Source: an uncultured Eubacteriales bacterium (GTDB lineage: Bacteria; Bacillota; Clostridia; Christensenellales; Aristaeellaceae). From it: a stretch of DNA of 64,000 bases. This document shows positions 1 through 64,000 of this stretch, one piece after another (positions within the stretch are counted from its first letter, which is position 1; each line of letters starts with the position of its first letter). Both the position numbers and the translations under genes were made by a program. Location of the stretch: assembly GCA_902765305.1 (NCBI GenBank), contig CACWZI010000014.1, positions 886 to 64,885 on the forward strand, written 5' to 3'. The notes under the pieces were generated by a model, which did not search any database, had not been told where the DNA came from, and saw only the letters and a list, made by a program, of their open reading frames with translations.

Positions 1-729
1 GTACCTTCCCGGCAGCCCCGGCTCCCGCCAGGCCCGCAGGCCACGATTCCAGGCTGCCCGCAGGTCGATGCCGTAGGGCGGGCTTGCGAGGTCGATGAGC
101 ATGGCGTCCGGGTCCGCCTGGTCCAGCGCCGTTCCGCCCAGCACCATGGCCGGCGCGGTGTTGAAGATGAGCTTGCGCCTGGGCAGCGCCCCCGCGATTC
201 GTGCGGTGTCCGCCGCCTCGGCGCCGCGCTCCACGGCCCGGTTCCGCCCGGCAGGCGTTCGGGAGGCCACCGTCACCCGCATGCCCAGCGCCACCAGCAG
301 CTCCGTCAGCGCCCGGCCGACCCGGCCCCAGCCGATCACCATGCAATTCATGCCGGCCAGCGCCCTGGTCGACGAGCGCATGGCCGAGGCCAGCGCCCCC
401 TCGGCGGTCAGGCGGGCGTTATCCCACAGCAGTGCCTCGTCCGCCCACAGGTCGATCACGCGCCCGTCGTCGACATCCGGGTGTTCGGGGCCGCATGCGA
501 CGACCTTCGCAGAGTCCGAAACGGCCTCCAGCACTTCCTCCAGCTTCAAATCCGATTTGGGCGGGCAGTTCATGACGACGGTATCCGCCCGGCCCAGCGC
601 CGCCCTGTCCACGGCCTTCACTCGCGGGCACGCATTCCCTCCATACATGCCCACCGATTCGCCCCGTTCCGACAGCAGCCGCGCCAGGTATTCAAACCGC
701 GCGTCGCCGCCGATGATGATGGTTTCCAT
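1..729 (-). CDS. dpaA: Dipicolinate synthase subunit A (SpoVFA/DpaA); C-terminus lies beyond the left window edge
   Basis: Absent from the ORF track because it runs off the edge. My minus-strand translation from the ATG at 729 reads METIIIGGDARFEYLARLLSERGESVGMYG...MNCMVIGWGRVGRALTELLVALGMRVTVASR...LIFNTAPAMVL...LIDLASPPYGIDL. The N-terminal IGGD(A)R motif, the Rossmann GxGxxG and the C-terminal part match the DpaA layout. Confidence 0.7.
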   Translation of the reverse strand, partial: METIIIGGDARFEYLARLLSERGESVGMYGGNACPRVKAVDRAALGRADTVVMNCPPKSDLKLEEVLEAVSDSAKVVACGPEHPDVDDGRVIDLWADEALLWDNARLTAEGALASAMRSSTRALAGMNCMVIGWGRVGRALTELLVALGMRVTVASRTPAGRNRAVERGAEAADTARIAGALPRRKLIFNTAPAMVLGGTALDQADPDAMLIDLASPPYGIDLRAAWNRGLRAWREPGLPGRY

Positions 730-787
730 GCATCCATCCCCTTTCTGCCCCATCCTATGGCAGCGGGACGGAAAGGGTGAATGGAGA

Positions 788-1145
788 AATTCTGATTTGT
801 CGCGTTGCGACAAATCAGAATTTGAGGGGTTAGGGGTTAGGGAAACAGCGACGCATCCAACAGCCTTCCCCTTCAGGGGCATCGAGCGCCTGGAAAACAG
901 TCCAGTGGACTGTTTTCAGCGAGATGGAGCCGGTAGGCCCGCGGTAGGTGGGCCGGCCGCAAGGCCGGGTCGGATGAGGTCGTTCCCCCCGCGGTAACGA
1001 TGGTTTACGCGCTTCCTCCCAGGAGAACGACCTCATCCGTCACGGCGCTGGACGCTTCGCTAGGCCTTCGGCCACGCGCCGCGCCACCTTCCCCTGAACC
1101 GGCAGCTTCGCTGCGGTTGCCACTCATCTCCCCGACAAATCAGAA
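788..1145. repeat. Cluster of palindromic intergenic elements bracketed by the inverted 13-mers TTCTGATTTGTCG (791-803) and CGACAAATCAGAA (1133-1145); REP/MITE-like
   Basis: Perfect 16-bp stem at 788-803/809-824 (aaattctgatttgtcg / cgacaaatcagaattt). An 11-bp stem hairpin at 893-917 (gaaaacagtcc agt ggactgttttc). A 15-bp inverted repeat at 971-985/1025-1039 (cggatgaggtcgttc / gaacgacctcatccg). An extra half-site copy at 1133-1145. No credible ORF. Confidence 0.5.
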
Positions 1146-1147
1146 GT

Positions 1148-4100
1148 TTACCGCGCCGGGAAGCGGACCTCGTGAGGCTGGCCGTCGTCGACCATGGTGA
1201 TAAAATTGCCGTCTACGGGGCGGCGGTCCAATGTGATGCGTTTCACCGATTTATCGCAGATTAGTCGGTACAAGCTCTTTCCAAATTCCACCGTCACCGC
1301 CGCCCGGGGCCAATCGCCCAGCAGCGCATTCAGGCGCACGACGTTGCCCCGGCGCTCGTAGCCCAGCAGGGCGAGTATCGCCTCGTACATCCAGGCTGCG
1401 GAGCCGGTGTACCAGGTCCAGCCGCCCCGGCCCCGCAGGTCCGGGTGGTCGTAGACGTCCGCGGCCATCACGTAGGGCTCCACCCGATAGAGCAGCGCCT
1501 TTTCCGGGCTGTCGGAATGGTTCCAGGGCAGCAGCATTCGCAGCGCCTCGTGGGCGCGGGCGGCGTCGCCCTGGCGGATCAGCGCCAGCAGCAGCCACAG
1601 CGCGCCGTGGGTGTACTGGCCGCCGTTCTCCCGCACCCCCGGCGGGTAGCCCCGAATATAGCCTGGGTCCGGCCCGTGGCCGTCGAAGGGCGGCGTCAGC
1701 AGGCGGATGATGCCGGCGCGGCGATCCACCAGCCTGTCCCAGGCGGCATCCATAGCCACGCGGCAGCGGTTGGCGTCCAGTCCCGCCAGCACGGCCCAGG
1801 CCTGGGAGATGGCGTCGATGCGGCATTCCCCGCAATCAGCGCCGCCCAGTATCGCGCCGTCGTCGCCGTAGGCCCGCAGGTACCAGCCGCCGTCCCAGCC
1901 GTGGGCCTCCACCGCCTGCCTGAGAGTCTCTGCCGTGCGCCACAGCCACACCCGGTCCTCGTCCACCGGCGCGACCCTGCGATAGCGATCGGCGCAGGCG
2001 ATGGCGAACTGGGTCAGCCACACGCTTTCCCCCGCGCCCCTTGCGCCCACGCGGTCCATGCCGTCGTTCCAATCGCCCGCGCCCATCAGCAGCAGGCCGT
2101 GAACGCCTGTGCGGCACGCCCGCTTGAACGCCCGCATGCAGTGGCTGTGCAGCGATTCCACCGCCGGACCCGGCGTCATATCGCAGCAGATATCCGCCGC
2201 CCCGTCGGGAATCGCCACGTCCTTCAGGTAGGCGACGCGCTCGGAGAGCACCCCGATATCCCCGGTGGCGACCACGTAGGCCGCCACTGTCCACGGCAGG
2301 AACAGCATGTCGTCCGAGATCCGCGTGCGCACGCCGGTAAAGGGCGCATGCCACCAGTGCATCACGTCCCCCGCCTCGAACTGGTGGGCCGCGCATCGCA
2401 GCAGATGGGTGCGGACCCGCTCCGGCTCGTGGTGGATCAGCGCCAGCATGTCCTGCAGCTGGTCACGAAAGCCCCAGGCCCCGCCGGGCTGGTACAGCCC
2501 CGTGCGGCCCAGCACCCGGCAGGCGCGAACCTGGTGGATCAGGAAGCCGTTGGCAAAGTCGTTCAGCAACCTGTCCGGCGTCTCAACGGCCAGGTTTAGA
2601 GGCGTCCGCGCAGGCGCAGCCGGCGCTTCGTCCCGCCACTGACGTATCTGCCGCAGGGCGGCGTCCCCGTTTCCCGACCAGCCCAGCGCAAGGCGCAGGG
2701 TTCGCCGCCGTCCCCGCTTCAGTCGCAACGGCACGACCAGCGTCGAACCCTCGCAGTACGCCAAGACATCGTCGGCGGCGAGCCATCCCGTGCCCGCCAT
2801 CACCCCGGTAGCCAGGCAGGCGCCCTCCCCCTGCCAGACATTCAGGGCCACGGCGTCCCGGGCGTCGGTACCCATCAGCCAGTTTGCGCGGGCCTCCAGC
2901 CTGAAGTCCTCTCCCCGCAGGCATCGGTTTTCGATCGTCACGCCGATCTGCACCTCGGCCCGCTCCGGGTGCATCGACAGGCACACCTCCCCGCAGGCGC
3001 GGTCGGTTTCCATAATATAGCGGGTGCAGCCGGGGTCGTGGACGACGCGAAAGGGCACGCGGGGCCGATTTCCCGGCAGCAGGGACAGCGCTTCGCCGCG
3101 AAGCGCGTCCACCAGCGCCAGCCTGAGACCCCAGCCCTCACAGAGGGCGTCGTTGCCATAGGCGGTCAGGCGGCCGGTGCGGCTGTTGCCGCACCAGAAG
3201 AAGCCGCCGCCCCGCTCGGACAGCAGCATGCCCCCGACATCATTGGCCAGAATATTGCACCAGGGCCTGGGCGGCAGGCGCTCAGGCAGGACGTCGATGA
3301 CGTAGGCGCCGTCGTCGGCAAACCCGCCGAAGCCATTGTCCACCCGCCTGGACATGGGTTGGAGCCGGTTTTCACCGGCATCCATCGGCGCCCACGGTTG
3401 CTCTTCTCTTTTCACGCGGTTCAGCAGCGCCTGGGTCTGGGCGTCGAAATCCCTCGCCCCGTCAAAGGTGACCGAAGTGAAGCGTTCCAATGCCCGCCGC
3501 TGCTCATCGTCCAGCGCCGTGCCGTCCAATATCCACACGCCGCCGGGTGCGCAGCGCAGGCGGTTCAGGTGGCTGGCGGAGACCAGGTTTTCGAGCCTGT
3601 CCCGAACGGGCCGGTCATAGCCGACGCCACTTTCGTCCACCAGCACCAGATCCGTCGGAAGGCCCATTGCCCGATAGAATCCGTGGGCACGGATCAGCGA
3701 CCGCGCCGGCCCGTCGTTACTGACATCGGCGATATGCATCGCCAGGATCGGTCGGTCCCCGGAGAGGCCCAGCGACCACAGCGACGCCCTGGATGCGCCT
3801 TCCTCGCCCCGGCGAGGCGGCCTGGCCCGCGCGGCCAGGCTGCCGTCCACCAGCAGCGCCGTCAGGCGCTGGAGCCGGTGGTGTTCCGCCGCGTCCAGTC
3901 CCACGAAGTCCAGCAGCGCCCCGGCGCGAATCCCGGCCAGGCGCAGCGCGCGCCGGACCTGGCGGGGCTGCCGCCAGCGCGCCATCCAATTCCCCGCGGA
4001 CCCGTCCGTCTCCAGCAGCCCCATGGCAAACCACACCTGAACCCTCTCTCCCGGCGCGAGGGTCAGCGCCATGCGCAGCGCGCCCACCGGGTTCAGCGTC

Positions 4101-7100
4101 GCGCCGGTCCCGCCGGGCAGGGGCATGGTCAGGGCATCGCCGATGCCCGCGTCGCCATATCGCCTCGCCAGCTTCGCATAGTCGCATTCCCAGCTGAGCG
4201 CGCCCGGGCCTGCGGCCAGCATCGCCAGTCGGGGACCGTCCGCGCCACGACTGCCCTGCCGTCGCTCAAACAGCAGCCCGTCCGGCTCCACATGAACGCC
4301 CTGCACGAACAGCCCCTGGAACACCGCATGGGCCCGCCAGTCGGCTTCGCCGCACAGTGCCAGCGGCGCCACGTCTGCCACCGCGCATTCCGCGTTCGCC
4401 GCGCCGGTATTCGCGATTTCAACCCGCTTGATCAGGGTACCGTCCTCCGGACAGAGACAGACGTCCATCGCCGCCTCCAGCCGGTTCACCCGCGCGAAAT
4501 AGCGCACCGCCCCTGCCGAGTACACCGCGGGACCGGCCAGCGGCGCGCGGCTGCCGTCCATAGCGTCCACCAGCCAGACCCGGGCCATGTCCCGGCGATC
4601 CCGAAGCGCGCCGGAAAAGCGGGTGACCATCCGGTCATCCCGCCACAGGTGCAGCGCCCCGTCGTCGGTGCACAGCGCCGTCATGCCAGCGCCGTGGATC
4701 AGGTGGGCCTCGATCCCGTCCATACTGCCCCGGCGCGACCTGCGCTCAGGGGAAGCCGGGGGAAGTCGCGTGGGACGCCAGGAGGCACTCCGGGGGGCGG
4801 CGGGACACGCCCGCTCCTCCAACAGCAGCGCAAGCGCCCGCGCCTCGGGCAGCGCCATGAAGTCGCCTCGCAGCGTGTGGTCGGTGAGGGCTTCACACAG
4901 TGCGCACAGCGCCATGCCCTGATGATGGGCCATGTGGCTCATCACGATGGCGGGCGAGCCGTCCGGCTCCGGCCTCAGATAGTCCGCGGCCTCGTAGAAG
5001 CCCCATGCGCCGGACCATCCCATCGCTTCCATGCGCATCAGGTTTTCGGCGGACTGTCCCGGTGCCACCAACGCTGCCAGCGCCGTCGCGTAGGGCGCGA
5101 CCACGCCCTCCACCGCCTCGCCGTCCAGGGCCAGCGCTTTCAGGCCGAAGGCCCGGTACTGGTAGTTCATGGCGGCGTCCAGCGCGCAGTAGCCGGACTC
5201 GGACACGCCCCAGGGTCGCTTCAGCCGCTTTCCCCAGGCGGCCTGGGCCGCCACCGCCGTCCGGACGCCTGTGCCCAACAGCGTCGCGGGCGGCGCGGTG
5301 AGGAACAGCTCCGGCATCAGGTATTCAAACAGCGTTCCGGACCAGGACAGCGGGGCGACGCCCTTGCCCACCCGGGCGCAGGCCCGTCCCAGTCGCTGCC
5401 AGTGGCGCGTGGGCGCCTGGCCCAGCATCATCGCGGCAAAGCTGAGGATGCGGGATTCCGAGGCCAGCAGGTCGTAATGGGAGGCGCTGGCGCGGCTCGT
5501 TTCCACGTCGATGCCGATGGCGAACAGTTCCCGCTGCCCGTCGTACAGCGCAGCCAGGTCCATGCCCCGGGCCAGCGCGGTCATCCGCCCGGCCAGCGCC
5601 TCTCCGGTCTCAGGCGCATTGGCGCACAGCAACAGCGCCGCCGCCAGGTTTCCGCTGTCCACGGAAGAGACATAGCGGGGGCTCAGCGGGGCGAGGGTGT
5701 CGGTGTCGTACCAGTTATACAATTGGCCGCGCCACTTCTCCAGCCGCTCCAGCGCGTCCACGGTCGCGGACATGCGCCTGCGCGCCGCCGCCACGTCCAC
5801 AAAGCCCAGCCGCCGCGCCGCCAGGCAGCTGAGCAGATACAGGGCGATGTTGGTGGGCGACGTGCGCCGGGCCGCGCCCACAGGTGGGTCCAGCTGCACG
5901 TTGTCCGGGGGCAGCGGACTGCCCTCCGGGGGCATGTTGTCCTCAAAGAAGCGCCAGGTGCGGCGGGCCAGGTCGCGAAGGGCGGCGCGCTGGCGCGGGT
6001 TCAGCGGTTCCTGCGCATCCGCCTTCTCCGACGCCATGTCCCCGACCCAGCCCAGCCCGACCAGGAACAGCGCCATCAGCGCGATCAACGCCATTGGAAA
6101 GCGGGCGTGCAACAGGCCGGGGGCGAGCAGCAGCATCGCTGCGATGCCGGGCCAGCGAGCGATCCGGTCCGTATGCGCCTCGGCGTCGGCGGCGGTCATC
6201 CACTGCAGCAGGTGTTTCCCGGAGACCCCCAGCCGCCACAGCGTGCGACCCACGGCGTCCAGCGCGCTGTACGCCCTCAGCGGCAGCAGCGCCAGCCGGG
6301 CGGTGGCCCTGCGCCACTTCAGCGGGTCTCTGCCGCCGATGTTAAGCATCGGCTCCAGCCAGGCCAGCCCCAGCGCCGCCGCCAGCGCCCAGTCCCGGCC
6401 TGTCCACGCGCCGCACAGCAATAGCGCCAACAGCGCCGGCGGCCACAGCGATCGGACGAGGTTGTCCAGCATGCGGAAGCGGTCCGCCATGCCGAGATGG
6501 TTTTTTCGTGCACACATCACCGGCAGCAGCTGCCAGTCGCCCCGCGTCCAGCGGTGCTGGCGGCGCAGCGTCGAAGCCGGCGTGGACGGATGGCCGTCGT
6601 ACAGCGCCACGTCGCCCACAAAGCCGGCCCCGGCCAGCGCTCCCTCGGCCAGGTCGTGGCTGAGTATGCGTCCCTCGGGCAGCACCCCCGCCACCCGGGC
6701 CTGGAAAGCGGCCACGTCGTAGATGCCCTTGCCTCCATAGATACCCCGGCCGGTCAGGTCCTGCCACAGATTGGAGACGCACACCGGATAGGCGCTCACG
6801 CCGCCCGTCCCGGCAAACAGCTCCACGAAGCCGTTGACGCAGGCGGAGGGCAGCGTCTCCATTCGTGGCTGCAGCACCGCATAGCCCCGGTTGCCCCGGG
6901 GCCGGTTCAGCGGATGGGCCATCGCGCCGATCAGGCGGCGCAGGTCGTCGGGCAGTGCGCGGGTATCGGCGTCCAGCGTGATCACATAAACGAAGCGTCC
7001 CTTCAGCCTGTCACAGGCATGTCCCTCGGCGCCGAAGGCCGCCGCCGCGCCTTCCCGGCCCAACAGCAGCCGGTTCAGGTCCATCAGCGCGCCGCGCTTG

Positions 7101-8662
7101 CGGTCCCGACCCATCCACACGCCGTCCGCGCGCAACAGCGTCCGGCCCCGCACCAGCAGGGCGTACTTCTCCCGCCCTGCCCGGGCGTTCATCTCGGCCA
7201 CGCAGGCGCGAGCCCGATCCAGTATCTCCCCGTCTTCGGGCATGTGCGCCCGTGGCGCGTCGGCCAGGTCGCCCAGCAGCAGGTATTCGATGTTATCGCT
7301 CTTTTCCAGGCAGCCCAGGGCCTCCAGCTGGGCACAGACGTCCTCTGCCCGCCGACTCGAGGACAGCAGCACCGGCATCGTCACCAGCGTCCGGCATTCC
7401 GCCGGCACTTCCTCCATCGCCAGCTTCAAAAGCCGCGCGGGCGGCACGAGGCAGGGATGCAGACGGCCCGCCAGCAGGTCGGCGGCCCCCCAGCCCAGCA
7501 CGGCACAGGCCGGCCAGAGCCAGGGCGTACCGGCACAGGCCGACAGCGCCAGTGCCAGCGCTGCCGCAGTCATGCCTATGAACAGAACGGTTCCACGCCC
7601 CGACGGGTCCGGCGTCAATCGGCGCAACCGTGCGCTGCCCCGGTCCAGGCGATCGAGCAGCGCACGCCGTCCCGCGTCGTCGTACAGCCACCAGCAGACC
7701 TCACGGCGAATGCCCTCCCCCGTTCGGGCGGTATTCACGGCAGCCCTGGCCACCGACGGCTCCGGCAGCTTCAGCGCTTTTGCGATGTGGGCTACCTCCC
7801 GGCGCACTGCGGCCCGGGAATCGTCGTCCATGCGCGGATAGGTACCCGCCGCCTCGCGGGACAGGGTCTGCTCCACCCGGGAGAGGGATTGGAAGCACGC
7901 CTGCCAGTCCATCGCGTCGACCATGCGCCGCGCCGCCAACAGGTTTTCCAGGCGCATCAGCAGCCCGGCTTCCCCGTCCTGGGCGCGGGCGACGACCGCC
8001 TGGGGCGACAGGGCGCGACGGACGAGGGCGGCGTCCAGCCTGCGGCGCGCTGCGGGGCTGTCCGCCTCCCCGGCCCGCTTCAGCGCCTGCGCCAGGAAGG
8101 CGTCGTCCCTGGGATCGAGCTTTCCGACCGGCCACCGCACCCAGCGGGCTGCCCGGGCCCGCCGCTCCGCCCGGGCCACGATGGCCGTCGCCACGCGCCC
8201 CAGCGCCTCGCTGATCACGATCCGCAGGGCCGCGGGCGTCGCCCACAGCTCGGCTTCGGTCAGCGGTTGAAGGGCGTCCAGTTCGATCAGCGCCTTGGTC
8301 AGACGGCACTGGGACAATACGGCATCGCCCTCGCACAGCGCCCGAAGCGCCACACAGAGCCTGGGCCTGCCCGCCCAGGCAGGCAGGCGCTGGCCGCCCT
8401 CAGAAGCGGCACGGGCGATGCAGGCTTCGATCACCGGCGCCTGGGCGTCCAACAGCGCCAGCGCCGTGCCGGAGGCGTTCTCCGTCCGGCGCAGCTTCGC
8501 CGCCGCGTCCAGACGCCCCGAAAGTCCGACACGGGCGCGCTTCGAAAGACACAGCTTCGCCGTGCCCCGCACCGCGTACCGCGCCGCCAGGGCGCGCATC
8601 AGCGCTGAGTCCTCCCGCTCGCCGCGTTCGTCCGATTGCCCTTCCGCCTGAAACAGGTCCAT
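1148..8662 (-). CDS. cgs: Cyclic beta-1,2-glucan synthase-like protein (GT84 glycosyltransferase plus GH94 phosphorylase-like domain), 2,504 aa
   Basis: GT motifs: YVITLDADTRALPDD, ILSHDLAEG, RQHRWTRGDWQ. Hydrophobic segments flank the GT domain. The C-terminal GH94-like region has GFRDQLQDM...HQFEAGDVMHWWH and GAGDWNDGMDR. RBS GGAGGA lies 6 nt upstream of the ATG at 8662. Confidence 0.8.
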   Translation of the reverse strand: MDLFQAEGQSDERGEREDSALMRALAARYAVRGTAKLCLSKRARVGLSGRLDAAAKLRRTENASGTALALLDAQAPVIEACIARAASEGGQRLPAWAGRPRLCVALRALCEGDAVLSQCRLTKALIELDALQPLTEAELWATPAALRIVISEALGRVATAIVARAERRARAARWVRWPVGKLDPRDDAFLAQALKRAGEADSPAARRRLDAALVRRALSPQAVVARAQDGEAGLLMRLENLLAARRMVDAMDWQACFQSLSRVEQTLSREAAGTYPRMDDDSRAAVRREVAHIAKALKLPEPSVARAAVNTARTGEGIRREVCWWLYDDAGRRALLDRLDRGSARLRRLTPDPSGRGTVLFIGMTAAALALALSACAGTPWLWPACAVLGWGAADLLAGRLHPCLVPPARLLKLAMEEVPAECRTLVTMPVLLSSSRRAEDVCAQLEALGCLEKSDNIEYLLLGDLADAPRAHMPEDGEILDRARACVAEMNARAGREKYALLVRGRTLLRADGVWMGRDRKRGALMDLNRLLLGREGAAAAFGAEGHACDRLKGRFVYVITLDADTRALPDDLRRLIGAMAHPLNRPRGNRGYAVLQPRMETLPSACVNGFVELFAGTGGVSAYPVCVSNLWQDLTGRGIYGGKGIYDVAAFQARVAGVLPEGRILSHDLAEGALAGAGFVGDVALYDGHPSTPASTLRRQHRWTRGDWQLLPVMCARKNHLGMADRFRMLDNLVRSLWPPALLALLLCGAWTGRDWALAAALGLAWLEPMLNIGGRDPLKWRRATARLALLPLRAYSALDAVGRTLWRLGVSGKHLLQWMTAADAEAHTDRIARWPGIAAMLLLAPGLLHARFPMALIALMALFLVGLGWVGDMASEKADAQEPLNPRQRAALRDLARRTWRFFEDNMPPEGSPLPPDNVQLDPPVGAARRTSPTNIALYLLSCLAARRLGFVDVAAARRRMSATVDALERLEKWRGQLYNWYDTDTLAPLSPRYVSSVDSGNLAAALLLCANAPETGEALAGRMTALARGMDLAALYDGQRELFAIGIDVETSRASASHYDLLASESRILSFAAMMLGQAPTRHWQRLGRACARVGKGVAPLSWSGTLFEYLMPELFLTAPPATLLGTGVRTAVAAQAAWGKRLKRPWGVSESGYCALDAAMNYQYRAFGLKALALDGEAVEGVVAPYATALAALVAPGQSAENLMRMEAMGWSGAWGFYEAADYLRPEPDGSPAIVMSHMAHHQGMALCALCEALTDHTLRGDFMALPEARALALLLEERACPAAPRSASWRPTRLPPASPERRSRRGSMDGIEAHLIHGAGMTALCTDDGALHLWRDDRMVTRFSGALRDRRDMARVWLVDAMDGSRAPLAGPAVYSAGAVRYFARVNRLEAAMDVCLCPEDGTLIKRVEIANTGAANAECAVADVAPLALCGEADWRAHAVFQGLFVQGVHVEPDGLLFERRQGSRGADGPRLAMLAAGPGALSWECDYAKLARRYGDAGIGDALTMPLPGGTGATLNPVGALRMALTLAPGERVQVWFAMGLLETDGSAGNWMARWRQPRQVRRALRLAGIRAGALLDFVGLDAAEHHRLQRLTALLVDGSLAARARPPRRGEEGASRASLWSLGLSGDRPILAMHIADVSNDGPARSLIRAHGFYRAMGLPTDLVLVDESGVGYDRPVRDRLENLVSASHLNRLRCAPGGVWILDGTALDDEQRRALERFTSVTFDGARDFDAQTQALLNRVKREEQPWAPMDAGENRLQPMSRRVDNGFGGFADDGAYVIDVLPERLPPRPWCNILANDVGGMLLSERGGGFFWCGNSRTGRLTAYGNDALCEGWGLRLALVDALRGEALSLLPGNRPRVPFRVVHDPGCTRYIMETDRACGEVCLSMHPERAEVQIGVTIENRCLRGEDFRLEARANWLMGTDARDAVALNVWQGEGACLATGVMAGTGWLAADDVLAYCEGSTLVVPLRLKRGRRRTLRLALGWSGNGDAALRQIRQWRDEAPAAPARTPLNLAVETPDRLLNDFANGFLIHQVRACRVLGRTGLYQPGGAWGFRDQLQDMLALIHHEPERVRTHLLRCAAHQFEAGDVMHWWHAPFTGVRTRISDDMLFLPWTVAAYVVATGDIGVLSERVAYLKDVAIPDGAADICCDMTPGPAVESLHSHCMRAFKRACRTGVHGLLLMGAGDWNDGMDRVGARGAGESVWLTQFAIACADRYRRVAPVDEDRVWLWRTAETLRQAVEAHGWDGGWYLRAYGDDGAILGGADCGECRIDAISQAWAVLAGLDANRCRVAMDAAWDRLVDRRAGIIRLLTPPFDGHGPDPGYIRGYPPGVRENGGQYTHGALWLLLALIRQGDAARAHEALRMLLPWNHSDSPEKALLYRVEPYVMAADVYDHPDLRGRGGWTWYTGSAAWMYEAILALLGYERRGNVVRLNALLGDWPRAAVTVEFGKSLYRLICDKSVKRITLDRRPVDGNFITMVDDGQPHEVRFPAR

Positions 8663-8721
8663 ACATGATCCTCCATTGATGACATGGAATTACCTCTCCC
8701 AAGTATGAACCTGTTTGGCAT

Positions 8722-8757
8722 AAAAAATACGGGAGGCCCCGTTTCAAGGGCTCCCGT
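8722..8757 (-). terminator. Rho-independent terminator after the coiled-coil gene
   Basis: Minus strand reads acgggagccc-ttgaaac-ggggcctcccgt followed by attttttat. Stem is 7 bp plus 3 bp. Confidence 0.6.
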
Positions 8758-8778
8758 CAATCGGCATATGCTGTACGG

Positions 8779-9414
8779 TTATTCGTTTTCGTCGCCCAGC
8801 TCGGCGCGGCGGCGGCGGATATTTTTGCAGGCCTCCGTCAGCTCGTCCTCCACAGAGGAGAGCAGCTGGTAGGCGTCGTGCTGGGCCTTGAGGCGCACCT
8901 CGCTGGCCTCAACGCGGGCATCATTCTTGATGATGCGGGCCTCTTCCCTGGCCTGACGCAGGATCTCGCTCTCATCGATCATATGGTCGGCGCGCTCCTG
9001 GGCGTCTTCCAATATGGCGCGGGCCTCGTTTTCAGCGTCCAGCACGCGCTGCTCGGCATCCTCCCTGGCGCGGTCAAGGGCAGCGTTGACCCGCATTTCG
9101 GCGGAACTGATGCGGTTCATGGCCTTGGTTTCCGCCTCGTTCATGATGCGCTCCTGCTCGGAATACATCTGAAGGCCATACTGCACGGCGTCAGGCAGGT
9201 TCTTTTCCATGTCATCGATTATCATCAGGCATTTTTCCGCGTCGATGATCTTCTTGCCGGTCAGCGGCACGCTCTTGCCGGCATTGATCGCCGCGCGAAT
9301 ATGCTTGAGAAGCTCGAGGAAATAACGCATGTCATTGACTTCGTCCATCTGGCGCGCCTGTGGGGTTTCGTTGGTTTCCTGCGCCTCTTCCTCGTAGAAC
9401 TTTTCCTGATCCAT
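8779..9414 (-). CDS. Coiled-coil protein of unknown function (charged heptad-rich, ATP-synthase-b/E-like low-complexity helices)
   Basis: Single clean ORF downstream of rsmD. Sequence is rich in E/R/A/D helical repeats (AEQRVLDAENEARAILEDAQERADHMIDESEILRQAREEARIIKNDA). No catalytic motif recognised. Confidence 0.45.
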   Translation of the reverse strand: MDQEKFYEEEAQETNETPQARQMDEVNDMRYFLELLKHIRAAINAGKSVPLTGKKIIDAEKCLMIIDDMEKNLPDAVQYGLQMYSEQERIMNEAETKAMNRISSAEMRVNAALDRAREDAEQRVLDAENEARAILEDAQERADHMIDESEILRQAREEARIIKNDARVEASEVRLKAQHDAYQLLSSVEDELTEACKNIRRRRAELGDENE

Positions 9415-9491
9415 CGTTCAGCCTTCCTTTCCGCACCCGGCCGCCGCCTGATGCAGCTTAGTCTGCCCGGGTTCACCGGTTTAATCCTCAT

Positions 9492-10079
9492 CTATAGGGT
9501 ATCATGACGGTCCCCGTCCTCCGCCGGGCGAATCTCGGCGAAATCCACCGCCGTATCGCCATACTGACGGGTATCGAAAACATCCACGGCCCGGGGCAGC
9601 GGGATTTGCGCGCCCTTGTGGCGCTCCATGACGATCAGGCACCCGGGCGAGAGCATGTCCGCCTTCATAAGCCGCGCCAGCGCATCGCCATAGGCCTCCG
9701 TCATGCGATAGGGCGGGTCCAGGAAAACCAGGTCGAAGATCCGACCCTCCAGCGCCGCGATGGTGCTGCGATAATCCTGGTTGACGATGTGCACGCGCAG
9801 TTCGAAATCGTCCTTCAACACATTGCGGGCATTGCGGTCGATGGCCTGCCAGGCCTGGCGCGAATTGTCCGCGATGACGGCGCTCTCTGCCCCGCGGCTC
9901 AATGCCTCAAGCGCCAGCGCGCCGCTGCCGCCGAACAGATCCAGCACCCGCGAATCCATCACGCGCGCGCCGATGATGTTGAACAGCGCGCCCCTGATCT
10001 TGTCCGACGTCGGGCGGGTTTGCACCCCTGAAGGCGCGAAAAGCGGCCTGCCCTTTGCCTCTCCGGATATGATACGCAT
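9492..10079 (-). CDS. rsmD: 16S rRNA (guanine966-N2)-methyltransferase RsmD
   Basis: MRIISGEAKGRPLFAPSGVQTRPTSDKIRGALFNIIG...LDLFGGSGALALEALSRGA...VFLDPPY. Start is set at the ATG at 10079 (RBS AGGTGA) because the upstream ATG at 10103 sits on the predicted transcription start of the promoter below. Confidence 0.85.
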   Translation of the reverse strand: MRIISGEAKGRPLFAPSGVQTRPTSDKIRGALFNIIGARVMDSRVLDLFGGSGALALEALSRGAESAVIADNSRQAWQAIDRNARNVLKDDFELRVHIVNQDYRSTIAALEGRIFDLVFLDPPYRMTEAYGDALARLMKADMLSPGCLIVMERHKGAQIPLPRAVDVFDTRQYGDTAVDFAEIRPAEDGDRHDTL

Positions 10080-10103
10080 AGCTTCACCTATGATATTGCC
10101 CAA

Positions 10104-10132
10104 ATTATATCATAATTGCGCAATAATTGCAA
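10104..10132 (-). promoter_or_regulatory. Sigma-A type promoter for rsmD: TTGCAA, 17 nt spacer, TGaTATAAT (extended -10)
   Basis: Minus strand: -35 TTGCAA at 10132-10127, 17-nt spacer, TG at 10112-10111, -10 TATAAT at 10109-10104. Confidence 0.6.
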
Positions 10133-10151
10133 TCGGTTTTTCGAAAAAATA

Positions 10152-10799
10152 TCAAATTTCAGGCCGTTGCGACCTGGGCGTGGCTTTTTTGCGCGCCACA
10201 CGGGACTTTGCCTTGGCCCTGCGCCGTCCCTCGGCCATGGCCTTTTCCGATTTCGCCCACAGCTTTGGACCCTGCATATAGCCCGCGAAGGTGCACAGCG
10301 GCAGCACGAACGGCGAGATCATCAATACCGCCACGACCGGACCCGTCAGGCGATCGAAGGTCTGGCTGAAGGGCAGCATCGCCGGCCAGAAGGGCAGGGC
10401 GACCACCCAGGATACCAGCCGCATGATCACATTCGCCGGATAGAGCTTCAAAAGGGACAACACGATATAGACGCAACCCACGACATAGGGCACCAGCGCC
10501 GAAGCCAACACGCCCTTCACGCCCGTGGACATGCTCCAAGCGCGCTTTTGCACCTTTTCGTCCACCTGGCCATAGGAGGGGCTCTGCGGGTCTCTGGCCT
10601 TTTCCACCGTCTGCAATATGCTGCAGGCTTCATGCCCGAAGCCCATGCCCTGGCGGTACGTCATGAACAGGGCCCCCGCCAGCAGGATCAGCCCCAGCAC
10701 CATCCAGGGCGTGGTGCCCAGCCCGAACAGCGCCAGGTTCACCACGATCAGGAGGATCAGGGTCACTGCGTTGGCCTTCCACATATCCATTGTGCTCAT
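10152..10799 (-). CDS. Integral membrane protein of unknown function with a basic C-terminal tail
   Basis: Five to six hydrophobic segments. C-terminus is AEGRRRAKAKSRVARKKATPRSQRPEI. RBS AGGAG lies 8 nt upstream. Starts 11 nt after the alr stop, so probably co-transcribed with alr. Confidence 0.6.
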   Translation of the reverse strand: MSTMDMWKANAVTLILLIVVNLALFGLGTTPWMVLGLILLAGALFMTYRQGMGFGHEACSILQTVEKARDPQSPSYGQVDEKVQKRAWSMSTGVKGVLASALVPYVVGCVYIVLSLLKLYPANVIMRLVSWVVALPFWPAMLPFSQTFDRLTGPVVAVLMISPFVLPLCTFAGYMQGPKLWAKSEKAMAEGRRRAKAKSRVARKKATPRSQRPEI

Positions 10800-10810
10800 G
10801 GTACAATCTC

Positions 10811-11893
10811 CTAATCGACGACTTCCACGGGGATTCGCTCGGCAAAGCCCAGCATGATCTCATATGGAATCGTTTCCGCCAATTCAGCCAGCTCGTCCGG
10901 GGTGATGCGCTGATCTCCCTGGCCGCCCAGCAGTACCACCTCGTCGTCCAGGTCCACGCCGGGAATGTCGGTGACGTCCGCCATCACCATGTCCATGCAG
11001 ACCCTGCCGATCAGCGGCGCGCGCTTCCCCCGCACCAGCACCGACGCGCGATTGCTGAGGATGCGGGGATAGCCGTCACCATAGCCGATGGGCAGCGTCA
11101 TCACCAGCGTATCCCGAGCGGCGGTGAAGGTTCGCCCATAGCCCACCGTATCTCCCGCCGCGATCCACTGCAGGCGGATGGGCCGGGTGACGAGGGTCTG
11201 GGCCCAGGTCAGCGCCTTCGCCAGTTCGGGCACGCAGCTGCCGTACAGCACGATTCCGGGCCGCACCATGTCGTATTGCAGCGCCGGGTCCAGCATGGCG
11301 GTGGAGGCCGCCGCATGGGCGATGGGGCTGAAGCCCGCCTGGCGAACCGTCGCCAGCGCCTCCGAGAAGCGCTTGTTTTGCCGGGCCGTGAATACCGGAT
11401 CGGTATCTGCCACGCAAAAGTGAGTGAAGACGCCCTCCATCTCCACCTCCGGGCAGCGGCGCCACCAGGCCAGCATGGCGGACAGGTCCTCTTCGCCCCG
11501 CACCCCCACGCGGGACATGCCCGTGTCGATCTTCAGATGGGCCAGCGCCCGCCTTCCGCAGCGAACCGCCTCATCCTGCATGATTTCCAGCATCCGGGGC
11601 GTGTATACCGCCTGGGACACCCCGGCGCGCACCGCCTGGCGCAGCGAAGCCTCGCCCGCGCCGCCCAGCACCAGTATCATGCTGTCGATCCCGGCGCCGC
11701 GAAGCACCTCGGCTTCCTCTACGATGGCCACCGCGAAGGCGTCGGCCCCGGCGTTCAGCAGCTTTTTCGCTGTCCGAACGCTGTCATGGCCGTAGGCGTC
11801 GGCCTTGACCACGCACATCATGCGCACCCTTTCGGGGATGTGGGCGCGAATCGCCCTGGCGTTGGCGGCGATGGCGTCGGTGGATATCTTCAT
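10811..11893 (-). CDS. alr: Alanine racemase
   Basis: PLP-lysine motif VVKADAYGHD and C-terminal RVCMDMVMADVT. Overall length is about 360 aa. The start is uncertain: ATG at 11893 is used, TTG at 11908 is closer to the GGAGG, and the ORF extends to 11992. Confidence 0.85.
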   Translation of the reverse strand: MKISTDAIAANARAIRAHIPERVRMMCVVKADAYGHDSVRTAKKLLNAGADAFAVAIVEEAEVLRGAGIDSMILVLGGAGEASLRQAVRAGVSQAVYTPRMLEIMQDEAVRCGRRALAHLKIDTGMSRVGVRGEEDLSAMLAWWRRCPEVEMEGVFTHFCVADTDPVFTARQNKRFSEALATVRQAGFSPIAHAAASTAMLDPALQYDMVRPGIVLYGSCVPELAKALTWAQTLVTRPIRLQWIAAGDTVGYGRTFTAARDTLVMTLPIGYGDGYPRILSNRASVLVRGKRAPLIGRVCMDMVMADVTDIPGVDLDDEVVLLGGQGDQRITPDELAELAETIPYEIMLGFAERIPVEVVD

Positions 11894-12058
11894 GATCGTG
11901 GGTCTCAAGGCGCTGCCTCCCCCGCCGTTTCCGGCGAATTGATGCTCGGGCGAAGGGACGGAAACAGCCCTCCACCTCCGCTGAATATACATTATATCTC
12001 AACTGTGTCCAAATTGCAATAAGAATGTCCAATTGTCGTCATTTTTAATGTTTGCTTA

Positions 12059-12087
12059 TTGCAAATCCACGGCCGGGCGTGTATACT
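12059..12087 (+). promoter_or_regulatory. Sigma-A type promoter: TTGCAA, 17 nt spacer, TATACT
   Basis: -35 at 12059-12064, -10 at 12082-12087. GGAGG at 12112-12116 precedes the ATG at 12123. The -35 lies within the right arm of a 10-bp inverted repeat, ttgcaataag (12014-12023) / cttattgcaa (12055-12064). Confidence 0.5.
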
Positions 12088-12122
12088 ATATGATATATGC
12101 GGTTTACTTGTGGAGGTAGTCT

Positions 12123-13055
12123 ATGGCCATTCGGGATTTGATGAACAATTATTTTTACGGCAAGCAGGGCAAGGGCGACTATACCGTGGCGGATATGCCC
12201 CAGAACCGCCTGGCGCTCTTCGGCGAGGTATTGAAGGTGCGCTGGAGCGGCCTCTTCGGGGTCAACCTGCTGTACATGGTCACCTGGATCCCCGCCATCG
12301 CATGGACCTTTATAAACGTACTGGCGCTCTACAACCTGCTGAACGCCGAGGCGGGGGTATCCGGTGACGACATCATCGGCCTGATGAACACCTGGCTGAT
12401 GGTCATGATCCCCTGCATCGCCATAACGGGGCCCTTCAACGCGGGCGTGACCTATGTGCTGCGCAACTGGGCCCGGGACGAGCACAGCTTCGTGCTCAGC
12501 GACTTCAAGGACGCCCTGAAGGCCAACTGGAAGCAGGCGCTGGTGATCTCGCTGATCGACGGCGTGATGCCCTTCCTGGTGGTGACCTGCTGGCGCTTCT
12601 ACAGCGGCATGCTGAGCCGGAGCATGATCTTCATACTGCCCGCGGCGCTGACGCTGCTGATGGGCGTGACCTGGACGCTGGCGAGCATGCTGGCCTACCC
12701 GATGCTGATCACCTACGAGCTGAAGACCCTGGATGTCATCCGAAACTCGGTGCTGATGACCGTGGCAAAGCTGCCCTTCGCGCTGCTGATCAAGCTGGCC
12801 ACGCTTATCGTTCCCGCCCTGGCCTATGGGCTGATGGCGCTGATTCCGAACATTCAGATGCAGGTGTTGATGGTGGTGGTACTGCTGTACCTGACCTTCA
12901 TGGTGGCCTTCAACAAGCTGATCACCGTTTCCTATGCCAACTGGCTGTTCGAAACCTACCTGAACCCGAGGATCGAAGGCGCGCGCACGAACATCGGCCT
13001 GCGCCCGGAGAACTGGGATGATGTGACCTATATTCCGGAGGATGACGAAAAGTGA
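12123..13055 (+). CDS. YesL/DUF624-family membrane protein
   Basis: The N-terminus NNYFYGKQGKGDYTVADMPQNRLALFGEVLKVRWSGLFGVNLLYMVTWIPAI is typical of DUF624. Six hydrophobic segments. Confidence 0.6.
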   Translation: MAIRDLMNNYFYGKQGKGDYTVADMPQNRLALFGEVLKVRWSGLFGVNLLYMVTWIPAIAWTFINVLALYNLLNAEAGVSGDDIIGLMNTWLMVMIPCIAITGPFNAGVTYVLRNWARDEHSFVLSDFKDALKANWKQALVISLIDGVMPFLVVTCWRFYSGMLSRSMIFILPAALTLLMGVTWTLASMLAYPMLITYELKTLDVIRNSVLMTVAKLPFALLIKLATLIVPALAYGLMALIPNIQMQVLMVVVLLYLTFMVAFNKLITVSYANWLFETYLNPRIEGARTNIGLRPENWDDVTYIPEDDEK

Positions 13056-14266
13056 CGCCCTTGGAACTGCTCTGTCCCGCCGGGGACATGGAATGCCTGC
13101 GCGCGGCGCTGCGCTTCGGCGCGGACGCAGTTTACGTGGGCGGGCCACAGCTGCAGCTGCGCGCGGCGAACGCGGGCTTCTCGATGGATGCGCTGGCCCA
13201 GGCCGTAAAGGAAACCCACGCCCTGGGACGCAGGCTTTACGTGACCGTCAACGCCTTTCCCACCAACGACGAACTGGAGGCCCTGGGCGACTACGCCCAG
13301 GGCCTGTTTGCGTTGGGCGTGGACGCCGCCATCGTGGCCGACCTGGGGGCCGTGGCCGTGATGCGCAAGGCCGCGCCGAACCTGCCCATCCACATCAGCA
13401 CCCAGGCCAATTGCCTGAATTGGGCCGCCGCCACGGCTTGGTACGAGCTGGGCGCCAGCCGCGTGGTGCTGGCCCGGGAGATGACCCTTGAGCAAATCGG
13501 GCAGCTGCGGGCCCATACGCCCGCCGCGCTGGAGCTTGAGGCTTTTGTGCACGGGGCGATGTGCATGGCCTGGTCGGGCCGCTGCATGATCAGCGCCTAC
13601 CTCACCGGGCGCAGCGCCAACCGAGGCGGCTGCACCCAGTCCTGCCGCTGGCGCTACCATCTGGTGGAAGAAAAGCGTCCCGGCGAGTTTTTCCCCGTCG
13701 AGGAGGATGACCGGGGCACCACCATCCTCAGCTCCCACGACCTGAACTGCCTGGATTTTCTGGACCAAATCGCCGCGGCCGGCGTCACGTCCTTCAAGAT
13801 CGAGGGTCGCATGAAGTCGCCCTATTACGTGGCCACGGTGACCAACGCCTACCGCCAGCGGCTGGACGGACTGGCAAACGGCCCGGCCAGCAGCGAATTC
13901 CTGGCCCTGCTGCAGCGGGAGCTGGACGCCGTCAGCCACCGGACCTACGCCAGCGGATTCTATTTCGGCCAGATGCGGCGCCACGCCCCCGACGACGGTG
14001 TCTACCGCCAGGACTGCGTGTTCGCTGGCGTGGTCATGGAACGCCTGGACAGCGGTCGGGTGCGCATCCAGCTGCGCAACCCCATTCACAGGGGCGACGT
14101 GCTGGAGGTACTCTCCCCTGGCAGCCTGGGGCGCACCCTCCTCGCTGAAGGCCTGACCACCCCCGATGGGAGGGCCCTGGCGCAGGCGGTCGAGCCCATG
14201 GTCCTGTTCGATATGGACGCGCCGCCGGAGCTGGCGGCTGGCGACATGCTGAGAAAGCGCCTCTGA
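13052..14266 (+). CDS. Peptidase U32 family protein (collagenase-like PrtC type)
   Basis: LELLCPAGDMECLRAALRFGADAVYVGG and the U32 signature EAFVHGAMCMAWSGRCMISAYL. The GTG start overlaps the upstream stop (GTGA). Confidence 0.8.
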   Translation: MTPLELLCPAGDMECLRAALRFGADAVYVGGPQLQLRAANAGFSMDALAQAVKETHALGRRLYVTVNAFPTNDELEALGDYAQGLFALGVDAAIVADLGAVAVMRKAAPNLPIHISTQANCLNWAAATAWYELGASRVVLAREMTLEQIGQLRAHTPAALELEAFVHGAMCMAWSGRCMISAYLTGRSANRGGCTQSCRWRYHLVEEKRPGEFFPVEEDDRGTTILSSHDLNCLDFLDQIAAAGVTSFKIEGRMKSPYYVATVTNAYRQRLDGLANGPASSEFLALLQRELDAVSHRTYASGFYFGQMRRHAPDDGVYRQDCVFAGVVMERLDSGRVRIQLRNPIHRGDVLEVLSPGSLGRTLLAEGLTTPDGRALAQAVEPMVLFDMDAPPELAAGDMLRKRL

Positions 14267-14530
14267 GCATGCTTCACTAGCGTTCGGCTTGTGACGGTAT
14301 TTCAAACAATTTCTTCCAAAATCGTCTGACCCCCAACCGGCGCAGCGCTCTGCCGCTACACCGACCGGGAGTCAGTGGTTTTTTATTCTGTCCGGCCTTG
14401 CCGGTACCTTGATGTTATCAAAAAATTATGAACCAGTCATGAACTCAGCAGGGTAAATATTCGCCTTTTGTCCGGCCTTCGCGTGCCGCTTCATCGATGG
14501 CTCCGCTGTTCCGCTTCACTGCTCCGGCGC

Positions 14531-15163
14531 TTATCGCCTGCCAAAGTCCTTGATGATCACCATCTCGATCCGGTCACCCTTGACGCCAACGACCACGTCG
14601 TCGGCCAGCTTGCCCACGATGGATTTTTCCAACTCGTTCCAGGCTTCCCCGGCATCCTCATCGATATTGCGCTGCTCCCCCAAGCCGTTGCGATAGGTCT
14701 GAAGCGTCCAAATGGGCACCATGTTATCCACGGCCAGGCTGCCGACCTCAGCGGGGTTGACGATACCGTACCTGGCCACTTCGCGGCCATAGTCGTTCAT
14801 GGACCGGCCGAAACTGTGCATCGCGCCGGAGAGCACGTCTTTAAGCATGCCCATAAAGCCCTTCGCGGCGGCATTCCTGCCCGTGCTTGACACCGAGAGC
14901 AGCTCCTCCCGCCGGTCGGCATTCATGTCCGCGGTGGCCTGCAGGTGGATTTCACAGCGCTCGCCCTCGGCTTCAAACCAGAGCTGTCCGTAGAAATCAT
15001 CCACCATGGCCTTGACCATGCCCAGCGTCTCCTCGGTCAGAAGCTCCAGACGCAGCACATCATGCCTGTCCAGGCCGAGCCCGCGGGCAAAGTCCTCCGC
15101 CGAATACCGGGTCGCCGCCAGGCGTCCGGCATCGCTGTTGAGCATAAACACATCCGATTTCAT
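14531..15163 (-). CDS. Hypothetical cytoplasmic protein
   Basis: Clean ORF. ATG at 15163 is preceded by GGGAGG at 8 nt. No motif recognised. Confidence 0.5.
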   Translation of the reverse strand: MKSDVFMLNSDAGRLAATRYSAEDFARGLGLDRHDVLRLELLTEETLGMVKAMVDDFYGQLWFEAEGERCEIHLQATADMNADRREELLSVSSTGRNAAAKGFMGMLKDVLSGAMHSFGRSMNDYGREVARYGIVNPAEVGSLAVDNMVPIWTLQTYRNGLGEQRNIDEDAGEAWNELEKSIVGKLADDVVVGVKGDRIEMVIIKDFGRR

Positions 15164-15179
15164 CCGTATAACCTCCCAT

Positions 15180-17036
15180 TCATGTCCGTCCTGCATCCGT
15201 GTTCTCGTCAAACACTGCCACTTCAGTGGGGTTGATCATGTCCAACTCGTTTGTGATCCCATCCCCCTTGTTGGGGTTGATGAACGAATAGACCAGATCC
15301 GCAGTGAAGCAGACCATCAAAATCAGGCACACGCACACCAGCAGCCTGGGCTTCAGCCGCATCGTCATCGCGTCAATGGCGGGCACCAGCAGGTAGACCG
15401 CCGTCATGCCCCCCAGCATGAACACCACCAGTCCCTCGCCGCAGATCCTGCCGTGCAGGTTCAGGAAATAGCCGGTGTAATCCCACCAGCGCATGCCGGT
15501 GATCTGCTCGGTGACGAAGGACGTCATGTACTCCACGAAGCCGCACAGCACGATGATGGCCAGTGCCTCCAGCACAGGTTTGGAGCGGAACCGATTCAGC
15601 AGCACGGCGATCATCACCACCCCGAACCCATATATGGGCAGCCAGGGTCCGTGCAGCATGCCCCGGTTGGAAAATTGGCCGAAGCGAATCAGGTTCAGGG
15701 CCACCTCCCATACCCAGCCCACCATGCAGAAGGCGAAGAATACCATCACCAGCGTCCACACCGTGCATGGGTTCAGGTAGCTGATGTGGCCCGCGATGCT
15801 GGACTGGGACTTGTCCCACAGGGGGTTCATTCGCCGGGGATAGGCCTTGCCGTTCATCTCCAGGCGCTCCACCGACGTCTGCCGGCGCAATCCCGCCTGG
15901 CGTCCGTAGACCTTTTTTTCCTCGATGGTCCCCATCCATATGCCGAAGTTCCGGGCGAAGAGGCGCTTCACCGGAGGCAGCTCCACGATGTCCTCCATGA
16001 TGATGTCCTCCGTGCGGGCGATGTCGGCATAGCGTTCGCGCAGCGTTTCGGCGTCCGCGGGTTTGTACAGGCAATCGTCATTCAGCTGCCCCACGCCCTC
16101 GATCCCCCGCCGCTTCGCCTGAGCGCGCACCGCGACATAGTATTCGGTATAGCTCGCCACACGATAGGGCACGCCCCACAGCACGTCCACCGCGCCAAAG
16201 GTCACGAAGCCCAGCGCGAACCAGCCCAGGAAGGACAGCTCCAGCTTGCAGCACTCCCACTTATGGCCGTCCATCATCCGCCGGGACAGCAGTATGGCAT
16301 CCTTCGGCTTGATATCCGGGTTTTCAGCCACGATGAAGGGCACCAGGAAGTAAGAGTAGTGCTTGATGATGCCGCCTACGATCGTCAGGTACCAGAGCGC
16401 CTCATAGACGGTTTCCAGCAGCAACGTCAGCGCCGCCCGCCTCCAGCGCTTGACCAGCCGGATGTGCAGCAGATGGGTCGGGGGAACGATCTGATAGCGC
16501 CGCGCCTCCAGCGTGCCCCGGCGCAGCACCGCCCGATAGGCATTGCGCAGAAAGGCCCATACCGCAAGGTACAGCAATAGTCCGCCCAGCACCAGCAGCA
16601 TCGAGGAGACCTTCTTCGTATGGATCGCGCTGTGCACCGCTGTGCTGATCATGGCGACCACGTTCCCCGAGCTGACGTTGTTCACCAGCGCTGCCAACAC
16701 GCCCCTTTGGCGGCCCAGGACCGACCTTGCGCTTGTGGCCTGCTTGATCAGCGCCATGCGCTCGGCGGCCCTTATATTGCCGGCCTCGATGTTGTCGTCG
16801 ATAACGTCGCTCACGACCTTGCGCCAAACGCTGCGACTGTTACCGATACCTATGCCCTCCAGCGCGACCTGGATCTGCCGGCCCCTGAGGAACTCGTACC
16901 AGGTCTGGGCGTTGTTCAGCACATTGTTGAACTCGGTGCCCACGAAGATAGAAATGGCGCACAGCAAGGTCAGCAGCACGTAATGGCGCTTGACGCAGCT
17001 TCGGGCATTCTGTCGGATTTGCTTCAGGTCAATCAT
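15180..17036 (-). CDS. Polytopic membrane protein, apparent fusion of a DUF975-like N-terminal half and a CmpB-type (PF06541-like, putative ABC-transporter type IV) C-terminal half
   Basis: N-terminus MIDLKQIRQNARSCVKRHYVLLTLLCAI is DUF975-like. The C-terminal FFAFCMVGWVWEVALNLIRFGQFSNRGMLHGPWLPIYGFGVV resembles the CmpB family motif. Confidence 0.5.
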   Translation of the reverse strand: MIDLKQIRQNARSCVKRHYVLLTLLCAISIFVGTEFNNVLNNAQTWYEFLRGRQIQVALEGIGIGNSRSVWRKVVSDVIDDNIEAGNIRAAERMALIKQATSARSVLGRQRGVLAALVNNVSSGNVVAMISTAVHSAIHTKKVSSMLLVLGGLLLYLAVWAFLRNAYRAVLRRGTLEARRYQIVPPTHLLHIRLVKRWRRAALTLLLETVYEALWYLTIVGGIIKHYSYFLVPFIVAENPDIKPKDAILLSRRMMDGHKWECCKLELSFLGWFALGFVTFGAVDVLWGVPYRVASYTEYYVAVRAQAKRRGIEGVGQLNDDCLYKPADAETLRERYADIARTEDIIMEDIVELPPVKRLFARNFGIWMGTIEEKKVYGRQAGLRRQTSVERLEMNGKAYPRRMNPLWDKSQSSIAGHISYLNPCTVWTLVMVFFAFCMVGWVWEVALNLIRFGQFSNRGMLHGPWLPIYGFGVVMIAVLLNRFRSKPVLEALAIIVLCGFVEYMTSFVTEQITGMRWWDYTGYFLNLHGRICGEGLVVFMLGGMTAVYLLVPAIDAMTMRLKPRLLVCVCLILMVCFTADLVYSFINPNKGDGITNELDMINPTEVAVFDENTDAGRT

Positions 17037-17048
17037 CGGGTGATACCC

Positions 17049-18221
17049 CTATCGTTTGAATTTCAGGTTGACGACGGACACCTCGCTGTCGGTGCCCACA
17101 CGCATCGGCGGGCCGTAGTAGCCCACGCCGGCGGTGACTACGGTCTCCAGGTCGTGCACCCGGGCATAGCCCCAGGCGTTTTCGTTGAAGAAGGGCACCA
17201 CCAGGTTCCCGGGGAACATCTGACCCGCGTGGGTGTGGCCGCAGAGGGCCACGTCCGCGCCGGCCTCCTTCAGCGCCTTGAACTCCTTGGGCTCGTGCTC
17301 CAGCACCACCACGGGCAGGCTCTGGTCGATGCCGGACAGCAGCTGGGCCGGCGTCATGCGATTGGCGGTGCCGTCTCCGGCCTTTTCGCCGTCCACGCGG
17401 CCCGCCAGCTGCACACCGCCGATGTCGACCACCTGATCGTACAGCACGGTGAAGCCGCAGTCCTTGAAGAATTCCTCCATCTGGGCCGTGCGGAAGGCCT
17501 GGCTGATGGGCGAGATCGGGAAGCCGCCGAACAGGGTCTCCTCCACGTCGTGGTTCCCATACACCGCGTATACGCCGTACTTCGACTGTATGCCCCGAAG
17601 GGCTTCTGCGTACTGCTCCGGATGGGCCAGGCCCTCATAGCTGCTGGTGAAGATATCGCCGGCGATCACCACCGCGTCGGGCTGCTCGGCGTTGATCAGC
17701 TCCACCATGCGCTGGGTGGTGGCCAGCTTCGAATTGACGCTCAGGTGCAGATCCCCGATCAGCACCACCTTCATGTCCTCGCCGGGCTTGTCCACCTCGA
17801 CGTCATAGCGATACACCACCGTGTTCTGGGCGTGAACCAGCCCGTAGCCCGTAACCGCCAGCGCCACGGCCAGGGAAAAGCACAGTATGCCCCCATACCA
17901 ATTCTTCGCAATCCGCCGCCCGCTGAGCCGCCGGATCAGCAGCATCACCCCCAGCAGCACCAGCAGCAGGAAGCCGAAGTACAGGTAAAAGCCCAGCCAT
18001 ACGTTGCCCGCAGCCTGGAGCGCAAACTTGACGGGACTGTTCGGCAGGAACGCCCCTGCGATCGGCACCAGCGTCAGTATGATGTACGGCACCAGCCAGA
18101 ACAGCTTGCGCAGGCCGAAATTCCAGGCGGTACGGGGCCAGCGCCTCAGGCACAGGTCGACCATATAGGCGGCCAGGGAAGCCAGTGCGACAAAGATGGC
18201 AATCAGTATGATGGGTGACAC
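17049..18221 (-). CDS. Membrane-anchored metallophosphoesterase (calcineurin-like, YkuE-like)
   Basis: Four N-terminal TM segments followed by VVLIGDLHLS, AGDIF, GNHD and LCGHTHAGQ phosphoesterase motifs. Confidence 0.8.
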   Translation of the reverse strand: MSPIILIAIFVALASLAAYMVDLCLRRWPRTAWNFGLRKLFWLVPYIILTLVPIAGAFLPNSPVKFALQAAGNVWLGFYLYFGFLLLVLLGVMLLIRRLSGRRIAKNWYGGILCFSLAVALAVTGYGLVHAQNTVVYRYDVEVDKPGEDMKVVLIGDLHLSVNSKLATTQRMVELINAEQPDAVVIAGDIFTSSYEGLAHPEQYAEALRGIQSKYGVYAVYGNHDVEETLFGGFPISPISQAFRTAQMEEFFKDCGFTVLYDQVVDIGGVQLAGRVDGEKAGDGTANRMTPAQLLSGIDQSLPVVVLEHEPKEFKALKEAGADVALCGHTHAGQMFPGNLVVPFFNENAWGYARVHDLETVVTAGVGYYGPPMRVGTDSEVSVVNLKFKR

Positions 18222-18249
18222 GGTCTTTTCTCCTTTGTGGCGATAAGTT

Positions 18250-18301
18250 TTATAAAACCCGAAAGGGGATTGCCGAAGCGAAGGTACCGCTCGGCAATCC
18301 C
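18250..18301 (-). terminator. Probable terminator after the M4 protease gene
   Basis: An 11-bp stem gggattgccga / tcggcaatccc (18266-18276 / 18291-18301), followed on the minus strand by ctttcgggttttat. The U tract is weak. Confidence 0.4.
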
Positions 18302-18321
18302 GTGATATTTGGTTTGGTCGT

Positions 18322-21039
18322 TTATTGGTCTTCCGCTTCCTGCATGATCCCGGCGAGGTCGGGGGAATGCGCCTCGTCCAACACCGTCACCTTCTCCAGG
18401 CCGTCGGCGCGGATGGTGTTGACCTTGCCGGGCTTGATCTCGTAGAAGAACATGTGCTGCAGCCAGGCAAAGCTGTTCAGCTTGTTCTTGATGTCGACCA
18501 GCATGTTGCGCACCGCTTCGAGGGTGAGGGGCTCTATCTCCTCCGGCGCCTCGGTTTTCCCGGTATCGAGGCCCTCAGTGAAGCCGTTCAGCATATCCAT
18601 CAGGCCGCTCAGCTCGTCCGGCATCTCGTCGCTGAGGTCATCCCCGGATTGATCCAGGATTTTCTCGCTGGCATCCATTTTTTCAACGAGGGCGCTGACC
18701 ACGCTGCCCAGGTCGATCCAGCGGCCGAAGTAAACGGCCAGGCCGGAGGTCTTCAGCTGCATGGAATTGGGCTTGAACTCCAGGCGCACCAGCACCGGGA
18801 CGGTCAGGCCGGGGCGGCAGACCATGCGCACCGTGCGGCCGTCCTGTCCGGCAGTGCCCAGGCCCGAGAAGATCATGTCGCCGAAGTACTTCCTGATCCA
18901 CTTCATCGGTTCGGAATCGGCGATGGAACCCATGGCAGGGGGCTCGGATTCGCCCTCGGCCCCATCATCCACAAGCGCCTCAGCGCCCTCTGAAGCCTCC
19001 GCGTCCTCGGCAATCTCCGCCTCGAAGAATCGGTTGATCGCGTCGTTGATGACCTTCATCAGGTCATCGCCGTTCATCGCCTCTTCGGGGGCGATGGCCA
19101 TGGTCAGCTCGTCCAGCGCCGTCTCGTAGCCGGGCGCGCCGTCGATGATGTCGATGGCCCGCTGGAACAGGCCGTTCAGGTTCACGCTGAAGATGCCTAG
19201 CGCCCAGTTGCCGTCGGTGAACTGCTCGGTATCGGGCAGGGTGATCGTCAGCAGCGCCCGGTCGTCGTCAAAGGTCTCGGGCATCTCACCGTTGCGGATG
19301 CGGGTGACGTCGATGGCCGCCATCAGCGCGTTTTCATAGCTGTCCAGGCCCAGGTTCTTCAGCACCCAGGGCAGCAGGTCCGCCAGCTGGGGATAGTCGG
19401 TGCCGGGCACCATCGTGCAATCCACCGCGAACCAGTAGGCCCTGGCCTCCTCCGGCGTCATGCCGCCCTTCGTGCACAGCTGCCACGCCAGGTAGTTCAG
19501 CAGCGAGGAATTGCCGTGCACGCCGCCGCGGTCGTTCAGCTCGGTGGGGTCGCGTACCTCGGGCACGTAGTGCAGATCCCAGGTGTACTCGGGCTGCTGG
19601 TAGCGATGAGGGTCGCTCATGCTGCGGATGGCATCGCCGATGTCCTCGCCGAGCAGCCAGTCCGCGTCCTCCGCCTCGCCCTCGTCCACATACATGCCGT
19701 CGCAGAGGTTGCCCTGGATGTCGCTCATGGCCTCGTTGATGGCGCCGTAATCGTTCATGTAGGCGTTGTAGGTCATCACCGAATGGGTCACGCAATGGGT
19801 AAACTCGTGCGCCAGCACGTCCAGGCACTGCGAGTAGTCGTTGACGCTGCTGGACAGGAACAGCTGCCAGCCGTAGTACTTGCCCGCGTAGGCGGCATTG
19901 TCGATGGGCTTGTGGTCCTTGTCGCAGAAGTCCTTCAGGATCAGTATGGGCGTCTCAAGGCCGTCGCCGCCCTTCCAGCCAATGGCCTCGTAGTAGTCCC
20001 AGGCGCGGCAGTAGTTGTACAGCGCCAGCAGACTGCTCTCGTCCCAGTCTTCGTTGTCCTTCGAGGCTTCCAGCACCACCCTGCCCTTGTCGTACAGGAA
20101 GCTCCAGCAATCGGCCACGGCGATGCGCCGCTTGAGGTTGCCCAGGTAGGTCATGCCGGTGCGGCTGTCGCGCATCAGCTCAAGGCTGATTTCCCGCTGG
20201 GTGCCGTCCACGAGGGTCACCGTGCCGGTGTAGTCCACCGGCTCCATGAATTCGAACACATAGGCGGCATTGTAGCCGGAAGCGCCGGCCTCGTCGCCGG
20301 GGATGACCGTGGGCAGGCTGTACAGGTACTGGCCGCTCAGGTCCACGTAGTGAGCCAGGTAGGGCAGCTCCGAGCCGGAGGTGAGGCTGGCCGAGGGCGC
20401 GTCGGTGTATACCACCCATACGAAGCGGCTCTCCTCCTTCTCCTCCTCGGACTCCATGTCGATCTCCAGGTTTACGGGCAGCACCACCTTGGCGGTGTGG
20501 CCCTCCAGCACGTTGGGCGCCTGGCCCTGCGCCGCTTCCACATGTTCAGTCACCAGCGCCTCGGCTTCGGCAGCGGTGATGCCCTGGGCGTTTTCCGTTT
20601 CGGGCAGCTGGGTTTCCACGCTGCAAACCAGGCCCAGCATCGCGCCGTCGGCATCGGTGATGACCTTCACCGCGCCGCCGGAGACGGTGACGCCGGCATA
20701 CATCTGCTGGAATACATAGTAGCGGTTGCCGCTGGTATCGGTGAGGGTCCGCCAGGGCTCGAAGCCGGTGCGGTCGTCGCCGCCCATCAGGGGGATCATG
20801 GCGTTCACCACCTCTGTGGCGGCATTCATGTCGTTCACGGGGCCGTCCGTGCAGGTGCCGTCCACAAAGATCACCCGCCCGTCCCGGGTCATCACCCTGG
20901 CCGACCCGCCATTCAGCCGGTCGAGGTCGTCGAGGGTCAGCGGGACCGCCGTCGGCAGTGTCTCAGCCAGCGAAGCCACCGTGCCCAGCGCCAGGATCAA
21001 TGCCAGCAGCACTGCCAGCACGCGCTTGATCTTCTTCAT
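18322..21039 (-). CDS. Secreted M4 (thermolysin-family) zinc metalloprotease with a long C-terminal extension
   Basis: Signal peptide MKKIKRVLAVLLALILALGTVASLAE. Zinc motif VLAHEFTHCVTH followed by GAINEAMSDI, and DRGGVHGNSSLLN. About 340 aa after the catalytic domain carry no recognisable motif. RBS AAGGAG. Confidence 0.8.
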   Translation of the reverse strand: MKKIKRVLAVLLALILALGTVASLAETLPTAVPLTLDDLDRLNGGSARVMTRDGRVIFVDGTCTDGPVNDMNAATEVVNAMIPLMGGDDRTGFEPWRTLTDTSGNRYYVFQQMYAGVTVSGGAVKVITDADGAMLGLVCSVETQLPETENAQGITAAEAEALVTEHVEAAQGQAPNVLEGHTAKVVLPVNLEIDMESEEEKEESRFVWVVYTDAPSASLTSGSELPYLAHYVDLSGQYLYSLPTVIPGDEAGASGYNAAYVFEFMEPVDYTGTVTLVDGTQREISLELMRDSRTGMTYLGNLKRRIAVADCWSFLYDKGRVVLEASKDNEDWDESSLLALYNYCRAWDYYEAIGWKGGDGLETPILILKDFCDKDHKPIDNAAYAGKYYGWQLFLSSSVNDYSQCLDVLAHEFTHCVTHSVMTYNAYMNDYGAINEAMSDIQGNLCDGMYVDEGEAEDADWLLGEDIGDAIRSMSDPHRYQQPEYTWDLHYVPEVRDPTELNDRGGVHGNSSLLNYLAWQLCTKGGMTPEEARAYWFAVDCTMVPGTDYPQLADLLPWVLKNLGLDSYENALMAAIDVTRIRNGEMPETFDDDRALLTITLPDTEQFTDGNWALGIFSVNLNGLFQRAIDIIDGAPGYETALDELTMAIAPEEAMNGDDLMKVINDAINRFFEAEIAEDAEASEGAEALVDDGAEGESEPPAMGSIADSEPMKWIRKYFGDMIFSGLGTAGQDGRTVRMVCRPGLTVPVLVRLEFKPNSMQLKTSGLAVYFGRWIDLGSVVSALVEKMDASEKILDQSGDDLSDEMPDELSGLMDMLNGFTEGLDTGKTEAPEEIEPLTLEAVRNMLVDIKNKLNSFAWLQHMFFYEIKPGKVNTIRADGLEKVTVLDEAHSPDLAGIMQEAEDQ

Positions 21040-21315
21040 AAGGCAATTCTCCTTTCGTTTGCATGTCGCTCTCGATCATACGTTTTGATAACACGCTTTT
21101 GCTCAGGTTTGTTCTCGCCTGCATACCATTCGAAGCGAGCCGTAGGCCGAGCGGGAACATCCTCCCCTCAACCCGCGTGAGAAGTATAGCGTCTGGAGCG
21201 TCACAGATGCGTCACTCTGCCCAGACCAGGACCATGATATACTTATACTGAATATATTTTACCATACATTTTGCGCTTTCGTGCTATGATTGGGTTGTTT
21301 TTCGTTTGAAGCACA

Positions 21316-21358
21316 GAAAATCTGATTTATCGAGTTTTGCTCGATAAATCAGAATTTC
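21316..21358. repeat. Second copy of the TCTGATTT-hairpin element seen at 788-824
   Basis: gaaaatctgatttatcgag-ttttg-ctcgataaatcagaatttc. It shares TCTGATTTnTCG / CGAnAAATCAGAATTT with the copy at 788-824, with a compensatory stem change (G:C there, A:T here). Confidence 0.55.
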
Positions 21359-21479
21359 CCAACATTCCCCCAAAAACCCCATCTTCCCTGTTGAACATTC
21401 CGATCTTTTATGATAATATAATATTTATAGAATTAGGCTGATAAAATCAATGAAATGCCCAGCCGCAAGGAGGCGTACC

Positions 21480-24071
21480 ATGTCCGATTCGCATATGCAG
21501 ATCACCCCGCCGAAGCGGCGCACCGTATTGGTGGTCGATGACGAGCAGATCAACCGGGAACTGCTCGGCACACTGCTGGAGGACGACTATCGCGTGCTCT
21601 ACGCATCCAACGGTCAGGAGGCGCTGGCACTGGCAAAGAAACGGGCCGAGGACATCTCGCTGATCCTGCTGGACCTGATCATGCCGGTGATGTCCGGCAT
21701 GGTGGTGTTGCGGCTGCTGAAGGAATCCCCCGAATTGGCGCGGATTCCCGTGATCGTGGTGACCTCTGACCACGACGCGGAGGTGGCCAGCCTGGAGCTG
21801 GGGGCGTTCGACTTCATCCCCAAGCCCTATCCCATGCGCAGCGTGATACTGGCCAGGGTCCGCCGCATCATCGAGCTTTCCGAGGACCGGCAGATCATCC
21901 GCTCCACCGAGCGCGACCCGCTGACCGGGCTGTTCAACCGGGAATACTTTTATAATTACATCACCAGCTTTGACCAGCACCACAAGGGCACGGCCATGGA
22001 CGCGGTCGTGGTGGACATCAACCGCTTCCACATCATCAACGAGCGCTACGGCAGGGCCTATGCCGACCAGCTGCTGCGCCGCATCGGCGAGCACCTGCGG
22101 GCGCTGGCCCAGGAGTCCGGAGGCATGGCCTGCCGCCGGGAGGCGGACACCTTCCTGGTCTACCGCCCCCACGGCGGGGACTGCGAGGCAATGTTTGAAA
22201 AGCTGTCCACCGCCATCAACGACGACGGGGATACCGCCAACCGCGCGCGCCTGCGCATGGGCATCTATCCCAATGTTGACAAGTCCGTCGAGATCGAGCA
22301 GCGCTTCGACCGGGCCTGCGTCGCCGCCGACAGCATCCGCGGCAACTACACCCAGAGCATCGCCATCTACGACGACAAGCTGCACGAGGCCGAGCTGTTC
22401 GCCGAGCAGCTGACGGAGGAATTCGACCAGGCCATCCGCGAGGGCCAGTTCAAGGTCTTCTACCAGCCGAAGTACGACATCCGCCCGGACGCGCCCATAC
22501 TGGCCAGCGCCGAGGCCCTGATCCGCTGGCAGCATCCCCGGCTGGGGCTGGTCAGCCCCGGCGTGTTCATCCCGCTGTTCGAGGAAAACGGCATGATCCA
22601 GCGGCTGGACCACTACGTCTGGGGCCAGGCCGCCGCCCAGGTGCGGGATTGGAAGAATCGCTTCGGGCTTTCCATCCCCGTGTCGGTAAACGTCTCCCGG
22701 GTGGACATGTTCGACCCCGAGATCGCCCAGACCTTCAAGACGCTGCTGAAGGCCAACGGTCTGGCCCCGGAGGAGCTGATCCCCGAGATCACCGAGTCGG
22801 CCTACACCGACAACGAATCCCTGATCATCTCCACGGTGCAGGGCCTGCGGACGATGGGCCTGAGGGTGGAGATGGACGACTTCGGCACCGGCTATTCCTC
22901 GCTGGGCATGATCTCCCGCCTGCCGCTGGACGCCCTGAAGCTGGACATGACCTTCGTGCGCAACGCCTTCTCCGGCAGCGGCGACACGCGGATGATCGAG
23001 CTGATCATCGACATCGCCGAATACCTGGGCGTGCCGACGATCGCCGAGGGCGTGGAAACCCGGGAGCAGGTGGAGGCGCTGAAGGTGATGGGCTGCGACT
23101 ACGTGCAGGGCTATTACTTCTCGAAGCCCGTGCCGCCGGAGGAATTCGAACGCTTCATCGAAGAAAAAGCGCTGCTGTTGAAGGGCGATCCCGAGGCGGG
23201 CGTGCAGGCCCAGCCCTGGCTGGCGGACCCGGCCCCGATGATGCGCGCCGGGAACCGGCTGACCTATGCCCGCCTGGCCCAGGCGCTGGCTGCCGACTAT
23301 TTCAGCATCTACTACGTGGACACCCGCACGGACCGCTTCACCGAGTTCACCTCCCACAGCGACTATGCGGGGCTGGGCATCGAGAAGGAGGGCGAGGACT
23401 TCTTCAACCTCAGCCGCAGGAACATACTGCGGGTGGTGTACCCCGACGACCAGCGCAAGATCCTCGACGGCTTCACGAAGGAGAACGTGCTGCGCACGAT
23501 CAGGGAGAGCGGCGCGTTCACCCTCACCTACCGGCTGGTGCTGGACGGCGAGCCCATCTACGTCAGCCTGAAGGCCACGGCCCTGGGCAGCAGCGACAGC
23601 AGCATCGTGGTGGGCATCAACAACATCGACAGCCAGATGAAGCGCCAGGAGGCGCTGGAGCAGGCCCACGAGGCGCACCTGACCTTCGCCCGCATCGCCC
23701 AGGCGCTGTCCCAGGACTACTACAGCTTCTACGTGGTGAACACCGAGACCGACGAGTTCGTGGAATACAGCTCCAGCGATGAATACCAGCAGCTGCACAT
23801 CGAGCAGAACGGCGTGAACTTCTTCGAGGACTGCCGCCGCAACGTGATCCGCCTGGTGCACCCGGACGACCTGAAGCTGGCGCTGCAGGCCTGGGAGAAG
23901 GACCGCCTGCTGGCGGAGCTGAAGGACGGCCGGACCTTCAACATTACCTACCGGCTGATGTTCGACGGCGCCTCCTCATGGATCCACTGCAAGGTCATCC
24001 GCATGCGCGGCGACGACGCCCGCTTCATCGTCATCGGCATCAGGAACGTGGACGAGGAGAAGAAGGGGTAA
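21480..24071 (+). CDS. Response-regulator receiver, degenerate GGDEF, EAL phosphodiesterase and two C-terminal PAS-like repeats
   Basis: REC: VLVVDDEQINRELL...LILLDLIMPVMSG. GGDEF region DPLTGLFNREYF, but the signature reads RREADTF instead of GGDEF. EAL: EALIRWQHP and DDFGTGYSSL. Duplicated modules LAQALAADYFSIYYVDTRTDRFTEFTS and IAQALSQDYYSFYVVNTETDEFVEYSS. RBS AAGGAGG lies before the ATG at 21480. Confidence 0.8.
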   Translation: MSDSHMQITPPKRRTVLVVDDEQINRELLGTLLEDDYRVLYASNGQEALALAKKRAEDISLILLDLIMPVMSGMVVLRLLKESPELARIPVIVVTSDHDAEVASLELGAFDFIPKPYPMRSVILARVRRIIELSEDRQIIRSTERDPLTGLFNREYFYNYITSFDQHHKGTAMDAVVVDINRFHIINERYGRAYADQLLRRIGEHLRALAQESGGMACRREADTFLVYRPHGGDCEAMFEKLSTAINDDGDTANRARLRMGIYPNVDKSVEIEQRFDRACVAADSIRGNYTQSIAIYDDKLHEAELFAEQLTEEFDQAIREGQFKVFYQPKYDIRPDAPILASAEALIRWQHPRLGLVSPGVFIPLFEENGMIQRLDHYVWGQAAAQVRDWKNRFGLSIPVSVNVSRVDMFDPEIAQTFKTLLKANGLAPEELIPEITESAYTDNESLIISTVQGLRTMGLRVEMDDFGTGYSSLGMISRLPLDALKLDMTFVRNAFSGSGDTRMIELIIDIAEYLGVPTIAEGVETREQVEALKVMGCDYVQGYYFSKPVPPEEFERFIEEKALLLKGDPEAGVQAQPWLADPAPMMRAGNRLTYARLAQALAADYFSIYYVDTRTDRFTEFTSHSDYAGLGIEKEGEDFFNLSRRNILRVVYPDDQRKILDGFTKENVLRTIRESGAFTLTYRLVLDGEPIYVSLKATALGSSDSSIVVGINNIDSQMKRQEALEQAHEAHLTFARIAQALSQDYYSFYVVNTETDEFVEYSSSDEYQQLHIEQNGVNFFEDCRRNVIRLVHPDDLKLALQAWEKDRLLAELKDGRTFNITYRLMFDGASSWIHCKVIRMRGDDARFIVIGIRNVDEEKKG

Positions 24072-24084
24072 TTCAATAACATTT

Positions 24085-24147
24085 GTTGCCTTGAATATAC
24101 TGACAGGGGCGCTCGGAGAGCGCCCCTGTCAGTATATTCAAGGCAAC
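24085..24147. terminator. Perfect 30-bp-stem palindrome between convergent genes (possible bidirectional terminator)
   Basis: Positions 24085-24114 pair perfectly with 24118-24147 around a 3-nt loop (gttgccttgaatatactgacaggggcgctc gga gagcgcccctgtcagtatattcaaggcaac). No clear U tract on either side. Confidence 0.45.
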
Positions 24148-24201
24148 AGTTTCAACAATATAAACCGAACGGCCTCTTCTCCGACCTTTTCGCCGTCCGC
24201 C

Positions 24202-25014
24202 TCACGCAAGCAGCATACGGTCGTTGTCCAGCTTTTTGCCGCTCGCCTCCCGGAACTTCTCCAGCAGGTCCTCTACGGTCAACGAGGCCCGCTCCTCCCC
24301 GGTGGTATCGAACACGATGTGCCCCGCGTCCATCATGATGGTACGGCTGCCAAGGTCCAGGGCCGATTGCATATTGTGGGTGATCATCAGGCAGGTGAGG
24401 TTGTTTTCGGCGACGATCTTCGTGGTCAGGGCCAGGACCTTTTCCGCCGTGCCGGGGTCGAGGGCGGCGGTGTGCTCGTCCAGCAATAGCAGCTTCGGCA
24501 TGCTCAGCGTGGCCATCATCAGCGTCAGCGCCTGCCGTTGGCCGCCGGAGAGCAGGCCCACGGGCTGTTTCATCCTGTCCTCGAGTCCCATGTCCAGCAG
24601 CGCCAGGCGGTCGCGGAAGGCCTGCTTTTCCTTTTTCCCGGCGGTACTCAGCCATCCCCCCTGCCCCGCTGCGAGCACCAGGTTCTCCTCGATGCTCATG
24701 CCGGGCGCGCTGCCGCGCATGGGATCCTGGAACAGCCTGCCGATAACCTTGGCGCGCCTGTGCTCGGGCATCATGGTCACGTCGTCGCCGTCCAGCACGA
24801 TACAGCCCCGATCCACATAAAAGCTGCCGCATATGGCGTTGAACAGTGTGGATTTGCCTGCGCCGTTCGCGCCGATGATCGAGATAAATTCCCCCTTGCG
24901 CACCCGCAGCGTCACGTCATCCAGAGCCACGCGGGCATCCGGCGTGCCTGGGTGGAAGGTCTTGCAGACGTTCAGCAGCTTCAGCATCGTCTTATCGCCG
25001 TTGGTCTGGTTCAT
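24202..25014 (-). CDS. ABC transporter ATP-binding protein (COG1101-type)
   Basis: Walker A GANGAGKST, signature LSGGQRQ, Walker B LLLLDEHTAALD. The ATG at 25014 overlaps the permease stop by 4 nt (ATGA). Confidence 0.85.
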   Translation of the reverse strand: MNQTNGDKTMLKLLNVCKTFHPGTPDARVALDDVTLRVRKGEFISIIGANGAGKSTLFNAICGSFYVDRGCIVLDGDDVTMMPEHRRAKVIGRLFQDPMRGSAPGMSIEENLVLAAGQGGWLSTAGKKEKQAFRDRLALLDMGLEDRMKQPVGLLSGGQRQALTLMMATLSMPKLLLLDEHTAALDPGTAEKVLALTTKIVAENNLTCLMITHNMQSALDLGSRTIMMDAGHIVFDTTGEERASLTVEDLLEKFREASGKKLDNDRMLLA

Positions 25015-25949
25015 CGCTCCGTCCCTGCCTTTCCGAATTTCGCCGCCAGCTGCCGCTTGATCAGCGGAAGCTGCCCCTTCAGGTAGGGCCCGGATATGGC
25101 GATCACCACGATGACGGAGGAGATCAGCTTCAGCATGAACGCCGGAAGGTTGAAGCGCAGCGCGACGGTGTACACCAGCCGGAACACGAACGCGCCGATC
25201 ACCGCGCCCACCGCCCGAAGGGGGATGCTCCTTCGCCCCATGAACACGCCGCCGATCAGCAGCGAGGCCAGCGCCACAGTGACCATGCCCGAGCCGATAT
25301 TGACATCCACCGACTTCTGGCTCTGCGCCAGCAGGCACCCGCTCAGCGCCGTGAAGCTGTTGGAGATGCACAGGCCCACGGTGGTGGTAAACACCGGGTT
25401 GATGGACGAGGAGCGCACCATGTCCGGGTTGTCGCCGGTCGCGCGTATCGCAAGGCCCAGCCGCGTGCGCAGGAACAGGGACAGGAATACGATCACCGCC
25501 GTCACGGCGATCAGGCCGATGATCAGGGAATACTGCGCCCCCAGGGCGGTGTCCTTCAGCGCGTCCTTCAGCATTGAAAAGACCGTGGACGTCTTGTTCA
25601 TGTTCAGCAGCGACGAGCCGCCCATGATCCAGATGTTCACGGAATACAGGCCGGTATTCACGATGATGCCCGCCAGCAGGCTGTTGACCCCCATGCGGGT
25701 TTGCAGCGTAGCGGTGACGAGGCCGGACAGCATGCCCGCGCCCATCGCCGCAGGGATGGACAGCCAGGGGTGCCCGACAATGGCCACCACCGCGCCCACC
25801 GCCGCGCCCAGCGTAAAGCAGCCGTCGGTGGACAGGTCGCAGACGTTCAGCATCGAATAGCTCAGAAACAGCGCCAGAACCGTAAGGGCGTTGAACAGCG
25901 ACAGCTCCAGTGCCGTTTGCCCCAGGCCCAGGATCATCGGTAAGGACAT
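25011..25949 (-). CDS. ABC transporter permease (COG4120-type)
   Basis: 312 aa with about 8-9 hydrophobic segments. Positioned between the binding protein and the ATPase. Confidence 0.75.
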   Translation of the reverse strand: MSLPMILGLGQTALELSLFNALTVLALFLSYSMLNVCDLSTDGCFTLGAAVGAVVAIVGHPWLSIPAAMGAGMLSGLVTATLQTRMGVNSLLAGIIVNTGLYSVNIWIMGGSSLLNMNKTSTVFSMLKDALKDTALGAQYSLIIGLIAVTAVIVFLSLFLRTRLGLAIRATGDNPDMVRSSSINPVFTTTVGLCISNSFTALSGCLLAQSQKSVDVNIGSGMVTVALASLLIGGVFMGRRSIPLRAVGAVIGAFVFRLVYTVALRFNLPAFMLKLISSVIVVIAISGPYLKGQLPLIKRQLAAKFGKAGTER

Positions 25950-26022
25950 GGACTATCTTCTCCCATCGTTTCAGATCGATGAGGAACGGGAGAACAATGT
26001 CTCCCATTCCTCAAACGCATTT

Positions 26023-27027
26023 TCAGAAATTCTCCGCCGTCTCAATCCCCTGTACCTTGGTGCAGTAGGGGCTGAAGGCCTGGGAGATGGCGTCGAAGTC
26101 CAGCCCCAGCGCGGCGCAGGTCTCGGTGTTGATGGTGGCGGTGCCGTTGTCGAAGGTCATGACCGGGGTGGTGGCCGGGTCCGCGCCGTCCAGCAGTATG
26201 GCGGCGATCATGTTGGCGGTCTCCACGCCCAGGTTGGCGTAATCCACGCCGTAGCCCAGGAACGCGCCGTTCAGGGCGAAGGAATCTGCGCCGGTGTAAT
26301 GGGGAATGCCCGCCTCGGCCAGCGTCTCGTAGATGGACAGCTCGGCGGTCATGATGGTGTTGTCGGTGGGCGTGAACAGCGCGTCCACATGATCGGCCAC
26401 GGCCGCCTGCGCCGCCAGCTGCACCTCGCTGACGTTCGTGCCGGTGTACTCCCTGTAGGCGATCCCCTTCTCGTCGAGGAAGGCCTTCGCCTCGGCAATG
26501 GGCGTGGTCGAGGCGTCCTGGCCCACGTCGTACAGCAGGCCCACCGTCTTGGCCTCAGGATTTGCGGCGAAGATCAGGTTCAGCACCGCGGTGGTATCCA
26601 GGTAGTCCGAGGTGCCGGTGATGTTCGCGCCGGGCGCCTCCAGCGAAGCCACCAGCTGCGCGGACAGCGGGTCGGACACGGCGGCGAACACCACCGGAAT
26701 GCCGTTGTCCTCCGTCATGCCCTGCATCTGCATGGCCACGGGGGTAGCGACGCCCACCATCAGATCCACCTGGTCGGCGATGAAGTTTGCGATGATCTGC
26801 TGGATCACGGAATTGTCGGCGTTGCCGTTGTCGTAATTGACCTCGAAGGTCACGCCCTTCTCCTGCCCGATGGCCTCCAGCCGGGCCTGGATGTTCTCGA
26901 CGATCTGGTTCAGCGAAGCGTCGTCCACGTAGTTGCAGATGCCCACCTTGTAGCTCGTTCCCTCGGCCATGGCCGCCATGCCCAGCAGCAGGGCCAGCGC
27001 AACGATTGTGCAAATGATCTTCTTCAT
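26023..27027 (-). CDS. ABC transporter substrate-binding lipoprotein or secreted protein (COG2984 / ABC_sub_bind type)
   Basis: MKKIICTIVALALLLGMAAMAEG signal, followed by YKVGICNYVDDASLNQIV, typical of this family. GGAGG lies 8 nt before the ATG at 27027. Confidence 0.75.
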   Translation of the reverse strand: MKKIICTIVALALLLGMAAMAEGTSYKVGICNYVDDASLNQIVENIQARLEAIGQEKGVTFEVNYDNGNADNSVIQQIIANFIADQVDLMVGVATPVAMQMQGMTEDNGIPVVFAAVSDPLSAQLVASLEAPGANITGTSDYLDTTAVLNLIFAANPEAKTVGLLYDVGQDASTTPIAEAKAFLDEKGIAYREYTGTNVSEVQLAAQAAVADHVDALFTPTDNTIMTAELSIYETLAEAGIPHYTGADSFALNGAFLGYGVDYANLGVETANMIAAILLDGADPATTPVMTFDNGTATINTETCAALGLDFDAISQAFSPYCTKVQGIETAENF

Positions 27028-27071
27028 GATGATGACCTCCTGAAATGTATTCTTCACATTGGCTCGGGGCG

Positions 27072-27346
27072 AAAAAAACACCCCATATCCCGATTGGGAT
27101 ATGAGGCGGAATAGCTTTCCGTGGTGCCACTCATATTGATCTTGCGATCCACTCTGTCCGTACCAACATACGGCGCGGATTGATAACGGGCCCGCATTCC
27201 CGTCCCTTCATACTGGCCTGCGCGTTCCGAAGGGCCCTGAAAAGTCCATTCAGCGCGTCCGTCATGCCGCATTCACACTGTCGTCGGCTCTCTGGAATGA
27301 CCGCATTCGCGCTTACTTCTCTTTTCTACCCGGTTTCTGTGAAGTT
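27072..27346 (-). promoter_or_regulatory. T-box riboswitch leader with UGG (tryptophan) specifier and intrinsic terminator
   Basis: All elements read on the minus strand.
- Stem I: helix gaaaag/cttttc encloses an internal loop with AGUA on the 5' side (within 27308-27326) and GAA-UGG-A on the 3' side (27251-27245, with UGG at 27248-27246).
- AGAGAG box and a distal gugugaa loop are present.
- T-box sequence GAGUGGCACCACGG at about 27119-27132, with a UGGC bulge able to pair with a GCCA 3' end.
- Terminator cctcatatccc-aatc-gggatatgggg plus UGUUUUUUU (27107-27072). Confidence 0.75.
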
Positions 27347-27352
27347 GAACCC

Positions 27353-27381
27353 ATTATAATGCATGTCGTATCGGTTGTCAA
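27353..27381 (-). promoter_or_regulatory. Consensus sigma-A promoter: TTGACA, 17 nt spacer, TATAAT, driving the T-box leader
   Basis: Minus strand: TTGACA at 27381-27376, spacer accgatacgacatgcat (17 nt), TATAAT at 27358-27353. Confidence 0.7.
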
Positions 27382-27408
27382 GCCCCTTTTATTAATTTGG
27401 GGACAGCT

Positions 27409-28632
27409 TTAGTCTGAAATGAGCAAGCGTTCCAGCTTGTCGATCTTGTCCCCCGTCATCCCGCATCGCATCAGGTAGTCCCTGGCCGCCAAGCGCAGAT
27501 CAATGCCCGGCAGAGCCTCGATTTCCGTTCCAAAGATCGCCGCAAGTATATCGTCAATCCGCATCTTGAACAAGCGGTATTGCAGGGATTCGGGATTCAT
27601 GTCGATGTTGTGAAGCAGGTCATAGCTGATCATGTAATCCTGCACGATCTCGTCATAGGTCGCCCCGCAAAGCGCCTCCACCACCGCGCAAATAACTCCG
27701 GTGCGATCCCTCCCCAGGCTGCAGTGGATCAACCAGGGACCTTCCAACTCCATCAACCGGTCAAGCCCTTCGCCGATACTCCGCATGGCTGCCGGTTCGG
27801 TGTAATCCACCCCCAGGTGACAAGTGAGCACACGGCCCTGTTCGATCATGTCAGACGTATAGTCGGGCAAGCCCTCGCCGGCCTTCATCTCCGCCTGGCC
27901 GTTCGCCAGATTGAGGATACCGCCGATGCTGTGCGCCTCGATATACGAACCCATCATCTCGATCCTGCCGAAGGCCGGGTCGAAGGGCGTCGAACCCCGA
28001 TACAGCCGTCCCGGCCGGATGCCGCCGGCCGTCACTTCCCGCGCGTTGATGAACGCCGCATCCGTCTGGCCCTCCATCCGGTACCTGGCGTCGTTGATAT
28101 TGTAGGCTTTATATTCCTCCCTGTACCGGCCCCTCTGCGCCAAAGTCATGATCGCCGTCTCCCCTGGCTCGATTCCAACGACCAGGTTCAGGTTACTCGC
28201 GACACTCCCGAGCACTACTTCATCCATATAAAACGCCAGTATCGCAGTACCCTTCCTCCCATAAAAATCCGGAAAGTACGGCACCGCTTTTATTTCATAA
28301 CCCCCTGAGAAGCGGAAGTCGACGCTGTCTCCGTATTCCAGGCCGGCCTGATCCAGGTCGGTCTTCTTCACGTCGAACACGATATCTCCGAACTGATCGA
28401 TCCGGGTGGCGGTCGCGCGCACCGGCACGAAGGCCTCGGCGACGGCACATTGCACAGAGAGCAGGCAGAGGACCAGCGCCAAAGCCGCCGACATCAATCG
28501 CCCGGCCTGTAGGCAGGCGACGGATCTGTCTGTTTTGCGAATGTGGCATTTGGGGAGAGTCCGATTGAAACGATTCAACGCTTTTGCGTATGCGGCAATG
28601 AACGAGCGCATATTTATCATTAAACTGTACAT
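27409..28632 (-). CDS. Exported or membrane-anchored tyrosine-phosphatase-family protein (CX5R, Y_phosphatase3-like) with an N-terminal beta-barrel-like domain
   Basis: Active-site motif IHCSLGRDRTGV. Hydrophobic signal or anchor MSAALALVLCLLSVQCAVAEA. The start is uncertain: 28632 has AAGGAAA upstream, and 28494 is the alternative. Confidence 0.6.
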   Translation of the reverse strand: MYSLMINMRSFIAAYAKALNRFNRTLPKCHIRKTDRSVACLQAGRLMSAALALVLCLLSVQCAVAEAFVPVRATATRIDQFGDIVFDVKKTDLDQAGLEYGDSVDFRFSGGYEIKAVPYFPDFYGRKGTAILAFYMDEVVLGSVASNLNLVVGIEPGETAIMTLAQRGRYREEYKAYNINDARYRMEGQTDAAFINAREVTAGGIRPGRLYRGSTPFDPAFGRIEMMGSYIEAHSIGGILNLANGQAEMKAGEGLPDYTSDMIEQGRVLTCHLGVDYTEPAAMRSIGEGLDRLMELEGPWLIHCSLGRDRTGVICAVVEALCGATYDEIVQDYMISYDLLHNIDMNPESLQYRLFKMRIDDILAAIFGTEIEALPGIDLRLAARDYLMRCGMTGDKIDKLERLLISD

Positions 28633-28695
28633 CGGTTCGGGTTTCCTTACTTCTGACTGTCAGAGGATCACGTTATCACATTCAGGCAAATATGC

Positions 28696-28824
28696 TCACC
28701 AATCGATATGGCCAGCGTCCACATAGCCATAGCTTCCGTCCGCATAGGCCAGGGCGGTGGCATAGAGGCGCGGCAAGGCTGCCATCAGCAGCACCCAAAT
28801 CGAAGACTTGAGGCGCGGCGCCAT
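28696..28824 (-). pseudogene. 42-aa remnant of an SH3-repeat protein (paralogous to the C-terminus of the 29650-30435 gene)
   Basis: My translation is MAPRLKSSIWVLLMAALPRLYATALAYADGSYGYVDAGHIDW*. It matches the C-terminus GYALAYKNGVYGYVDAGYIDW* of the neighbouring gene. The DNA at 28696-28760 aligns by eye with 29650-29715. Confidence 0.55.
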
Positions 28825-28958
28825 TGGCTACGATTTAAGGAAATACCGCGCAATTAAGGTGGTCAGCTGGCGAGTGAATTTTTCGACAGATGCAATTGCA
28901 GATTTCGAAGGTTTACTGGCGGTAAATCGAGAGTGCGGTATTTCCTTAAAAACACGCC

Positions 28959-29521
28959 TTATCCAAAGGCCACTGCCCGCGCCTGCGCCTCGGGCATATT
29001 CAGCGCCAGCAATCGCTCATAAACCGCCTGCGCCTGTTCGTCCCGTCCCTGCTGCATGCCCTTTTCCATGCCCTGCTGCATGCCCTGCTGCATGCCCTTT
29101 TCCATGCCCTGCCCATAGCCTTCCCGCTTGATTTCTTCAAATATCGTGCACATCTGTCGCACCCCCTCCGGCGTCTCCTTGTAGTATCGGGTTGCCTGCC
29201 GCATCAACGGAAAATGCATTTGCGACGGGTCTGAGCAGTTAAAATCGTGCATCAGTCTGCCGATCGGACCGTCTCCCCGGTATTCGCCATTGATATAGAG
29301 TATATGCGCCTCGTCCCCAAAGGGCTCCATGGCGTCCAGAACCATCCGCTCAACCGGATAGGCCGGTTGACCCCTGTCCATCACATCGTGCCAAACTCCA
29401 CCAAGGGTTTGTTATCCCGAAACAGGCAGCGCATGAAATCATCGTCGATCGGCCGCAGTCTGCGCAGCCGGTCCAGGTTTCGAAGGTATTCCCGCTCCTT
29501 CTGCGATGCTTCCCGATCCAC
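28959..29521 (-). pseudogene. Decayed PD-(D/E)XK Rpn-family recombination-promoting nuclease / putative transposase (frameshifted, nuclease core deleted)
   Basis: The N-terminal fragment (GTG at 29521 to TGA at 29381) reads DREASQKEREYLRNLDRLRRLRPIDDDFMRCLFRDNKPLVEFGTM*. The C-terminal fragment is in another frame (29384-28959): QPAYPVERMVLDAMEPFGDEAHILYINGEYRGDGPIGRLMHDFNCSDPSQMHF...RYYKETPEGVRQMCTIFEE. The two ends resemble the termini of this family as I recall it. About 110-130 central residues are missing. Confidence 0.6.
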
Positions 29522-29649
29522 CGCGACGCCACCTGCCTCTCCATATGAATTGTAGCACAGAAACCCGCCTCAGTCAACTGCCGCGCCCGCAGAGCACAGG
29601 GCCCGCGCATGAATGCGCGAGCCCTGTCGCGAACCGCGTATACCTGGGC

Positions 29650-30435
29650 TCACCAGTCGATATAGCCGGCGTCCACGTAGCCGTAGACCCCGTTCTTGTA
29701 AGCCAGGGCATAGCCCCTTTCGCGGTAATCCACGTTCACGAAGATGCGGTCGCCGTCATAGAACTTGTACTTGTACATGAATTCGCCCCGCGGCGTTCTC
29801 TGGAACACCAGCGCGCCACCGTTGTCGATCTCCACCGTGCGGTATTCGAAGTTGTCCAGGTCGTGGACGCTGTCGTCCCAATCGTCGTCATCGTCGTCGC
29901 CGTCGTCCCAGTCGATATAGCGGACGTCCACATAGCCATAGCTTCCGCCCTCATAGGCCAGGGCGTAGCCGCTTTCACGGTAGTATTCATTGACGAAGAT
30001 CTCGTCGCCGTCATAGAACCGATGGTCATACATGAATGTGCCCCGGGGCGTCCTCTGGAACACCAGCGCGCCGCCGTTGTCGATCTCGACGGTGCGGTAG
30101 ACAAAGTTGTCCAGATCGTGCACGTCGTCGCCGCCGCGGCTGTCGCCGCCCCAGTCGATGTAGCTGGCGTCCACATAGCCGTAATCGCCGTTCTCATAGG
30201 CGATGGCATACCCGTCCTCCCGCCAATCCAGGTTCACGAAGATGCGGTCGCCGTCGCTGAAGGAATACTCCGACATAAACGACCCCCGGGGCGAATTCTG
30301 GAACACCAGCTTCCCCTTTCCCCGTGTCCTGACGGTCCGGTAGCCGAAGTCGTCCAAATCGTAGCGGTCCGAGGCCAGGGCGGTGGCGGAGAGGAGCAAC
30401 AGAGCCGCAAGGATTAGCGCAATGAGTTTCTTCAT
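29650..30435 (-). CDS. Secreted protein with three tandem bacterial SH3-like repeats and an Asp-rich linker
   Basis: Signal MKKLIALILAALLLLSATALA. Three repeats of about 80 aa, each ending in GY(A)LAY.(N/G)G.YGYVD..YIDW. The last two are near-identical (YRTVEIDNGGALVFQRTPRG). Linker DDGDDDDDDWDD. Confidence 0.7.
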   Translation of the reverse strand: MKKLIALILAALLLLSATALASDRYDLDDFGYRTVRTRGKGKLVFQNSPRGSFMSEYSFSDGDRIFVNLDWREDGYAIAYENGDYGYVDASYIDWGGDSRGGDDVHDLDNFVYRTVEIDNGGALVFQRTPRGTFMYDHRFYDGDEIFVNEYYRESGYALAYEGGSYGYVDVRYIDWDDGDDDDDDWDDSVHDLDNFEYRTVEIDNGGALVFQRTPRGEFMYKYKFYDGDRIFVNVDYRERGYALAYKNGVYGYVDAGYIDW

Positions 30436-30460
30436 ATTCTTTCACCCCATTCATTTAATA

Positions 30461-30481
30461 GGGGCGACTCTCGCCGCCCCC
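30461..30481 (-). terminator. Possible terminator closing the adhesin/pilin operon
   Basis: Minus strand ggggcg-gcgagagt-cgcccc followed by uauuaaau. The stem is short and the U tract weak. Confidence 0.35.
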
Positions 30482-30491
30482 GGTACACAGC

Positions 30492-33059
30492 TTATTTGGT
30501 ATTGACCACAAAGATCTCCGGCGCAGGCCAGTCGCCGTAGTGGATGGCGACGAAGTCGGCGGGGGTGGTGATCGTATCTTCCTCAATGACACCGACGGCT
30601 TTTGTCTCGGCGTCATCGAGTTGAGCGATGGTTTTCAAGTTGTACTTAGCAACCCTGGCCTCGCCGGTGCCTTCGCCGTAGTTGTCCTTCAGCTTGGTGT
30701 CATACGGCAGGGCAGGTTTCCAGTCTGTGAACGCGCCGCAGAACTTATTATATTCCTCGGCATCCAAATCAAGCGCCTTAACGCCATCCTTAGTCCCGTC
30801 GCTTTCGCCTGCCTTGGGAACAGGCGTCAAATAATCGTAGCCCACAGTCTCATCCTCATATTCATTGATGATCTCATAGTAATGGCAATCAGAAGTTGTT
30901 CCACACGCTCCAGCAAACGCGCCCTGCGTCGTTCCGCTCACCTTGCCGGTGCAATAGCTGCTCGAAATCGCGCCACTGCCTGTACCGATCAGGCCGCCAA
31001 CGGTTGTGCCGGTTGCGGAGCAGGTGGAATAGCTGTAGCTGATTTCCGCAGCTCCAGCGTCTCCAATCAGGCCGCCCGCAACGCCACTGGCAGTTACGTT
31101 GTACTTATCGGAATCGTAGGTGACGCCTATGACCTCAGCGTCGGTGCCGGTGCCGTTCATCTTGTTGATTGCGTGCCCGCCGGCATAGCAGCCGGAAACG
31201 CTGCCGCCGTCGGAGGTACCGATCAACCCGCCCGCGTTGCCGCCCTCGCTCTTGACAATCAAAGCAGCGGCAGATTTCTGGATGGTGCAGTTCGTCGCGC
31301 TGCCGATCAGGCCGCCCGCAGCACCAGAGGCTTTTGTATACACAGTGGTCTTCGTCTCATCCGTCTTCGCCAGCTCGGTTTCAAAGTCGGACGTATTATG
31401 CGCTACGACATTGGTAATTGTGGTGCCCGACAGGGTTCCGGCCAACGCGCCGGCGTTGCCGGAAGCCAGCGTCACCTTGGTGTCGATCAGTTCAAGGTTC
31501 TTGATCTCGCCACCCGTCAGGGAGCCAAAGACGCCACCCGGCGCGACCGTTGCTGTACCCGGAGCATCACCGGTGTTGTCCACCACGACGCCCTTGATGC
31601 TGTGGTTCTCCGTGAAGGTTTTGGTCGTCGTGGCACTCTCCCCTGTCCCGGAAGTCTCCGTAATCTTCACGTCGGACTGGCCATTGTAGTTCAGGGTGTA
31701 ATTTACCGATACAGGCAGGAAGCAGTCAGCCTTTGTCGCGTTCGTGTTACTATAAATACTGACGCTCTCCGAACTCTTCCTTGTTTTTATCGCCGAAACA
31801 AAATCATCGGTTCCATCATCCTCATCATTCCAATACAGGTTTGTCGTCTGTACTGCATTGATGGTATTATTAAAGTAGCTATTACTATAATTCAAGCCAG
31901 AAAGACCGTCGTTGAGATTTGCCAGGTGGCGGATATTGCTGATCTTTGTCGTTTTCTTGCCCGTTTCATCCTCAGTGACTTCATTAAAAAGGCTGTTAGT
32001 TGTCCATTCGCCGCTGTAGGCCACGCCAGTCAGGAAGTCATTGCTGAATGCCACCGCCTGAATAGTGATGTTTTCCCCAGGAATGAATGTTCCAATCTCG
32101 CGTGTACCCGTAGGTTTCTTTTTCTCATTCTGTAATTCAGAAAAGTGCAAGCCTTCAGTTGTTATATCATCAAGTACCACAGTGAAGACCTTGTCGACTG
32201 TATCGTATACAACCCTCTCGCCTGTGCTTAAATCCAGAAAGCTAGTCTTGCTCTCTAATGGTATAGCAATTTTTGCCTTGCTCTGAATGCCTGTAACAAT
32301 TAGCTTCATCTTAGGAACTAACTCTGACTTATCTGTGTTCGGATTCGTTACCGTTACAAGCAGCATCTCTGCATTTATGACATCAATTACCGGCGCTTCA
32401 AGGTATTCGCCAGATTCGACAATGTCTTCCCCGCCGCACCATCCGAGAACGCCATTGCCGCCAATTTTGGCGCGTTCGCTTTTCTTTTCCGTTCCACGGT
32501 AAGAACTAACAGCCGTGCCATAATTCATGCTGCTGATACCATACTTATTTTCATCCGTCCAGTAAAACACATCCAGAACTTGAGCGGCATTCGGCTGATA
32601 GCGAATAATATACTTTCCTCCCGTCACAAGTTCCACAGCGCCAAGTGGAAGAATCTGGTCCAATGCGGTTCCCGCGTTGCTCGATGTACTATCGAAATAA
32701 AATATATCATCGTTTGTATCTGCGTCTGCATTGCCTTTTGTACCGAAAAAGCCGCTGGTAATTGCGGTAGACAAATCTGATTTTTGTTGATAATTCTCGC
32801 TCTTCGCCAGCGTCAGGTGATTTTGAGCGGCAACGAATATCTCCTTCGCAATGGCGTCATACTGCAACTGGGTCATGGATTTCTGGTGCGCCTGCACGGC
32901 AATAAAGCTCACGGCAGCCAAAATACCGATGATCGCAACAACGATCAACATTTCAGCCATCGTAAAGCCAGCAGTGTGCCGTTTACACCATTCTCCGTTA
33001 TTAACGCGTATCGCACTGTTTCTGCTCTTCAACATATCAATCACCACATTCATTGCCAT
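30492..33059 (-). CDS. Large modular type IV pilin-like protein (prepilin N-terminus plus GLUG-repeat beta-helix adhesin-like module), 855 aa
   Basis: Class III signal: RHTAG/FTMAEMLIVVAIIGILAAVSFIAV (G-1, E+5). The C-terminal half has four or more GLUG-type repeats (AAGGLIGSATNCTIQKS, NAGGLIGTSDGGSVSGCYAGG, VAGGLIGDAGAAEISYSYS, TVGGLIGTGSGAISSSYCTG). The start may be the internal ATG at 33035, which gives a shorter leader. Confidence 0.75.
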   Translation of the reverse strand: MAMNVVIDMLKSRNSAIRVNNGEWCKRHTAGFTMAEMLIVVAIIGILAAVSFIAVQAHQKSMTQLQYDAIAKEIFVAAQNHLTLAKSENYQQKSDLSTAITSGFFGTKGNADADTNDDIFYFDSTSSNAGTALDQILPLGAVELVTGGKYIIRYQPNAAQVLDVFYWTDENKYGISSMNYGTAVSSYRGTEKKSERAKIGGNGVLGWCGGEDIVESGEYLEAPVIDVINAEMLLVTVTNPNTDKSELVPKMKLIVTGIQSKAKIAIPLESKTSFLDLSTGERVVYDTVDKVFTVVLDDITTEGLHFSELQNEKKKPTGTREIGTFIPGENITIQAVAFSNDFLTGVAYSGEWTTNSLFNEVTEDETGKKTTKISNIRHLANLNDGLSGLNYSNSYFNNTINAVQTTNLYWNDEDDGTDDFVSAIKTRKSSESVSIYSNTNATKADCFLPVSVNYTLNYNGQSDVKITETSGTGESATTTKTFTENHSIKGVVVDNTGDAPGTATVAPGGVFGSLTGGEIKNLELIDTKVTLASGNAGALAGTLSGTTITNVVAHNTSDFETELAKTDETKTTVYTKASGAAGGLIGSATNCTIQKSAAALIVKSEGGNAGGLIGTSDGGSVSGCYAGGHAINKMNGTGTDAEVIGVTYDSDKYNVTASGVAGGLIGDAGAAEISYSYSTCSATGTTVGGLIGTGSGAISSSYCTGKVSGTTQGAFAGACGTTSDCHYYEIINEYEDETVGYDYLTPVPKAGESDGTKDGVKALDLDAEEYNKFCGAFTDWKPALPYDTKLKDNYGEGTGEARVAKYNLKTIAQLDDAETKAVGVIEEDTITTPADFVAIHYGDWPAPEIFVVNTK

Positions 33060-33110
33060 GATTTAGCAGGGTACCGCCTGCCATTATCTGTTTTGCCTTA
33101 TAAATACCAT

Positions 33111-33764
33111 TTACGTACCCGACTCAACAGCATCCTTTGAAATAACGCGGATTGTTAAGTCGAGCTTTGCTCCATCTTCTCCTAAAAACTTTAAAAAATC
33201 GGAATCATCGGATTTTTTACATACCCTCAGGCCTTTTATTGTGACGATACCATTCGTCGTATCGTAGCTAATTCCGTTATCATCACAAGTCACATACCCA
33301 AAGGAAGAAGAATCAGCGACAAGAAGATGTCCCTTATCTTTATGATTTTGTTCTAGTGTCGCCTCATCCAAGTCGTGTATAAGGTCATCATTTAGGGAAA
33401 TATATTCCTCAACCCATAATTTTCCATCAGAATCCTTTGTAAGCGTTGTTTTTGCGCCTGTGCTGGCACTGAAATACGACAATCCTCCATCAATTTGCTT
33501 CACATCCCATGCTGTGCCAATTTCATCATGCAGAGCCGTTATTGCTGTGGAAAGCATGACCTTGGCATTTGCGCCGAGGATGACCTTGTTATAAGCGTTT
33601 GTGACCGCAGGCATGCCTGTGGCAACTACGATAGAAACCAAAAGCAATATCAGCACAGCCAGCAGAGTCTCCGCAAGCGTAAAGCCTCCCCTGCCCCTGA
33701 GCTTGCGATCCACCGGCAAACATGCCTTTTCAGAGATTCCGTTTTCAAACAATCTTCTATTCAT
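33111..33764 (-). CDS. Prepilin-type N-terminal cleavage/methylation domain protein (minor pilin or pseudopilin), 217 aa
   Basis: RGRGG/FTLAETLLAVLILLLVSIVVATG is a canonical G/FTLxE motif with a hydrophobic helix. Confidence 0.75.
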   Translation of the reverse strand: MNRRLFENGISEKACLPVDRKLRGRGGFTLAETLLAVLILLLVSIVVATGMPAVTNAYNKVILGANAKVMLSTAITALHDEIGTAWDVKQIDGGLSYFSASTGAKTTLTKDSDGKLWVEEYISLNDDLIHDLDEATLEQNHKDKGHLLVADSSSFGYVTCDDNGISYDTTNGIVTIKGLRVCKKSDDSDFLKFLGEDGAKLDLTIRVISKDAVESGT

Positions 33765-33816
33765 ATGCTCCGCCCAACCATCGTCTGCATACTGGTCTGT
33801 CTCTGGTTATATTTCC

Positions 33817-34161
33817 TTACGGTGTCTTCGTTAGTTTATACGCCACCACTGGCTTGCTGGTAAAAGCATCGTTTACATTATAATTCACGTCGTTGTGATA
33901 CTCCTCTATCGTACCTGAACCCTTGATCGTAATATTCAGTTTTTTTCCGCTTGTGGGTTGCTGAACCAGGCTTGCATCAGCTTTGTAATACTTCCCCATC
34001 TGCTTGTCACTGACATTGATCATCCTTGCGGTGGCACTGATGGCACCCGCAAGCATGACCAGCGCTAGCGCCGAAATCAGCAGCGCCACCAGCGTTTCCG
34101 CAATGGATTCGCCCGCACTGTTTTTCAGCTTACGGCATGTTTGTTTCATCATTGCTCTCAT
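33817..34161 (-). CDS. Small pilin-like protein with a degenerate prepilin motif (about 114 aa)
   Basis: NSAG/ESIAETLVALLISALALVMLAGAI has G-1 and E+5 conserved, with a non-canonical +1 residue. GGGAGGAG lies 10 nt upstream of the ATG at 34161. The track ORF begins at the TTG at 34170. Confidence 0.6.
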   Translation of the reverse strand: MRAMMKQTCRKLKNSAGESIAETLVALLISALALVMLAGAISATARMINVSDKQMGKYYKADASLVQQPTSGKKLNITIKGSGTIEEYHNDVNYNVNDAFTSKPVVAYKLTKTP

Positions 34162-34215
34162 AATGTGCAAACTCCTCCCGGTCTTTTGCCCCTTTTCTTT
34201 AGCTACTCACATCAA

Positions 34216-34896
34216 TTATACCATTGCACCCTTTTTTATACTGTTTACAGACCACTCCAGCGTAGTTATCACCCTTTTCATCGATTTCCCTCCATTGGTA
34301 TATTGTAACTCGGATGTAGTGATATTAGCGTCAAACACCGCTTGCAGCGTATATTTATTCTGCTTTGTAGCACCTTCCACATCCGCATTGGAAACTTCGA
34401 AGATAACTCGCCCGTCTTTGAAGACATATTCTTTGATTGTGCAGGCTGTCAAAGAACCTGTTGGTGCACCGTTTGTCGTCAGCTGCAAAGTGTCATCCGG
34501 AACCGTGGGAGTCGAAGCATTATTTGCAATCTTGTCGACCAACTTTTCCGACACCGCTTTGAGCACAGGGTATAGATCCTTCACGTCTGTTCCCGTCGTA
34601 TCATCTTTCTCGACAGCCTTTGACACAACAGGAGTATCATTATTGCCCGTTGACAAATCTTTGCTGTATTCCACCGTTACCTTCATTCCCTTGAAATCAT
34701 CGCACAATAATTCCACCGCCGAGGTGACGGCGTAATAGCGTTGATCGGTTTCGGCCCTCTGGCTCATGCGCCCGGTGGCCGCCGAACCTGCGACGACCAC
34801 GACGATGCTGACCACGGAGCACACCAAAAACAACAGCAACGCGAAGGTGATGGACGCACCCCTTTGGGATTTTATCTTGTTTTTCATGGCGTTCAT
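34216..34896 (-). CDS. PilX_N-like / GspK-like minor pilin candidate, 226 aa
   Basis: KSQRGASITFALLLFLVCSVVSIVVVVAG resembles the PilX N-terminal motif (RG-x-aliphatic helix, no E+5). RBS GGAGGTGA. Starts 67 nt after the giant ORF stop with no terminator between. Confidence 0.55.
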   Translation of the reverse strand: MNAMKNKIKSQRGASITFALLLFLVCSVVSIVVVVAGSAATGRMSQRAETDQRYYAVTSAVELLCDDFKGMKVTVEYSKDLSTGNNDTPVVSKAVEKDDTTGTDVKDLYPVLKAVSEKLVDKIANNASTPTVPDDTLQLTTNGAPTGSLTACTIKEYVFKDGRVIFEVSNADVEGATKQNKYTLQAVFDANITTSELQYTNGGKSMKRVITTLEWSVNSIKKGAMV

Positions 34897-34963
34897 GCGC
34901 CATCACCTCCGGTTGTTGATGGGGGCATCTGTCAGGGTTTGGGGCTAACCATCCCACCGCCCA

Positions 34964-37900
34964 TTAGGGCAGCGGGGTGGTTGATTGATCCAGCCTGTTG
35001 GTCAGGGTCCAGTCGGTCCCTTCCGGCTTGGAAACGCCCTTATCGTCTACCTTGAACTTGAAGTACTTGGCAACCGCTGCGTTCTCAGCATTGCTTTCAT
35101 ACTCTTCCATATAGTAGGTGCCGAAGGGCAGCTTGCCAATCCAGAACGCGCCGCCAACACCGGAAGCCAACTTCTTAAGGGGCACGCCGTCCACCTTCAC
35201 AATCGTCGTTTTGTCGGCGTACTTCACTGTGAAATACTTACCCTCCAGCGGTGTCAGGCTCCCGTCCACCTTCTTCAGGATGACCTTGCGGGTGCGCGCG
35301 TCGACATTCAGGGCCAGCGCCACAGGCACGGAATCGGTGCCGAAAGTCAAGGTCTCTGTCGGCGCGGCGCCCGTATTGGTATAAGTGGGTTTCTTGCTGC
35401 TGTCCTCGCCCACTTCCACCCTGGTGATGGTGTAATACCCCTTGGGGTTCAGGTCAACCATATACATGTCCTCAACGGGCCTGTACTTCACGCTGCCGAT
35501 CGTCACGGTACCATCCGCGTCTGTCTTCTCCTTGATGAAGTACACAGCCGGAGGTATCTTCTCGAACTTGAGCAGGCCCTGGCCATAGACGTTTTCCACC
35601 TTCTTCGGGATAGTACTACCATCAGGCATGACCATAATGGTGGCGGCATCCGCGGCGGTCTCGATCGGCTTGGTAGTCGCGGTTTCTTTCTTGCCGCTGC
35701 TCCCGGTCTGTTCATAGGGAACAAACGCACCGCTGGTGTCTGTCGCAGGTGTATAAACACCCTCGCTGACTTTGGTGGAGGTGTACAGCTCAAACTCCGC
35801 GCCGGACAGCGCATTGCCATCAGGGCCGATCTTCTTGAACACGAAGTCGAAGCCGCCGGTCCAGTAGATGCACTTCCAGGTCTTGCCGGCCTCATCCGTC
35901 AGGTCGTCGCCGTCCTGGCCGGTCAGGTAGTCCGCGCCGCAGCCGGTGCTCTCGTCGTCCCAGGCATTGCGGAAGGCCTTCATCGTGGTTTCGTTCACAG
36001 TCGAGCCGGAGTACACCGCGAACTGCTTGAGCATCTTGTAATGGTTGTTCTCCGGTTCTTTTTCCTGCTCCTCGGCCGCAACCCAGATGGTGCCCGCGCC
36101 GGAATTGATCGCGCCGGTCACGACGATGGAGGTCGCGGGCTTCGGCTTCGCGGTTTCACCGCTGCCAACCGTTCCCAGGTACCCCTTGACATAGATGTCC
36201 TGGCGCTCCTTGGTATAGGTCTTCTGGCCATTGGTTCGAGCCGCGGCGACCTCGTCGTCGGTCCCATCGCCGGTGGCGCTACTCGTATTGTCGCCGCCAT
36301 CGCTCGTGCCGCTGTCAGGTGTGCTATCGCCGTCGGACGCGGCCTGGTCGGCAGACTCAATGAAGTTGCCTCTCTCACCCAGGATATTGCCGTCGGCATC
36401 CACATCCGCGCCGCCGAAGTCCGGGCTGCCCTCCAGGTTCAGGGTCGCGCCCTCATCCAGGTATATGCCCGCGCCGTCGGCGGTGGCGGTGTTGCCGGTG
36501 ATGGTTGCAGAAGTCCCCGTGCCGGACGTGCCGTCCTTCAGGGTCATCGTGCCGCCGTTGGCCACGTACACCGCGCCGCCGTTGGCCGCCGTGTTGCCGG
36601 TGATCTCGCCGCCGGTCATCTCAGTGATCGCTCCTGCTGCCACATACACCGTGCCACCGTTGCCGGTGGTTTCGGAGTTGCGCAGCATCGCGCCATCGGC
36701 GATGGTCAGCTTGCCCGCGTTGACGTTCACGATGCCGCCGTTGACGGCGGTCTGCACGTTGCCGCTGTCAAGAACGATGTCCTTCACGGTGAACTCGGCG
36801 CTGCCTGCTTTGGTGAACATGGAAGCGTCGTTAAACGCCGGGCCGCGCCTGATGATCGCCGTGCTCGGGCTGTCCGTCGCCTGCCTGCCATTCTCCCCCT
36901 CTTTCCCGGGGACGAAGATATAGCTGTCGGCGTTGGACGCCATATAGGTATTTCCGTCGGTGGTCGTCTCTGCCGTGGTCAGGGTCACGGCGCGTGTGCC
37001 GGTGACGCTGGCGCTGGCAGGCAGCTCGTAGTCGCACAGCATCTTGACCTGAATGGCATTTCCGGTATAGGCGGTCGTGCTGCCATAGGGATACAGTGTG
37101 CCTTCTGCCGCCGCAAGGCCGCAGGTACTGGCGTCAGTTCCCTCCAGATGCGGATAGACCGCCGCGACCTTCACGTCCTGGCCGTTGATATTGCGCTGCG
37201 TGTACAGCAGGTTATTGCTGCCATCCGTCAGCTTGCAGACGATAGGTACCCAGTAAATATTGGTGTCCGTCGCCGACTTGCTTACCGCGTACAGCGCCAG
37301 GTCGCGATCATTGACGAATACCTGGGGATTGGCATGGCCTGCGTCTCCAAAGGTGCCGAAGGGTGTATCCTGAATACCATGCTTATCGTAGGTATCCGTC
37401 CCGTCGATGACATACACGCCGATGGTGCCGCCAGTCAGGCCGGTTTCGTTGGTATTGATCACCTCGTTGTTATCCACGCTCAGTACCACGTTCTTCTGCT
37501 GCCCGTTCGCGGCCGGATTGCCGTAGACCACGGGATTGCCGGAGAAGTTCAGGCGCGCATCCGCGCCGTCGACATTGATCGCGCCGCCATTGGTGCCAGT
37601 GGCCTTGTTGCCGGTGATGCTGCCGGCGGACAGGTTCAGTATGCCGCCGTTATCTACGAACACCGCGCCGCCGTTGCCGTTGGCCGTGTTGTTCGCGATG
37701 CCGCCGGCGGACATGTTCAGGATGCCACCGTTATACACGAACACCGCGCCGCCGTTGCCGTTGGCCGTGTTGTTCGCGATGCCACCACCGGACAGGTCGG
37801 CCGAGCCGGACGCCACATAGATGCCCGCGCCGTCGATGGCCTTGTTGGCGGTGCCGCCAATCGTGCCATCGGTCATGGCAAACGTGCCGCCTGCGTGGTA

Positions 37901-40900
37901 CACGCCGCCGCCGTTGGCCGCCGCTGTATTGTTATCGATGCCGCCGCCGGACACGGTGAAGCCAGGTACCGCAGGATCCGTTTCAGTGGCTTCAATGCCG
38001 GTGCTGTTCTGGTACACGCCACCGCCGTTCCTTGTGGCCGTGTTGCCGGTGATCTTGCCGTTTTCGGACAGGGCAAACACACCCGCCGCGTTGTACACGC
38101 CGCCGCCGTCTCTCGTTGCCTGATTGCCGGTGACGCTGCCGTCGGACACCGCCGCCGAGCCGGACGCCACATAGATGCCCGCGCCGTCGATGGCCTTGTT
38201 GGCCGCGCTGGCAGTGGTGCCGCCGATCGTGCCGCCGGTCATGTTGAACGTGCCGCCCGCTTGGTATACGCCGCCGCCGTTGGTCTCCGCTATGTTGCCA
38301 GCGATGTTGCCGTCCTTTAGATTCAGGGTGGCGCTGTTGTCGCTGTACACGCCGCCGCCGTTGGTCGCGCGGTTGCCGGAGATGGTGCCGCCGGTCATAG
38401 TCATCGTAGAATCGTTGAACATGCCCACGCCGCCGCCGCTGGCCGCTTCGTTATTGGTGATGGTGCCACCGGACAGGTTGAAGGTCGCACCGCCGTTCGC
38501 CAGGCGGACGCCGCCGCCCTGGCCATCGTCATTCAGCACCCGGTTCCCGGTGATGGTACCGCCGGTCATGTTCAGCGTGGACTGATAGACGTACACGCCG
38601 CCGCCGCCCTCGCTGTTCCGGGCGATGTTGTCGCTGAGGCTGGAATTCCCGGAGATGGTTGCGCTGCCGACCAACATGTACAGCGCGCCGCCGCGTCCCT
38701 TGGCCTCGTTGTGGCTGATTTCAGCATTGCCGGCGAGGTTCAGCGTGCCGCCGGCCAGGCAGATGCCGCCGCCGTTTTCTTCGTCCCACCGGGCTTCGCC
38801 CTGCTTATCGGCGGTATTGTACCGGATCTTCGCGCTGCCGGTCACTTCGGTCTGGCCGTCGGCGACATAGATGCCGCCGCCGTTGGTCGCCCTGTTGGGC
38901 TTTCCTTCGTCGCCGATCCGTGCGCTGCCGCTCACTTTCAATGTGCCGGCGGTATAGATCGCGCCGCCAAAGCCGCTTGCGGAATTGCCGACGATCGTGC
39001 CGCCGGTGACGTTAACCCTCGTTCCGGCAGGCGCGTTGACTGCGCCGCCGTTGCCATCCACCAAGGAATTGCACAGGGTCGCGCCATTGGCGATCGTGAG
39101 CACTGCCGAGGTCTGCGCGTTGTTGACGAAACCGCCTTCACAGACCACCTGGCGATTGCCGCCGTCCAGGGTGATGTTCATCAGCGTCAGGTTCGCGTTA
39201 TTGCTGATCATGGTGCCATCGCAGCTTTCACCCCGGGTAATGACGCAGACTGTGCCCGGCTCGCCCGTATAGGCGTAGCTGTCGGTATCGGTCGTGGGCG
39301 CGGTCGTCAGCGTAACGGTCTTGCCCCTCGCCACCGAAACCGACTCGTTCAGGGTATAGGTCGGAACGAGCATCTCAATTCGCCTGGCCGTGGCCTTGCC
39401 GCCCGTGCCATAGGTGAAGGTGGACGAACCCGCCGCGTTGTACGCTTCAAATCCCGCTTCCAGGGTGCCGTAGACCGCGGGGCTTCCGTTGACATAGAGG
39501 ATCTTGCCGTCTCTGTCCGTGATCTTGCAGACCACCTCGTCCCATTGCGCATACAGGGTCATGTCGCCCTTCGAGGTGCCCTGGGTGTTCTCCTGCTGCT
39601 CCGTTCCGCGGAAGAAGGTAATTTCGCTGAGGCGATCGTATTCGAAGTATCCCTTGTCAGACAGCTCCTCCTCGGTCAAGTCAACTCCATCCGTGCTCTC
39701 CGGCTTCTTTTCCATGGTCGCCCAGTTCCGGAACACATGGCTGTCCCAGGTGGGGTTCGTCTCCGTGATGGTGTACGCATGGGAGGTTTCCTGGGTTGTA
39801 AACTTGATGGTATCCGTGCGCTCAATTTTATTGTCTGACAGCTTGCCACCCGTGGCATTGTAGGTCAGCGTCGGCTTGCTGTCGTTGAACAGGTCGAAAG
39901 TGTCCCCCAGATAGCCCTTTTCAGTGCCCTCCGGAAGGGCGATGGCGATGGTCTGGTTGACAGTATCTATGACAGCATCCTGGGACCACGTCACCGAATT
40001 GTCCCTGCCTACCGTCAACGACCACGAACCGGCCGGTAGCACCGTATCCGCGTTCGCCGCAACCTGCTTGAGCGTATAGCGGCTCTTCGGGGCAAAGGTC
40101 GCCGCTTTCCCGTTCTCGCTTTCCTCCGCGCCCCAGGGAATGGTTACAAGCCCGGTCGCGTCGCTGTTGCCGGACCATACCATCATATTGGTGGTATCAT
40201 TGGTCAGGGCAAATCGGATGCCGCTGGCGGGGGTGGGATTCTTTCCATCCGAATCCACCTTGTAGACCCTGAGTTGCAGCCCCTTGCCAGTCCATACGAC
40301 GTAATTTCCGTTCGTTACGCTCGCGCCGGCCATGCCGTTCAGCGTGGTATCGCGGTCGTTGACGAACTTGTTCAGCCGCGCGCCGCCCGCATTGCTACCG
40401 GTATAGGTGCCGAAGTTCCTGGACGACATGCCGTGATCGCTGTAGATCGGATTGACAACGGCGTCCTCGACGGTCTCCGGGTCCTCCGGGTCGCCGTCGG
40501 CCACATAGACGCCGATATCGGCGCTTGTGCCCAGGCCGGTAGTGGTAATGATGCTGTTGCTGTCAAAGCCGAGGAACACGTTCATGGCGTTTATGCCGTC
40601 CGTGTCGGTGTTGCCGCGGACGACCGCGTTGCCGGAGAAGGCCAGCACGACATCGCTGTCAGTAGAAACCGCGCCCTCGGGCGATTTGTTTCCATCCTTG
40701 ATGCTGCCTCCGGACATCGTGAACGCTTTCCCGCCAGCCACATAGACTGCGCCGCCCTTATCGGAGGCGGTATTGTCGGTCATGCTGCCGCCGGTCATGG
40801 TCGCGCTGCCGCCGTCGTATACCGCGCCGCCCTGATTCGCCTCGTTTTGGGTGAAACTGGCTGCACCGGAGATAGCCACGGTCGAGCCCGTGCCGCCATA

Positions 40901-43900
40901 GACCGCGCCGCCGTTTACGGTGGCACTGTTATTCTGAAGCACGCCGCCGGCAATTCGCGCATTGGACACCGTTGCAAGTCCGCCGCCGTTGTTCGCATTG
41001 TTGCCGCTGAGGCTGCTTCCGGCATACATGGTGAACGTGGTATATTCGCCCATGCAGATGCCGCCGCCGTTGCCGCCGGCCTTGTTGCCGTCATTTTCTT
41101 CGGTGCCGCCGACGGTTCCCCTAAGGATCACGTTGGCCGCGGACCAGACCGCGCCGCCGTCGCCGCTGGCGGTATTGCCGGTCAGCACCGTGCCGGCATT
41201 GAGGTTCACGCTGCTGCCGATGGACGCATAGATCGCGCCGCCGTTGCCATTGGTGGCTTCGCAGCCGGAGATGGTGCCGGTGGCCGTGAAGCCGGTAAAG
41301 CCGATTTCGGCATAGACGCCGCCGCCCGCTGCCGCTTCGCAATTCAGGATGGCGCCGTTCATGGCCAGGGATGCGCCAGCGCCCAGCCAGATCGCGCCGC
41401 CATTGCCGCTCGTAGCGGAATTCTGCAATGTAGCGCCGCCATTGACGGTCAGTCGAACCGGGCTGGTGACCCGAACGACGCCGCCTTTAACCGTTGCATT
41501 ATGGACATCGGCCCCGCCGTCGAGGGTGATCTTATCGATGGTGAATGCGCCGTCGGTCACGATCATGCTGTCGCCGTCATAACCGCGGGTGACGGTGGAC
41601 ACATTGCCTTCGCCATCGTCTACACCTTCGTTATAGGGATACTGTTCATCCGTGGTCAGTGCCGTGGAGAGCAGCACGTTCTTGCCCGCGATCAGCGTGG
41701 CGCCCCGCTCCATGGTATATTCCGGCACGACCATCTCGATGCGCAGCTGGCCGGACACCGTGCCGTTGCCGGATGTCCTCAGGTTGCCGCTGTTGACCTG
41801 GTCAAAGGCGTCCTCCAGATGGGCGAAGATCGCCGGCTGCAGCTTTCCTGCCGTATCCCTGTAGTACAGGAGCGCGCGGCTGCGGTTGGTGATCTTGCAG
41901 ACGATCTCCAGGAAGTTGTTCGTGAATACCACTTCCTCGGGCGTCTCCGCCTCGCCAATCTTGCCATTCTGGCTCTGCGCATAGACGGGCTCGACCCCGT
42001 TCCGGGAAACCTGGGTGCGGATGTGCGTCTTCTGCTTGTCGTTCAGCGTCTCCTCCACCGTATAGGGCAGGTCCGTCGGCAGATCCCGGATCGTGATGGA
42101 TTCATTGTGCTTCAGGCTGAAGGAGGCCACGCCCGCCGTGAATTCGAGTTCGCCGATCTTCCCGGTAGCGGGATAAGTCTTGCTGATCGTGTTATCGCCA
42201 AGCGTCAGCGTGTAGTCAAAGCTCTCCTCATAATCCGATTGCACGGTGCTGACCGTCTCAGCCTTGATGGTCAGCGCATCTGTGTTGCGGGTGTTGGTGA
42301 AGGTCACGCTGGACAGGCTTGTGGAATTCGCCGTACCGATATTCTCGCCCAGCTGCCCGCTGACGGTCAGGGGCTTATCCTCTGCGAAGGCATATGCCTC
42401 CCCGTTCTTCTGCGCCGCAGTTTCATAATCCGCCTGCGCATCAGCCGACAGGATTTCCTTCACCTCATATTCAAACTTGTCAAAGTTGTTCGGGAACTCA
42501 GCGCTTGCGGATTCCCCTGCCTTCAATTTAACCGTAGCTATGCCCTGCCCGTTAAAGCTCATGCCCTTGATGCTGTTGCGCTCCGTTTGAGTCATAGAGG
42601 TTTTTTCAGGCAGGCTCACCTCAAAGGTAAACTCCGCTTCGTTCCGGTCATACGACCAGTCGCTCTCAACCGCCTTGAACACGGTGAGCAGCGGGTGGTA
42701 TTCCCAGTAGATGTAGTGATTACTCGCCACAGCGCTCTCGAAGCCGCGCAAATCTATGTTCCACAAGTCCCTGCTGCGGTCATTGACAAAGCAGAACAGC
42801 TTGTCACCGTCCTCGCTCCAGGTGCCAAAGGGATCGCCCGATTCGCCGTGTTTGGTCAGGATCGTCCCATTCGCCGTATAGACACCGATCTCGGAACGGC
42901 TGTCCAGGCCCTTGGCATTGATGATGGCGTTGGTGTCCGGGGTAAACTGGACGTTGCAGCGCGTCGTGCCGTTCAGGGTGTTGCCCGTCACAGTGCAATA
43001 GCCGGAGAAGTTGGCCCGGGAATTGCCGTTGACCAGCGCGATGCCGCCACCGATGGAGGTGGCATTGTTGCCGGTGATCGTGCCCCCGTTCATATTGATC
43101 GCGCCGCTGTTGGTCACGTAAACGCCGCCGCCATTGGCCGCGGAGCAGCCGGTGATGCTGCTGCCGGCGTTCATGGTAAAGGTGCCGTTGTTGACGGCCA
43201 CCGCGCCTCCGTTGCTCGTTCCCGCGGAGCAGTCCTTGATCTGGCTGCCGGCGTTCATGGTGAACACACAGGCTGCATCCTTGAGATACACCGCGCCGCC
43301 TGCTTTGTTGGCCGTACTGCCGTTTTGAAGTGTTGCCCCAGAGTTAAGAATTACTTCGGGAGTGGTTCCAGCAGTGGCCCATATTCGTAAAATCGCGCCT
43401 TCTGCATTATTTGCCGCCTGATGACCCCCATCCAGCGTAACATCGTTCAGAATCAACTTATTGTTGTTGCCCAGGTTGACCATGGGGACGGTCGCCGCAG
43501 TTCGCTTGATCGTAGCGGAGAATCTGCTGTCACCGGTATACTTGAAGCCGCACTCGTCCTCTTCCGTGGAAGCTGTGGTCAGCGTGACTTCCAGCGCGCC
43601 GGCGCTCAACACAATCTGCTTTCCAGACCCAAGCTCATATTCCTGCACCAGCATCTGAACCTGATACCTGTTGCTCGTGTAAGAAGTTCCTTCCGCCGTG
43701 TAGAAAGTAGGTGTCGCTGTATTGAGCGCATTGGTTCCGGTTTCCAGCTCCGAATAGACGGCAGGCGTGCCGCTGGTATCCTTGTACAGAAGGTTGCCAT
43801 CCCCGTCTGTGATCTTGCAGACGAACTCCGGCCAGATGACCAGATTGTTGCTGCTGCCCTTCATGCCATACAGGTATTGCCTGCGGTCATTGTGGTAGAC

Positions 43901-46900
43901 GTTGAGGTTTTTGTCATAATTCGTTCCGGTATTCCAAGTGCCGAAGGGCTTGCCCGACTGGCCGTGGCCCGCGTCCTGTTCGTCGGAGGCATAGACGCCG
44001 ATGTAGGCCGCCGCATTAAGGGCGTTATTCTTGATGACCGTGTTGCGGTTCTGATCCAAGTAGACGTTGCACGCGGTGTTCTGCGAGCCCATCGTATTGT
44101 GGCGCACCGTCACCGTACCCTGAAAGGTCAGCACCGCGTCAGGCCCGCCGACGGCGATGCCGCCGCCCGCGTTCACGGCATGGTTGTACGTGACGGTGGA
44201 GCCGTTAAAGGTCGCCGCCTGATTGTCGGCCACAAAGACGCCCGCGCCCATGTTCGCGGCATTCGCATTCTCCTCGGAGCCGCCGATCACCGCGCTGGCA
44301 TTGGTCATGCTGAACGTGCCGCCCGCGTGGTATACGCCGCCGCCATTGTTTGCCGCGCTATTGCGAATGATATCGCCGCCACTGAACGCAAACGCGCCGC
44401 CCGCGTGGTATACGCCGCCGCCGTTGTTCGAAGCGCGGCAGTCCGCTATCGAAGAGGTATTGTACTGGTTGAAGGTGCCGCCCGCCTGGTAAACGCCGCC
44501 GCCGTCAGCGTTTGCAATACATGCCTTGATGGCGGAAGCATTGCGCAGATTGAAGGTACCGCCCGCGACATAGACGCCGCCGCCGTTGATCGTGGCCTGG
44601 CAGTTCTCGATGGTGCCAAGGCTGGTCTTGCCGTTCTCGCCCATGTGGAAGGTGTTGGAATTCACATAGACGCCGCCGCCGTTGGACGCGAGGCAGTTCT
44701 GGATCTTGACCGTAGAATCCGCCCCGTAAAAGTAGAGGTCATTGTTACTGCCAGTGCTGGTGTGGAAAATACCGCCGCCGTTGCCCGTCGCCTGGCAGTT
44801 GGTGATGACGCCGCCATAGATTCTGACGGCTCCGCCGCCGAGATAGATGCCGCCGCCGTTGCCCGTCGCCGTGGCCGTATAAACAATCCCGCCGTTTTCG
44901 CCGGTCTCCAAGCTTCCGATGCTGCCGCCGGCATTCAAGGTGAGCGTGCCGTTGGCATTGTATACGCCGCCGCCGTTGACCGCCGAGGAAGTGACCGCCT
45001 CGGTGGTTTCCTCGCCGTTGACCGTAACGGGAAGGGTGATCAGGCCGCCGATGGACGCACCCTTGTTGTACTCCTTATTATTATAGCTTCCGTTTCCGAC
45101 AGTGTAGCTGCCGTTGTTCTTATACACGCCGCCGCCGTTGGCCGTGGCCGTGCCGGCAACCGTGCCGCCGTAGTGGTAGACCTTGGTGTTGCCGTCATAC
45201 ATGTACAGGCCGCCGCCGTTGGTGGCGCTGCCGCTGATGGAGCCGCCGAGGATGTACAGCGTGCCGTTGTTCTGGTACCAGCCGCCGCCATAGGCCGCGC
45301 CACAGCCGCTGACGGTGCCGCTGTTATAGGTCGTCGTGCCGCCGTTGACGTAGACGCCGCCGCCCTTGCTGTCGCTGTTGGTGACGGTGTTGCCGGTGAT
45401 GGTACAGCCGTCAAAGGTGGCTTTGGTAGCAGGACTGATCCAGATACCACCGCCTTGGGCCTTAGCGGTGCTGCCCTTGACGGTGCAGCTCTGCAGCGTC
45501 ACGTTCTTTGCCGGCGTATAGATAGCGCCGCCATAGTTGCCCGTCGCGGTGCAGCTTTCAAAGCTGCCGTCGCGGAAGGTAAACGACGATCCGTCTGCGT
45601 TGCGGTTTTGGTACAGACCGCCGCCGTCGGTCTGGGCTGTACAATTCTTGAACTTGCTGTCCACGCCGATTATTTTCAGCGTATGCGCGGTGGTGTGCAG
45701 CCCACCGCCGGTGTTCGTCTTGGCCGTGCAGCCGTCAAAGCCGCAGTTTGCAATGTTGACGGTACCTGCATTGTCGTGATACAAGCCGCCGCCCGCGTTG
45801 GCCGCCGTGCAGTTTACAAAGGAGCCTTTTGCACCCTCTATGGCAGAATCGTTCGCCGTATCGTAGTTTATGGTCAGCGTCTTGGCAGTAGCGTACAGAC
45901 CGCCGCCGTTTCCGTTGTTGTTGGCCTCGCAGCCGGTAAACGTGCAGTTTTCAAGCGTCACACTGCTCTTATCGGCATTTCTTAACTGGTACACCGCGCC
46001 GCCCGAGCCGTAACCGGTGCAATCGGTAAAGTTGTTGGCGTCGCCGGTGATGGAAAGGCTCTGGGCCTTCGTGTACAGCGCGCCGCCGTTGCTGGTTCTC
46101 GCCGCGCAGCGGTTAAAGTCGACGTTCTCCATCGTGACGGTCGCGCCATCTTTGTTGTTATCGATGCCGCCGCCGCGGTTCGCCACGCAGTCGATAAAGT
46201 GCGTGGAGCCGTCGTTATCAGTGTTATCCAGGAACTTTCCGGCATTGGATTTTTTTATCTCAATAGACGGAACCGCGGCGTGAACGCCGCCGCCAACATC
46301 CGCGGCGGTACAGTTCTTAAATGTAGATCCGTTGATGTGCAGCCATTTTGCGTTACCATTGGTCATTTTGATCGCGCCGCCATATTTTGACTGACAATTA
46401 TCGAATTTGCAATTCTCGATTGTCACGTACCACATGGAGCTTACGATCGCCCCGCCATTGCCGCTGTTATCAGCTCTGCATCCTTCAAACAGGCAATTTC
46501 TGACCGTGAGACAACAATCGGCGTTGTAGTTACCAATATAGCCTTCAGTGCCGCTTGCCCCCGCATCGCCAGCCAGGGCATTGATCGCTCCGCCGTTGCC
46601 TTTACTCTTATTCGTATAGCTGCCACGGAACTCGCAATTTTCTATCGTGACATCCAGGGCGTCGGTTTCGATCGTGCCGCCGGAGCCGCCCACCGAGTAG
46701 GAGTTGCTGAAGGTGCAGTCCGAGATCACCGTCTTGGAATTGGGAGCCCAGTCACTCCTGATGTTGTGGAATATGGAGCCGGCCTGGGCGTTGCCCGCGA
46801 GACATGCGCAGAAGTCGAAATCACAGCGCCTCACATACAACTCCCTGGCTGTGGTCCAGAGGCCGCCGCCGCCGGCCTTGTCATTGGAGGCGTTGGTCTG

Positions 46901-49900
46901 GCAGTTATAGAAAGAGCAATCCTCCACCGTCAGGCTGCTGCCAGTTTTTTGGTTGTCCACATACACCGCGCCGCCGTTTTTAGCGCGATAGCCTTTAAAA
47001 TCGCAGTTTGTAATGGTGACAGTCGTACAGTTCGTCGCGCTGACCGCGCCACCCGCGCCGCTTGCTGTCAGCGACCGGCCGTCAAAGGCCAGGCTGTCCA
47101 CGGTCAGCGTGCTGTTCGTCGCTGATACAGACGAGCCTGTGTTGCCTGTGTCGCGGCTGAGGGTCGCCCGGGTGCCGTTGCCTTTGTAGGGCAGGGTCTC
47201 GGCGTCTTTGGCTGCGGTGGTAAAGGTGATGTTGTAGCCGGCAGGGATTTCCAGAATATCATCCTTGGGCACCAGGTAGTCCACCAGCATCTCAATCTTA
47301 TAGGTATCATTGCCGGTAGACGCCTTCTGGGCCACGGCGTAAGCTATCGCCGCCTTCAGGGTGGAGAAGGGCTGATCTCCGATCTTGCAGATGGGCAGGG
47401 CGTCGCCGAAGATGAGGTCCGCCGATTCGTCATTCGGATTCAGCTTAAAGCTGTCGCTGCTGAAATCCACCGTTGTGCCGGTGATGGTCTGCCTTGCTCC
47501 GCCGTTGAAGGTATAGGAAACAGCGGTGCCTTCGCCCGCGCCTTCGCCGGTGAACGTACCCTTCAATGTAAATTTCTGTCCCTGTGCGCCGGGGAACATC
47601 AGCTTGATGGAATCGCCGGCGCCGAGCTTGAGGTCATCCGCGGTAAGGGTCCGCAGGGTCGTCACGGTGGCGCCGTTCTTCGCGGTCACATAGCCGTATA
47701 CGCCCTCCCCCGCGTCCTTGCCCAGCACGGTCAGTTCGGAGATATCGAGCTCAAGGCCGCTGGTGTTGTTGTTGACGACGGTCAGGTAGGCCGGGGCGGA
47801 GTAGAAGATGACCAGCTTGGTGGTATTCGCAGGCGCGGTCGTGCCGTCCTTCTTGTCATACACCCACTTGCGCGCAGTGCCGTCCCACCGGATGGTCTTC
47901 AGGTAATTTTCAAAAGTATTGTTCAGCGCCTTGTCGGAGAAGGTATAGGCATAGACCGCTGTGGAGGCATAGTCGGCCCCGACGTTGGTTACAAAATCAT
48001 TGTTGTGCTTCTCGTACAGCTTCATGGCCATCACGAGGTCGTAGATATCGCTCTGGCGCGTGCGCGGCGCATAGGTTTTGTTGGTGCATACCTTTTTGCT
48101 GGGAGCAGCGGTGTAGCTTGTGGTGGGCGGGAACTGGCTGTCGTAATTCTTCAGCCAGTAAATATCGTAGGTCAGGTTGCCGATCCAGTACACCCGGTTG
48201 TTTTCATACGCCACCTTCAGGTCGCTGAAGCGGTCGCTCTTGAACACGTTGGAGATGTTGGCAAGTGTGCCGGCGGATACATAGGCGCCGAAATAGCCGG
48301 TGACATCGCCGTGCTTGACCACCTGGTCGCTGTTCACGTCGCCGGGCACATAGATGCCGATCTTCTTGCCGTTGTTCAGGCTGTCGGCGTTGACGACCAG
48401 CTCGGAATCCACGTCCAGGTAGACGTTGCTCTGCGCGCCGTTCATCGTGTTGTTGTTGACCTCGGCATTGCCCTTGAAGTTCAGGCGCGCCAAAGTGCCG
48501 CCGACGCCGATGGCGCCGCCGTTCGTTGCGGTGTTCCCGGTGATGGACGCAGAGACATTGGCAATGCCCGACCCGACGAAGATCGCCGCGCCGTTGACCG
48601 CGCTGTTGCCGCCGTTGATGCTGCCGCCGGTATAGTTCACCGTGCCGCTGTCCGCGTAGACCGCGCCGCCCTCACCGCTTTCAGCGCTGTTTCCGGCGAG
48701 CGTGCCGCCGCTGATGGTCACCGGGCCGCTGCCAGAGTAAATCGCGCCGCCGTTGCCCTGCTTGGCCACGTTGCCCTTGCCGGTGCCGCCCAGGGTGCCG
48801 CCCTTGACCGTCACGGAAGCGCTGTCGACATAGATCGCGCCGCCGTTGGCATTGGCCTCGTTGCTCTCCAGCTTGCCCTTTTCCACGGTGATCGCGCCGC
48901 TGGTGGCGTAGATCGCGCCGCCGTTTTCAGCCGTATTCGCGTTCAGCGTGCTGTTTGCGTTCATGACGGTCACGCTGCCGCCCTCCATGTACAGAGCGCC
49001 GCCGTTGCCGGTGGCCGCGTTGCCTTTGAAGGACGCCGCCGTGCCCTCGGTCGCCGCGTTGGTCCAGGTGCCGCCGATCACCGTATCGGCGTTCAGCGCG
49101 TAGATCGCGCCGCCGTTGTCCGTGGCGGTATTCCCGGTGAAACGCGCCCCGTTGAGGTTCAGCGTGGTGCCGCTGGTGTAGATCGCGCCGCCGTTCGCGG
49201 CGGAGTTGGCCGCGCCCTCCGCGTCGCCGCCGAGGGTGCCCGTGACGGTCACGGCGCCGCCGACGGTATAGAGGCCGCCGCCGTTTTCATTTGCGGTGTT
49301 GCCACTGAGCGTGCCGCCCACCGTCAGGGTGCCGTTCACGCGGTAGATGCCGCCGCCGCTGGCCGCGCCGTTGCCGCTGATGACGCCTTCATTATCCACC
49401 GTGCCGCCGGCCTGGTAGACCGCGCCGCCGTTGCCGGTCGCGCTGGTCGCGCTGTTGTCGGACAGGCTGCCGCCCGCCTCCACGGTCAGGGTGCCGTTGC
49501 TCACGTAGACCGCGCCGCCGTTGACCGACGCGGTGTTCTGATTCATGCTGCCGCTGACCGTCAGCGTGCCGCCGACCTGATAGACCGCGCCGCCGTTGTC
49601 GGCCCCGTTTCCAGTCACGGACCCGGTCACGTTGACCATGCCCTTGTTGATGTACACCGCGCCGCCGCTGGTGGCCGTGTTGCCATCGCCTTCTCCGGTG
49701 CCGCCGATGGTGCCGCCGATGTTGACTGTACCGTCATTGACATGCACCGCGCCGCCGGTCGCGGCGGAGTTGCCGATGAGCTTTCCGTCAGCGCCCATCG
49801 TAAACGTGCCCGCCTTGACATACACCGCGCCGCCGCCGTTTGTGACCGCATTGTTGGTCAGGGTGCCGTTCACGGTCACGGTGCCGCCGGCCTGATAGAT

Positions 49901-52900
49901 CGCGCCGCCATTGACACCCTTGGCATTTTGCAGCGTCGCGCCTTGATTGACAGTCAGTGCCGCGTTTTCCGCCCGGTTGAGCACCAGGGCGTCCCCGGCC
50001 TGAACGCTATTGCCCTCCAGGGTGATGGTGTCGAAGGTCAGCGTTCCGTCGTTATAGAACAGGTGGCCGTTGGGATAGCTCAGGCTGCGGCTGATGACCG
50101 CCGTGCCCGTGCCCTCGTACTCGGTTGTCGCCGTGGTGATGGTGATCGTGCAGTCCGCCGGAATGGTCACGGCGTCGTCCTTCGAGCGAATGGTATACTC
50201 CCCGATCAGCATCTCGATCGTGGCGGTCTTGCCGTGCTCATCGGCGTATTCCACCGCGTCCCTGAGGCTGTAGAACTTCTCCGTGCCGATCTTGCAGACG
50301 TACTTGGGCAGGTAGAACAGCACCAGCTGGGCGTTTTCGGGAACCTCCACAAAATCCCCGTTCGTCCTGTACAGCCACTTGGCGTTATCCCGGTCGTACT
50401 TGATCTGCGTGACATTCGTCCCGCCGGCAATCGCGTCCCCCGCTGCGGTGTACAGGGAGGCATGATCATAGGCATAGTATTTATCCGCGGGCAGCACATA
50501 CTCGATCTTGCTGTGCATATCGTCCGCGAAGCCGGAATCGATCGCGCGGATGCCGTCCTCGGCCTCGGGGATGCCCGTCGCGCCTTCCCTGCCCGGCAGC
50601 GGCGTCGCGCCCTCCTCCGTCTGTCCGACGGCGGCCCTTGCCGATACAGGCAGGCTGATGCGGTTGTGGGCAAAGGCGATTTCGTGGTAGGTATCCACGT
50701 GGTCGAGCACGCAGCGCAGGGGATCATCCGCATCGGTATAGGGCGCGCTGTCCAGGCGGATCGCCGTGTTATAATCGGCATAGACATGTTCGTCGGTTTG
50801 CAGAACGGTCAGCTTCGCGCCGCCCGGAACCTTCAGCGTCTTCATGCTCGCCTGGTCCTCGGCGGGCAGTGAGAAGGTCTGGGTGGGGACGCCGTCGACC
50901 ATTTCAAAGCCGTTCTTGCTGTATTCCGTCAGGCCCGTGCCTGTCAGGTCGAGGGTCGCCTTGTAGGTAAAGGTCGGATTGGCACTCGCGTCCACGTGGT
51001 CCACCAGCGGCTGCGTCACGTCGATATCCAGAATCGCCAGGATCTCAAAGACGCCCTCTTCATATTCAACGGTATAGTTGGACTGCTCAGTGCCGCCCGT
51101 GGCCGTGATCGGGTAATCGCCTTCCGCCTCGCCCGCGTCGCGCTTCAGCGAGAAGGTGAGCAGGGTTTGGCCGTCGCGGTTATAGGTCCAGGTGATGACG
51201 CCAGCGTTTTCGCCCTCGCCCACCTCGTGGGTAGCTTCGGCCGCCTCATCCCCGTTCATCCAGCCCGTCACGGTGGCGGTGAGCAACGGGTCCTCGGCCA
51301 GGCCGACGGCTTTCACCTTACGGTCGGGCGTGACCAGCAGCTCGGCCCGCAGGATCGTCAGCGTGCCTGTTTTATACTCGATTTTATAGTTGCGCTGTGT
51401 CGCATCGCCGGACGGGGTCAGGATATAATCGCCGACATTCTCGCCCGTTTCGCGGCTCACGTTGAAGGTCAGCAGGGTCTTCGCGTCCTCGCCCTCCCCG
51501 ACGGTATAGGTGTAGTCCCGCGCGCCGGTTTGTTCGTTCAGGGCAGAGGTGAGCGTGCCGCCCTGGTCGTTCTCCGTCAGGCCGTCAAAGGTCACTTCCC
51601 ATTCGAGATCCACGTCGCCGTAGGTCTTTTCATCGTCCTCCGCCTTGATGGTCAGGCCGGCGGTGCTGATGATGAATTTGCCTGTCTCGTAGCTGACGTT
51701 ATAGTTCCCCTGTTCCGCTTCGCCCGAGGGGGTGATGGTATACTCGCCGACATCCTCGCCCGCCTCGCGGGTCAGGTCATAGTTCAATACCGTCGCCTCG
51801 TCGGAGAATTTCAGGCCGGTAACCTCCGCCTCAAAATCCGGGTCGTCCTCGCCGTAGGTCTTGCCACTGTCTTTGGCCTTGACCGTCGTCGTCGCCCTGT
51901 TGATCTTGAAGTTATAGGCCTTGCCGTCCGCGTCCCTGCGGACATAGGTAACGGTATAATTGCCCTGGTCGGTTCCCCCCGACAGGGTGATGGGATATTC
52001 GCCGACATCCTCGCCATCCTCGCGGGAGACGGTATAACTGAGCACGGAAGCGTCGTCGTCGCGCTTCAGGCCCTTGATGGTGACGAGCGCGGGATCCGCA
52101 TCGCCATAGGTCTTTTCCGCGCCCGCGGTAATGATGACCAAGGCCTTGTTGATCGTCAGCGTTCCGGATTCGTACAATACCCTGTAGCCGCTCTGGAGCG
52201 GATCGCCGGAAGGCGTGACGGTATAGGCACCGGCATTTTCGCCTTCCTCTCGGGAAACCGTAAACGTGATGGTGTTCTCTGCACCGTTCGCCGAGGTTAC
52301 CGTGGCGGTATACTTCCCTTCGGAGTCGGGGCCGGAGACCACCACAGTGGCCCCGTCCTCCTTCACGTCCGGCGTGAAGGTATAGTCGGGGGTCTCGTCG
52401 CCGTAGATTTTTTCGAGGTCGTTCACCGCAATGGTAACGGTGTAGGGCGTCTGCCTGTTGCTGATCGTCAGCGTCCGCGGCGCAGTCTCCGTGGCCGCGG
52501 CGACGGCATAGCTGTCCTCGTGGTTGTCCGGGACCTGCTCCAGGGCATAATAGTAGTAGGGATGTTCCTCTTTGTCGGTCGCCTGCAGGGAATCCACCGT
52601 CTTGCTCCAGCTGTCCGCGGAGAGCTTCAGGCCCGTGCGGACGCGCTCGGCCCCGGCCAGGAACGTGACAAGTTCATCGCGCGTAAAGCCGGTTGCTTTG
52701 CTTTCCGTCGTCGTGCGGTAGATGTCGAAGGTCACCTCGGGCTTGCCGGACGCATCGGTCACGGGATGGCCGTCCAGGCCAAGCCACGCCTTGTTGACCA
52801 CGACGCTGACCGCGGGCTGGTTGTTGACCACATACCAGCCGGTGCCGCTGACACTGCTCGAATCAGCAAACCGGTCGGAGATGTCCACATCCGCCTCGCC

Positions 52901-55900
52901 GTAGACGTTTTCCTCCACGACGGAATAGAAGATATCCTTGCCGCCCTCCTGCGCGGGAAGGCCGACAAAGGTCGCCGTGTCATAGTATTGATCTTTTGTC
53001 AATTCGAGGGTCTGGGGCTGGCCGTCCTTGGTCACGGGCTCCGCGGTCCCGCCGCCGACGGACTTGTACAGCCCGACCACCACTTTTTTGACCTCTTCAG
53101 GCCATGCCTCGTCGCCCTTGACACCCCAGGTCGCCGTCACCGGGATGTCGACCGCTTCGCTACGGTTGGGGAGGGTCACGGTGTTGTAGGAGGTCGTCAG
53201 ATCCGTCGCGGAGACGTCAGCGGGCAGGCCCTCCGGGACGCCGCTTTTGCCTTCGGAGAAGTAGAAGTAGATCTTCTCCGGGCTGGCGGGCGTGATATAG
53301 TCCTCCGGCGCCCGGGTTTCCGCCACATAATACAGGGTATCGGCGGCATACGCGGCCTGCGCATCGCCCCTGCGAATCGTGATCGAATTCCCGTTGCCGG
53401 CCTCGTAGGTCGCCACGGGGTTGTCCTGGGCGTCGTACACCGTGAAAACCGCGCCCGGCAGCGCCTTGCCCGTATTCCCGTCGATCTTGATGATGGTCAG
53501 CTTGTGATCCACATACTCGTTTGTGAAGGCAAGGTCATAGCTGAACGCCTTGCTGTCGTCCGGATCAACGGTAAACTCGTTGGAATCATCCTGGACGGGC
53601 ATGCCCTCCTTCTGATAGGAGATGGATACCGAGACATTCTCTTCAACGATGCCCTCCAGCTCTTCGGGAAGCGCGTTTTCCTCGATGACATGGTAGGTGG
53701 CATAGTCCTCCAGTTCCGCGCCGCCTTCCTTGCCGATGCTGAAGTTGATGGAGCCGTAGGAAAATTCCGCGTAGGTGTGGCTTTCCACATCCTCCCAGCC
53801 GCCTTCGACGCTCGGGTTCTCCTTCTGCAGGATGAAGGTGATGGCGTTCTTCTGCGCGTCCGTCAGCGCATAGTTGCCGCCGAAGCGCTTGGTGACGTTT
53901 ACACCCTTCCCCTCGGGATAGCAGCGAACCTTCAGCACGTCGCCGTTGGAATAGCTGTAGATGCTGCCATATTCATAGCTGGATTCGTCGGTGATCAGGA
54001 AGCTGTAGTAGGTATTGTCCTTCTGGTAGTAGATATAGTTCCCGTCCAAAATCTCAAACGGAGTGGTGACCATTTCGAGGTAATAGGCGGTATTCTTGCG
54101 AATCGCCAGGCCATCCTTCGCCTCGTCCAGGGCGATATCCACGTAACCTGTCTCGCCCGTCGTAAACACGATGGGCTGACCCTTGTTCGCTCCGGCCTTG
54201 TAGGTCATAGGCCGCATGTTGGAATCGAGCAGGCGGAACGCGGCGCCTTCAAGCCCTCGCTCCATGTGCCCCTCGGCATAGACGTACAGCTTGATGCTGT
54301 ACACGCCGCCCGTGCCGGAGATGTCCGAGCCGGTGGGGGCGATGGTGACCTGCGTATTCACCGTAGAGGAAGGGCCGCTGGCATAATCCTGGTTGGTGAC
54401 CCTGCCGAGCGTCGCGGTGTTGGTAATATCCACCGTATCCCCCACGTTGCCCTTGACCCTGGTGGTATAGGTAATGGTCACAGTATCCCCGTCAGGAACG
54501 GTAAACGTTCCGGTATAGCCGCTGTAATCAAACGAGGGATCTTGCGCTTCGGAGGTCTGTACTCCGCTCTTGCTCTTGATTTGAACCGAGCCATAGTTGA
54601 TGGACTGGTTTTCACTGAACGTATCCTTGATTGTGATGTCTCCGCCATTATTCAACGACAGTGCATTCGGATTGAAGACGATCTTATAGCTGGCCAGGTC
54701 GCCGTTGAATTCTGTAAGTTCCTTGCTGATGAGATTGGAAACCTCGCCGTCCATGATGATCAGCAGGCCGTTCTGCGTAGCGGTGACGACATAGTTGCCG
54801 GTGGTGTCCTTAGTCTCCTTCAGCGTTACGCCCTCAAAGGTGACGTCGTACATGCCCGGCTCAGTGCCGCTGCCGGAGGCCGAGACGCCGTCGAAGGTCA
54901 GGCCGTTCACGCTGCAGGTATAGCCACTGACGGTAATTGCCTCGTCTGTTTTAGGCATCGTTGCGCTGTTGGCCGTCAGGGTGACGGGAGCGGGCTTGAT
55001 GGTGGCGGTGATGCTTTGAGCTTCTTCTCCATCCAACCTGTAATTTACGGTATAGGTTCCCGCGTTTATTGCGGTGGGAATCGCGCCAAGTGCATACTCG
55101 CTGCCATCCAGGCTGAAATACAGCACATCGGGATTGTCCGACGCCACAAGCGCGTGCACCTGGCCGTCATAGGTGGAATCAACCGCCGTAACCGTGGGCC
55201 GGGTGATTTCCAGCGTGCCGGGAACAAAACCCACCTCATAGTTTCCCTGCTGCGCTTCTCCCGTGGGCGTAATGGCATACTCGCCCACGCTCTCACCTTC
55301 GGCGCGGGAGAGGGTATAGGTTATGACACTTTCCGCGTCGTCATTCTTCAAGCCGGACACGGTGGCCGTCAGTTCGGGATCGGCAGTGCCGTAAATCTTG
55401 CTCTTGGCGTCAGCCGTCACCGTTGCCATCACCTTGGTGACGGTCAGGTTGGCAGGAACAAAGGTTACACTGTAGTTGCCCTGTTCCGCGTCGCCCGTGG
55501 GCGTGATGGCATATTCGCCCGCATCCTCGCCTTCGGCGCGGGAGAGGGTGTAGGTTATGACGCTGACGGTATCGTCGTTCTTAAGTCCCGTCGCCGTCGC
55601 CGTCAGCTCGGGGTCGGCATCGCCGTAGGTCTTGGTCTTGGCTTCCGCAGTCACTGTAGCCGTCGCCCTGGTGACGAGCAGGTTGGCAGGAACAAAGGTT
55701 ACATTGTAGTTGCCCTGTTCTGCTTCGCCCGCAGGCGTGATGGCATAGTCGCCCACATCCTCGCCTTCGGAGCGGGAGAGGGTGTATGCGACGGTGTCCT
55801 CACCAATGAGACCCTCCACTGTCGCCGTAAAGTCAGGGTCGGCATCGCCGTAGACCTTTGATTTTTCATCTGCGGTCACCGTCGCGCTGGTTGGATTGAT

Positions 55901-58900
55901 CGTCAGCCCACCATCGGCAATGACAAAGGTCACATCGTAGCTGTCGTTTACATTGACAAAATCAGCAGCGGTCAATGCCATGTCATAGCTGCCAGCGTTC
56001 GTGCCGCTTGCGCTAGCAGTGCCGCTGAAGGTGAAAAACTCCTCGGTATAATTATCGATATTACTGGATACCTCATAACCATTCACTGTGTGCTCCTGGC
56101 CATCGTAATCCACCGTCTCGGAATGCTCAGTGATGGTAACAGTTACCTTTTCGCGAAAAGTAACATTGATGGTGATCGTATCATTGTTATTCATCATCAG
56201 CGTCAGACTGCTGTCGCCCTCTGTGGGTTCGCCCTCTGTGGAGATTCGCCAGTCGCCATTCTCTTGTTCCGCCTGCACGCTGCCGACTGCTGTTACTGTC
56301 TCAACCTCACTGATACCGTTCTCTATGCCCAGTTCTTCAAGCAGCTCCGAAAGCATGAGACTGCCCCCGGCTTGTGCTGTGTATGAATAAATCTGATTCT
56401 CAGGCTGATGTGTATACGTCACCACATACACCGAGAAGCCGTCGGCCTCGAAGGTCACGGCATCGCCCTCCAGGGCGCAGGAAAGCGTCTTCGGTTCGTC
56501 GCCGAAGTGAATGACGTCGATATTGGTGTTTTCAGCGGCCTCCGGCGCGTCCAGCAGCTTGATGGACACGGACACGGGGGTCTGGGGCTGGACGGGCTGG
56601 CCGTCTGCCAGTATGGAGATGTCCAGGGCCTTGGCGTAGGCGACCTGGCTGCCGTTTACGTTCAGGGCCTCGGCGGCGCGGGCGGCGTAGGCTTCGGCCT
56701 CGTCGCCGGTCAGCTCGGAGACGCTCAAGGTCGCGCCGGAGGGGATGCCGGCCTCGGGGCCGTAGCTGACCTCCACGTTATAGGTGTTGCCGGAGGCGTC
56801 TATGTAATGGGTGGAGATGGTCTCGGTGACCACCACAGCGTACAGCGAGAAGCCGTCGGCATCAAAGCTGATTTCAGTCTCGACGTCGCCAACGCCGACT
56901 TCGGTCTGTTCAATTTCGACTTCACCCGGTTCCGTGTCGCCGGCAGGCAGTTCGACGTTCAGGTTTGTCCTGCCGCTCGCGCTCTCGACGTCGGTATCGG
57001 CGACGATCTGCGTCTGACCCTCGTCGTCCATGTGGACGACCACGGCGGACTGGTCGTCATTGATCTCGCTGACCGAGATGACCACCGATACGGGGATGCG
57101 CGGCTCGATCTCATTGCCCCCTGCGTCGTAGAAGGCGATGTCCACCAGCTGAACGCGGCGGACCTTCACGAAGTCGTCTGCCACGCTCTCGCGGATTTCG
57201 GAGAGGGCGTCCGCATCCCATACACGGCGCACCGACATCGTGGCGCCCTCGGGGAAAGCGCCTTCATCCGCCGTCACGGTCACATTGACGCCCGAGGTGC
57301 GGGCCGCAAAGCTGGCGGCGGGCCAGCTGACGGCAGTCTCGGGTTCAGGCGAAGGTTCGTCGGTCTGGGCTTCAGTTCCGGGTTCGACCTCAGGCAGCGC
57401 TTCAGGTTCCACCGCTGACACGTCGTCGACCTCGTCTTCACTTTCTTGCTTCGGCGTTTCCTCGGATACGATCTCCTCCTGCGCTCCATCTTCAGGCACA
57501 ATTTCAAGAGCGCCGTCCTGCGTCGCTTCGGGGCTGCTCACCGCTTCCTGCCGAATCCCGCTTTCAGCGTCATCGCTGCCCCCGGATTCCTGAGTGGGTT
57601 CTGCTTCTGTCTCTGCTTCCGGCTCCTGCTCCGGTTCAACCACCGGTTCAGATTCCGGCTCAACTTCTGACTCCTGCTCAGGTGCCGCCTCCGGCTCCTC
57701 TATCTGTTCAATCTCCGGTTCGGCTTCCGGCTCGTGTTCAGGCTCTGCTTCCGGCTCCTCGATCTGTTCAACCTCCGGCTCGGCTTCCGGCTCCTGCTCA
57801 GGCTCCTCGATCTGTTCAACCTCCGGCTCAGCTTCCAGCTCCTGCTCAGGCTCCTCGATCTGTTCAACCTCCGGCTCAGCTTCCGGCTCCTGCTCAGGCT
57901 CCTCGATCTGTTCAACCTCCGGCTCAGCTTCCGGCTCCTGCTCAGGCTCCTCGATCTGTTCAACCTCCGGCTCAGCTTCCGGGTCCTGCTCAGGCTCCTC
58001 GATCTGTTCAACCTCCGGCTCTACTTCCGGTTCCTGCTCAGGCTCCTCGATCTGTTCAACCTCCGGCTCAGCTTCCGGCTCCTGCTCAGGCTCCTCGATC
58101 TGTTCAACCTCCGGCTCTACTTCCGGCTCCTGCTCAGGTGCTGCCTCCGGCTCCTCGATCTGTTCTACCTCCGGCTCGGCTTCCGGCTCCTGCTCAGGTG
58201 CCGCCTCCGGCTCCTCGATCTGTTCTACCTCCGGCTCGGCTTCCGGCTCCTGCTCAGGCTCCTCGATCTGTTCAACCTCCGGCTCCTGCTCAGTCGCTGC
58301 CTCCGGCTCCTCGATCTGTTCAATCTCCGGCTCCTGCTCAGTCGCTGCCTCCGGCTCCTCGATCTGTTCAACCTCCGGTACGTCCTCCGGCTCCTCGATC
58401 TGTTCAACCTCCGGCTCTACTTCCGGTTCCTGCTCACGTTCTGTCTCCGGCTCCTGTATCTGTTCAATTTCCGGCTCGGCTTCCTGCTCCTGCGCCGGTT
58501 CTACCTCCGCCTCAGCTTCCGGCTCCTGTATCTGCTCAACCTCCGGCTCGGCTTCCGAGACAGGCGTCTCTACCTGTTCAACGTCAAGATCAACACCGAT
58601 ATCAATGCCGAGTTCGTCATTCTGTCCGGATACTTCGATCAAATCCCCGGATGAGGCATCCTCCAACCCAATGTCATCGATTTCAGGTATTTCCAGTGAG
58701 CTGTCGAAAACATCGGTTTCTGTTTGTTCCGAATCCGATGCCCGCCCGTTCTGCAAAACAATGGTATAGGATTTGCTGCCCGTAAACACGGCAAGCTCGA
58801 TCTCGTTAAAGCTCCGAATCACCGTGAGCCGGTAATCCTTCTTGCCCTTTTCAATGGTCAGGCACTGTCCTTCTTTCCCATTGTGTTCGATCACGCCCAG

Positions 58901-59692
58901 ATCCACAACATCACTGACCTTAATGGGCAAGCCGGCGCGCTTGAGCAGCGCGCTGAGGCGAATCTTCGAGGACGCGTCACGGAGGTCGCAGCTGAAGAGC
59001 GGACCAAAGCCCTCGGGATCCTCCGAAAGCGCCATGGCCGCCTTGGCCACCTCCTCCGCCGTCAGGGTCGGATCGTTGACCAGCCTGAGGTTAAACATGC
59101 CGTCAACCGTATAGACCGTCAGCCGCGCTTCCGCGAAGAGAGGCTTCAGGACGATGAGATAATCGTCCTCCACCTCGGCAATCGCCACAAACAGGGACAT
59201 GTCGATGCCCGTATTGGCGCCGTTGTTCTGCAGGGAGACGCTCTGGATGTCCTTCAGCTGCCTGACCGGCAGCTCCAGTTTCACAATAAGATCACTGAGC
59301 AGCAGCCTGGTCTCATCCTCCAGACGATAGGCATAAGTCTTCCCGTCTCCCGCCGCATTTGACGCGAGATTGTTCGAAAGGGAGAGATCGCCCAGCTGGT
59401 CGAGGGCATCGTCATACGCATCCGCCAGCGAGGTATCCGTCTCCAGGTCCTCGGCAAAGGCAAAGGGTTCGGGATTGATCTCCAGGATCTCAGCCGACGC
59501 CAGTCGGGTTTGGGCGGCGTTGATATCGTCCACCACAAGGCCGAGGGTATTGGACAGCAGGCATACGACCACAAGCATGCTGAACAGCCGCTTCGCAAAA
59601 CGCCTGTTGATCCATCCCCGCCACGGTCCGTGCCGCCACGATTCCAAGTCCCGCGGCGCTCGGTTCGATTCTATATTTCGATAGTCCTTCAT
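34964..59692 (-). CDS. Giant surface protein (about 8,242 aa) with signal-anchor, acidic repeat spacer, MBG and Cna-B/SpaA-like domains, and six Pmp-type (GGAIY) parallel beta-helix modules
   Basis: - One uninterrupted ORF of 24.7 kb. The ATG at 59692 is preceded by GGAGG at 8 nt. The track ORF starts at the upstream TTG at 59734.
- N-terminus: RRFAKRLFSMLVVVCLLSNTLGLVVDDINA.
- Dozens of NGGA(I/V)Y, GGG(I/V)Y and GN.A motifs.
- MBG-type repeats (K.YGDADP...TYTLSR.EGE.VGEY.ITP.G...QGNY.V.F).
- SpaA/Cna-B-like segments (LPGAVFTVYDAQDNPV..., LSGAEFELYTS..., GKLPFGTYYMEEYE).
- Ends ...RLDQSTTPLP* with no LPXTG. Confidence 0.9.
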   Translation of the reverse strand: MKDYRNIESNRAPRDLESWRHGPWRGWINRRFAKRLFSMLVVVCLLSNTLGLVVDDINAAQTRLASAEILEINPEPFAFAEDLETDTSLADAYDDALDQLGDLSLSNNLASNAAGDGKTYAYRLEDETRLLLSDLIVKLELPVRQLKDIQSVSLQNNGANTGIDMSLFVAIAEVEDDYLIVLKPLFAEARLTVYTVDGMFNLRLVNDPTLTAEEVAKAAMALSEDPEGFGPLFSCDLRDASSKIRLSALLKRAGLPIKVSDVVDLGVIEHNGKEGQCLTIEKGKKDYRLTVIRSFNEIELAVFTGSKSYTIVLQNGRASDSEQTETDVFDSSLEIPEIDDIGLEDASSGDLIEVSGQNDELGIDIGVDLDVEQVETPVSEAEPEVEQIQEPEAEAEVEPAQEQEAEPEIEQIQEPETEREQEPEVEPEVEQIEEPEDVPEVEQIEEPEAATEQEPEIEQIEEPEAATEQEPEVEQIEEPEQEPEAEPEVEQIEEPEAAPEQEPEAEPEVEQIEEPEAAPEQEPEVEPEVEQIEEPEQEPEAEPEVEQIEEPEQEPEVEPEVEQIEEPEQDPEAEPEVEQIEEPEQEPEAEPEVEQIEEPEQEPEAEPEVEQIEEPEQELEAEPEVEQIEEPEQEPEAEPEVEQIEEPEAEPEHEPEAEPEIEQIEEPEAAPEQESEVEPESEPVVEPEQEPEAETEAEPTQESGGSDDAESGIRQEAVSSPEATQDGALEIVPEDGAQEEIVSEETPKQESEDEVDDVSAVEPEALPEVEPGTEAQTDEPSPEPETAVSWPAASFAARTSGVNVTVTADEGAFPEGATMSVRRVWDADALSEIRESVADDFVKVRRVQLVDIAFYDAGGNEIEPRIPVSVVISVSEINDDQSAVVVHMDDEGQTQIVADTDVESASGRTNLNVELPAGDTEPGEVEIEQTEVGVGDVETEISFDADGFSLYAVVVTETISTHYIDASGNTYNVEVSYGPEAGIPSGATLSVSELTGDEAEAYAARAAEALNVNGSQVAYAKALDISILADGQPVQPQTPVSVSIKLLDAPEAAENTNIDVIHFGDEPKTLSCALEGDAVTFEADGFSVYVVTYTHQPENQIYSYTAQAGGSLMLSELLEELGIENGISEVETVTAVGSVQAEQENGDWRISTEGEPTEGDSSLTLMMNNNDTITINVTFREKVTVTITEHSETVDYDGQEHTVNGYEVSSNIDNYTEEFFTFSGTASASGTNAGSYDMALTAADFVNVNDSYDVTFVIADGGLTINPTSATVTADEKSKVYGDADPDFTATVEGLIGEDTVAYTLSRSEGEDVGDYAITPAGEAEQGNYNVTFVPANLLVTRATATVTAEAKTKTYGDADPELTATATGLKNDDTVSVITYTLSRAEGEDAGEYAITPTGDAEQGNYSVTFVPANLTVTKVMATVTADAKSKIYGTADPELTATVSGLKNDDAESVITYTLSRAEGESVGEYAITPTGEAQQGNYEVGFVPGTLEITRPTVTAVDSTYDGQVHALVASDNPDVLYFSLDGSEYALGAIPTAINAGTYTVNYRLDGEEAQSITATIKPAPVTLTANSATMPKTDEAITVSGYTCSVNGLTFDGVSASGSGTEPGMYDVTFEGVTLKETKDTTGNYVVTATQNGLLIIMDGEVSNLISKELTEFNGDLASYKIVFNPNALSLNNGGDITIKDTFSENQSINYGSVQIKSKSGVQTSEAQDPSFDYSGYTGTFTVPDGDTVTITYTTRVKGNVGDTVDITNTATLGRVTNQDYASGPSSTVNTQVTIAPTGSDISGTGGVYSIKLYVYAEGHMERGLEGAAFRLLDSNMRPMTYKAGANKGQPIVFTTGETGYVDIALDEAKDGLAIRKNTAYYLEMVTTPFEILDGNYIYYQKDNTYYSFLITDESSYEYGSIYSYSNGDVLKVRCYPEGKGVNVTKRFGGNYALTDAQKNAITFILQKENPSVEGGWEDVESHTYAEFSYGSINFSIGKEGGAELEDYATYHVIEENALPEELEGIVEENVSVSISYQKEGMPVQDDSNEFTVDPDDSKAFSYDLAFTNEYVDHKLTIIKIDGNTGKALPGAVFTVYDAQDNPVATYEAGNGNSITIRRGDAQAAYAADTLYYVAETRAPEDYITPASPEKIYFYFSEGKSGVPEGLPADVSATDLTTSYNTVTLPNRSEAVDIPVTATWGVKGDEAWPEEVKKVVVGLYKSVGGGTAEPVTKDGQPQTLELTKDQYYDTATFVGLPAQEGGKDIFYSVVEENVYGEADVDISDRFADSSSVSGTGWYVVNNQPAVSVVVNKAWLGLDGHPVTDASGKPEVTFDIYRTTTESKATGFTRDELVTFLAGAERVRTGLKLSADSWSKTVDSLQATDKEEHPYYYYALEQVPDNHEDSYAVAAATETAPRTLTISNRQTPYTVTIAVNDLEKIYGDETPDYTFTPDVKEDGATVVVSGPDSEGKYTATVTSANGAENTITFTVSREEGENAGAYTVTPSGDPLQSGYRVLYESGTLTINKALVIITAGAEKTYGDADPALVTIKGLKRDDDASVLSYTVSREDGEDVGEYPITLSGGTDQGNYTVTYVRRDADGKAYNFKINRATTTVKAKDSGKTYGEDDPDFEAEVTGLKFSDEATVLNYDLTREAGEDVGEYTITPSGEAEQGNYNVSYETGKFIISTAGLTIKAEDDEKTYGDVDLEWEVTFDGLTENDQGGTLTSALNEQTGARDYTYTVGEGEDAKTLLTFNVSRETGENVGDYILTPSGDATQRNYKIEYKTGTLTILRAELLVTPDRKVKAVGLAEDPLLTATVTGWMNGDEAAEATHEVGEGENAGVITWTYNRDGQTLLTFSLKRDAGEAEGDYPITATGGTEQSNYTVEYEEGVFEILAILDIDVTQPLVDHVDASANPTFTYKATLDLTGTGLTEYSKNGFEMVDGVPTQTFSLPAEDQASMKTLKVPGGAKLTVLQTDEHVYADYNTAIRLDSAPYTDADDPLRCVLDHVDTYHEIAFAHNRISLPVSARAAVGQTEEGATPLPGREGATGIPEAEDGIRAIDSGFADDMHSKIEYVLPADKYYAYDHASLYTAAGDAIAGGTNVTQIKYDRDNAKWLYRTNGDFVEVPENAQLVLFYLPKYVCKIGTEKFYSLRDAVEYADEHGKTATIEMLIGEYTIRSKDDAVTIPADCTITITTATTEYEGTGTAVISRSLSYPNGHLFYNDGTLTFDTITLEGNSVQAGDALVLNRAENAALTVNQGATLQNAKGVNGGAIYQAGGTVTVNGTLTNNAVTNGGGAVYVKAGTFTMGADGKLIGNSAATGGAVHVNDGTVNIGGTIGGTGEGDGNTATSGGAVYINKGMVNVTGSVTGNGADNGGAVYQVGGTLTVSGSMNQNTASVNGGAVYVSNGTLTVEAGGSLSDNSATSATGNGGAVYQAGGTVDNEGVISGNGAASGGGIYRVNGTLTVGGTLSGNTANENGGGLYTVGGAVTVTGTLGGDAEGAANSAANGGAIYTSGTTLNLNGARFTGNTATDNGGAIYALNADTVIGGTWTNAATEGTAASFKGNAATGNGGALYMEGGSVTVMNANSTLNANTAENGGAIYATSGAITVEKGKLESNEANANGGAIYVDSASVTVKGGTLGGTGKGNVAKQGNGGAIYSGSGPVTISGGTLAGNSAESGEGGAVYADSGTVNYTGGSINGGNSAVNGAAIFVGSGIANVSASITGNTATNGGAIGVGGTLARLNFKGNAEVNNNTMNGAQSNVYLDVDSELVVNADSLNNGKKIGIYVPGDVNSDQVVKHGDVTGYFGAYVSAGTLANISNVFKSDRFSDLKVAYENNRVYWIGNLTYDIYWLKNYDSQFPPTTSYTAAPSKKVCTNKTYAPRTRQSDIYDLVMAMKLYEKHNNDFVTNVGADYASTAVYAYTFSDKALNNTFENYLKTIRWDGTARKWVYDKKDGTTAPANTTKLVIFYSAPAYLTVVNNNTSGLELDISELTVLGKDAGEGVYGYVTAKNGATVTTLRTLTADDLKLGAGDSIKLMFPGAQGQKFTLKGTFTGEGAGEGTAVSYTFNGGARQTITGTTVDFSSDSFKLNPNDESADLIFGDALPICKIGDQPFSTLKAAIAYAVAQKASTGNDTYKIEMLVDYLVPKDDILEIPAGYNITFTTAAKDAETLPYKGNGTRATLSRDTGNTGSSVSATNSTLTVDSLAFDGRSLTASGAGGAVSATNCTTVTITNCDFKGYRAKNGGAVYVDNQKTGSSLTVEDCSFYNCQTNASNDKAGGGGLWTTARELYVRRCDFDFCACLAGNAQAGSIFHNIRSDWAPNSKTVISDCTFSNSYSVGGSGGTIETDALDVTIENCEFRGSYTNKSKGNGGAINALAGDAGASGTEGYIGNYNADCCLTVRNCLFEGCRADNSGNGGAIVSSMWYVTIENCKFDNCQSKYGGAIKMTNGNAKWLHINGSTFKNCTAADVGGGVHAAVPSIEIKKSNAGKFLDNTDNDGSTHFIDCVANRGGGIDNNKDGATVTMENVDFNRCAARTSNGGALYTKAQSLSITGDANNFTDCTGYGSGGAVYQLRNADKSSVTLENCTFTGCEANNNGNGGGLYATAKTLTINYDTANDSAIEGAKGSFVNCTAANAGGGLYHDNAGTVNIANCGFDGCTAKTNTGGGLHTTAHTLKIIGVDSKFKNCTAQTDGGGLYQNRNADGSSFTFRDGSFESCTATGNYGGAIYTPAKNVTLQSCTVKGSTAKAQGGGIWISPATKATFDGCTITGNTVTNSDSKGGGVYVNGGTTTYNSGTVSGCGAAYGGGWYQNNGTLYILGGSISGSATNGGGLYMYDGNTKVYHYGGTVAGTATANGGGVYKNNGSYTVGNGSYNNKEYNKGASIGGLITLPVTVNGEETTEAVTSSAVNGGGVYNANGTLTLNAGGSIGSLETGENGGIVYTATATGNGGGIYLGGGAVRIYGGVITNCQATGNGGGIFHTSTGSNNDLYFYGADSTVKIQNCLASNGGGVYVNSNTFHMGENGKTSLGTIENCQATINGGGVYVAGGTFNLRNASAIKACIANADGGGVYQAGGTFNQYNTSSIADCRASNNGGGVYHAGGAFAFSGGDIIRNSAANNGGGVYHAGGTFSMTNASAVIGGSEENANAANMGAGVFVADNQAATFNGSTVTYNHAVNAGGGIAVGGPDAVLTFQGTVTVRHNTMGSQNTACNVYLDQNRNTVIKNNALNAAAYIGVYASDEQDAGHGQSGKPFGTWNTGTNYDKNLNVYHNDRRQYLYGMKGSSNNLVIWPEFVCKITDGDGNLLYKDTSGTPAVYSELETGTNALNTATPTFYTAEGTSYTSNRYQVQMLVQEYELGSGKQIVLSAGALEVTLTTASTEEDECGFKYTGDSRFSATIKRTAATVPMVNLGNNNKLILNDVTLDGGHQAANNAEGAILRIWATAGTTPEVILNSGATLQNGSTANKAGGAVYLKDAACVFTMNAGSQIKDCSAGTSNGGAVAVNNGTFTMNAGSSITGCSAANGGGVYVTNSGAINMNGGTITGNNATSIGGGIALVNGNSRANFSGYCTVTGNTLNGTTRCNVQFTPDTNAIINAKGLDSRSEIGVYTANGTILTKHGESGDPFGTWSEDGDKLFCFVNDRSRDLWNIDLRGFESAVASNHYIYWEYHPLLTVFKAVESDWSYDRNEAEFTFEVSLPEKTSMTQTERNSIKGMSFNGQGIATVKLKAGESASAEFPNNFDKFEYEVKEILSADAQADYETAAQKNGEAYAFAEDKPLTVSGQLGENIGTANSTSLSSVTFTNTRNTDALTIKAETVSTVQSDYEESFDYTLTLGDNTISKTYPATGKIGELEFTAGVASFSLKHNESITIRDLPTDLPYTVEETLNDKQKTHIRTQVSRNGVEPVYAQSQNGKIGEAETPEEVVFTNNFLEIVCKITNRSRALLYYRDTAGKLQPAIFAHLEDAFDQVNSGNLRTSGNGTVSGQLRIEMVVPEYTMERGATLIAGKNVLLSTALTTDEQYPYNEGVDDGEGNVSTVTRGYDGDSMIVTDGAFTIDKITLDGGADVHNATVKGGVVRVTSPVRLTVNGGATLQNSATSGNGGAIWLGAGASLAMNGAILNCEAAAGGGVYAEIGFTGFTATGTISGCEATNGNGGAIYASIGSSVNLNAGTVLTGNTASGDGGAVWSAANVILRGTVGGTEENDGNKAGGNGGGICMGEYTTFTMYAGSSLSGNNANNGGGLATVSNARIAGGVLQNNSATVNGGAVYGGTGSTVAISGAASFTQNEANQGGAVYDGGSATMTGGSMTDNTASDKGGAVYVAGGKAFTMSGGSIKDGNKSPEGAVSTDSDVVLAFSGNAVVRGNTDTDGINAMNVFLGFDSNSIITTTGLGTSADIGVYVADGDPEDPETVEDAVVNPIYSDHGMSSRNFGTYTGSNAGGARLNKFVNDRDTTLNGMAGASVTNGNYVVWTGKGLQLRVYKVDSDGKNPTPASGIRFALTNDTTNMMVWSGNSDATGLVTIPWGAEESENGKAATFAPKSRYTLKQVAANADTVLPAGSWSLTVGRDNSVTWSQDAVIDTVNQTIAIALPEGTEKGYLGDTFDLFNDSKPTLTYNATGGKLSDNKIERTDTIKFTTQETSHAYTITETNPTWDSHVFRNWATMEKKPESTDGVDLTEEELSDKGYFEYDRLSEITFFRGTEQQENTQGTSKGDMTLYAQWDEVVCKITDRDGKILYVNGSPAVYGTLEAGFEAYNAAGSSTFTYGTGGKATARRIEMLVPTYTLNESVSVARGKTVTLTTAPTTDTDSYAYTGEPGTVCVITRGESCDGTMISNNANLTLMNITLDGGNRQVVCEGGFVNNAQTSAVLTIANGATLCNSLVDGNGGAVNAPAGTRVNVTGGTIVGNSASGFGGAIYTAGTLKVSGSARIGDEGKPNRATNGGGIYVADGQTEVTGSAKIRYNTADKQGEARWDEENGGGICLAGGTLNLAGNAEISHNEAKGRGGALYMLVGSATISGNSSLSDNIARNSEGGGGVYVYQSTLNMTGGTITGNRVLNDDGQGGGVRLANGGATFNLSGGTITNNEAASGGGVGMFNDSTMTMTGGTISGNRATNGGGVYSDNSATLNLKDGNIAGNIAETNGGGVYQAGGTFNMTGGTIGGTTASAANKAIDGAGIYVASGSAAVSDGSVTGNQATRDGGGVYNAAGVFALSENGKITGNTATRNGGGVYQNSTGIEATETDPAVPGFTVSGGGIDNNTAAANGGGVYHAGGTFAMTDGTIGGTANKAIDGAGIYVASGSADLSGGGIANNTANGNGGAVFVYNGGILNMSAGGIANNTANGNGGAVFVDNGGILNLSAGSITGNKATGTNGGAINVDGADARLNFSGNPVVYGNPAANGQQKNVVLSVDNNEVINTNETGLTGGTIGVYVIDGTDTYDKHGIQDTPFGTFGDAGHANPQVFVNDRDLALYAVSKSATDTNIYWVPIVCKLTDGSNNLLYTQRNINGQDVKVAAVYPHLEGTDASTCGLAAAEGTLYPYGSTTAYTGNAIQVKMLCDYELPASASVTGTRAVTLTTAETTTDGNTYMASNADSYIFVPGKEGENGRQATDSPSTAIIRRGPAFNDASMFTKAGSAEFTVKDIVLDSGNVQTAVNGGIVNVNAGKLTIADGAMLRNSETTGNGGTVYVAAGAITEMTGGEITGNTAANGGAVYVANGGTMTLKDGTSGTGTSATITGNTATADGAGIYLDEGATLNLEGSPDFGGADVDADGNILGERGNFIESADQAASDGDSTPDSGTSDGGDNTSSATGDGTDDEVAAARTNGQKTYTKERQDIYVKGYLGTVGSGETAKPKPATSIVVTGAINSGAGTIWVAAEEQEKEPENNHYKMLKQFAVYSGSTVNETTMKAFRNAWDDESTGCGADYLTGQDGDDLTDEAGKTWKCIYWTGGFDFVFKKIGPDGNALSGAEFELYTSTKVSEGVYTPATDTSGAFVPYEQTGSSGKKETATTKPIETAADAATIMVMPDGSTIPKKVENVYGQGLLKFEKIPPAVYFIKEKTDADGTVTIGSVKYRPVEDMYMVDLNPKGYYTITRVEVGEDSSKKPTYTNTGAAPTETLTFGTDSVPVALALNVDARTRKVILKKVDGSLTPLEGKYFTVKYADKTTIVKVDGVPLKKLASGVGGAFWIGKLPFGTYYMEEYESNAENAAVAKYFKFKVDDKGVSKPEGTDWTLTNRLDQSTTPLP
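35853..37240 (-). other. Beta-helix module 6 of the giant ORF (short, with an Asp/Ser/Gly-rich insert)
   Basis: Begins with VCKLTDGSNNLLYTQRNINGQDVKVAAVYPHLEG and has few GGAVY rungs. Two C-terminal SpaA/Cna-B-like domains follow at 34964-35852. Confidence 0.55.
37241..39532 (-). other. Beta-helix module 5 of the giant ORF
   Basis: Begins with VCKITDRDGKILYVNGSPAVYGTLEAGFEAY and ends with KNVVLSVDNNEVIN...IGVYVIDGT...PFGTFGD...FVNDRDL. Confidence 0.65.
39533..41902 (-). other. Beta-helix module 4 of the giant ORF
   Basis: Begins with VCKITNRSRALLYYRDTAGKLQPAIFAHLEDAF and ends with MNVFLGFDSNSIIT...IGVYVADGD...FGTYTG...FVNDRDT. A SpaA-like domain follows (LQLRVYKVDSDGKNPTPASGIRFALTND). Confidence 0.65.
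41903..43822 (-). other. Beta-helix module 3 of the giant ORF
   Basis: Begins with VCKITDGDGNLLYKDTSGTPAVYSELE and ends with CNVQFTPDTNAIIN...IGVYTANG...PFGTWSE...FVNDRSR. A beta-sandwich linker follows. Confidence 0.65.
43823..47392 (-). other. Beta-helix module 2 of the giant ORF (longest; Cys-rich rungs of the form NC.F..C.A....GGG(L/I))
   Basis: Begins with ICKIGDQPFSTLKAAIAYAVAQ and ends with CNVYLDQNRNTVIKN...YIGVYASDEQ...PFGTWN...YHNDRRQ. Confidence 0.65.
47393..50299 (-). other. Beta-helix module 1 of the giant ORF
   Basis: Begins with VCKIGTEKFYSLRDAVEYADEHGKTATIEMLIGEY, continues through GGA(I/V)Y rungs, and ends with NVYLDVDSELVVN...IGIYVPG...FGAY...F.SDR plus a linker beta-sandwich. 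Confidence 0.65.
51030..52450 (-). repeat. MBG-domain block 2 (about five tandem copies) in the giant ORF
   Basis: EKIYGDETPDYTF..., AEKTYGDADPALVTIKGLKRDD..., SGKTYGEDDPDFEAEVTGLKFSDE..., DEKTYGDVDLEWEVTF..., ...DAGEAEGDYPITATGGTEQSNYTVEYEEGVFEI. Confidence 0.7.
55195..55915 (-). repeat. MBG-domain block 1 (three tandem copies) in the giant ORF
   Basis: KVYGDADPDFTATVEGLIGEDTVAYTLSRSEGEDVGDYAITPAGEAEQGNYNVTFVPANLLVT, plus two further copies. Confidence 0.7.
57560..58560 (-). repeat. In-frame acidic tandem repeat (EPEQEPEAEPEVEQIE units; 48-bp period with longer variants) inside the giant ORF
   Basis: About 20 reiterations of ggctcctcgatctgttcaacctccggctcagcttccggctcctgctca on the plus strand. 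It translates to E/P/Q/V/I-only sequence of about 320 aa. Confidence 0.9.
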
Positions 59693-59888
59693 CTGGTCTA
59701 CCTCCAAAAAGCAGAAGCCATTTTTATATGGCAAACTCCGCCTGCATTATTTTATCTGCAGACGGAAACCCATTATTCCGTTCCTCCAACCGATTCCTCG
59801 GAATATGCATTCCGGCCATATCGGTTGAAAATCATTGTGGATGTGGCAAAATCCATCTATATATAGTCGATTCTACCAACCCACATAT

Positions 59889-59897
59889 ATTATATCA
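59889..59897 (-). promoter_or_regulatory. Candidate extended -10 promoter (TGaTATAAT) for the giant-adhesin operon
   Basis: Minus strand catgaTATAATatatg. TG at 59897-59896 and TATAAT at 59894-59889. The -35 is poor. This would give a 5' UTR of about 195 nt. It is the only good -10 between the upstream terminator and the start codon. Confidence 0.35.
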
Positions 59898-59993
59898 TGG
59901 AAAAGGGTATAAAGTCCATATCCCAGGCCCCAAAATTCACAGTTTGCCCAAGTTTTTTTACAATGAAACCCTTTGAAATAACAGGGAGAGGAA

Positions 59994-60038
59994 CAGAAAA
60001 ATCGGCGTCCAAATGATCTCAATCATTTGAACGCCGAT
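59994..60038 (-). terminator. Rho-independent terminator after the NeuD-like gene, insulating the polysaccharide locus from the adhesin operon
   Basis: Minus strand atcggcgt-t-caaatgat tgag atcatttg-g-acgccgat followed by TTTTTCT. Confidence 0.75.
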
Positions 60039-60053
60039 TACACTCAAAAGCGC

Positions 60054-60536
60054 TCATCCGACGACCCCGCCGGGGTCGATCTTTCCGCCTGCCCTTTTCC
60101 CTGCGGCGACGATGGCGCCCGCATTGATGTGGCTGAAATCGTCGATCCTGGCGTCGTGGTCGACCAGCGCGCCTATGGACAGTATGCAGCCCTTCCCCAC
60201 ACGCGCACGGGTGTTGACCACGGCCCCGGGCAGGACGACGCTTCCCTCGCCCAGGCTCGCGGATGGCGCGACGAAGGCCCTCGGGTGAACGAGGGTCGCG
60301 ATGGGGGCGTGGACCGCCTGCAGGCGCTGGATAAACGCCCGGCGCAGGTCATTGTTGCCGATGCTGACGATCACGCCGTCATAGCGGCCCGCCAGCGCCT
60401 CGGCGCGGTCCGTCGTGCCGACGGCGCAGGGATTGCGGTCGTCCAGGAAGTCCACCCGGTCATAGCCGCAGGCCATGGCGACCTCGGCCAGCACCTGTCC
60501 GTGGCCGCCCGCGCCGATGATCAGCAGCCTTTTCAT
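60054..60536 (-). CDS. NeuD/PglD-family sugar O- or N-acetyltransferase (left-handed beta-helix hexapeptide repeat)
   Basis: MKRLLIIGAGGHGQVLAEVA...DFLDD N-terminal Rossmann-like domain, followed by hexapeptide repeats (VHPRAFVAPSASLGEGSVVLPGAVVNTRARVGKGCILSIGALVDHDARIDDFSHINAGAIV). ATG at 60536. Confidence 0.75.
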   Translation of the reverse strand: MKRLLIIGAGGHGQVLAEVAMACGYDRVDFLDDRNPCAVGTTDRAEALAGRYDGVIVSIGNNDLRRAFIQRLQAVHAPIATLVHPRAFVAPSASLGEGSVVLPGAVVNTRARVGKGCILSIGALVDHDARIDDFSHINAGAIVAAGKRAGGKIDPGGVVG

Positions 60537-60549
60537 AGGCACCCCCGGC

Positions 60550-61470
60550 TCACGCCGCCTTGATCGGCCCGACCTCGATCTTCGCGCCGCGCATACACTT
60601 GACCTCGTACCGGTCAGAGAGCACGGCCACACACTCCTGAAGGTTGGAAAACTCGCGGTCGGCGCCGTCCACCGTCACCGTCACTGGCCCTTCCACAAGG
60701 CCCAGCAGCGCACTCAGCGGCATTTTGCCGGGCAGGTCGCTGAGATATTCGAGGTAATCCCTGACGGGTACACCCTTCGCCGACTGGCGGATTTCTTCAC
60801 GCTTTTCCGGGCTGAGGCTCTCGTCGGCAATGAACACGATGCTGATGCCCTGGTACTGGATTTGCGCCGGGATGGAGCCGTAATCGACGATCGGAATGCC
60901 GTCCATCGTCTTTCCGCTGTGCTCGCCGACGATCACCACCACCTGGAACGGGGAATTGTCCTCCAAATAGCGTATGAATTCCTTTCCGGTATCCCCGGAC
61001 CCCACCACCATGGCCGGAATCGTCCACGATCGAATCTTTTCGCCCCGCTGCCGGTGCATGTGCAAAAAACGATACGCGAAGCGGATCATGGCGGTCATCA
61101 GAAACTGCAGGAAGGCGCCGATGAGATAATAGCTGGTCGGCATGCTGTGCACAAACCACTTCGTACCGAACACGTGAATCGCGGCGGTGATCGCGTTGGC
61201 CACTATGATCCGGTTCATATCGTCCAGCCCCGCGTAGCGCCACATGCCGTTGTACAGCCCGCAGGCATAGAACACGATCAGGCAGAGCACGGTATAGTAC
61301 GGCGTAAATTGCAGGTAGTACTCCCTGAAATCACCGATACCCGACGTGAACCTGAAGTGCACGTAGAATCGAATCAGCAGGGCCAGCAGATAGGCCCCGT
61401 TGACGGCGATGATATCCAGCAGCACGATCCACAGATCGGAGCGCAAGCGCTTCTTAATGTTCTCCATCAT
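60550..61470 (-). CDS. Membrane protein resembling only the N-terminal half of CapD/PglF-type polysaccharide biosynthesis proteins (no dehydratase domain)
   Basis: Four TM segments (LLDIIAVNGAYLLALLIRFY...), followed by a Rossmann-like VVGSGDTGKEFIRYLEDNSPFQVVVIVGEHSGKTMDGIPIV...ISIVFIADESLSPEKREEI. The protein ends after about 306 aa, whereas I recall full CapD/PglF as roughly 600 aa. Confidence 0.5.
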   Translation of the reverse strand: MMENIKKRLRSDLWIVLLDIIAVNGAYLLALLIRFYVHFRFTSGIGDFREYYLQFTPYYTVLCLIVFYACGLYNGMWRYAGLDDMNRIIVANAITAAIHVFGTKWFVHSMPTSYYLIGAFLQFLMTAMIRFAYRFLHMHRQRGEKIRSWTIPAMVVGSGDTGKEFIRYLEDNSPFQVVVIVGEHSGKTMDGIPIVDYGSIPAQIQYQGISIVFIADESLSPEKREEIRQSAKGVPVRDYLEYLSDLPGKMPLSALLGLVEGPVTVTVDGADREFSNLQECVAVLSDRYEVKCMRGAKIEVGPIKAA

Positions 61471-61555
61471 AACAATTCTTCTCCATAATGGGTTTTCCTC
61501 AACGCTATCATACCACAAACGAAGCGCGATGTCTACTGTGCTGCTGAGACGAAAT

Positions 61556-62293
61556 TTAGGCTTTCACACCCCTATAGCTTATTTGAATCTTCTCATAGCT
61601 TTCAAGATTGCCGATATCATAGCGGCTTCCGGGCATGGGCCAGGCCTTCATCGGCGTCTGCGTGGACAGCCACGCAGCGAAACTCCCCGGCGCGTCATAG
61701 CCGCAGCCCGCCGCCAGGGCTTCCGGGATCCGCTGTAGGTCCTGCGCCTTATAGAAATAAAAGGGGGGCACCGCGAGGTTGCTCTTGGGCGCCTTGGGCT
61801 TCTCCTCGTAGGCGGTGATCCTGTTTTCCCCGTCCACCGAAATGATGGCCGTGCGCTGCTGCTTCGCCAGATCGTTCTCCTCGTAGCACATGATGCAGGA
61901 GCAATTGTTCTCAATGCCGAAGCGGATAAACGGCACCAGGCTGAAGTCCAGCACATTATCGCCGGCGATGACCAGCGCGTCGTTGCGCAGGCCCTGGGCT
62001 TCAGCGGCGAACTGGATGTCCTTCACTGCGCCCAACCGGGTTTCGTTGGTGGACGTGCCGTCGTCCACGACGGTGATGGGCTTGTCGCTCCCTTCCGCCC
62101 ATTCCAGAAAATGTCCGGCGAACTTATGGTTGCTGACGACCACATACTCGTCCACCAGTCCGGAGGTGTGGATGTCGTCGATGAGCCAGTCCAGTATGGC
62201 CTTCTGGCCCACCTTCAAAAGCGGCTTTGGAAAATTCTCCGTCAGAGGATACAGGCGGGTCGCATAGCCCGCAGCGAGTATGACCGTCTTCAT
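61556..62293 (-). CDS. Sugar-1-phosphate nucleotidyltransferase (NTP_transferase family)
   Basis: MKTVILAAGYATRLYPLTENFPKPLLKVGQKAILDWLIDD is the G-x-G-T-R-L / KPL signature. The ATG at 62293 overlaps the kinase stop (ATGA). The 410-aa track ORF is an upstream extension in a Gly/Arg-rich junk frame. Confidence 0.8.
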   Translation of the reverse strand: MKTVILAAGYATRLYPLTENFPKPLLKVGQKAILDWLIDDIHTSGLVDEYVVVSNHKFAGHFLEWAEGSDKPITVVDDGTSTNETRLGAVKDIQFAAEAQGLRNDALVIAGDNVLDFSLVPFIRFGIENNCSCIMCYEENDLAKQQRTAIISVDGENRITAYEEKPKAPKSNLAVPPFYFYKAQDLQRIPEALAAGCGYDAPGSFAAWLSTQTPMKAWPMPGSRYDIGNLESYEKIQISYRGVKA

Positions 62294-63462
62294 AGCTGCA
62301 CCCCGTCCGCGCTGTCGCAGAGATGGAAGCTGTACTTTCCCTCCAGGTGGGGGTACGCCCTCAGGTACTTTTCCGTCACGGTTTGCTGGACATCCTCTGC
62401 CTTGTCCGGGTCGATCAGCGCCATGCAGCAGCCCTTGAAGCCCGCCCCGGAGAAGCGCCCGCCGTAGATGCCGTCGGTGGCGGTCATGATGTCGTACATC
62501 GTGATCAGCTCCGGGCAACCGCACTCGTAGTTCTCCACGCTGCTCCTGCCGCTTTCGAAGACCAGCTGGCCATAGGCGTCCAGGTCGCCCCTGCGCCAGG
62601 CCTCCGCGCCGGCCTCGGCCCGGGCGATCTCGGTGAAATAGTGGGTCGCCCGCTTGAGGAAGCTGCCCGGCAGGCGATCCTTGTAGGCCTCGAACACCTC
62701 CACCGGCACGTCCCTCAGCCGGGTATCCCCAAACTTGCCGTATTCCATGCCAGCCCAGGCGAGCAGGCTGTAGGCCGCGGCCTTGCACTCGTCCTGGCGA
62801 AGGTTGTAGGCGCTGGTGGCAAGCGAGCGCTCCAAGCCGCTGAACAGCACCGCGATCCTGAAGGGCTTCATGGCGGGATTCATCGGGATCAGCTCATAGC
62901 TGTCGTCCCGGCAATCCATGTACAGCAACTGATCCTTACGGCACAGCACCTCGCAGCTCTGGTCCAGCTTGCCGCAGTTGACGCCCACATAGCGGTTCTC
63001 GGCGGCCTTGGCCATCATGATGGTCTCCCACTCCCCGAGGGCGATGCCGTTGACCTGCGCCAGCGCGGTCAGGAAGGCGATGATGACCGCCGCCGAGGAA
63101 CTCAGGCCGCCTACCGGCAGCGTGCCCTCGATCACCGCGGACAGGCCTGTGCGCAGCGGATACTTCTCCCCCAGCATTTTCGCCGCCCCGCGCATATGAT
63201 CCGCCCAGTCTCCAACCTTCTGCTCGGGAATGCCGTTGACGTGGAACTGCGCCCGCTTGGGAAAGTTCAGGCTCTTCAGCTCCACCACGCCGTTGCGCTT
63301 GGGCGAAAAGGCGATGTGGATGCCCTTGTCCAGGGCCAGCCCGTTGATCTTGCCGTACTGGTGATCGATGTGCGCCCCCAGCGGGGAAATGCGATAGGGG
63401 CAAAAGGCGACGCCATCCGGATCTCGGTTGTAAATCTCACGGAAAACTTCTTCACAGCGCAT
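62290..63462 (-). CDS. GHMP-family sugar 1-kinase (galactokinase-like)
   Basis: N-terminal PYRISPLGAHIDHQYG (GalK-like signature) and the GHMP ATP motif LPVGGLSSSAAVIIAF. It is translationally coupled to the nucleotidyltransferase. Confidence 0.75.
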   Translation of the reverse strand: MRCEEVFREIYNRDPDGVAFCPYRISPLGAHIDHQYGKINGLALDKGIHIAFSPKRNGVVELKSLNFPKRAQFHVNGIPEQKVGDWADHMRGAAKMLGEKYPLRTGLSAVIEGTLPVGGLSSSAAVIIAFLTALAQVNGIALGEWETIMMAKAAENRYVGVNCGKLDQSCEVLCRKDQLLYMDCRDDSYELIPMNPAMKPFRIAVLFSGLERSLATSAYNLRQDECKAAAYSLLAWAGMEYGKFGDTRLRDVPVEVFEAYKDRLPGSFLKRATHYFTEIARAEAGAEAWRRGDLDAYGQLVFESGRSSVENYECGCPELITMYDIMTATDGIYGGRFSGAGFKGCCMALIDPDKAEDVQQTVTEKYLRAYPHLEGKYSFHLCDSADGVQL

Positions 63463-63465
63463 GCA

Positions 63466-64000
63466 TTAATCCCTCCTGAACAGGTCGCGGGTATAGACCT
63501 TCTCCTTCACGTCGTCCAACGCCGCATCGTAGCGGTTGGCGACGATGCAGCCGCACATCCGCTTGAACTTCTCAATGTCGTTGACCACCAGGGAGCCAAA
63601 GAAGGTGCTGCCGTCCTCCAGGGTCGGCTCGTAGATCACCACGATAGCGCCCTTGGCCTTGATCCGCTTCATGACGCCCTGTATGGAGGACTGGCGGAAG
63701 TTGTCGGAATTCGACTTCATGGTCAGCCGGTACATCCCGACCACCAGCGCCTTCTGGTGGTTCTCCCTCTCCGCCGACCAGGGTTCGCTGTTGCCGTAGG
63801 CCCCGGCGATCTCCAGCACCCGGTCGGCGATGAAGTCCTTGCGGGTTCGGTTGGATTCGACGATGGCCTGGATCAGGTTCTCCGGCACATCCCGGTAATT
63901 GGCCAGCAGCTGCTTCGTGTCCTTCGGCAGGCAATAGCCGCCGTAGCCGAAGGAGGGGTTGTTGTAATAGTCCCCCACCCGGGGATCGAGACACACGCCC
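63466..64000 (-). CDS. ugd: UDP-glucose 6-dehydrogenase; the C-terminal part is in the window and the N-terminus lies beyond the right edge
   Basis: [15 protein letters not shown] catalytic-Cys motif and [21 protein letters not shown] in the UDP-binding domain. Confidence 0.8.

Follow-up and report, generated by a model that had tools for sequence, protein, structure and literature searches.

PilY1, PilC, MshQ, and CpaL are large tip proteins that dock on minor pilins. The type IVa systems among their hosts, namely FimU-PilVWX-PilY1 of P. aeruginosa, PilHIJK-PilC of Neisseria, the clusters of M. xanthus, and MshDOP-MshQ of V. cholerae, combine about four minor pilins, one of which is without Glu5, with a large non-pilin adhesin that is encoded beside them, exported by Sec, and divided into a variable N-terminal and a conserved C-terminal part. 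Linkage to PilB, PilT, PilC, and PilD is a further common property, and M. xanthus carries several alternative clusters per genome. The locus described here resembles these systems in each of these respects, the linked machinery being found in the loci of relatives and the multiple clusters in two metagenome-assembled genomes (MAGs). Docking of the adhesins PilY1, PilC, and MshQ occurs through their extreme C-terminal β-strand, which inserts into the PilK-type pilin (Ellison et al., 2026). Minor-pilin tetrads with an apical subunit that lacks Glu5 are also known from type II secretion systems (T2SS; GspH-I-J-K) and from Com pili (ComGD-GE-GF-GG). In Tad pili, CpaL/TadG is a large (~600 aa) pilin-like tip protein that completes the tip complex by folding back its extreme C-terminus. 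Non-pilin modules can also be carried by pilins themselves, as in the modular minor pilins of S. sanguinis, where PilB bears a vWA and PilC a lectin module (Raynaud et al., 2021, PMC8179133). Finally, giant genes of Omnitrophota adjoin T2SS-like loci with gspD/E/F-like genes and small class III signal peptide genes, and have been implicated in attachment (West-Roberts et al., 2023, bioRxiv 10.1101/2023.11.21.568195).

The locus was found in a 64-kb stretch of DNA (hereafter the window) from a rumen Clostridia bacterium and consists of five ORFs on the minus strand, an 8,242-aa giant followed downstream by four small ORFs encoding p226, p117, p217, and p855, with successive gaps of 67, 45-54, 52, and 51 nt. 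An initial sequence-only reading had described this arrangement of a giant and four same-strand ORFs separated by 45-67 nt, and it is borne out by the ORF coordinates. The strong terminator that it placed 5′ of the unit is an intrinsic terminator with an 18-bp stem, a 4-nt loop, and a T-run (60000..60039, minus strand), which ends an upstream sugar-nucleotide gene block and is the 5′ boundary of the giant and pilin unit. A sigma-70-like promoter candidate, recognized by consensus match only (TGGACT-18-TATAAT with an extended -10 TG; 59889..59918, minus strand), lies some 200 nt 5′ of the giant ORF. As had also been claimed, no terminator-like site was called by the scan in any of the four junctions from the giant to p855. 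The weaker terminator proposed at 30461-30481 did not hold up, since the GC-rich hairpin 3′ of the p855 stop codon (30462..30481, minus strand) is without a U-tract, was not called by the scan, and is no better than a weak or leaky terminator. Beginning 56 nt past the end of p855 is a gene for a clade-specific 261-aa protein (29650..30435, minus strand), identified as secreted by its signal peptide and containing three SH3-like repeats with a weak SH3_9 match. The same gene is also present 3′ of the cassette in other loci (L013 and L023/L024), may be co-transcribed with the pilin cassette, and is a possible accessory gene of the unit. The species itself is absent from the genome collection that was used, in which its best match has 61% identity.

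Long spurious ORFs are abundant in the GC-rich DNA of the window, including antisense frames of 1,000-1,600 aa, and the giant has been called with lengths of 7,588 and 8,242 aa in different assemblies, as might be expected if the giant or the small ORFs were misassembled repeats or chance ORFs. Such an artefact is exceedingly improbable: at least 22 contigs, contributed by several studies, contain the locus as independent assemblies; full-length homologues of each of the five proteins number in the hundreds and share conserved motifs; strong Pfam domains extend over the giant; and the AF2 models are confident.

The giant was delimited by ORF scan, start-site reading, Pfam search, and inspection of its C-terminus. 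Its ORF spans 34964..59734 on the minus strand, and the likely start is the ATG at 59692, 8 nt past a GGAGG (34964..59692), giving a secreted adhesin of 8,242 aa. An N-terminal Sec-type signal peptide and a lineage-specific region of ~800 aa are followed by blocks of MBG_2 (nine copies), SpaA (two), weak Cna_B, Chlam_PMP repeats, and right-handed β-helix (Beta_helix), then by DUF4957 and two copies of DUF7601, so that its earlier description as a β-helix adhesin is correct by Pfam content. At the C-terminus, a SpaA domain (aa 8136-8219) is followed by a short tail that contains neither LPXTG nor a membrane segment. A terminal SpaA domain is found in all 38 cassette-linked giants, the complete ones carry signal peptides, and none of the 38, the window protein among them, has an LPXTG motif or a C-terminal hydrophobic tail. 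In signal peptide and in long SpaA/Cna_B, MBG, and β-helix arrays these proteins are like the sortase-anchored giants of Gram-positive bacteria, from which they differ in this uniform absence, and identity as a sortase-anchored LPXTG surface protein was rejected. Without a sortase or membrane anchor, some other means of retention is required. Membership in the PilY1/PilC family was likewise rejected, as Pfam found no PilC/PilY1 β-propeller (Neisseria_PilC/IPR008707) anywhere in the giant and the terminal domain is SpaA instead; it is also two to eight times larger than those adhesins, and its host is a monoderm without a secretin. Only seven relatives were found for the N-terminal 700 aa, whereas the C-terminal domain is common to relatives, a polarity like that of PilY1.

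The N-termini quoted for the four small proteins in the sequence-only reading are present in their translations, and their status as prepilins was upheld to differing degrees. In p117 (G/ESIAE), p217 (G/FTLAE), and p855 (G/FTMAE), the motif precedes a hydrophobic helix, and its Gly and Glu are invariant or nearly so in homologues. A six-frame regular-expression scan of the whole window found the prepilin G-x-x-x-x-E motif with a hydrophobic stretch in these three proteins only. The N_methyl model is passed by p855 alone; p217 and p117 score below its threshold, and p226 does not match.

The largest of the four is p855 (855 aa; 30492..33059, minus strand), which was characterized by HMMs, conservation, AF2, and Foldseek. 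Its motif, G/FTMAEMLIVVAIIG, leads into a long α1 helix, β domains, and a GLUG β-helix module, and it is the only one of the four to exceed the cut-offs of both N_methyl (26.4 vs. 21.2 bits) and TIGR02532 (24.0 vs. 16.3 bits). The AF2 model (pLDDT 82.6) shows the α1 helix followed by β domains and a β-helix, long N-terminal helices being modelled for both p855 and p226, and the best Foldseek match is the non-catalytic region of the S. pneumoniae IgA1 protease (7uvl, E 2.3e-5). The family numbers 819 full-length relatives, with a length range of 800-1,500 aa and one member of at least 2,756 aa, and its extreme C-terminus (HYGDWPAPEIFVVNT) is almost invariant. By sequence and model, p855 is classed as a modular type IV pilin in the sense of Raynaud and Pelicic, with a pilin module and a separate non-pilin module. 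Like S. sanguinis PilB and PilC, it joins a bulky grafted module to a pilin module in a Firmicutes type IVa locus, and a tip position is expected; it differs in that the graft consists of GLUG β-helix and Ig-like domains similar to the non-catalytic region of IgA1 protease, in the size range of its family, and in coexisting with a separate non-pilin giant. The combination of a pilin N-terminus, a large middle, and an almost invariant extreme C-terminus also recalls CpaL/TadG, which belongs to another pilus class and for which the fold-back is known. The tip complex could be completed by a strand formed by this C-terminus of p855, in which case no defined docking site would be left for the giant.

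Prepilin motifs are also present in the two smaller proteins. In p217 (217 aa; 33111..33764, minus strand), the motif is the canonical G/FTLAETLLAVLILLLV; N_methyl scores 15.8 bits, below its cut-off, while at E ≤ 0.01 family members match ComGF (25/36) and TIGR02532 (20/36), and the p217 profile matches the N-termini of pilins with PDB structures. All family members have Glu5, and most keep the preceding Gly. The protein is a candidate for the GspJ/ComGF position. The motif of p117 is G/ESIAETLVALLI (114 aa from the ATG, 33817..34161, or 117 aa from 34170, minus strand), with G17 and E22 invariant across 37 homologues. An XpsI match (6.8e-5) and N_methyl (12.7 bits) both fall below their cut-offs, the latter being found at E ≤ 0.01 in four of 37 family members; on this sequence evidence, p117 is a candidate GspI/ComGE-position subunit.

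The fourth protein, p226 (226 aa; 34216..34896, minus strand), is pilin-like and without Glu5. Its leader, KIKSQRG, is followed by ASITFALLLFLVC, and in the family alignment G13 is invariant and succeeded by ASITFALL and a hydrophobic helix that is likewise conserved, position +5 being non-acidic. The family of 855 relatives represents 78 species-level loci, nearly all from ruminant-gut Clostridia, and in the cassette loci examined its gene is always beside those of p117 and p217. AF2 predicts a long N-terminal helix and a β-sheet (pLDDT 86). The earlier designation of p226 as PilX_N-like was not sustained: none of 31 family members matched any Pfam pilin model, PilX_N included, at E ≤ 0.1; NCBIfam pilin models and a PDB profile search gave no match to p226; and Foldseek against the PDB returned nothing for its model at E ≤ 1e-3, including no GspK/XcpX/PilX-type fold. 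Membership in the PilX_N/GspK/ComGG family was accordingly rejected, and no homology of p226 to PilX, PilK, or GspK is detectable. It nevertheless shares with GspK, PilX, PilK, and ComGG the lack of Glu5, the retention of the cleavage Gly and of a hydrophobic α1, and a gene position beside I- and J-type candidates, and is a candidate for the apical (K-position) subunit. So assigned, the gene order would be adhesin-K-I-J-large pilin, compared with H-I-J-K-Y1 in the PilY1/PilC systems.

The recurrence of the giant with four pilin genes in related genomes, which the sequence-only reading had proposed as a check, is confirmed. As a module, the cassette is conserved across 78 species-level genomes, with its gene order kept in 55 of 62 loci. 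Its upstream slot is occupied by an abutting ORF of 1,000 aa or more in 34 of 53 loci, compared with four of 49 for the slot downstream of it (p = 2.5e-9). About a third of the cassettes (19/53) are without a directly upstream giant, so the cassette is not dependent on it. This is also what would be seen if the giant were a Sec-secreted adhesin or matrix protein in its own right, kept in place by non-covalent contacts with the wall, glycans, or other proteins, and adjacent to the cassette through co-regulation or a shared variable island. Pairwise identities of the cassette proteins correlate only weakly with those of the C-terminus of the giant (0.13-0.31), the GC content of the cassette (0.45) is far below that of the giant and the flanks, a transposase-like remnant beside the unit suggests island-like dynamics, and no docking motif was identified. 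The slot preference is, however, highly non-random, and adjacency survives across Oscillospiraceae, Lachnospiraceae, and Eggerthellaceae, through rearrangements that leave the giant downstream (L073, L077) or give the order giant-p855-p226-p117-p217-pilB (L082+L081), and through gene fusion, the p855 homologue of at least 2,756 aa (L080) being a pilin-giant fusion with at least 2,000 extra residues. That all 38 giants have lost LPXTG behind their terminal SpaA domain further argues for a common, dedicated retention mechanism, and mere neighbourhood of uncoupled genes is considered unlikely.

That the window lacks PilB/GspE, PilC/GspF, and PilD was correctly noted before, and tblastn together with Pfam searches of large ORFs found no PilB, PilT, PilC, PilD, or PilM homologue in the 64 kb. 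In relatives, the same cassette is found in physical linkage with genes for an assembly ATPase and a prepilin peptidase: pilB-pilT-pilC-pilD-pilM lie within 10 kb of it in 17 of 49 loci, and in L007, L009, and L011 a contiguous pilB-pilT-pilC-x-pilD-pilM follows it directly. This comparative evidence supports a link of the cassette to type IV pili. The same linkage would be expected if the cassette and PilB/PilC formed a short pseudopilus, a monoderm T2SS-like piston pushing a folded, rod-like giant of ~850 kDa through the thick peptidoglycan and then releasing it or handing it to another receptor. An anchorless giant would fit a product that is released or bound secondarily, GspH-I-J-K tetrads form the T2SS tip complexes, and 'type II secretion system protein' is the NCBI name for the p855 homologues; that name, however, mirrors only the N-terminal methylation motif. 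The linked PilT (421 bits vs. a TIGR01420 cut-off of 319) and full-length PilB/GspE-type PilB with its c-di-GMP-binding MshEN domain are hallmarks of type IVa pili rather than of secretion pseudopili or Com pili, and the pilin-giant fusion implies retention on a filament instead of release. Such an export device is thus improbable. The weak HMM likenesses of p117 to XpsI/GspI, of p217 to ComGF, and of the p855 N-terminus to GspH/ComGD are all below family cut-offs. No Pfam families for the GspD secretin or GspC/L/M occur among the called genes of the linked loci, and T2SS identity was rejected with PilT present and all Gsp pilin matches sub-threshold; Com pilus identity was rejected on ComGD/GE/GF matches far below cut-offs and on the same ATPases.

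The literature searched contained no description of a giant with a four-pilin cassette, the novelty of the pairing being qualified by PilY1/PilC/MshQ/CpaL and by the Omnitrophota giants. The latter belong to another phylum, exceed 30,000 aa, contain SecA-like domains and numerous transmembrane regions, and differ in domain content and neighbouring genes. The tapirins of Caldicellulosiruptor, likened here by description, have a β-helix core and are also encoded beside a type IV pilus locus; they are much smaller than the giant (under about 1,000 aa), and are not known to be accompanied by a conserved four-pilin cassette. The best reading of the giant and cassette is as analogous, not homologous, to minor pilins with PilY1/PilC/MshQ. 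The sequence-only hypothesis of a minor-pilin set associated with a mega-adhesin withstood three of its own refuting conditions, on recurrence of the synteny, on terminators within the unit, and on ATPase and peptidase genes, which are linked to the cassette in relatives. It is partly supported, by synteny, the machinery of relatives, and the anchorless giants, and display or export of the giant by the pilins would follow by analogy.

On balance, there is a modest preference for the view that the four small genes supply a retractile type IVa pilus of rumen Clostridia with its minor-pilin tip or priming set, and that the giant is the cognate adhesin of this set. Counted in favour of this interpretation were the two different giant and cassette modules in each of the two MAGs, the terminator-free junctions, and the published docking mechanism for large tip proteins; counted against it were the absence of a family or fold match for p226, the scores of p117 and p217 below curated cut-offs, the weak giant-cassette correlation, and the absence of machinery genes from the window, whose cassette would be a satellite copy apart from those genes. 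Under the proposed mechanism, the giant, which has no covalent or membrane anchor, would be exported by Sec with removal of its signal peptide, and a prepilin peptidase with its gene at another site in the genome would cleave p117, p217, and p855 after the conserved Gly of their motifs, and probably p226 also. Judging from motifs, sizes, and weak HMM matches, the four pilins would form a tip complex in the membrane, with p226 apical, p117 and p217 in the GspI and GspJ (ComGE and ComGF) positions, and p855 adding a β-helix module. The conserved terminal SpaA domain and tail of the giant may hold it on this complex, in analogy to the way in which PilY1/PilC/MshQ dock through their C-terminal strand. 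With machinery of the kind observed only in relatives, PilB would polymerize the major pilin below, driving complex and adhesin through the wall, after which the variable N-terminal end of the giant would bind substrate and PilT retraction would draw the cell in. The recurring pairing of giant and cassette, often beside a complete retractile type IV pilus operon, suggests that in these bacteria the pilus carries the adhesin.

The giant adhesin gene and the four small genes behind it lie on the minus strand in the order that the sequence-only reading had described. The giant ORF occupies an open frame at 34964..59734, with a likely ATG start at 59692, 8 nt after a GGAGG motif, and encodes 8,242 aa. 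It is followed by a cassette of four ORFs on the same strand, p226 (34216-34896, 67-nt gap to the giant), p117 (33817-34161/34170, gap 45-54 nt), p217 (33111-33764, gap 52 nt) and p855 (30492-33059, gap 51 nt), so that the gaps fall between 45 and 67 nt as claimed. A terminator scan found no terminator-like site in any of the four junctions, again in agreement with that reading, and the strong terminator it had placed ahead of the unit is present as an 18-bp stem (60039-60000, minus strand) that closes a sugar-nucleotide gene block upstream of the giant; a promoter-like site (59918-59889, minus strand) lies between this terminator and the giant ORF. The downstream terminator fared less well, in that the hairpin after p855 exists and is GC-rich but has no U-run and would be weak at best. 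A gene for a secreted 261-aa protein composed of three ~85-aa SH3-like repeats with Asp-rich linkers between them (29650-30435, minus strand) starts 56 nt after p855; it is also found 3' of the cassette in the related locus L013 (85% identity) and in L023/L024 (72%), which may be duplicate contigs, and is missing from most other loci. Opposite the giant, on the plus strand (34985-59866), there are antisense ORFs as long as 1,621 aa (e.g., 50996-55861), which are most likely stop-poor frames of a GC-rich repetitive gene and not genes themselves. Elsewhere, where the GC content of the window is highest (~0.70), a 2,504-aa protein (1148-8662, minus strand) with GT2, glucoamylase-like, and GH94 supersandwich and catalytic domains resembles cyclic beta-1,2-glucan synthase.

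When the entire 64 kb was scanned in all six frames, the prepilin G-xxxx-E motif followed by a hydrophobic stretch was found in p117, p217, and p855 only. The pilin-like N-termini noted from the sequence are thus present as motifs, but their HMM support is uneven: p855 passes both N_methyl (26.4 bits, cut-off 21.2) and TIGR02532 (24.0 bits, cut-off 16.3), whereas p217 (15.8 bits) and p117 (12.7 bits) fall under the N_methyl cut-off. Homologues of p217 are canonical (GFTLAETL), with sub-threshold ComGF matches in 25/36 and TIGR02532 matches in 20/36. Among p117 homologues the Gly and Glu5 are invariant (G/ES-I-x-E-T-L-V-A-L-L-I); 4/37 match N_methyl at E<=0.01, and p117 gives a sub-threshold match to XpsI (GspI) at 6.8e-5. 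The p226 homologues carry a basic leader and an invariant Gly followed by ASITFALLLFLVC, and their +5 residue is not acidic. No Pfam or NCBIfam model of p226 exists, it matches none of the pilin HMMs searched, and no member of its family matches the PilX_N, GspK, or ComGG models; the earlier label of "PilX_N-like" thus fails by HMM. The confident AF2 model of p226 (pLDDT 86) shows a beta-sheet against which an N-terminal helix of 54 residues packs; a Foldseek search with it against the PDB returned no significant neighbour, and PDB sequence and profile searches with p226, p117, and p217 returned N-terminal helix matches only, or nothing. The assignment of these three proteins to K-, I-, and J-type places (those of GspK, GspI, and GspJ in a minor-pilin tip complex) therefore draws on motifs, sizes, and sub-threshold HMM matches, and p226 is termed K-like by position and presumed function, not by family. 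The fourth protein, p855, is modelled (pLDDT 82.6) with a long alpha-1 helix, beyond which come a number of beta domains and a beta-helix; the top Foldseek match is the non-catalytic GLUG/Ig region of the Streptococcus pneumoniae IgA1 protease (E 2.3e-5). In 31 homologues that share ~44-77% overall identity with the window protein, the last 15 residues of p855 (HYGDWPAPEIFVVNT) hardly vary.

The giant begins with a Sec-type signal peptide, and its first ~800 aa have no Pfam match; MBG_2 (nine stretches), SpaA, weak Cna_B, Chlam_PMP repeats, Beta_helix, DUF4957, and two DUF7601 domains follow, and the final domain is SpaA (aa 8136-8219). The C-terminal end, ...TLTNRLDQSTTPLP before the stop, has neither an LPXTG motif nor a hydrophobic tail, and on the first of these grounds a sortase-anchored identity was rejected. 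The same holds for its relatives. All 38 cassette-linked giants terminate in a domain of the SpaA/Cna-B type (consensus RKVILrKV...SGVFFiGxLPyGtYYlxEt) that is followed by a short tail of variable sequence, none of the 38 has an LPXTG-like motif or hydrophobic C-terminal segment, and the complete ones have cleavable-looking signal peptides. In Gram-positive adhesins, terminal domains of this type usually precede a sortase signal; since that signal is uniformly missing here, the sequences point to a different mechanism of retention that the anchorless giants have in common. Sequence comparison also indicates that the N-terminus is lineage-specific and the C-terminal end common to relatives: a homologue search of 5.8 billion proteins with the N-terminal 700 aa, aimed at giant-to-cassette synteny, found seven relatives only, on short contigs and too fragmentary for synteny. 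In a near-identical strain (L001, a 66-kb contig) the gene call gives a giant of 7,588 aa vs 8,242 aa in the window, a difference that may stem from repeat number or from another start call.

At least 22 metagenome contigs, each assembled independently, carry the identical locus, and relatives number 855 for p226 and 819 for p855, one named source being an Oscillospiraceae MAG; the independent assemblies and hundreds of homologues exclude an artefact. With a p226-family profile, 78 loci were recovered from species-representative genomes, almost all of them from ruminant-gut Clostridia (Oscillospiraceae/Ruminococcaceae, Lachnospiraceae, Butyrivibrio, Blautia, Eubacterium) and a few from Eggerthellaceae, Solobacterium, or Mogibacterium; E-values in this related-locus search refer to the candidate stretches alone. 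The closest match in this collection is 61% identical, and the species of the window therefore lies outside it. The order p226-p117-p217-p855 is kept at nearly fixed offsets, by tblastn mapping, in 55 of the 62 loci with enough downstream sequence. Synteny of the giant with the four pilin genes, which the sequence-only reading had left to be sought in related genomes, does recur: of the 53 loci whose flank extends to 5 kb or more, 34 have an ORF of 1,000 aa or longer that ends no more than 1.5 kb upstream of p226 (most of these frames run off the 10-kb flank), and 30 of the 34 are at least 1,500 aa long and end within 300 nt of p226. On the other side, a frame of 1,000 aa or longer follows p855 in 4/49 loci (Fisher p = 2.5e-9 for the difference). 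These are counts of open reading frames in MAG contigs, in which fragmented giants are undercounted, and a small number of loci may be duplicate contigs or two parts of a single locus.

Several of the loci that depart from this layout nevertheless have a giant close by: an extra gene separates giant and cassette in L028, L073 and L077 have a giant with SpaA/DUF7601/Flg_new domains behind p855, and the order is permuted to giant-p855-p226-p117-p217-pilB in L082+L081 (MAG RGIG4894). L051 and L069 have giants on both sides of the cassette. Giant and cassette might be merely co-located, a reading that we consider unlikely though by no means negligible. It is favoured by the third of cassettes that have no abutting giant, by the cassette's GC content (0.45 over 32000-34000, compared with 0.55-0.65 across the giant and 0.60-0.71 in the remaining sequence, which may reflect horizontal acquisition or a composition constraint on the cassette), and by weak co-variation of giant and cassette; in a mirror-tree style comparison, pairwise-identity correlations of the giant C-terminus with each cassette protein were 0.13-0.31, hardly different from the 0.22-0.48 among the cassette proteins themselves, so that the comparison carries little information. 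Against it stand the strongly one-sided placement of large frames and a p855 homologue in L080 (12014-20282, plus strand) of at least 2,756 aa that begins as a prepilin (GFSMAEVLVV). The entire p855 aligns to residues 1-734 of this homologue, after which come at least 2,000 more that have no Pfam match and run off the locus end, and by its sequence it is a natural fusion of a p855-type pilin to a giant extension.

No homologue of PilB, PilT, PilC, PilD, or PilM was detected within the 64 kb by tblastn or by Pfam searches of the large ORFs, as the sequence-only reading had stated for the ATPase, platform, and peptidase genes. In relatives, some machinery genes lie within 10 kb in 17/49 loci, and in L007, L009, and L011 a conserved set directly follows the cassette, comprising in the latter two a 586-aa PilB with MshEN, a 349-aa PilT, a 406-aa PilC (T2SSF), a ~230-aa protein, PilD (Peptidase_A24), and PilM, and in L007 the first four with no PilD or PilM call. 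The ~230-aa protein (L009 18414-19118) is conserved in all three loci; it has an N-terminal hydrophobic helix but lacks a pilin motif, and neither Pfam nor NCBIfam gives a match. Only a few loci (L018, L029, L055, L076, and L084) have candidate major pilins, of ~115-130 aa when mature, near the cassette. The linked PilT scores 421 bits against a TIGR01420 cut-off of 319, and the linked PilB has an MshE-type c-di-GMP-binding motif, a combination that, as judged from sequence, marks the machine as a retractile type IVa pilus and not a Com pilus or secretion pseudopilus; membership of the Com or T2SS systems was rejected on these two proteins. A cassette working as a T2SS-like export device is less likely, given PilT, the MshEN-PilB, and the fusion variant. 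A response-regulator/GGDEF/EAL/PAS protein is encoded 6.4 kb from the cassette (21450-24071, plus strand), and together with the MshEN of the relatives' PilB it makes control of the pilus by c-di-GMP plausible.

The giant lies beside the cassette with machinery adjacent in 10 loci and without it in 16, and two distinct giant-plus-cassette modules per MAG are clear only in RUG12424 and RGIG6928; in this light the window locus looks like a satellite module. Two cassettes each in RGIG4894 and RUG12975 were rejected because the contigs L082/L081 and L068/L088 break inside p226, each pair being probably one locus. Where relatives have pilB, the window has the clade-specific SH3-repeat gene and a decayed, transposase-like PDDEXK_2 gene (28630-29650) disrupted by a ~270-nt indel, which is intact (286 aa) at 14244-15104 of L001, a 99.9%-identical metagenome contig. 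Its position hints that a rearrangement parted the cassette from the machinery.

Known adhesin-bearing pili suggest how such a system might operate. According to recent work, PilC and PilY1 (and MshQ by modelling) dock through a beta-strand, formed by their last ~10 residues, that enters a PilK-type minor pilin, and in T2SS GspK, ComGG, and Tad CpaL the complementing strand is self-supplied. The window system would work alike: after processing, p226 (without Glu5), p117, and p217 would assemble into a K/I/J-like apex, with p855 supplying a beta-helix module, the anchorless giant would be caught at this tip by the SpaA domain and tail at its C-terminus, polymerisation driven by PilB would move the complex outward, and PilT retraction would pull bound substrate. 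Alternatively, the nearly invariant C-terminus of p855 could serve as a CpaL-like complementing strand, with the giant binding elsewhere. With their lineage-specific N-terminus and common C-terminal end the giants have the polarity of PilY1/PilC, in which the variable N-terminal part binds and the conserved C-terminal part docks, but they lack the propeller and are not members of that family; like the PilB and PilC of S. sanguinis (PMC8179133), the system includes a modular pilin, and it belongs to none of the LPXTG adhesin, GspK/PilX, T2SS, or Com families. The claim that no comparable giant/pilin pairing is known stands to the extent that no description of the cassette or of its pairing with giants was found in the open-access papers and preprints searched; it is qualified by two partial precedents, Omnitrophota giant genes beside T2SS-like loci (West-Roberts et al., 2023, bioRxiv 10.1101/2023.11.21.568195) and tapirins, which adjoin the Caldicellulosiruptor pilus locus.

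Taken as a whole, Clostridia of the rumen and other herbivore guts may possess an undescribed class of retractile type IVa pilus, a proposal that we rate just short of probable. Its four-pilin tip would include a family-specific Glu5-less pilin and a ~850-aa beta-helix pilin and would carry interchangeable anchorless mega-adhesins (2,400 to >8,200 residues) docked by a terminal SpaA domain, not a PilY1 propeller, with several satellite giant-plus-cassette modules kept per single machine. In metagenomes, the conserved cassette is a practical genomic marker by which such adhesins can be located. If the proposal is true, the giants would far exceed in size all other proteins that pili present, and physical coupling to a cargo of record size would raise mechanical and assembly questions. 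Such coupling would also mean that the diderm PilY1/PilC/MshQ principle, in which minor pilins present a large non-pilin adhesin, reaches monoderms; since a recent model holds that large tip adhesins arose after the split from Gram-positive Com pili, the monoderm case would then be an independent solution with a different docking domain. It would further explain the retention and deployment of widespread giant anchorless surface proteins in uncultured rumen Clostridia and would bear on their attachment to plant fibre, mucus, or other cells in the rumen.
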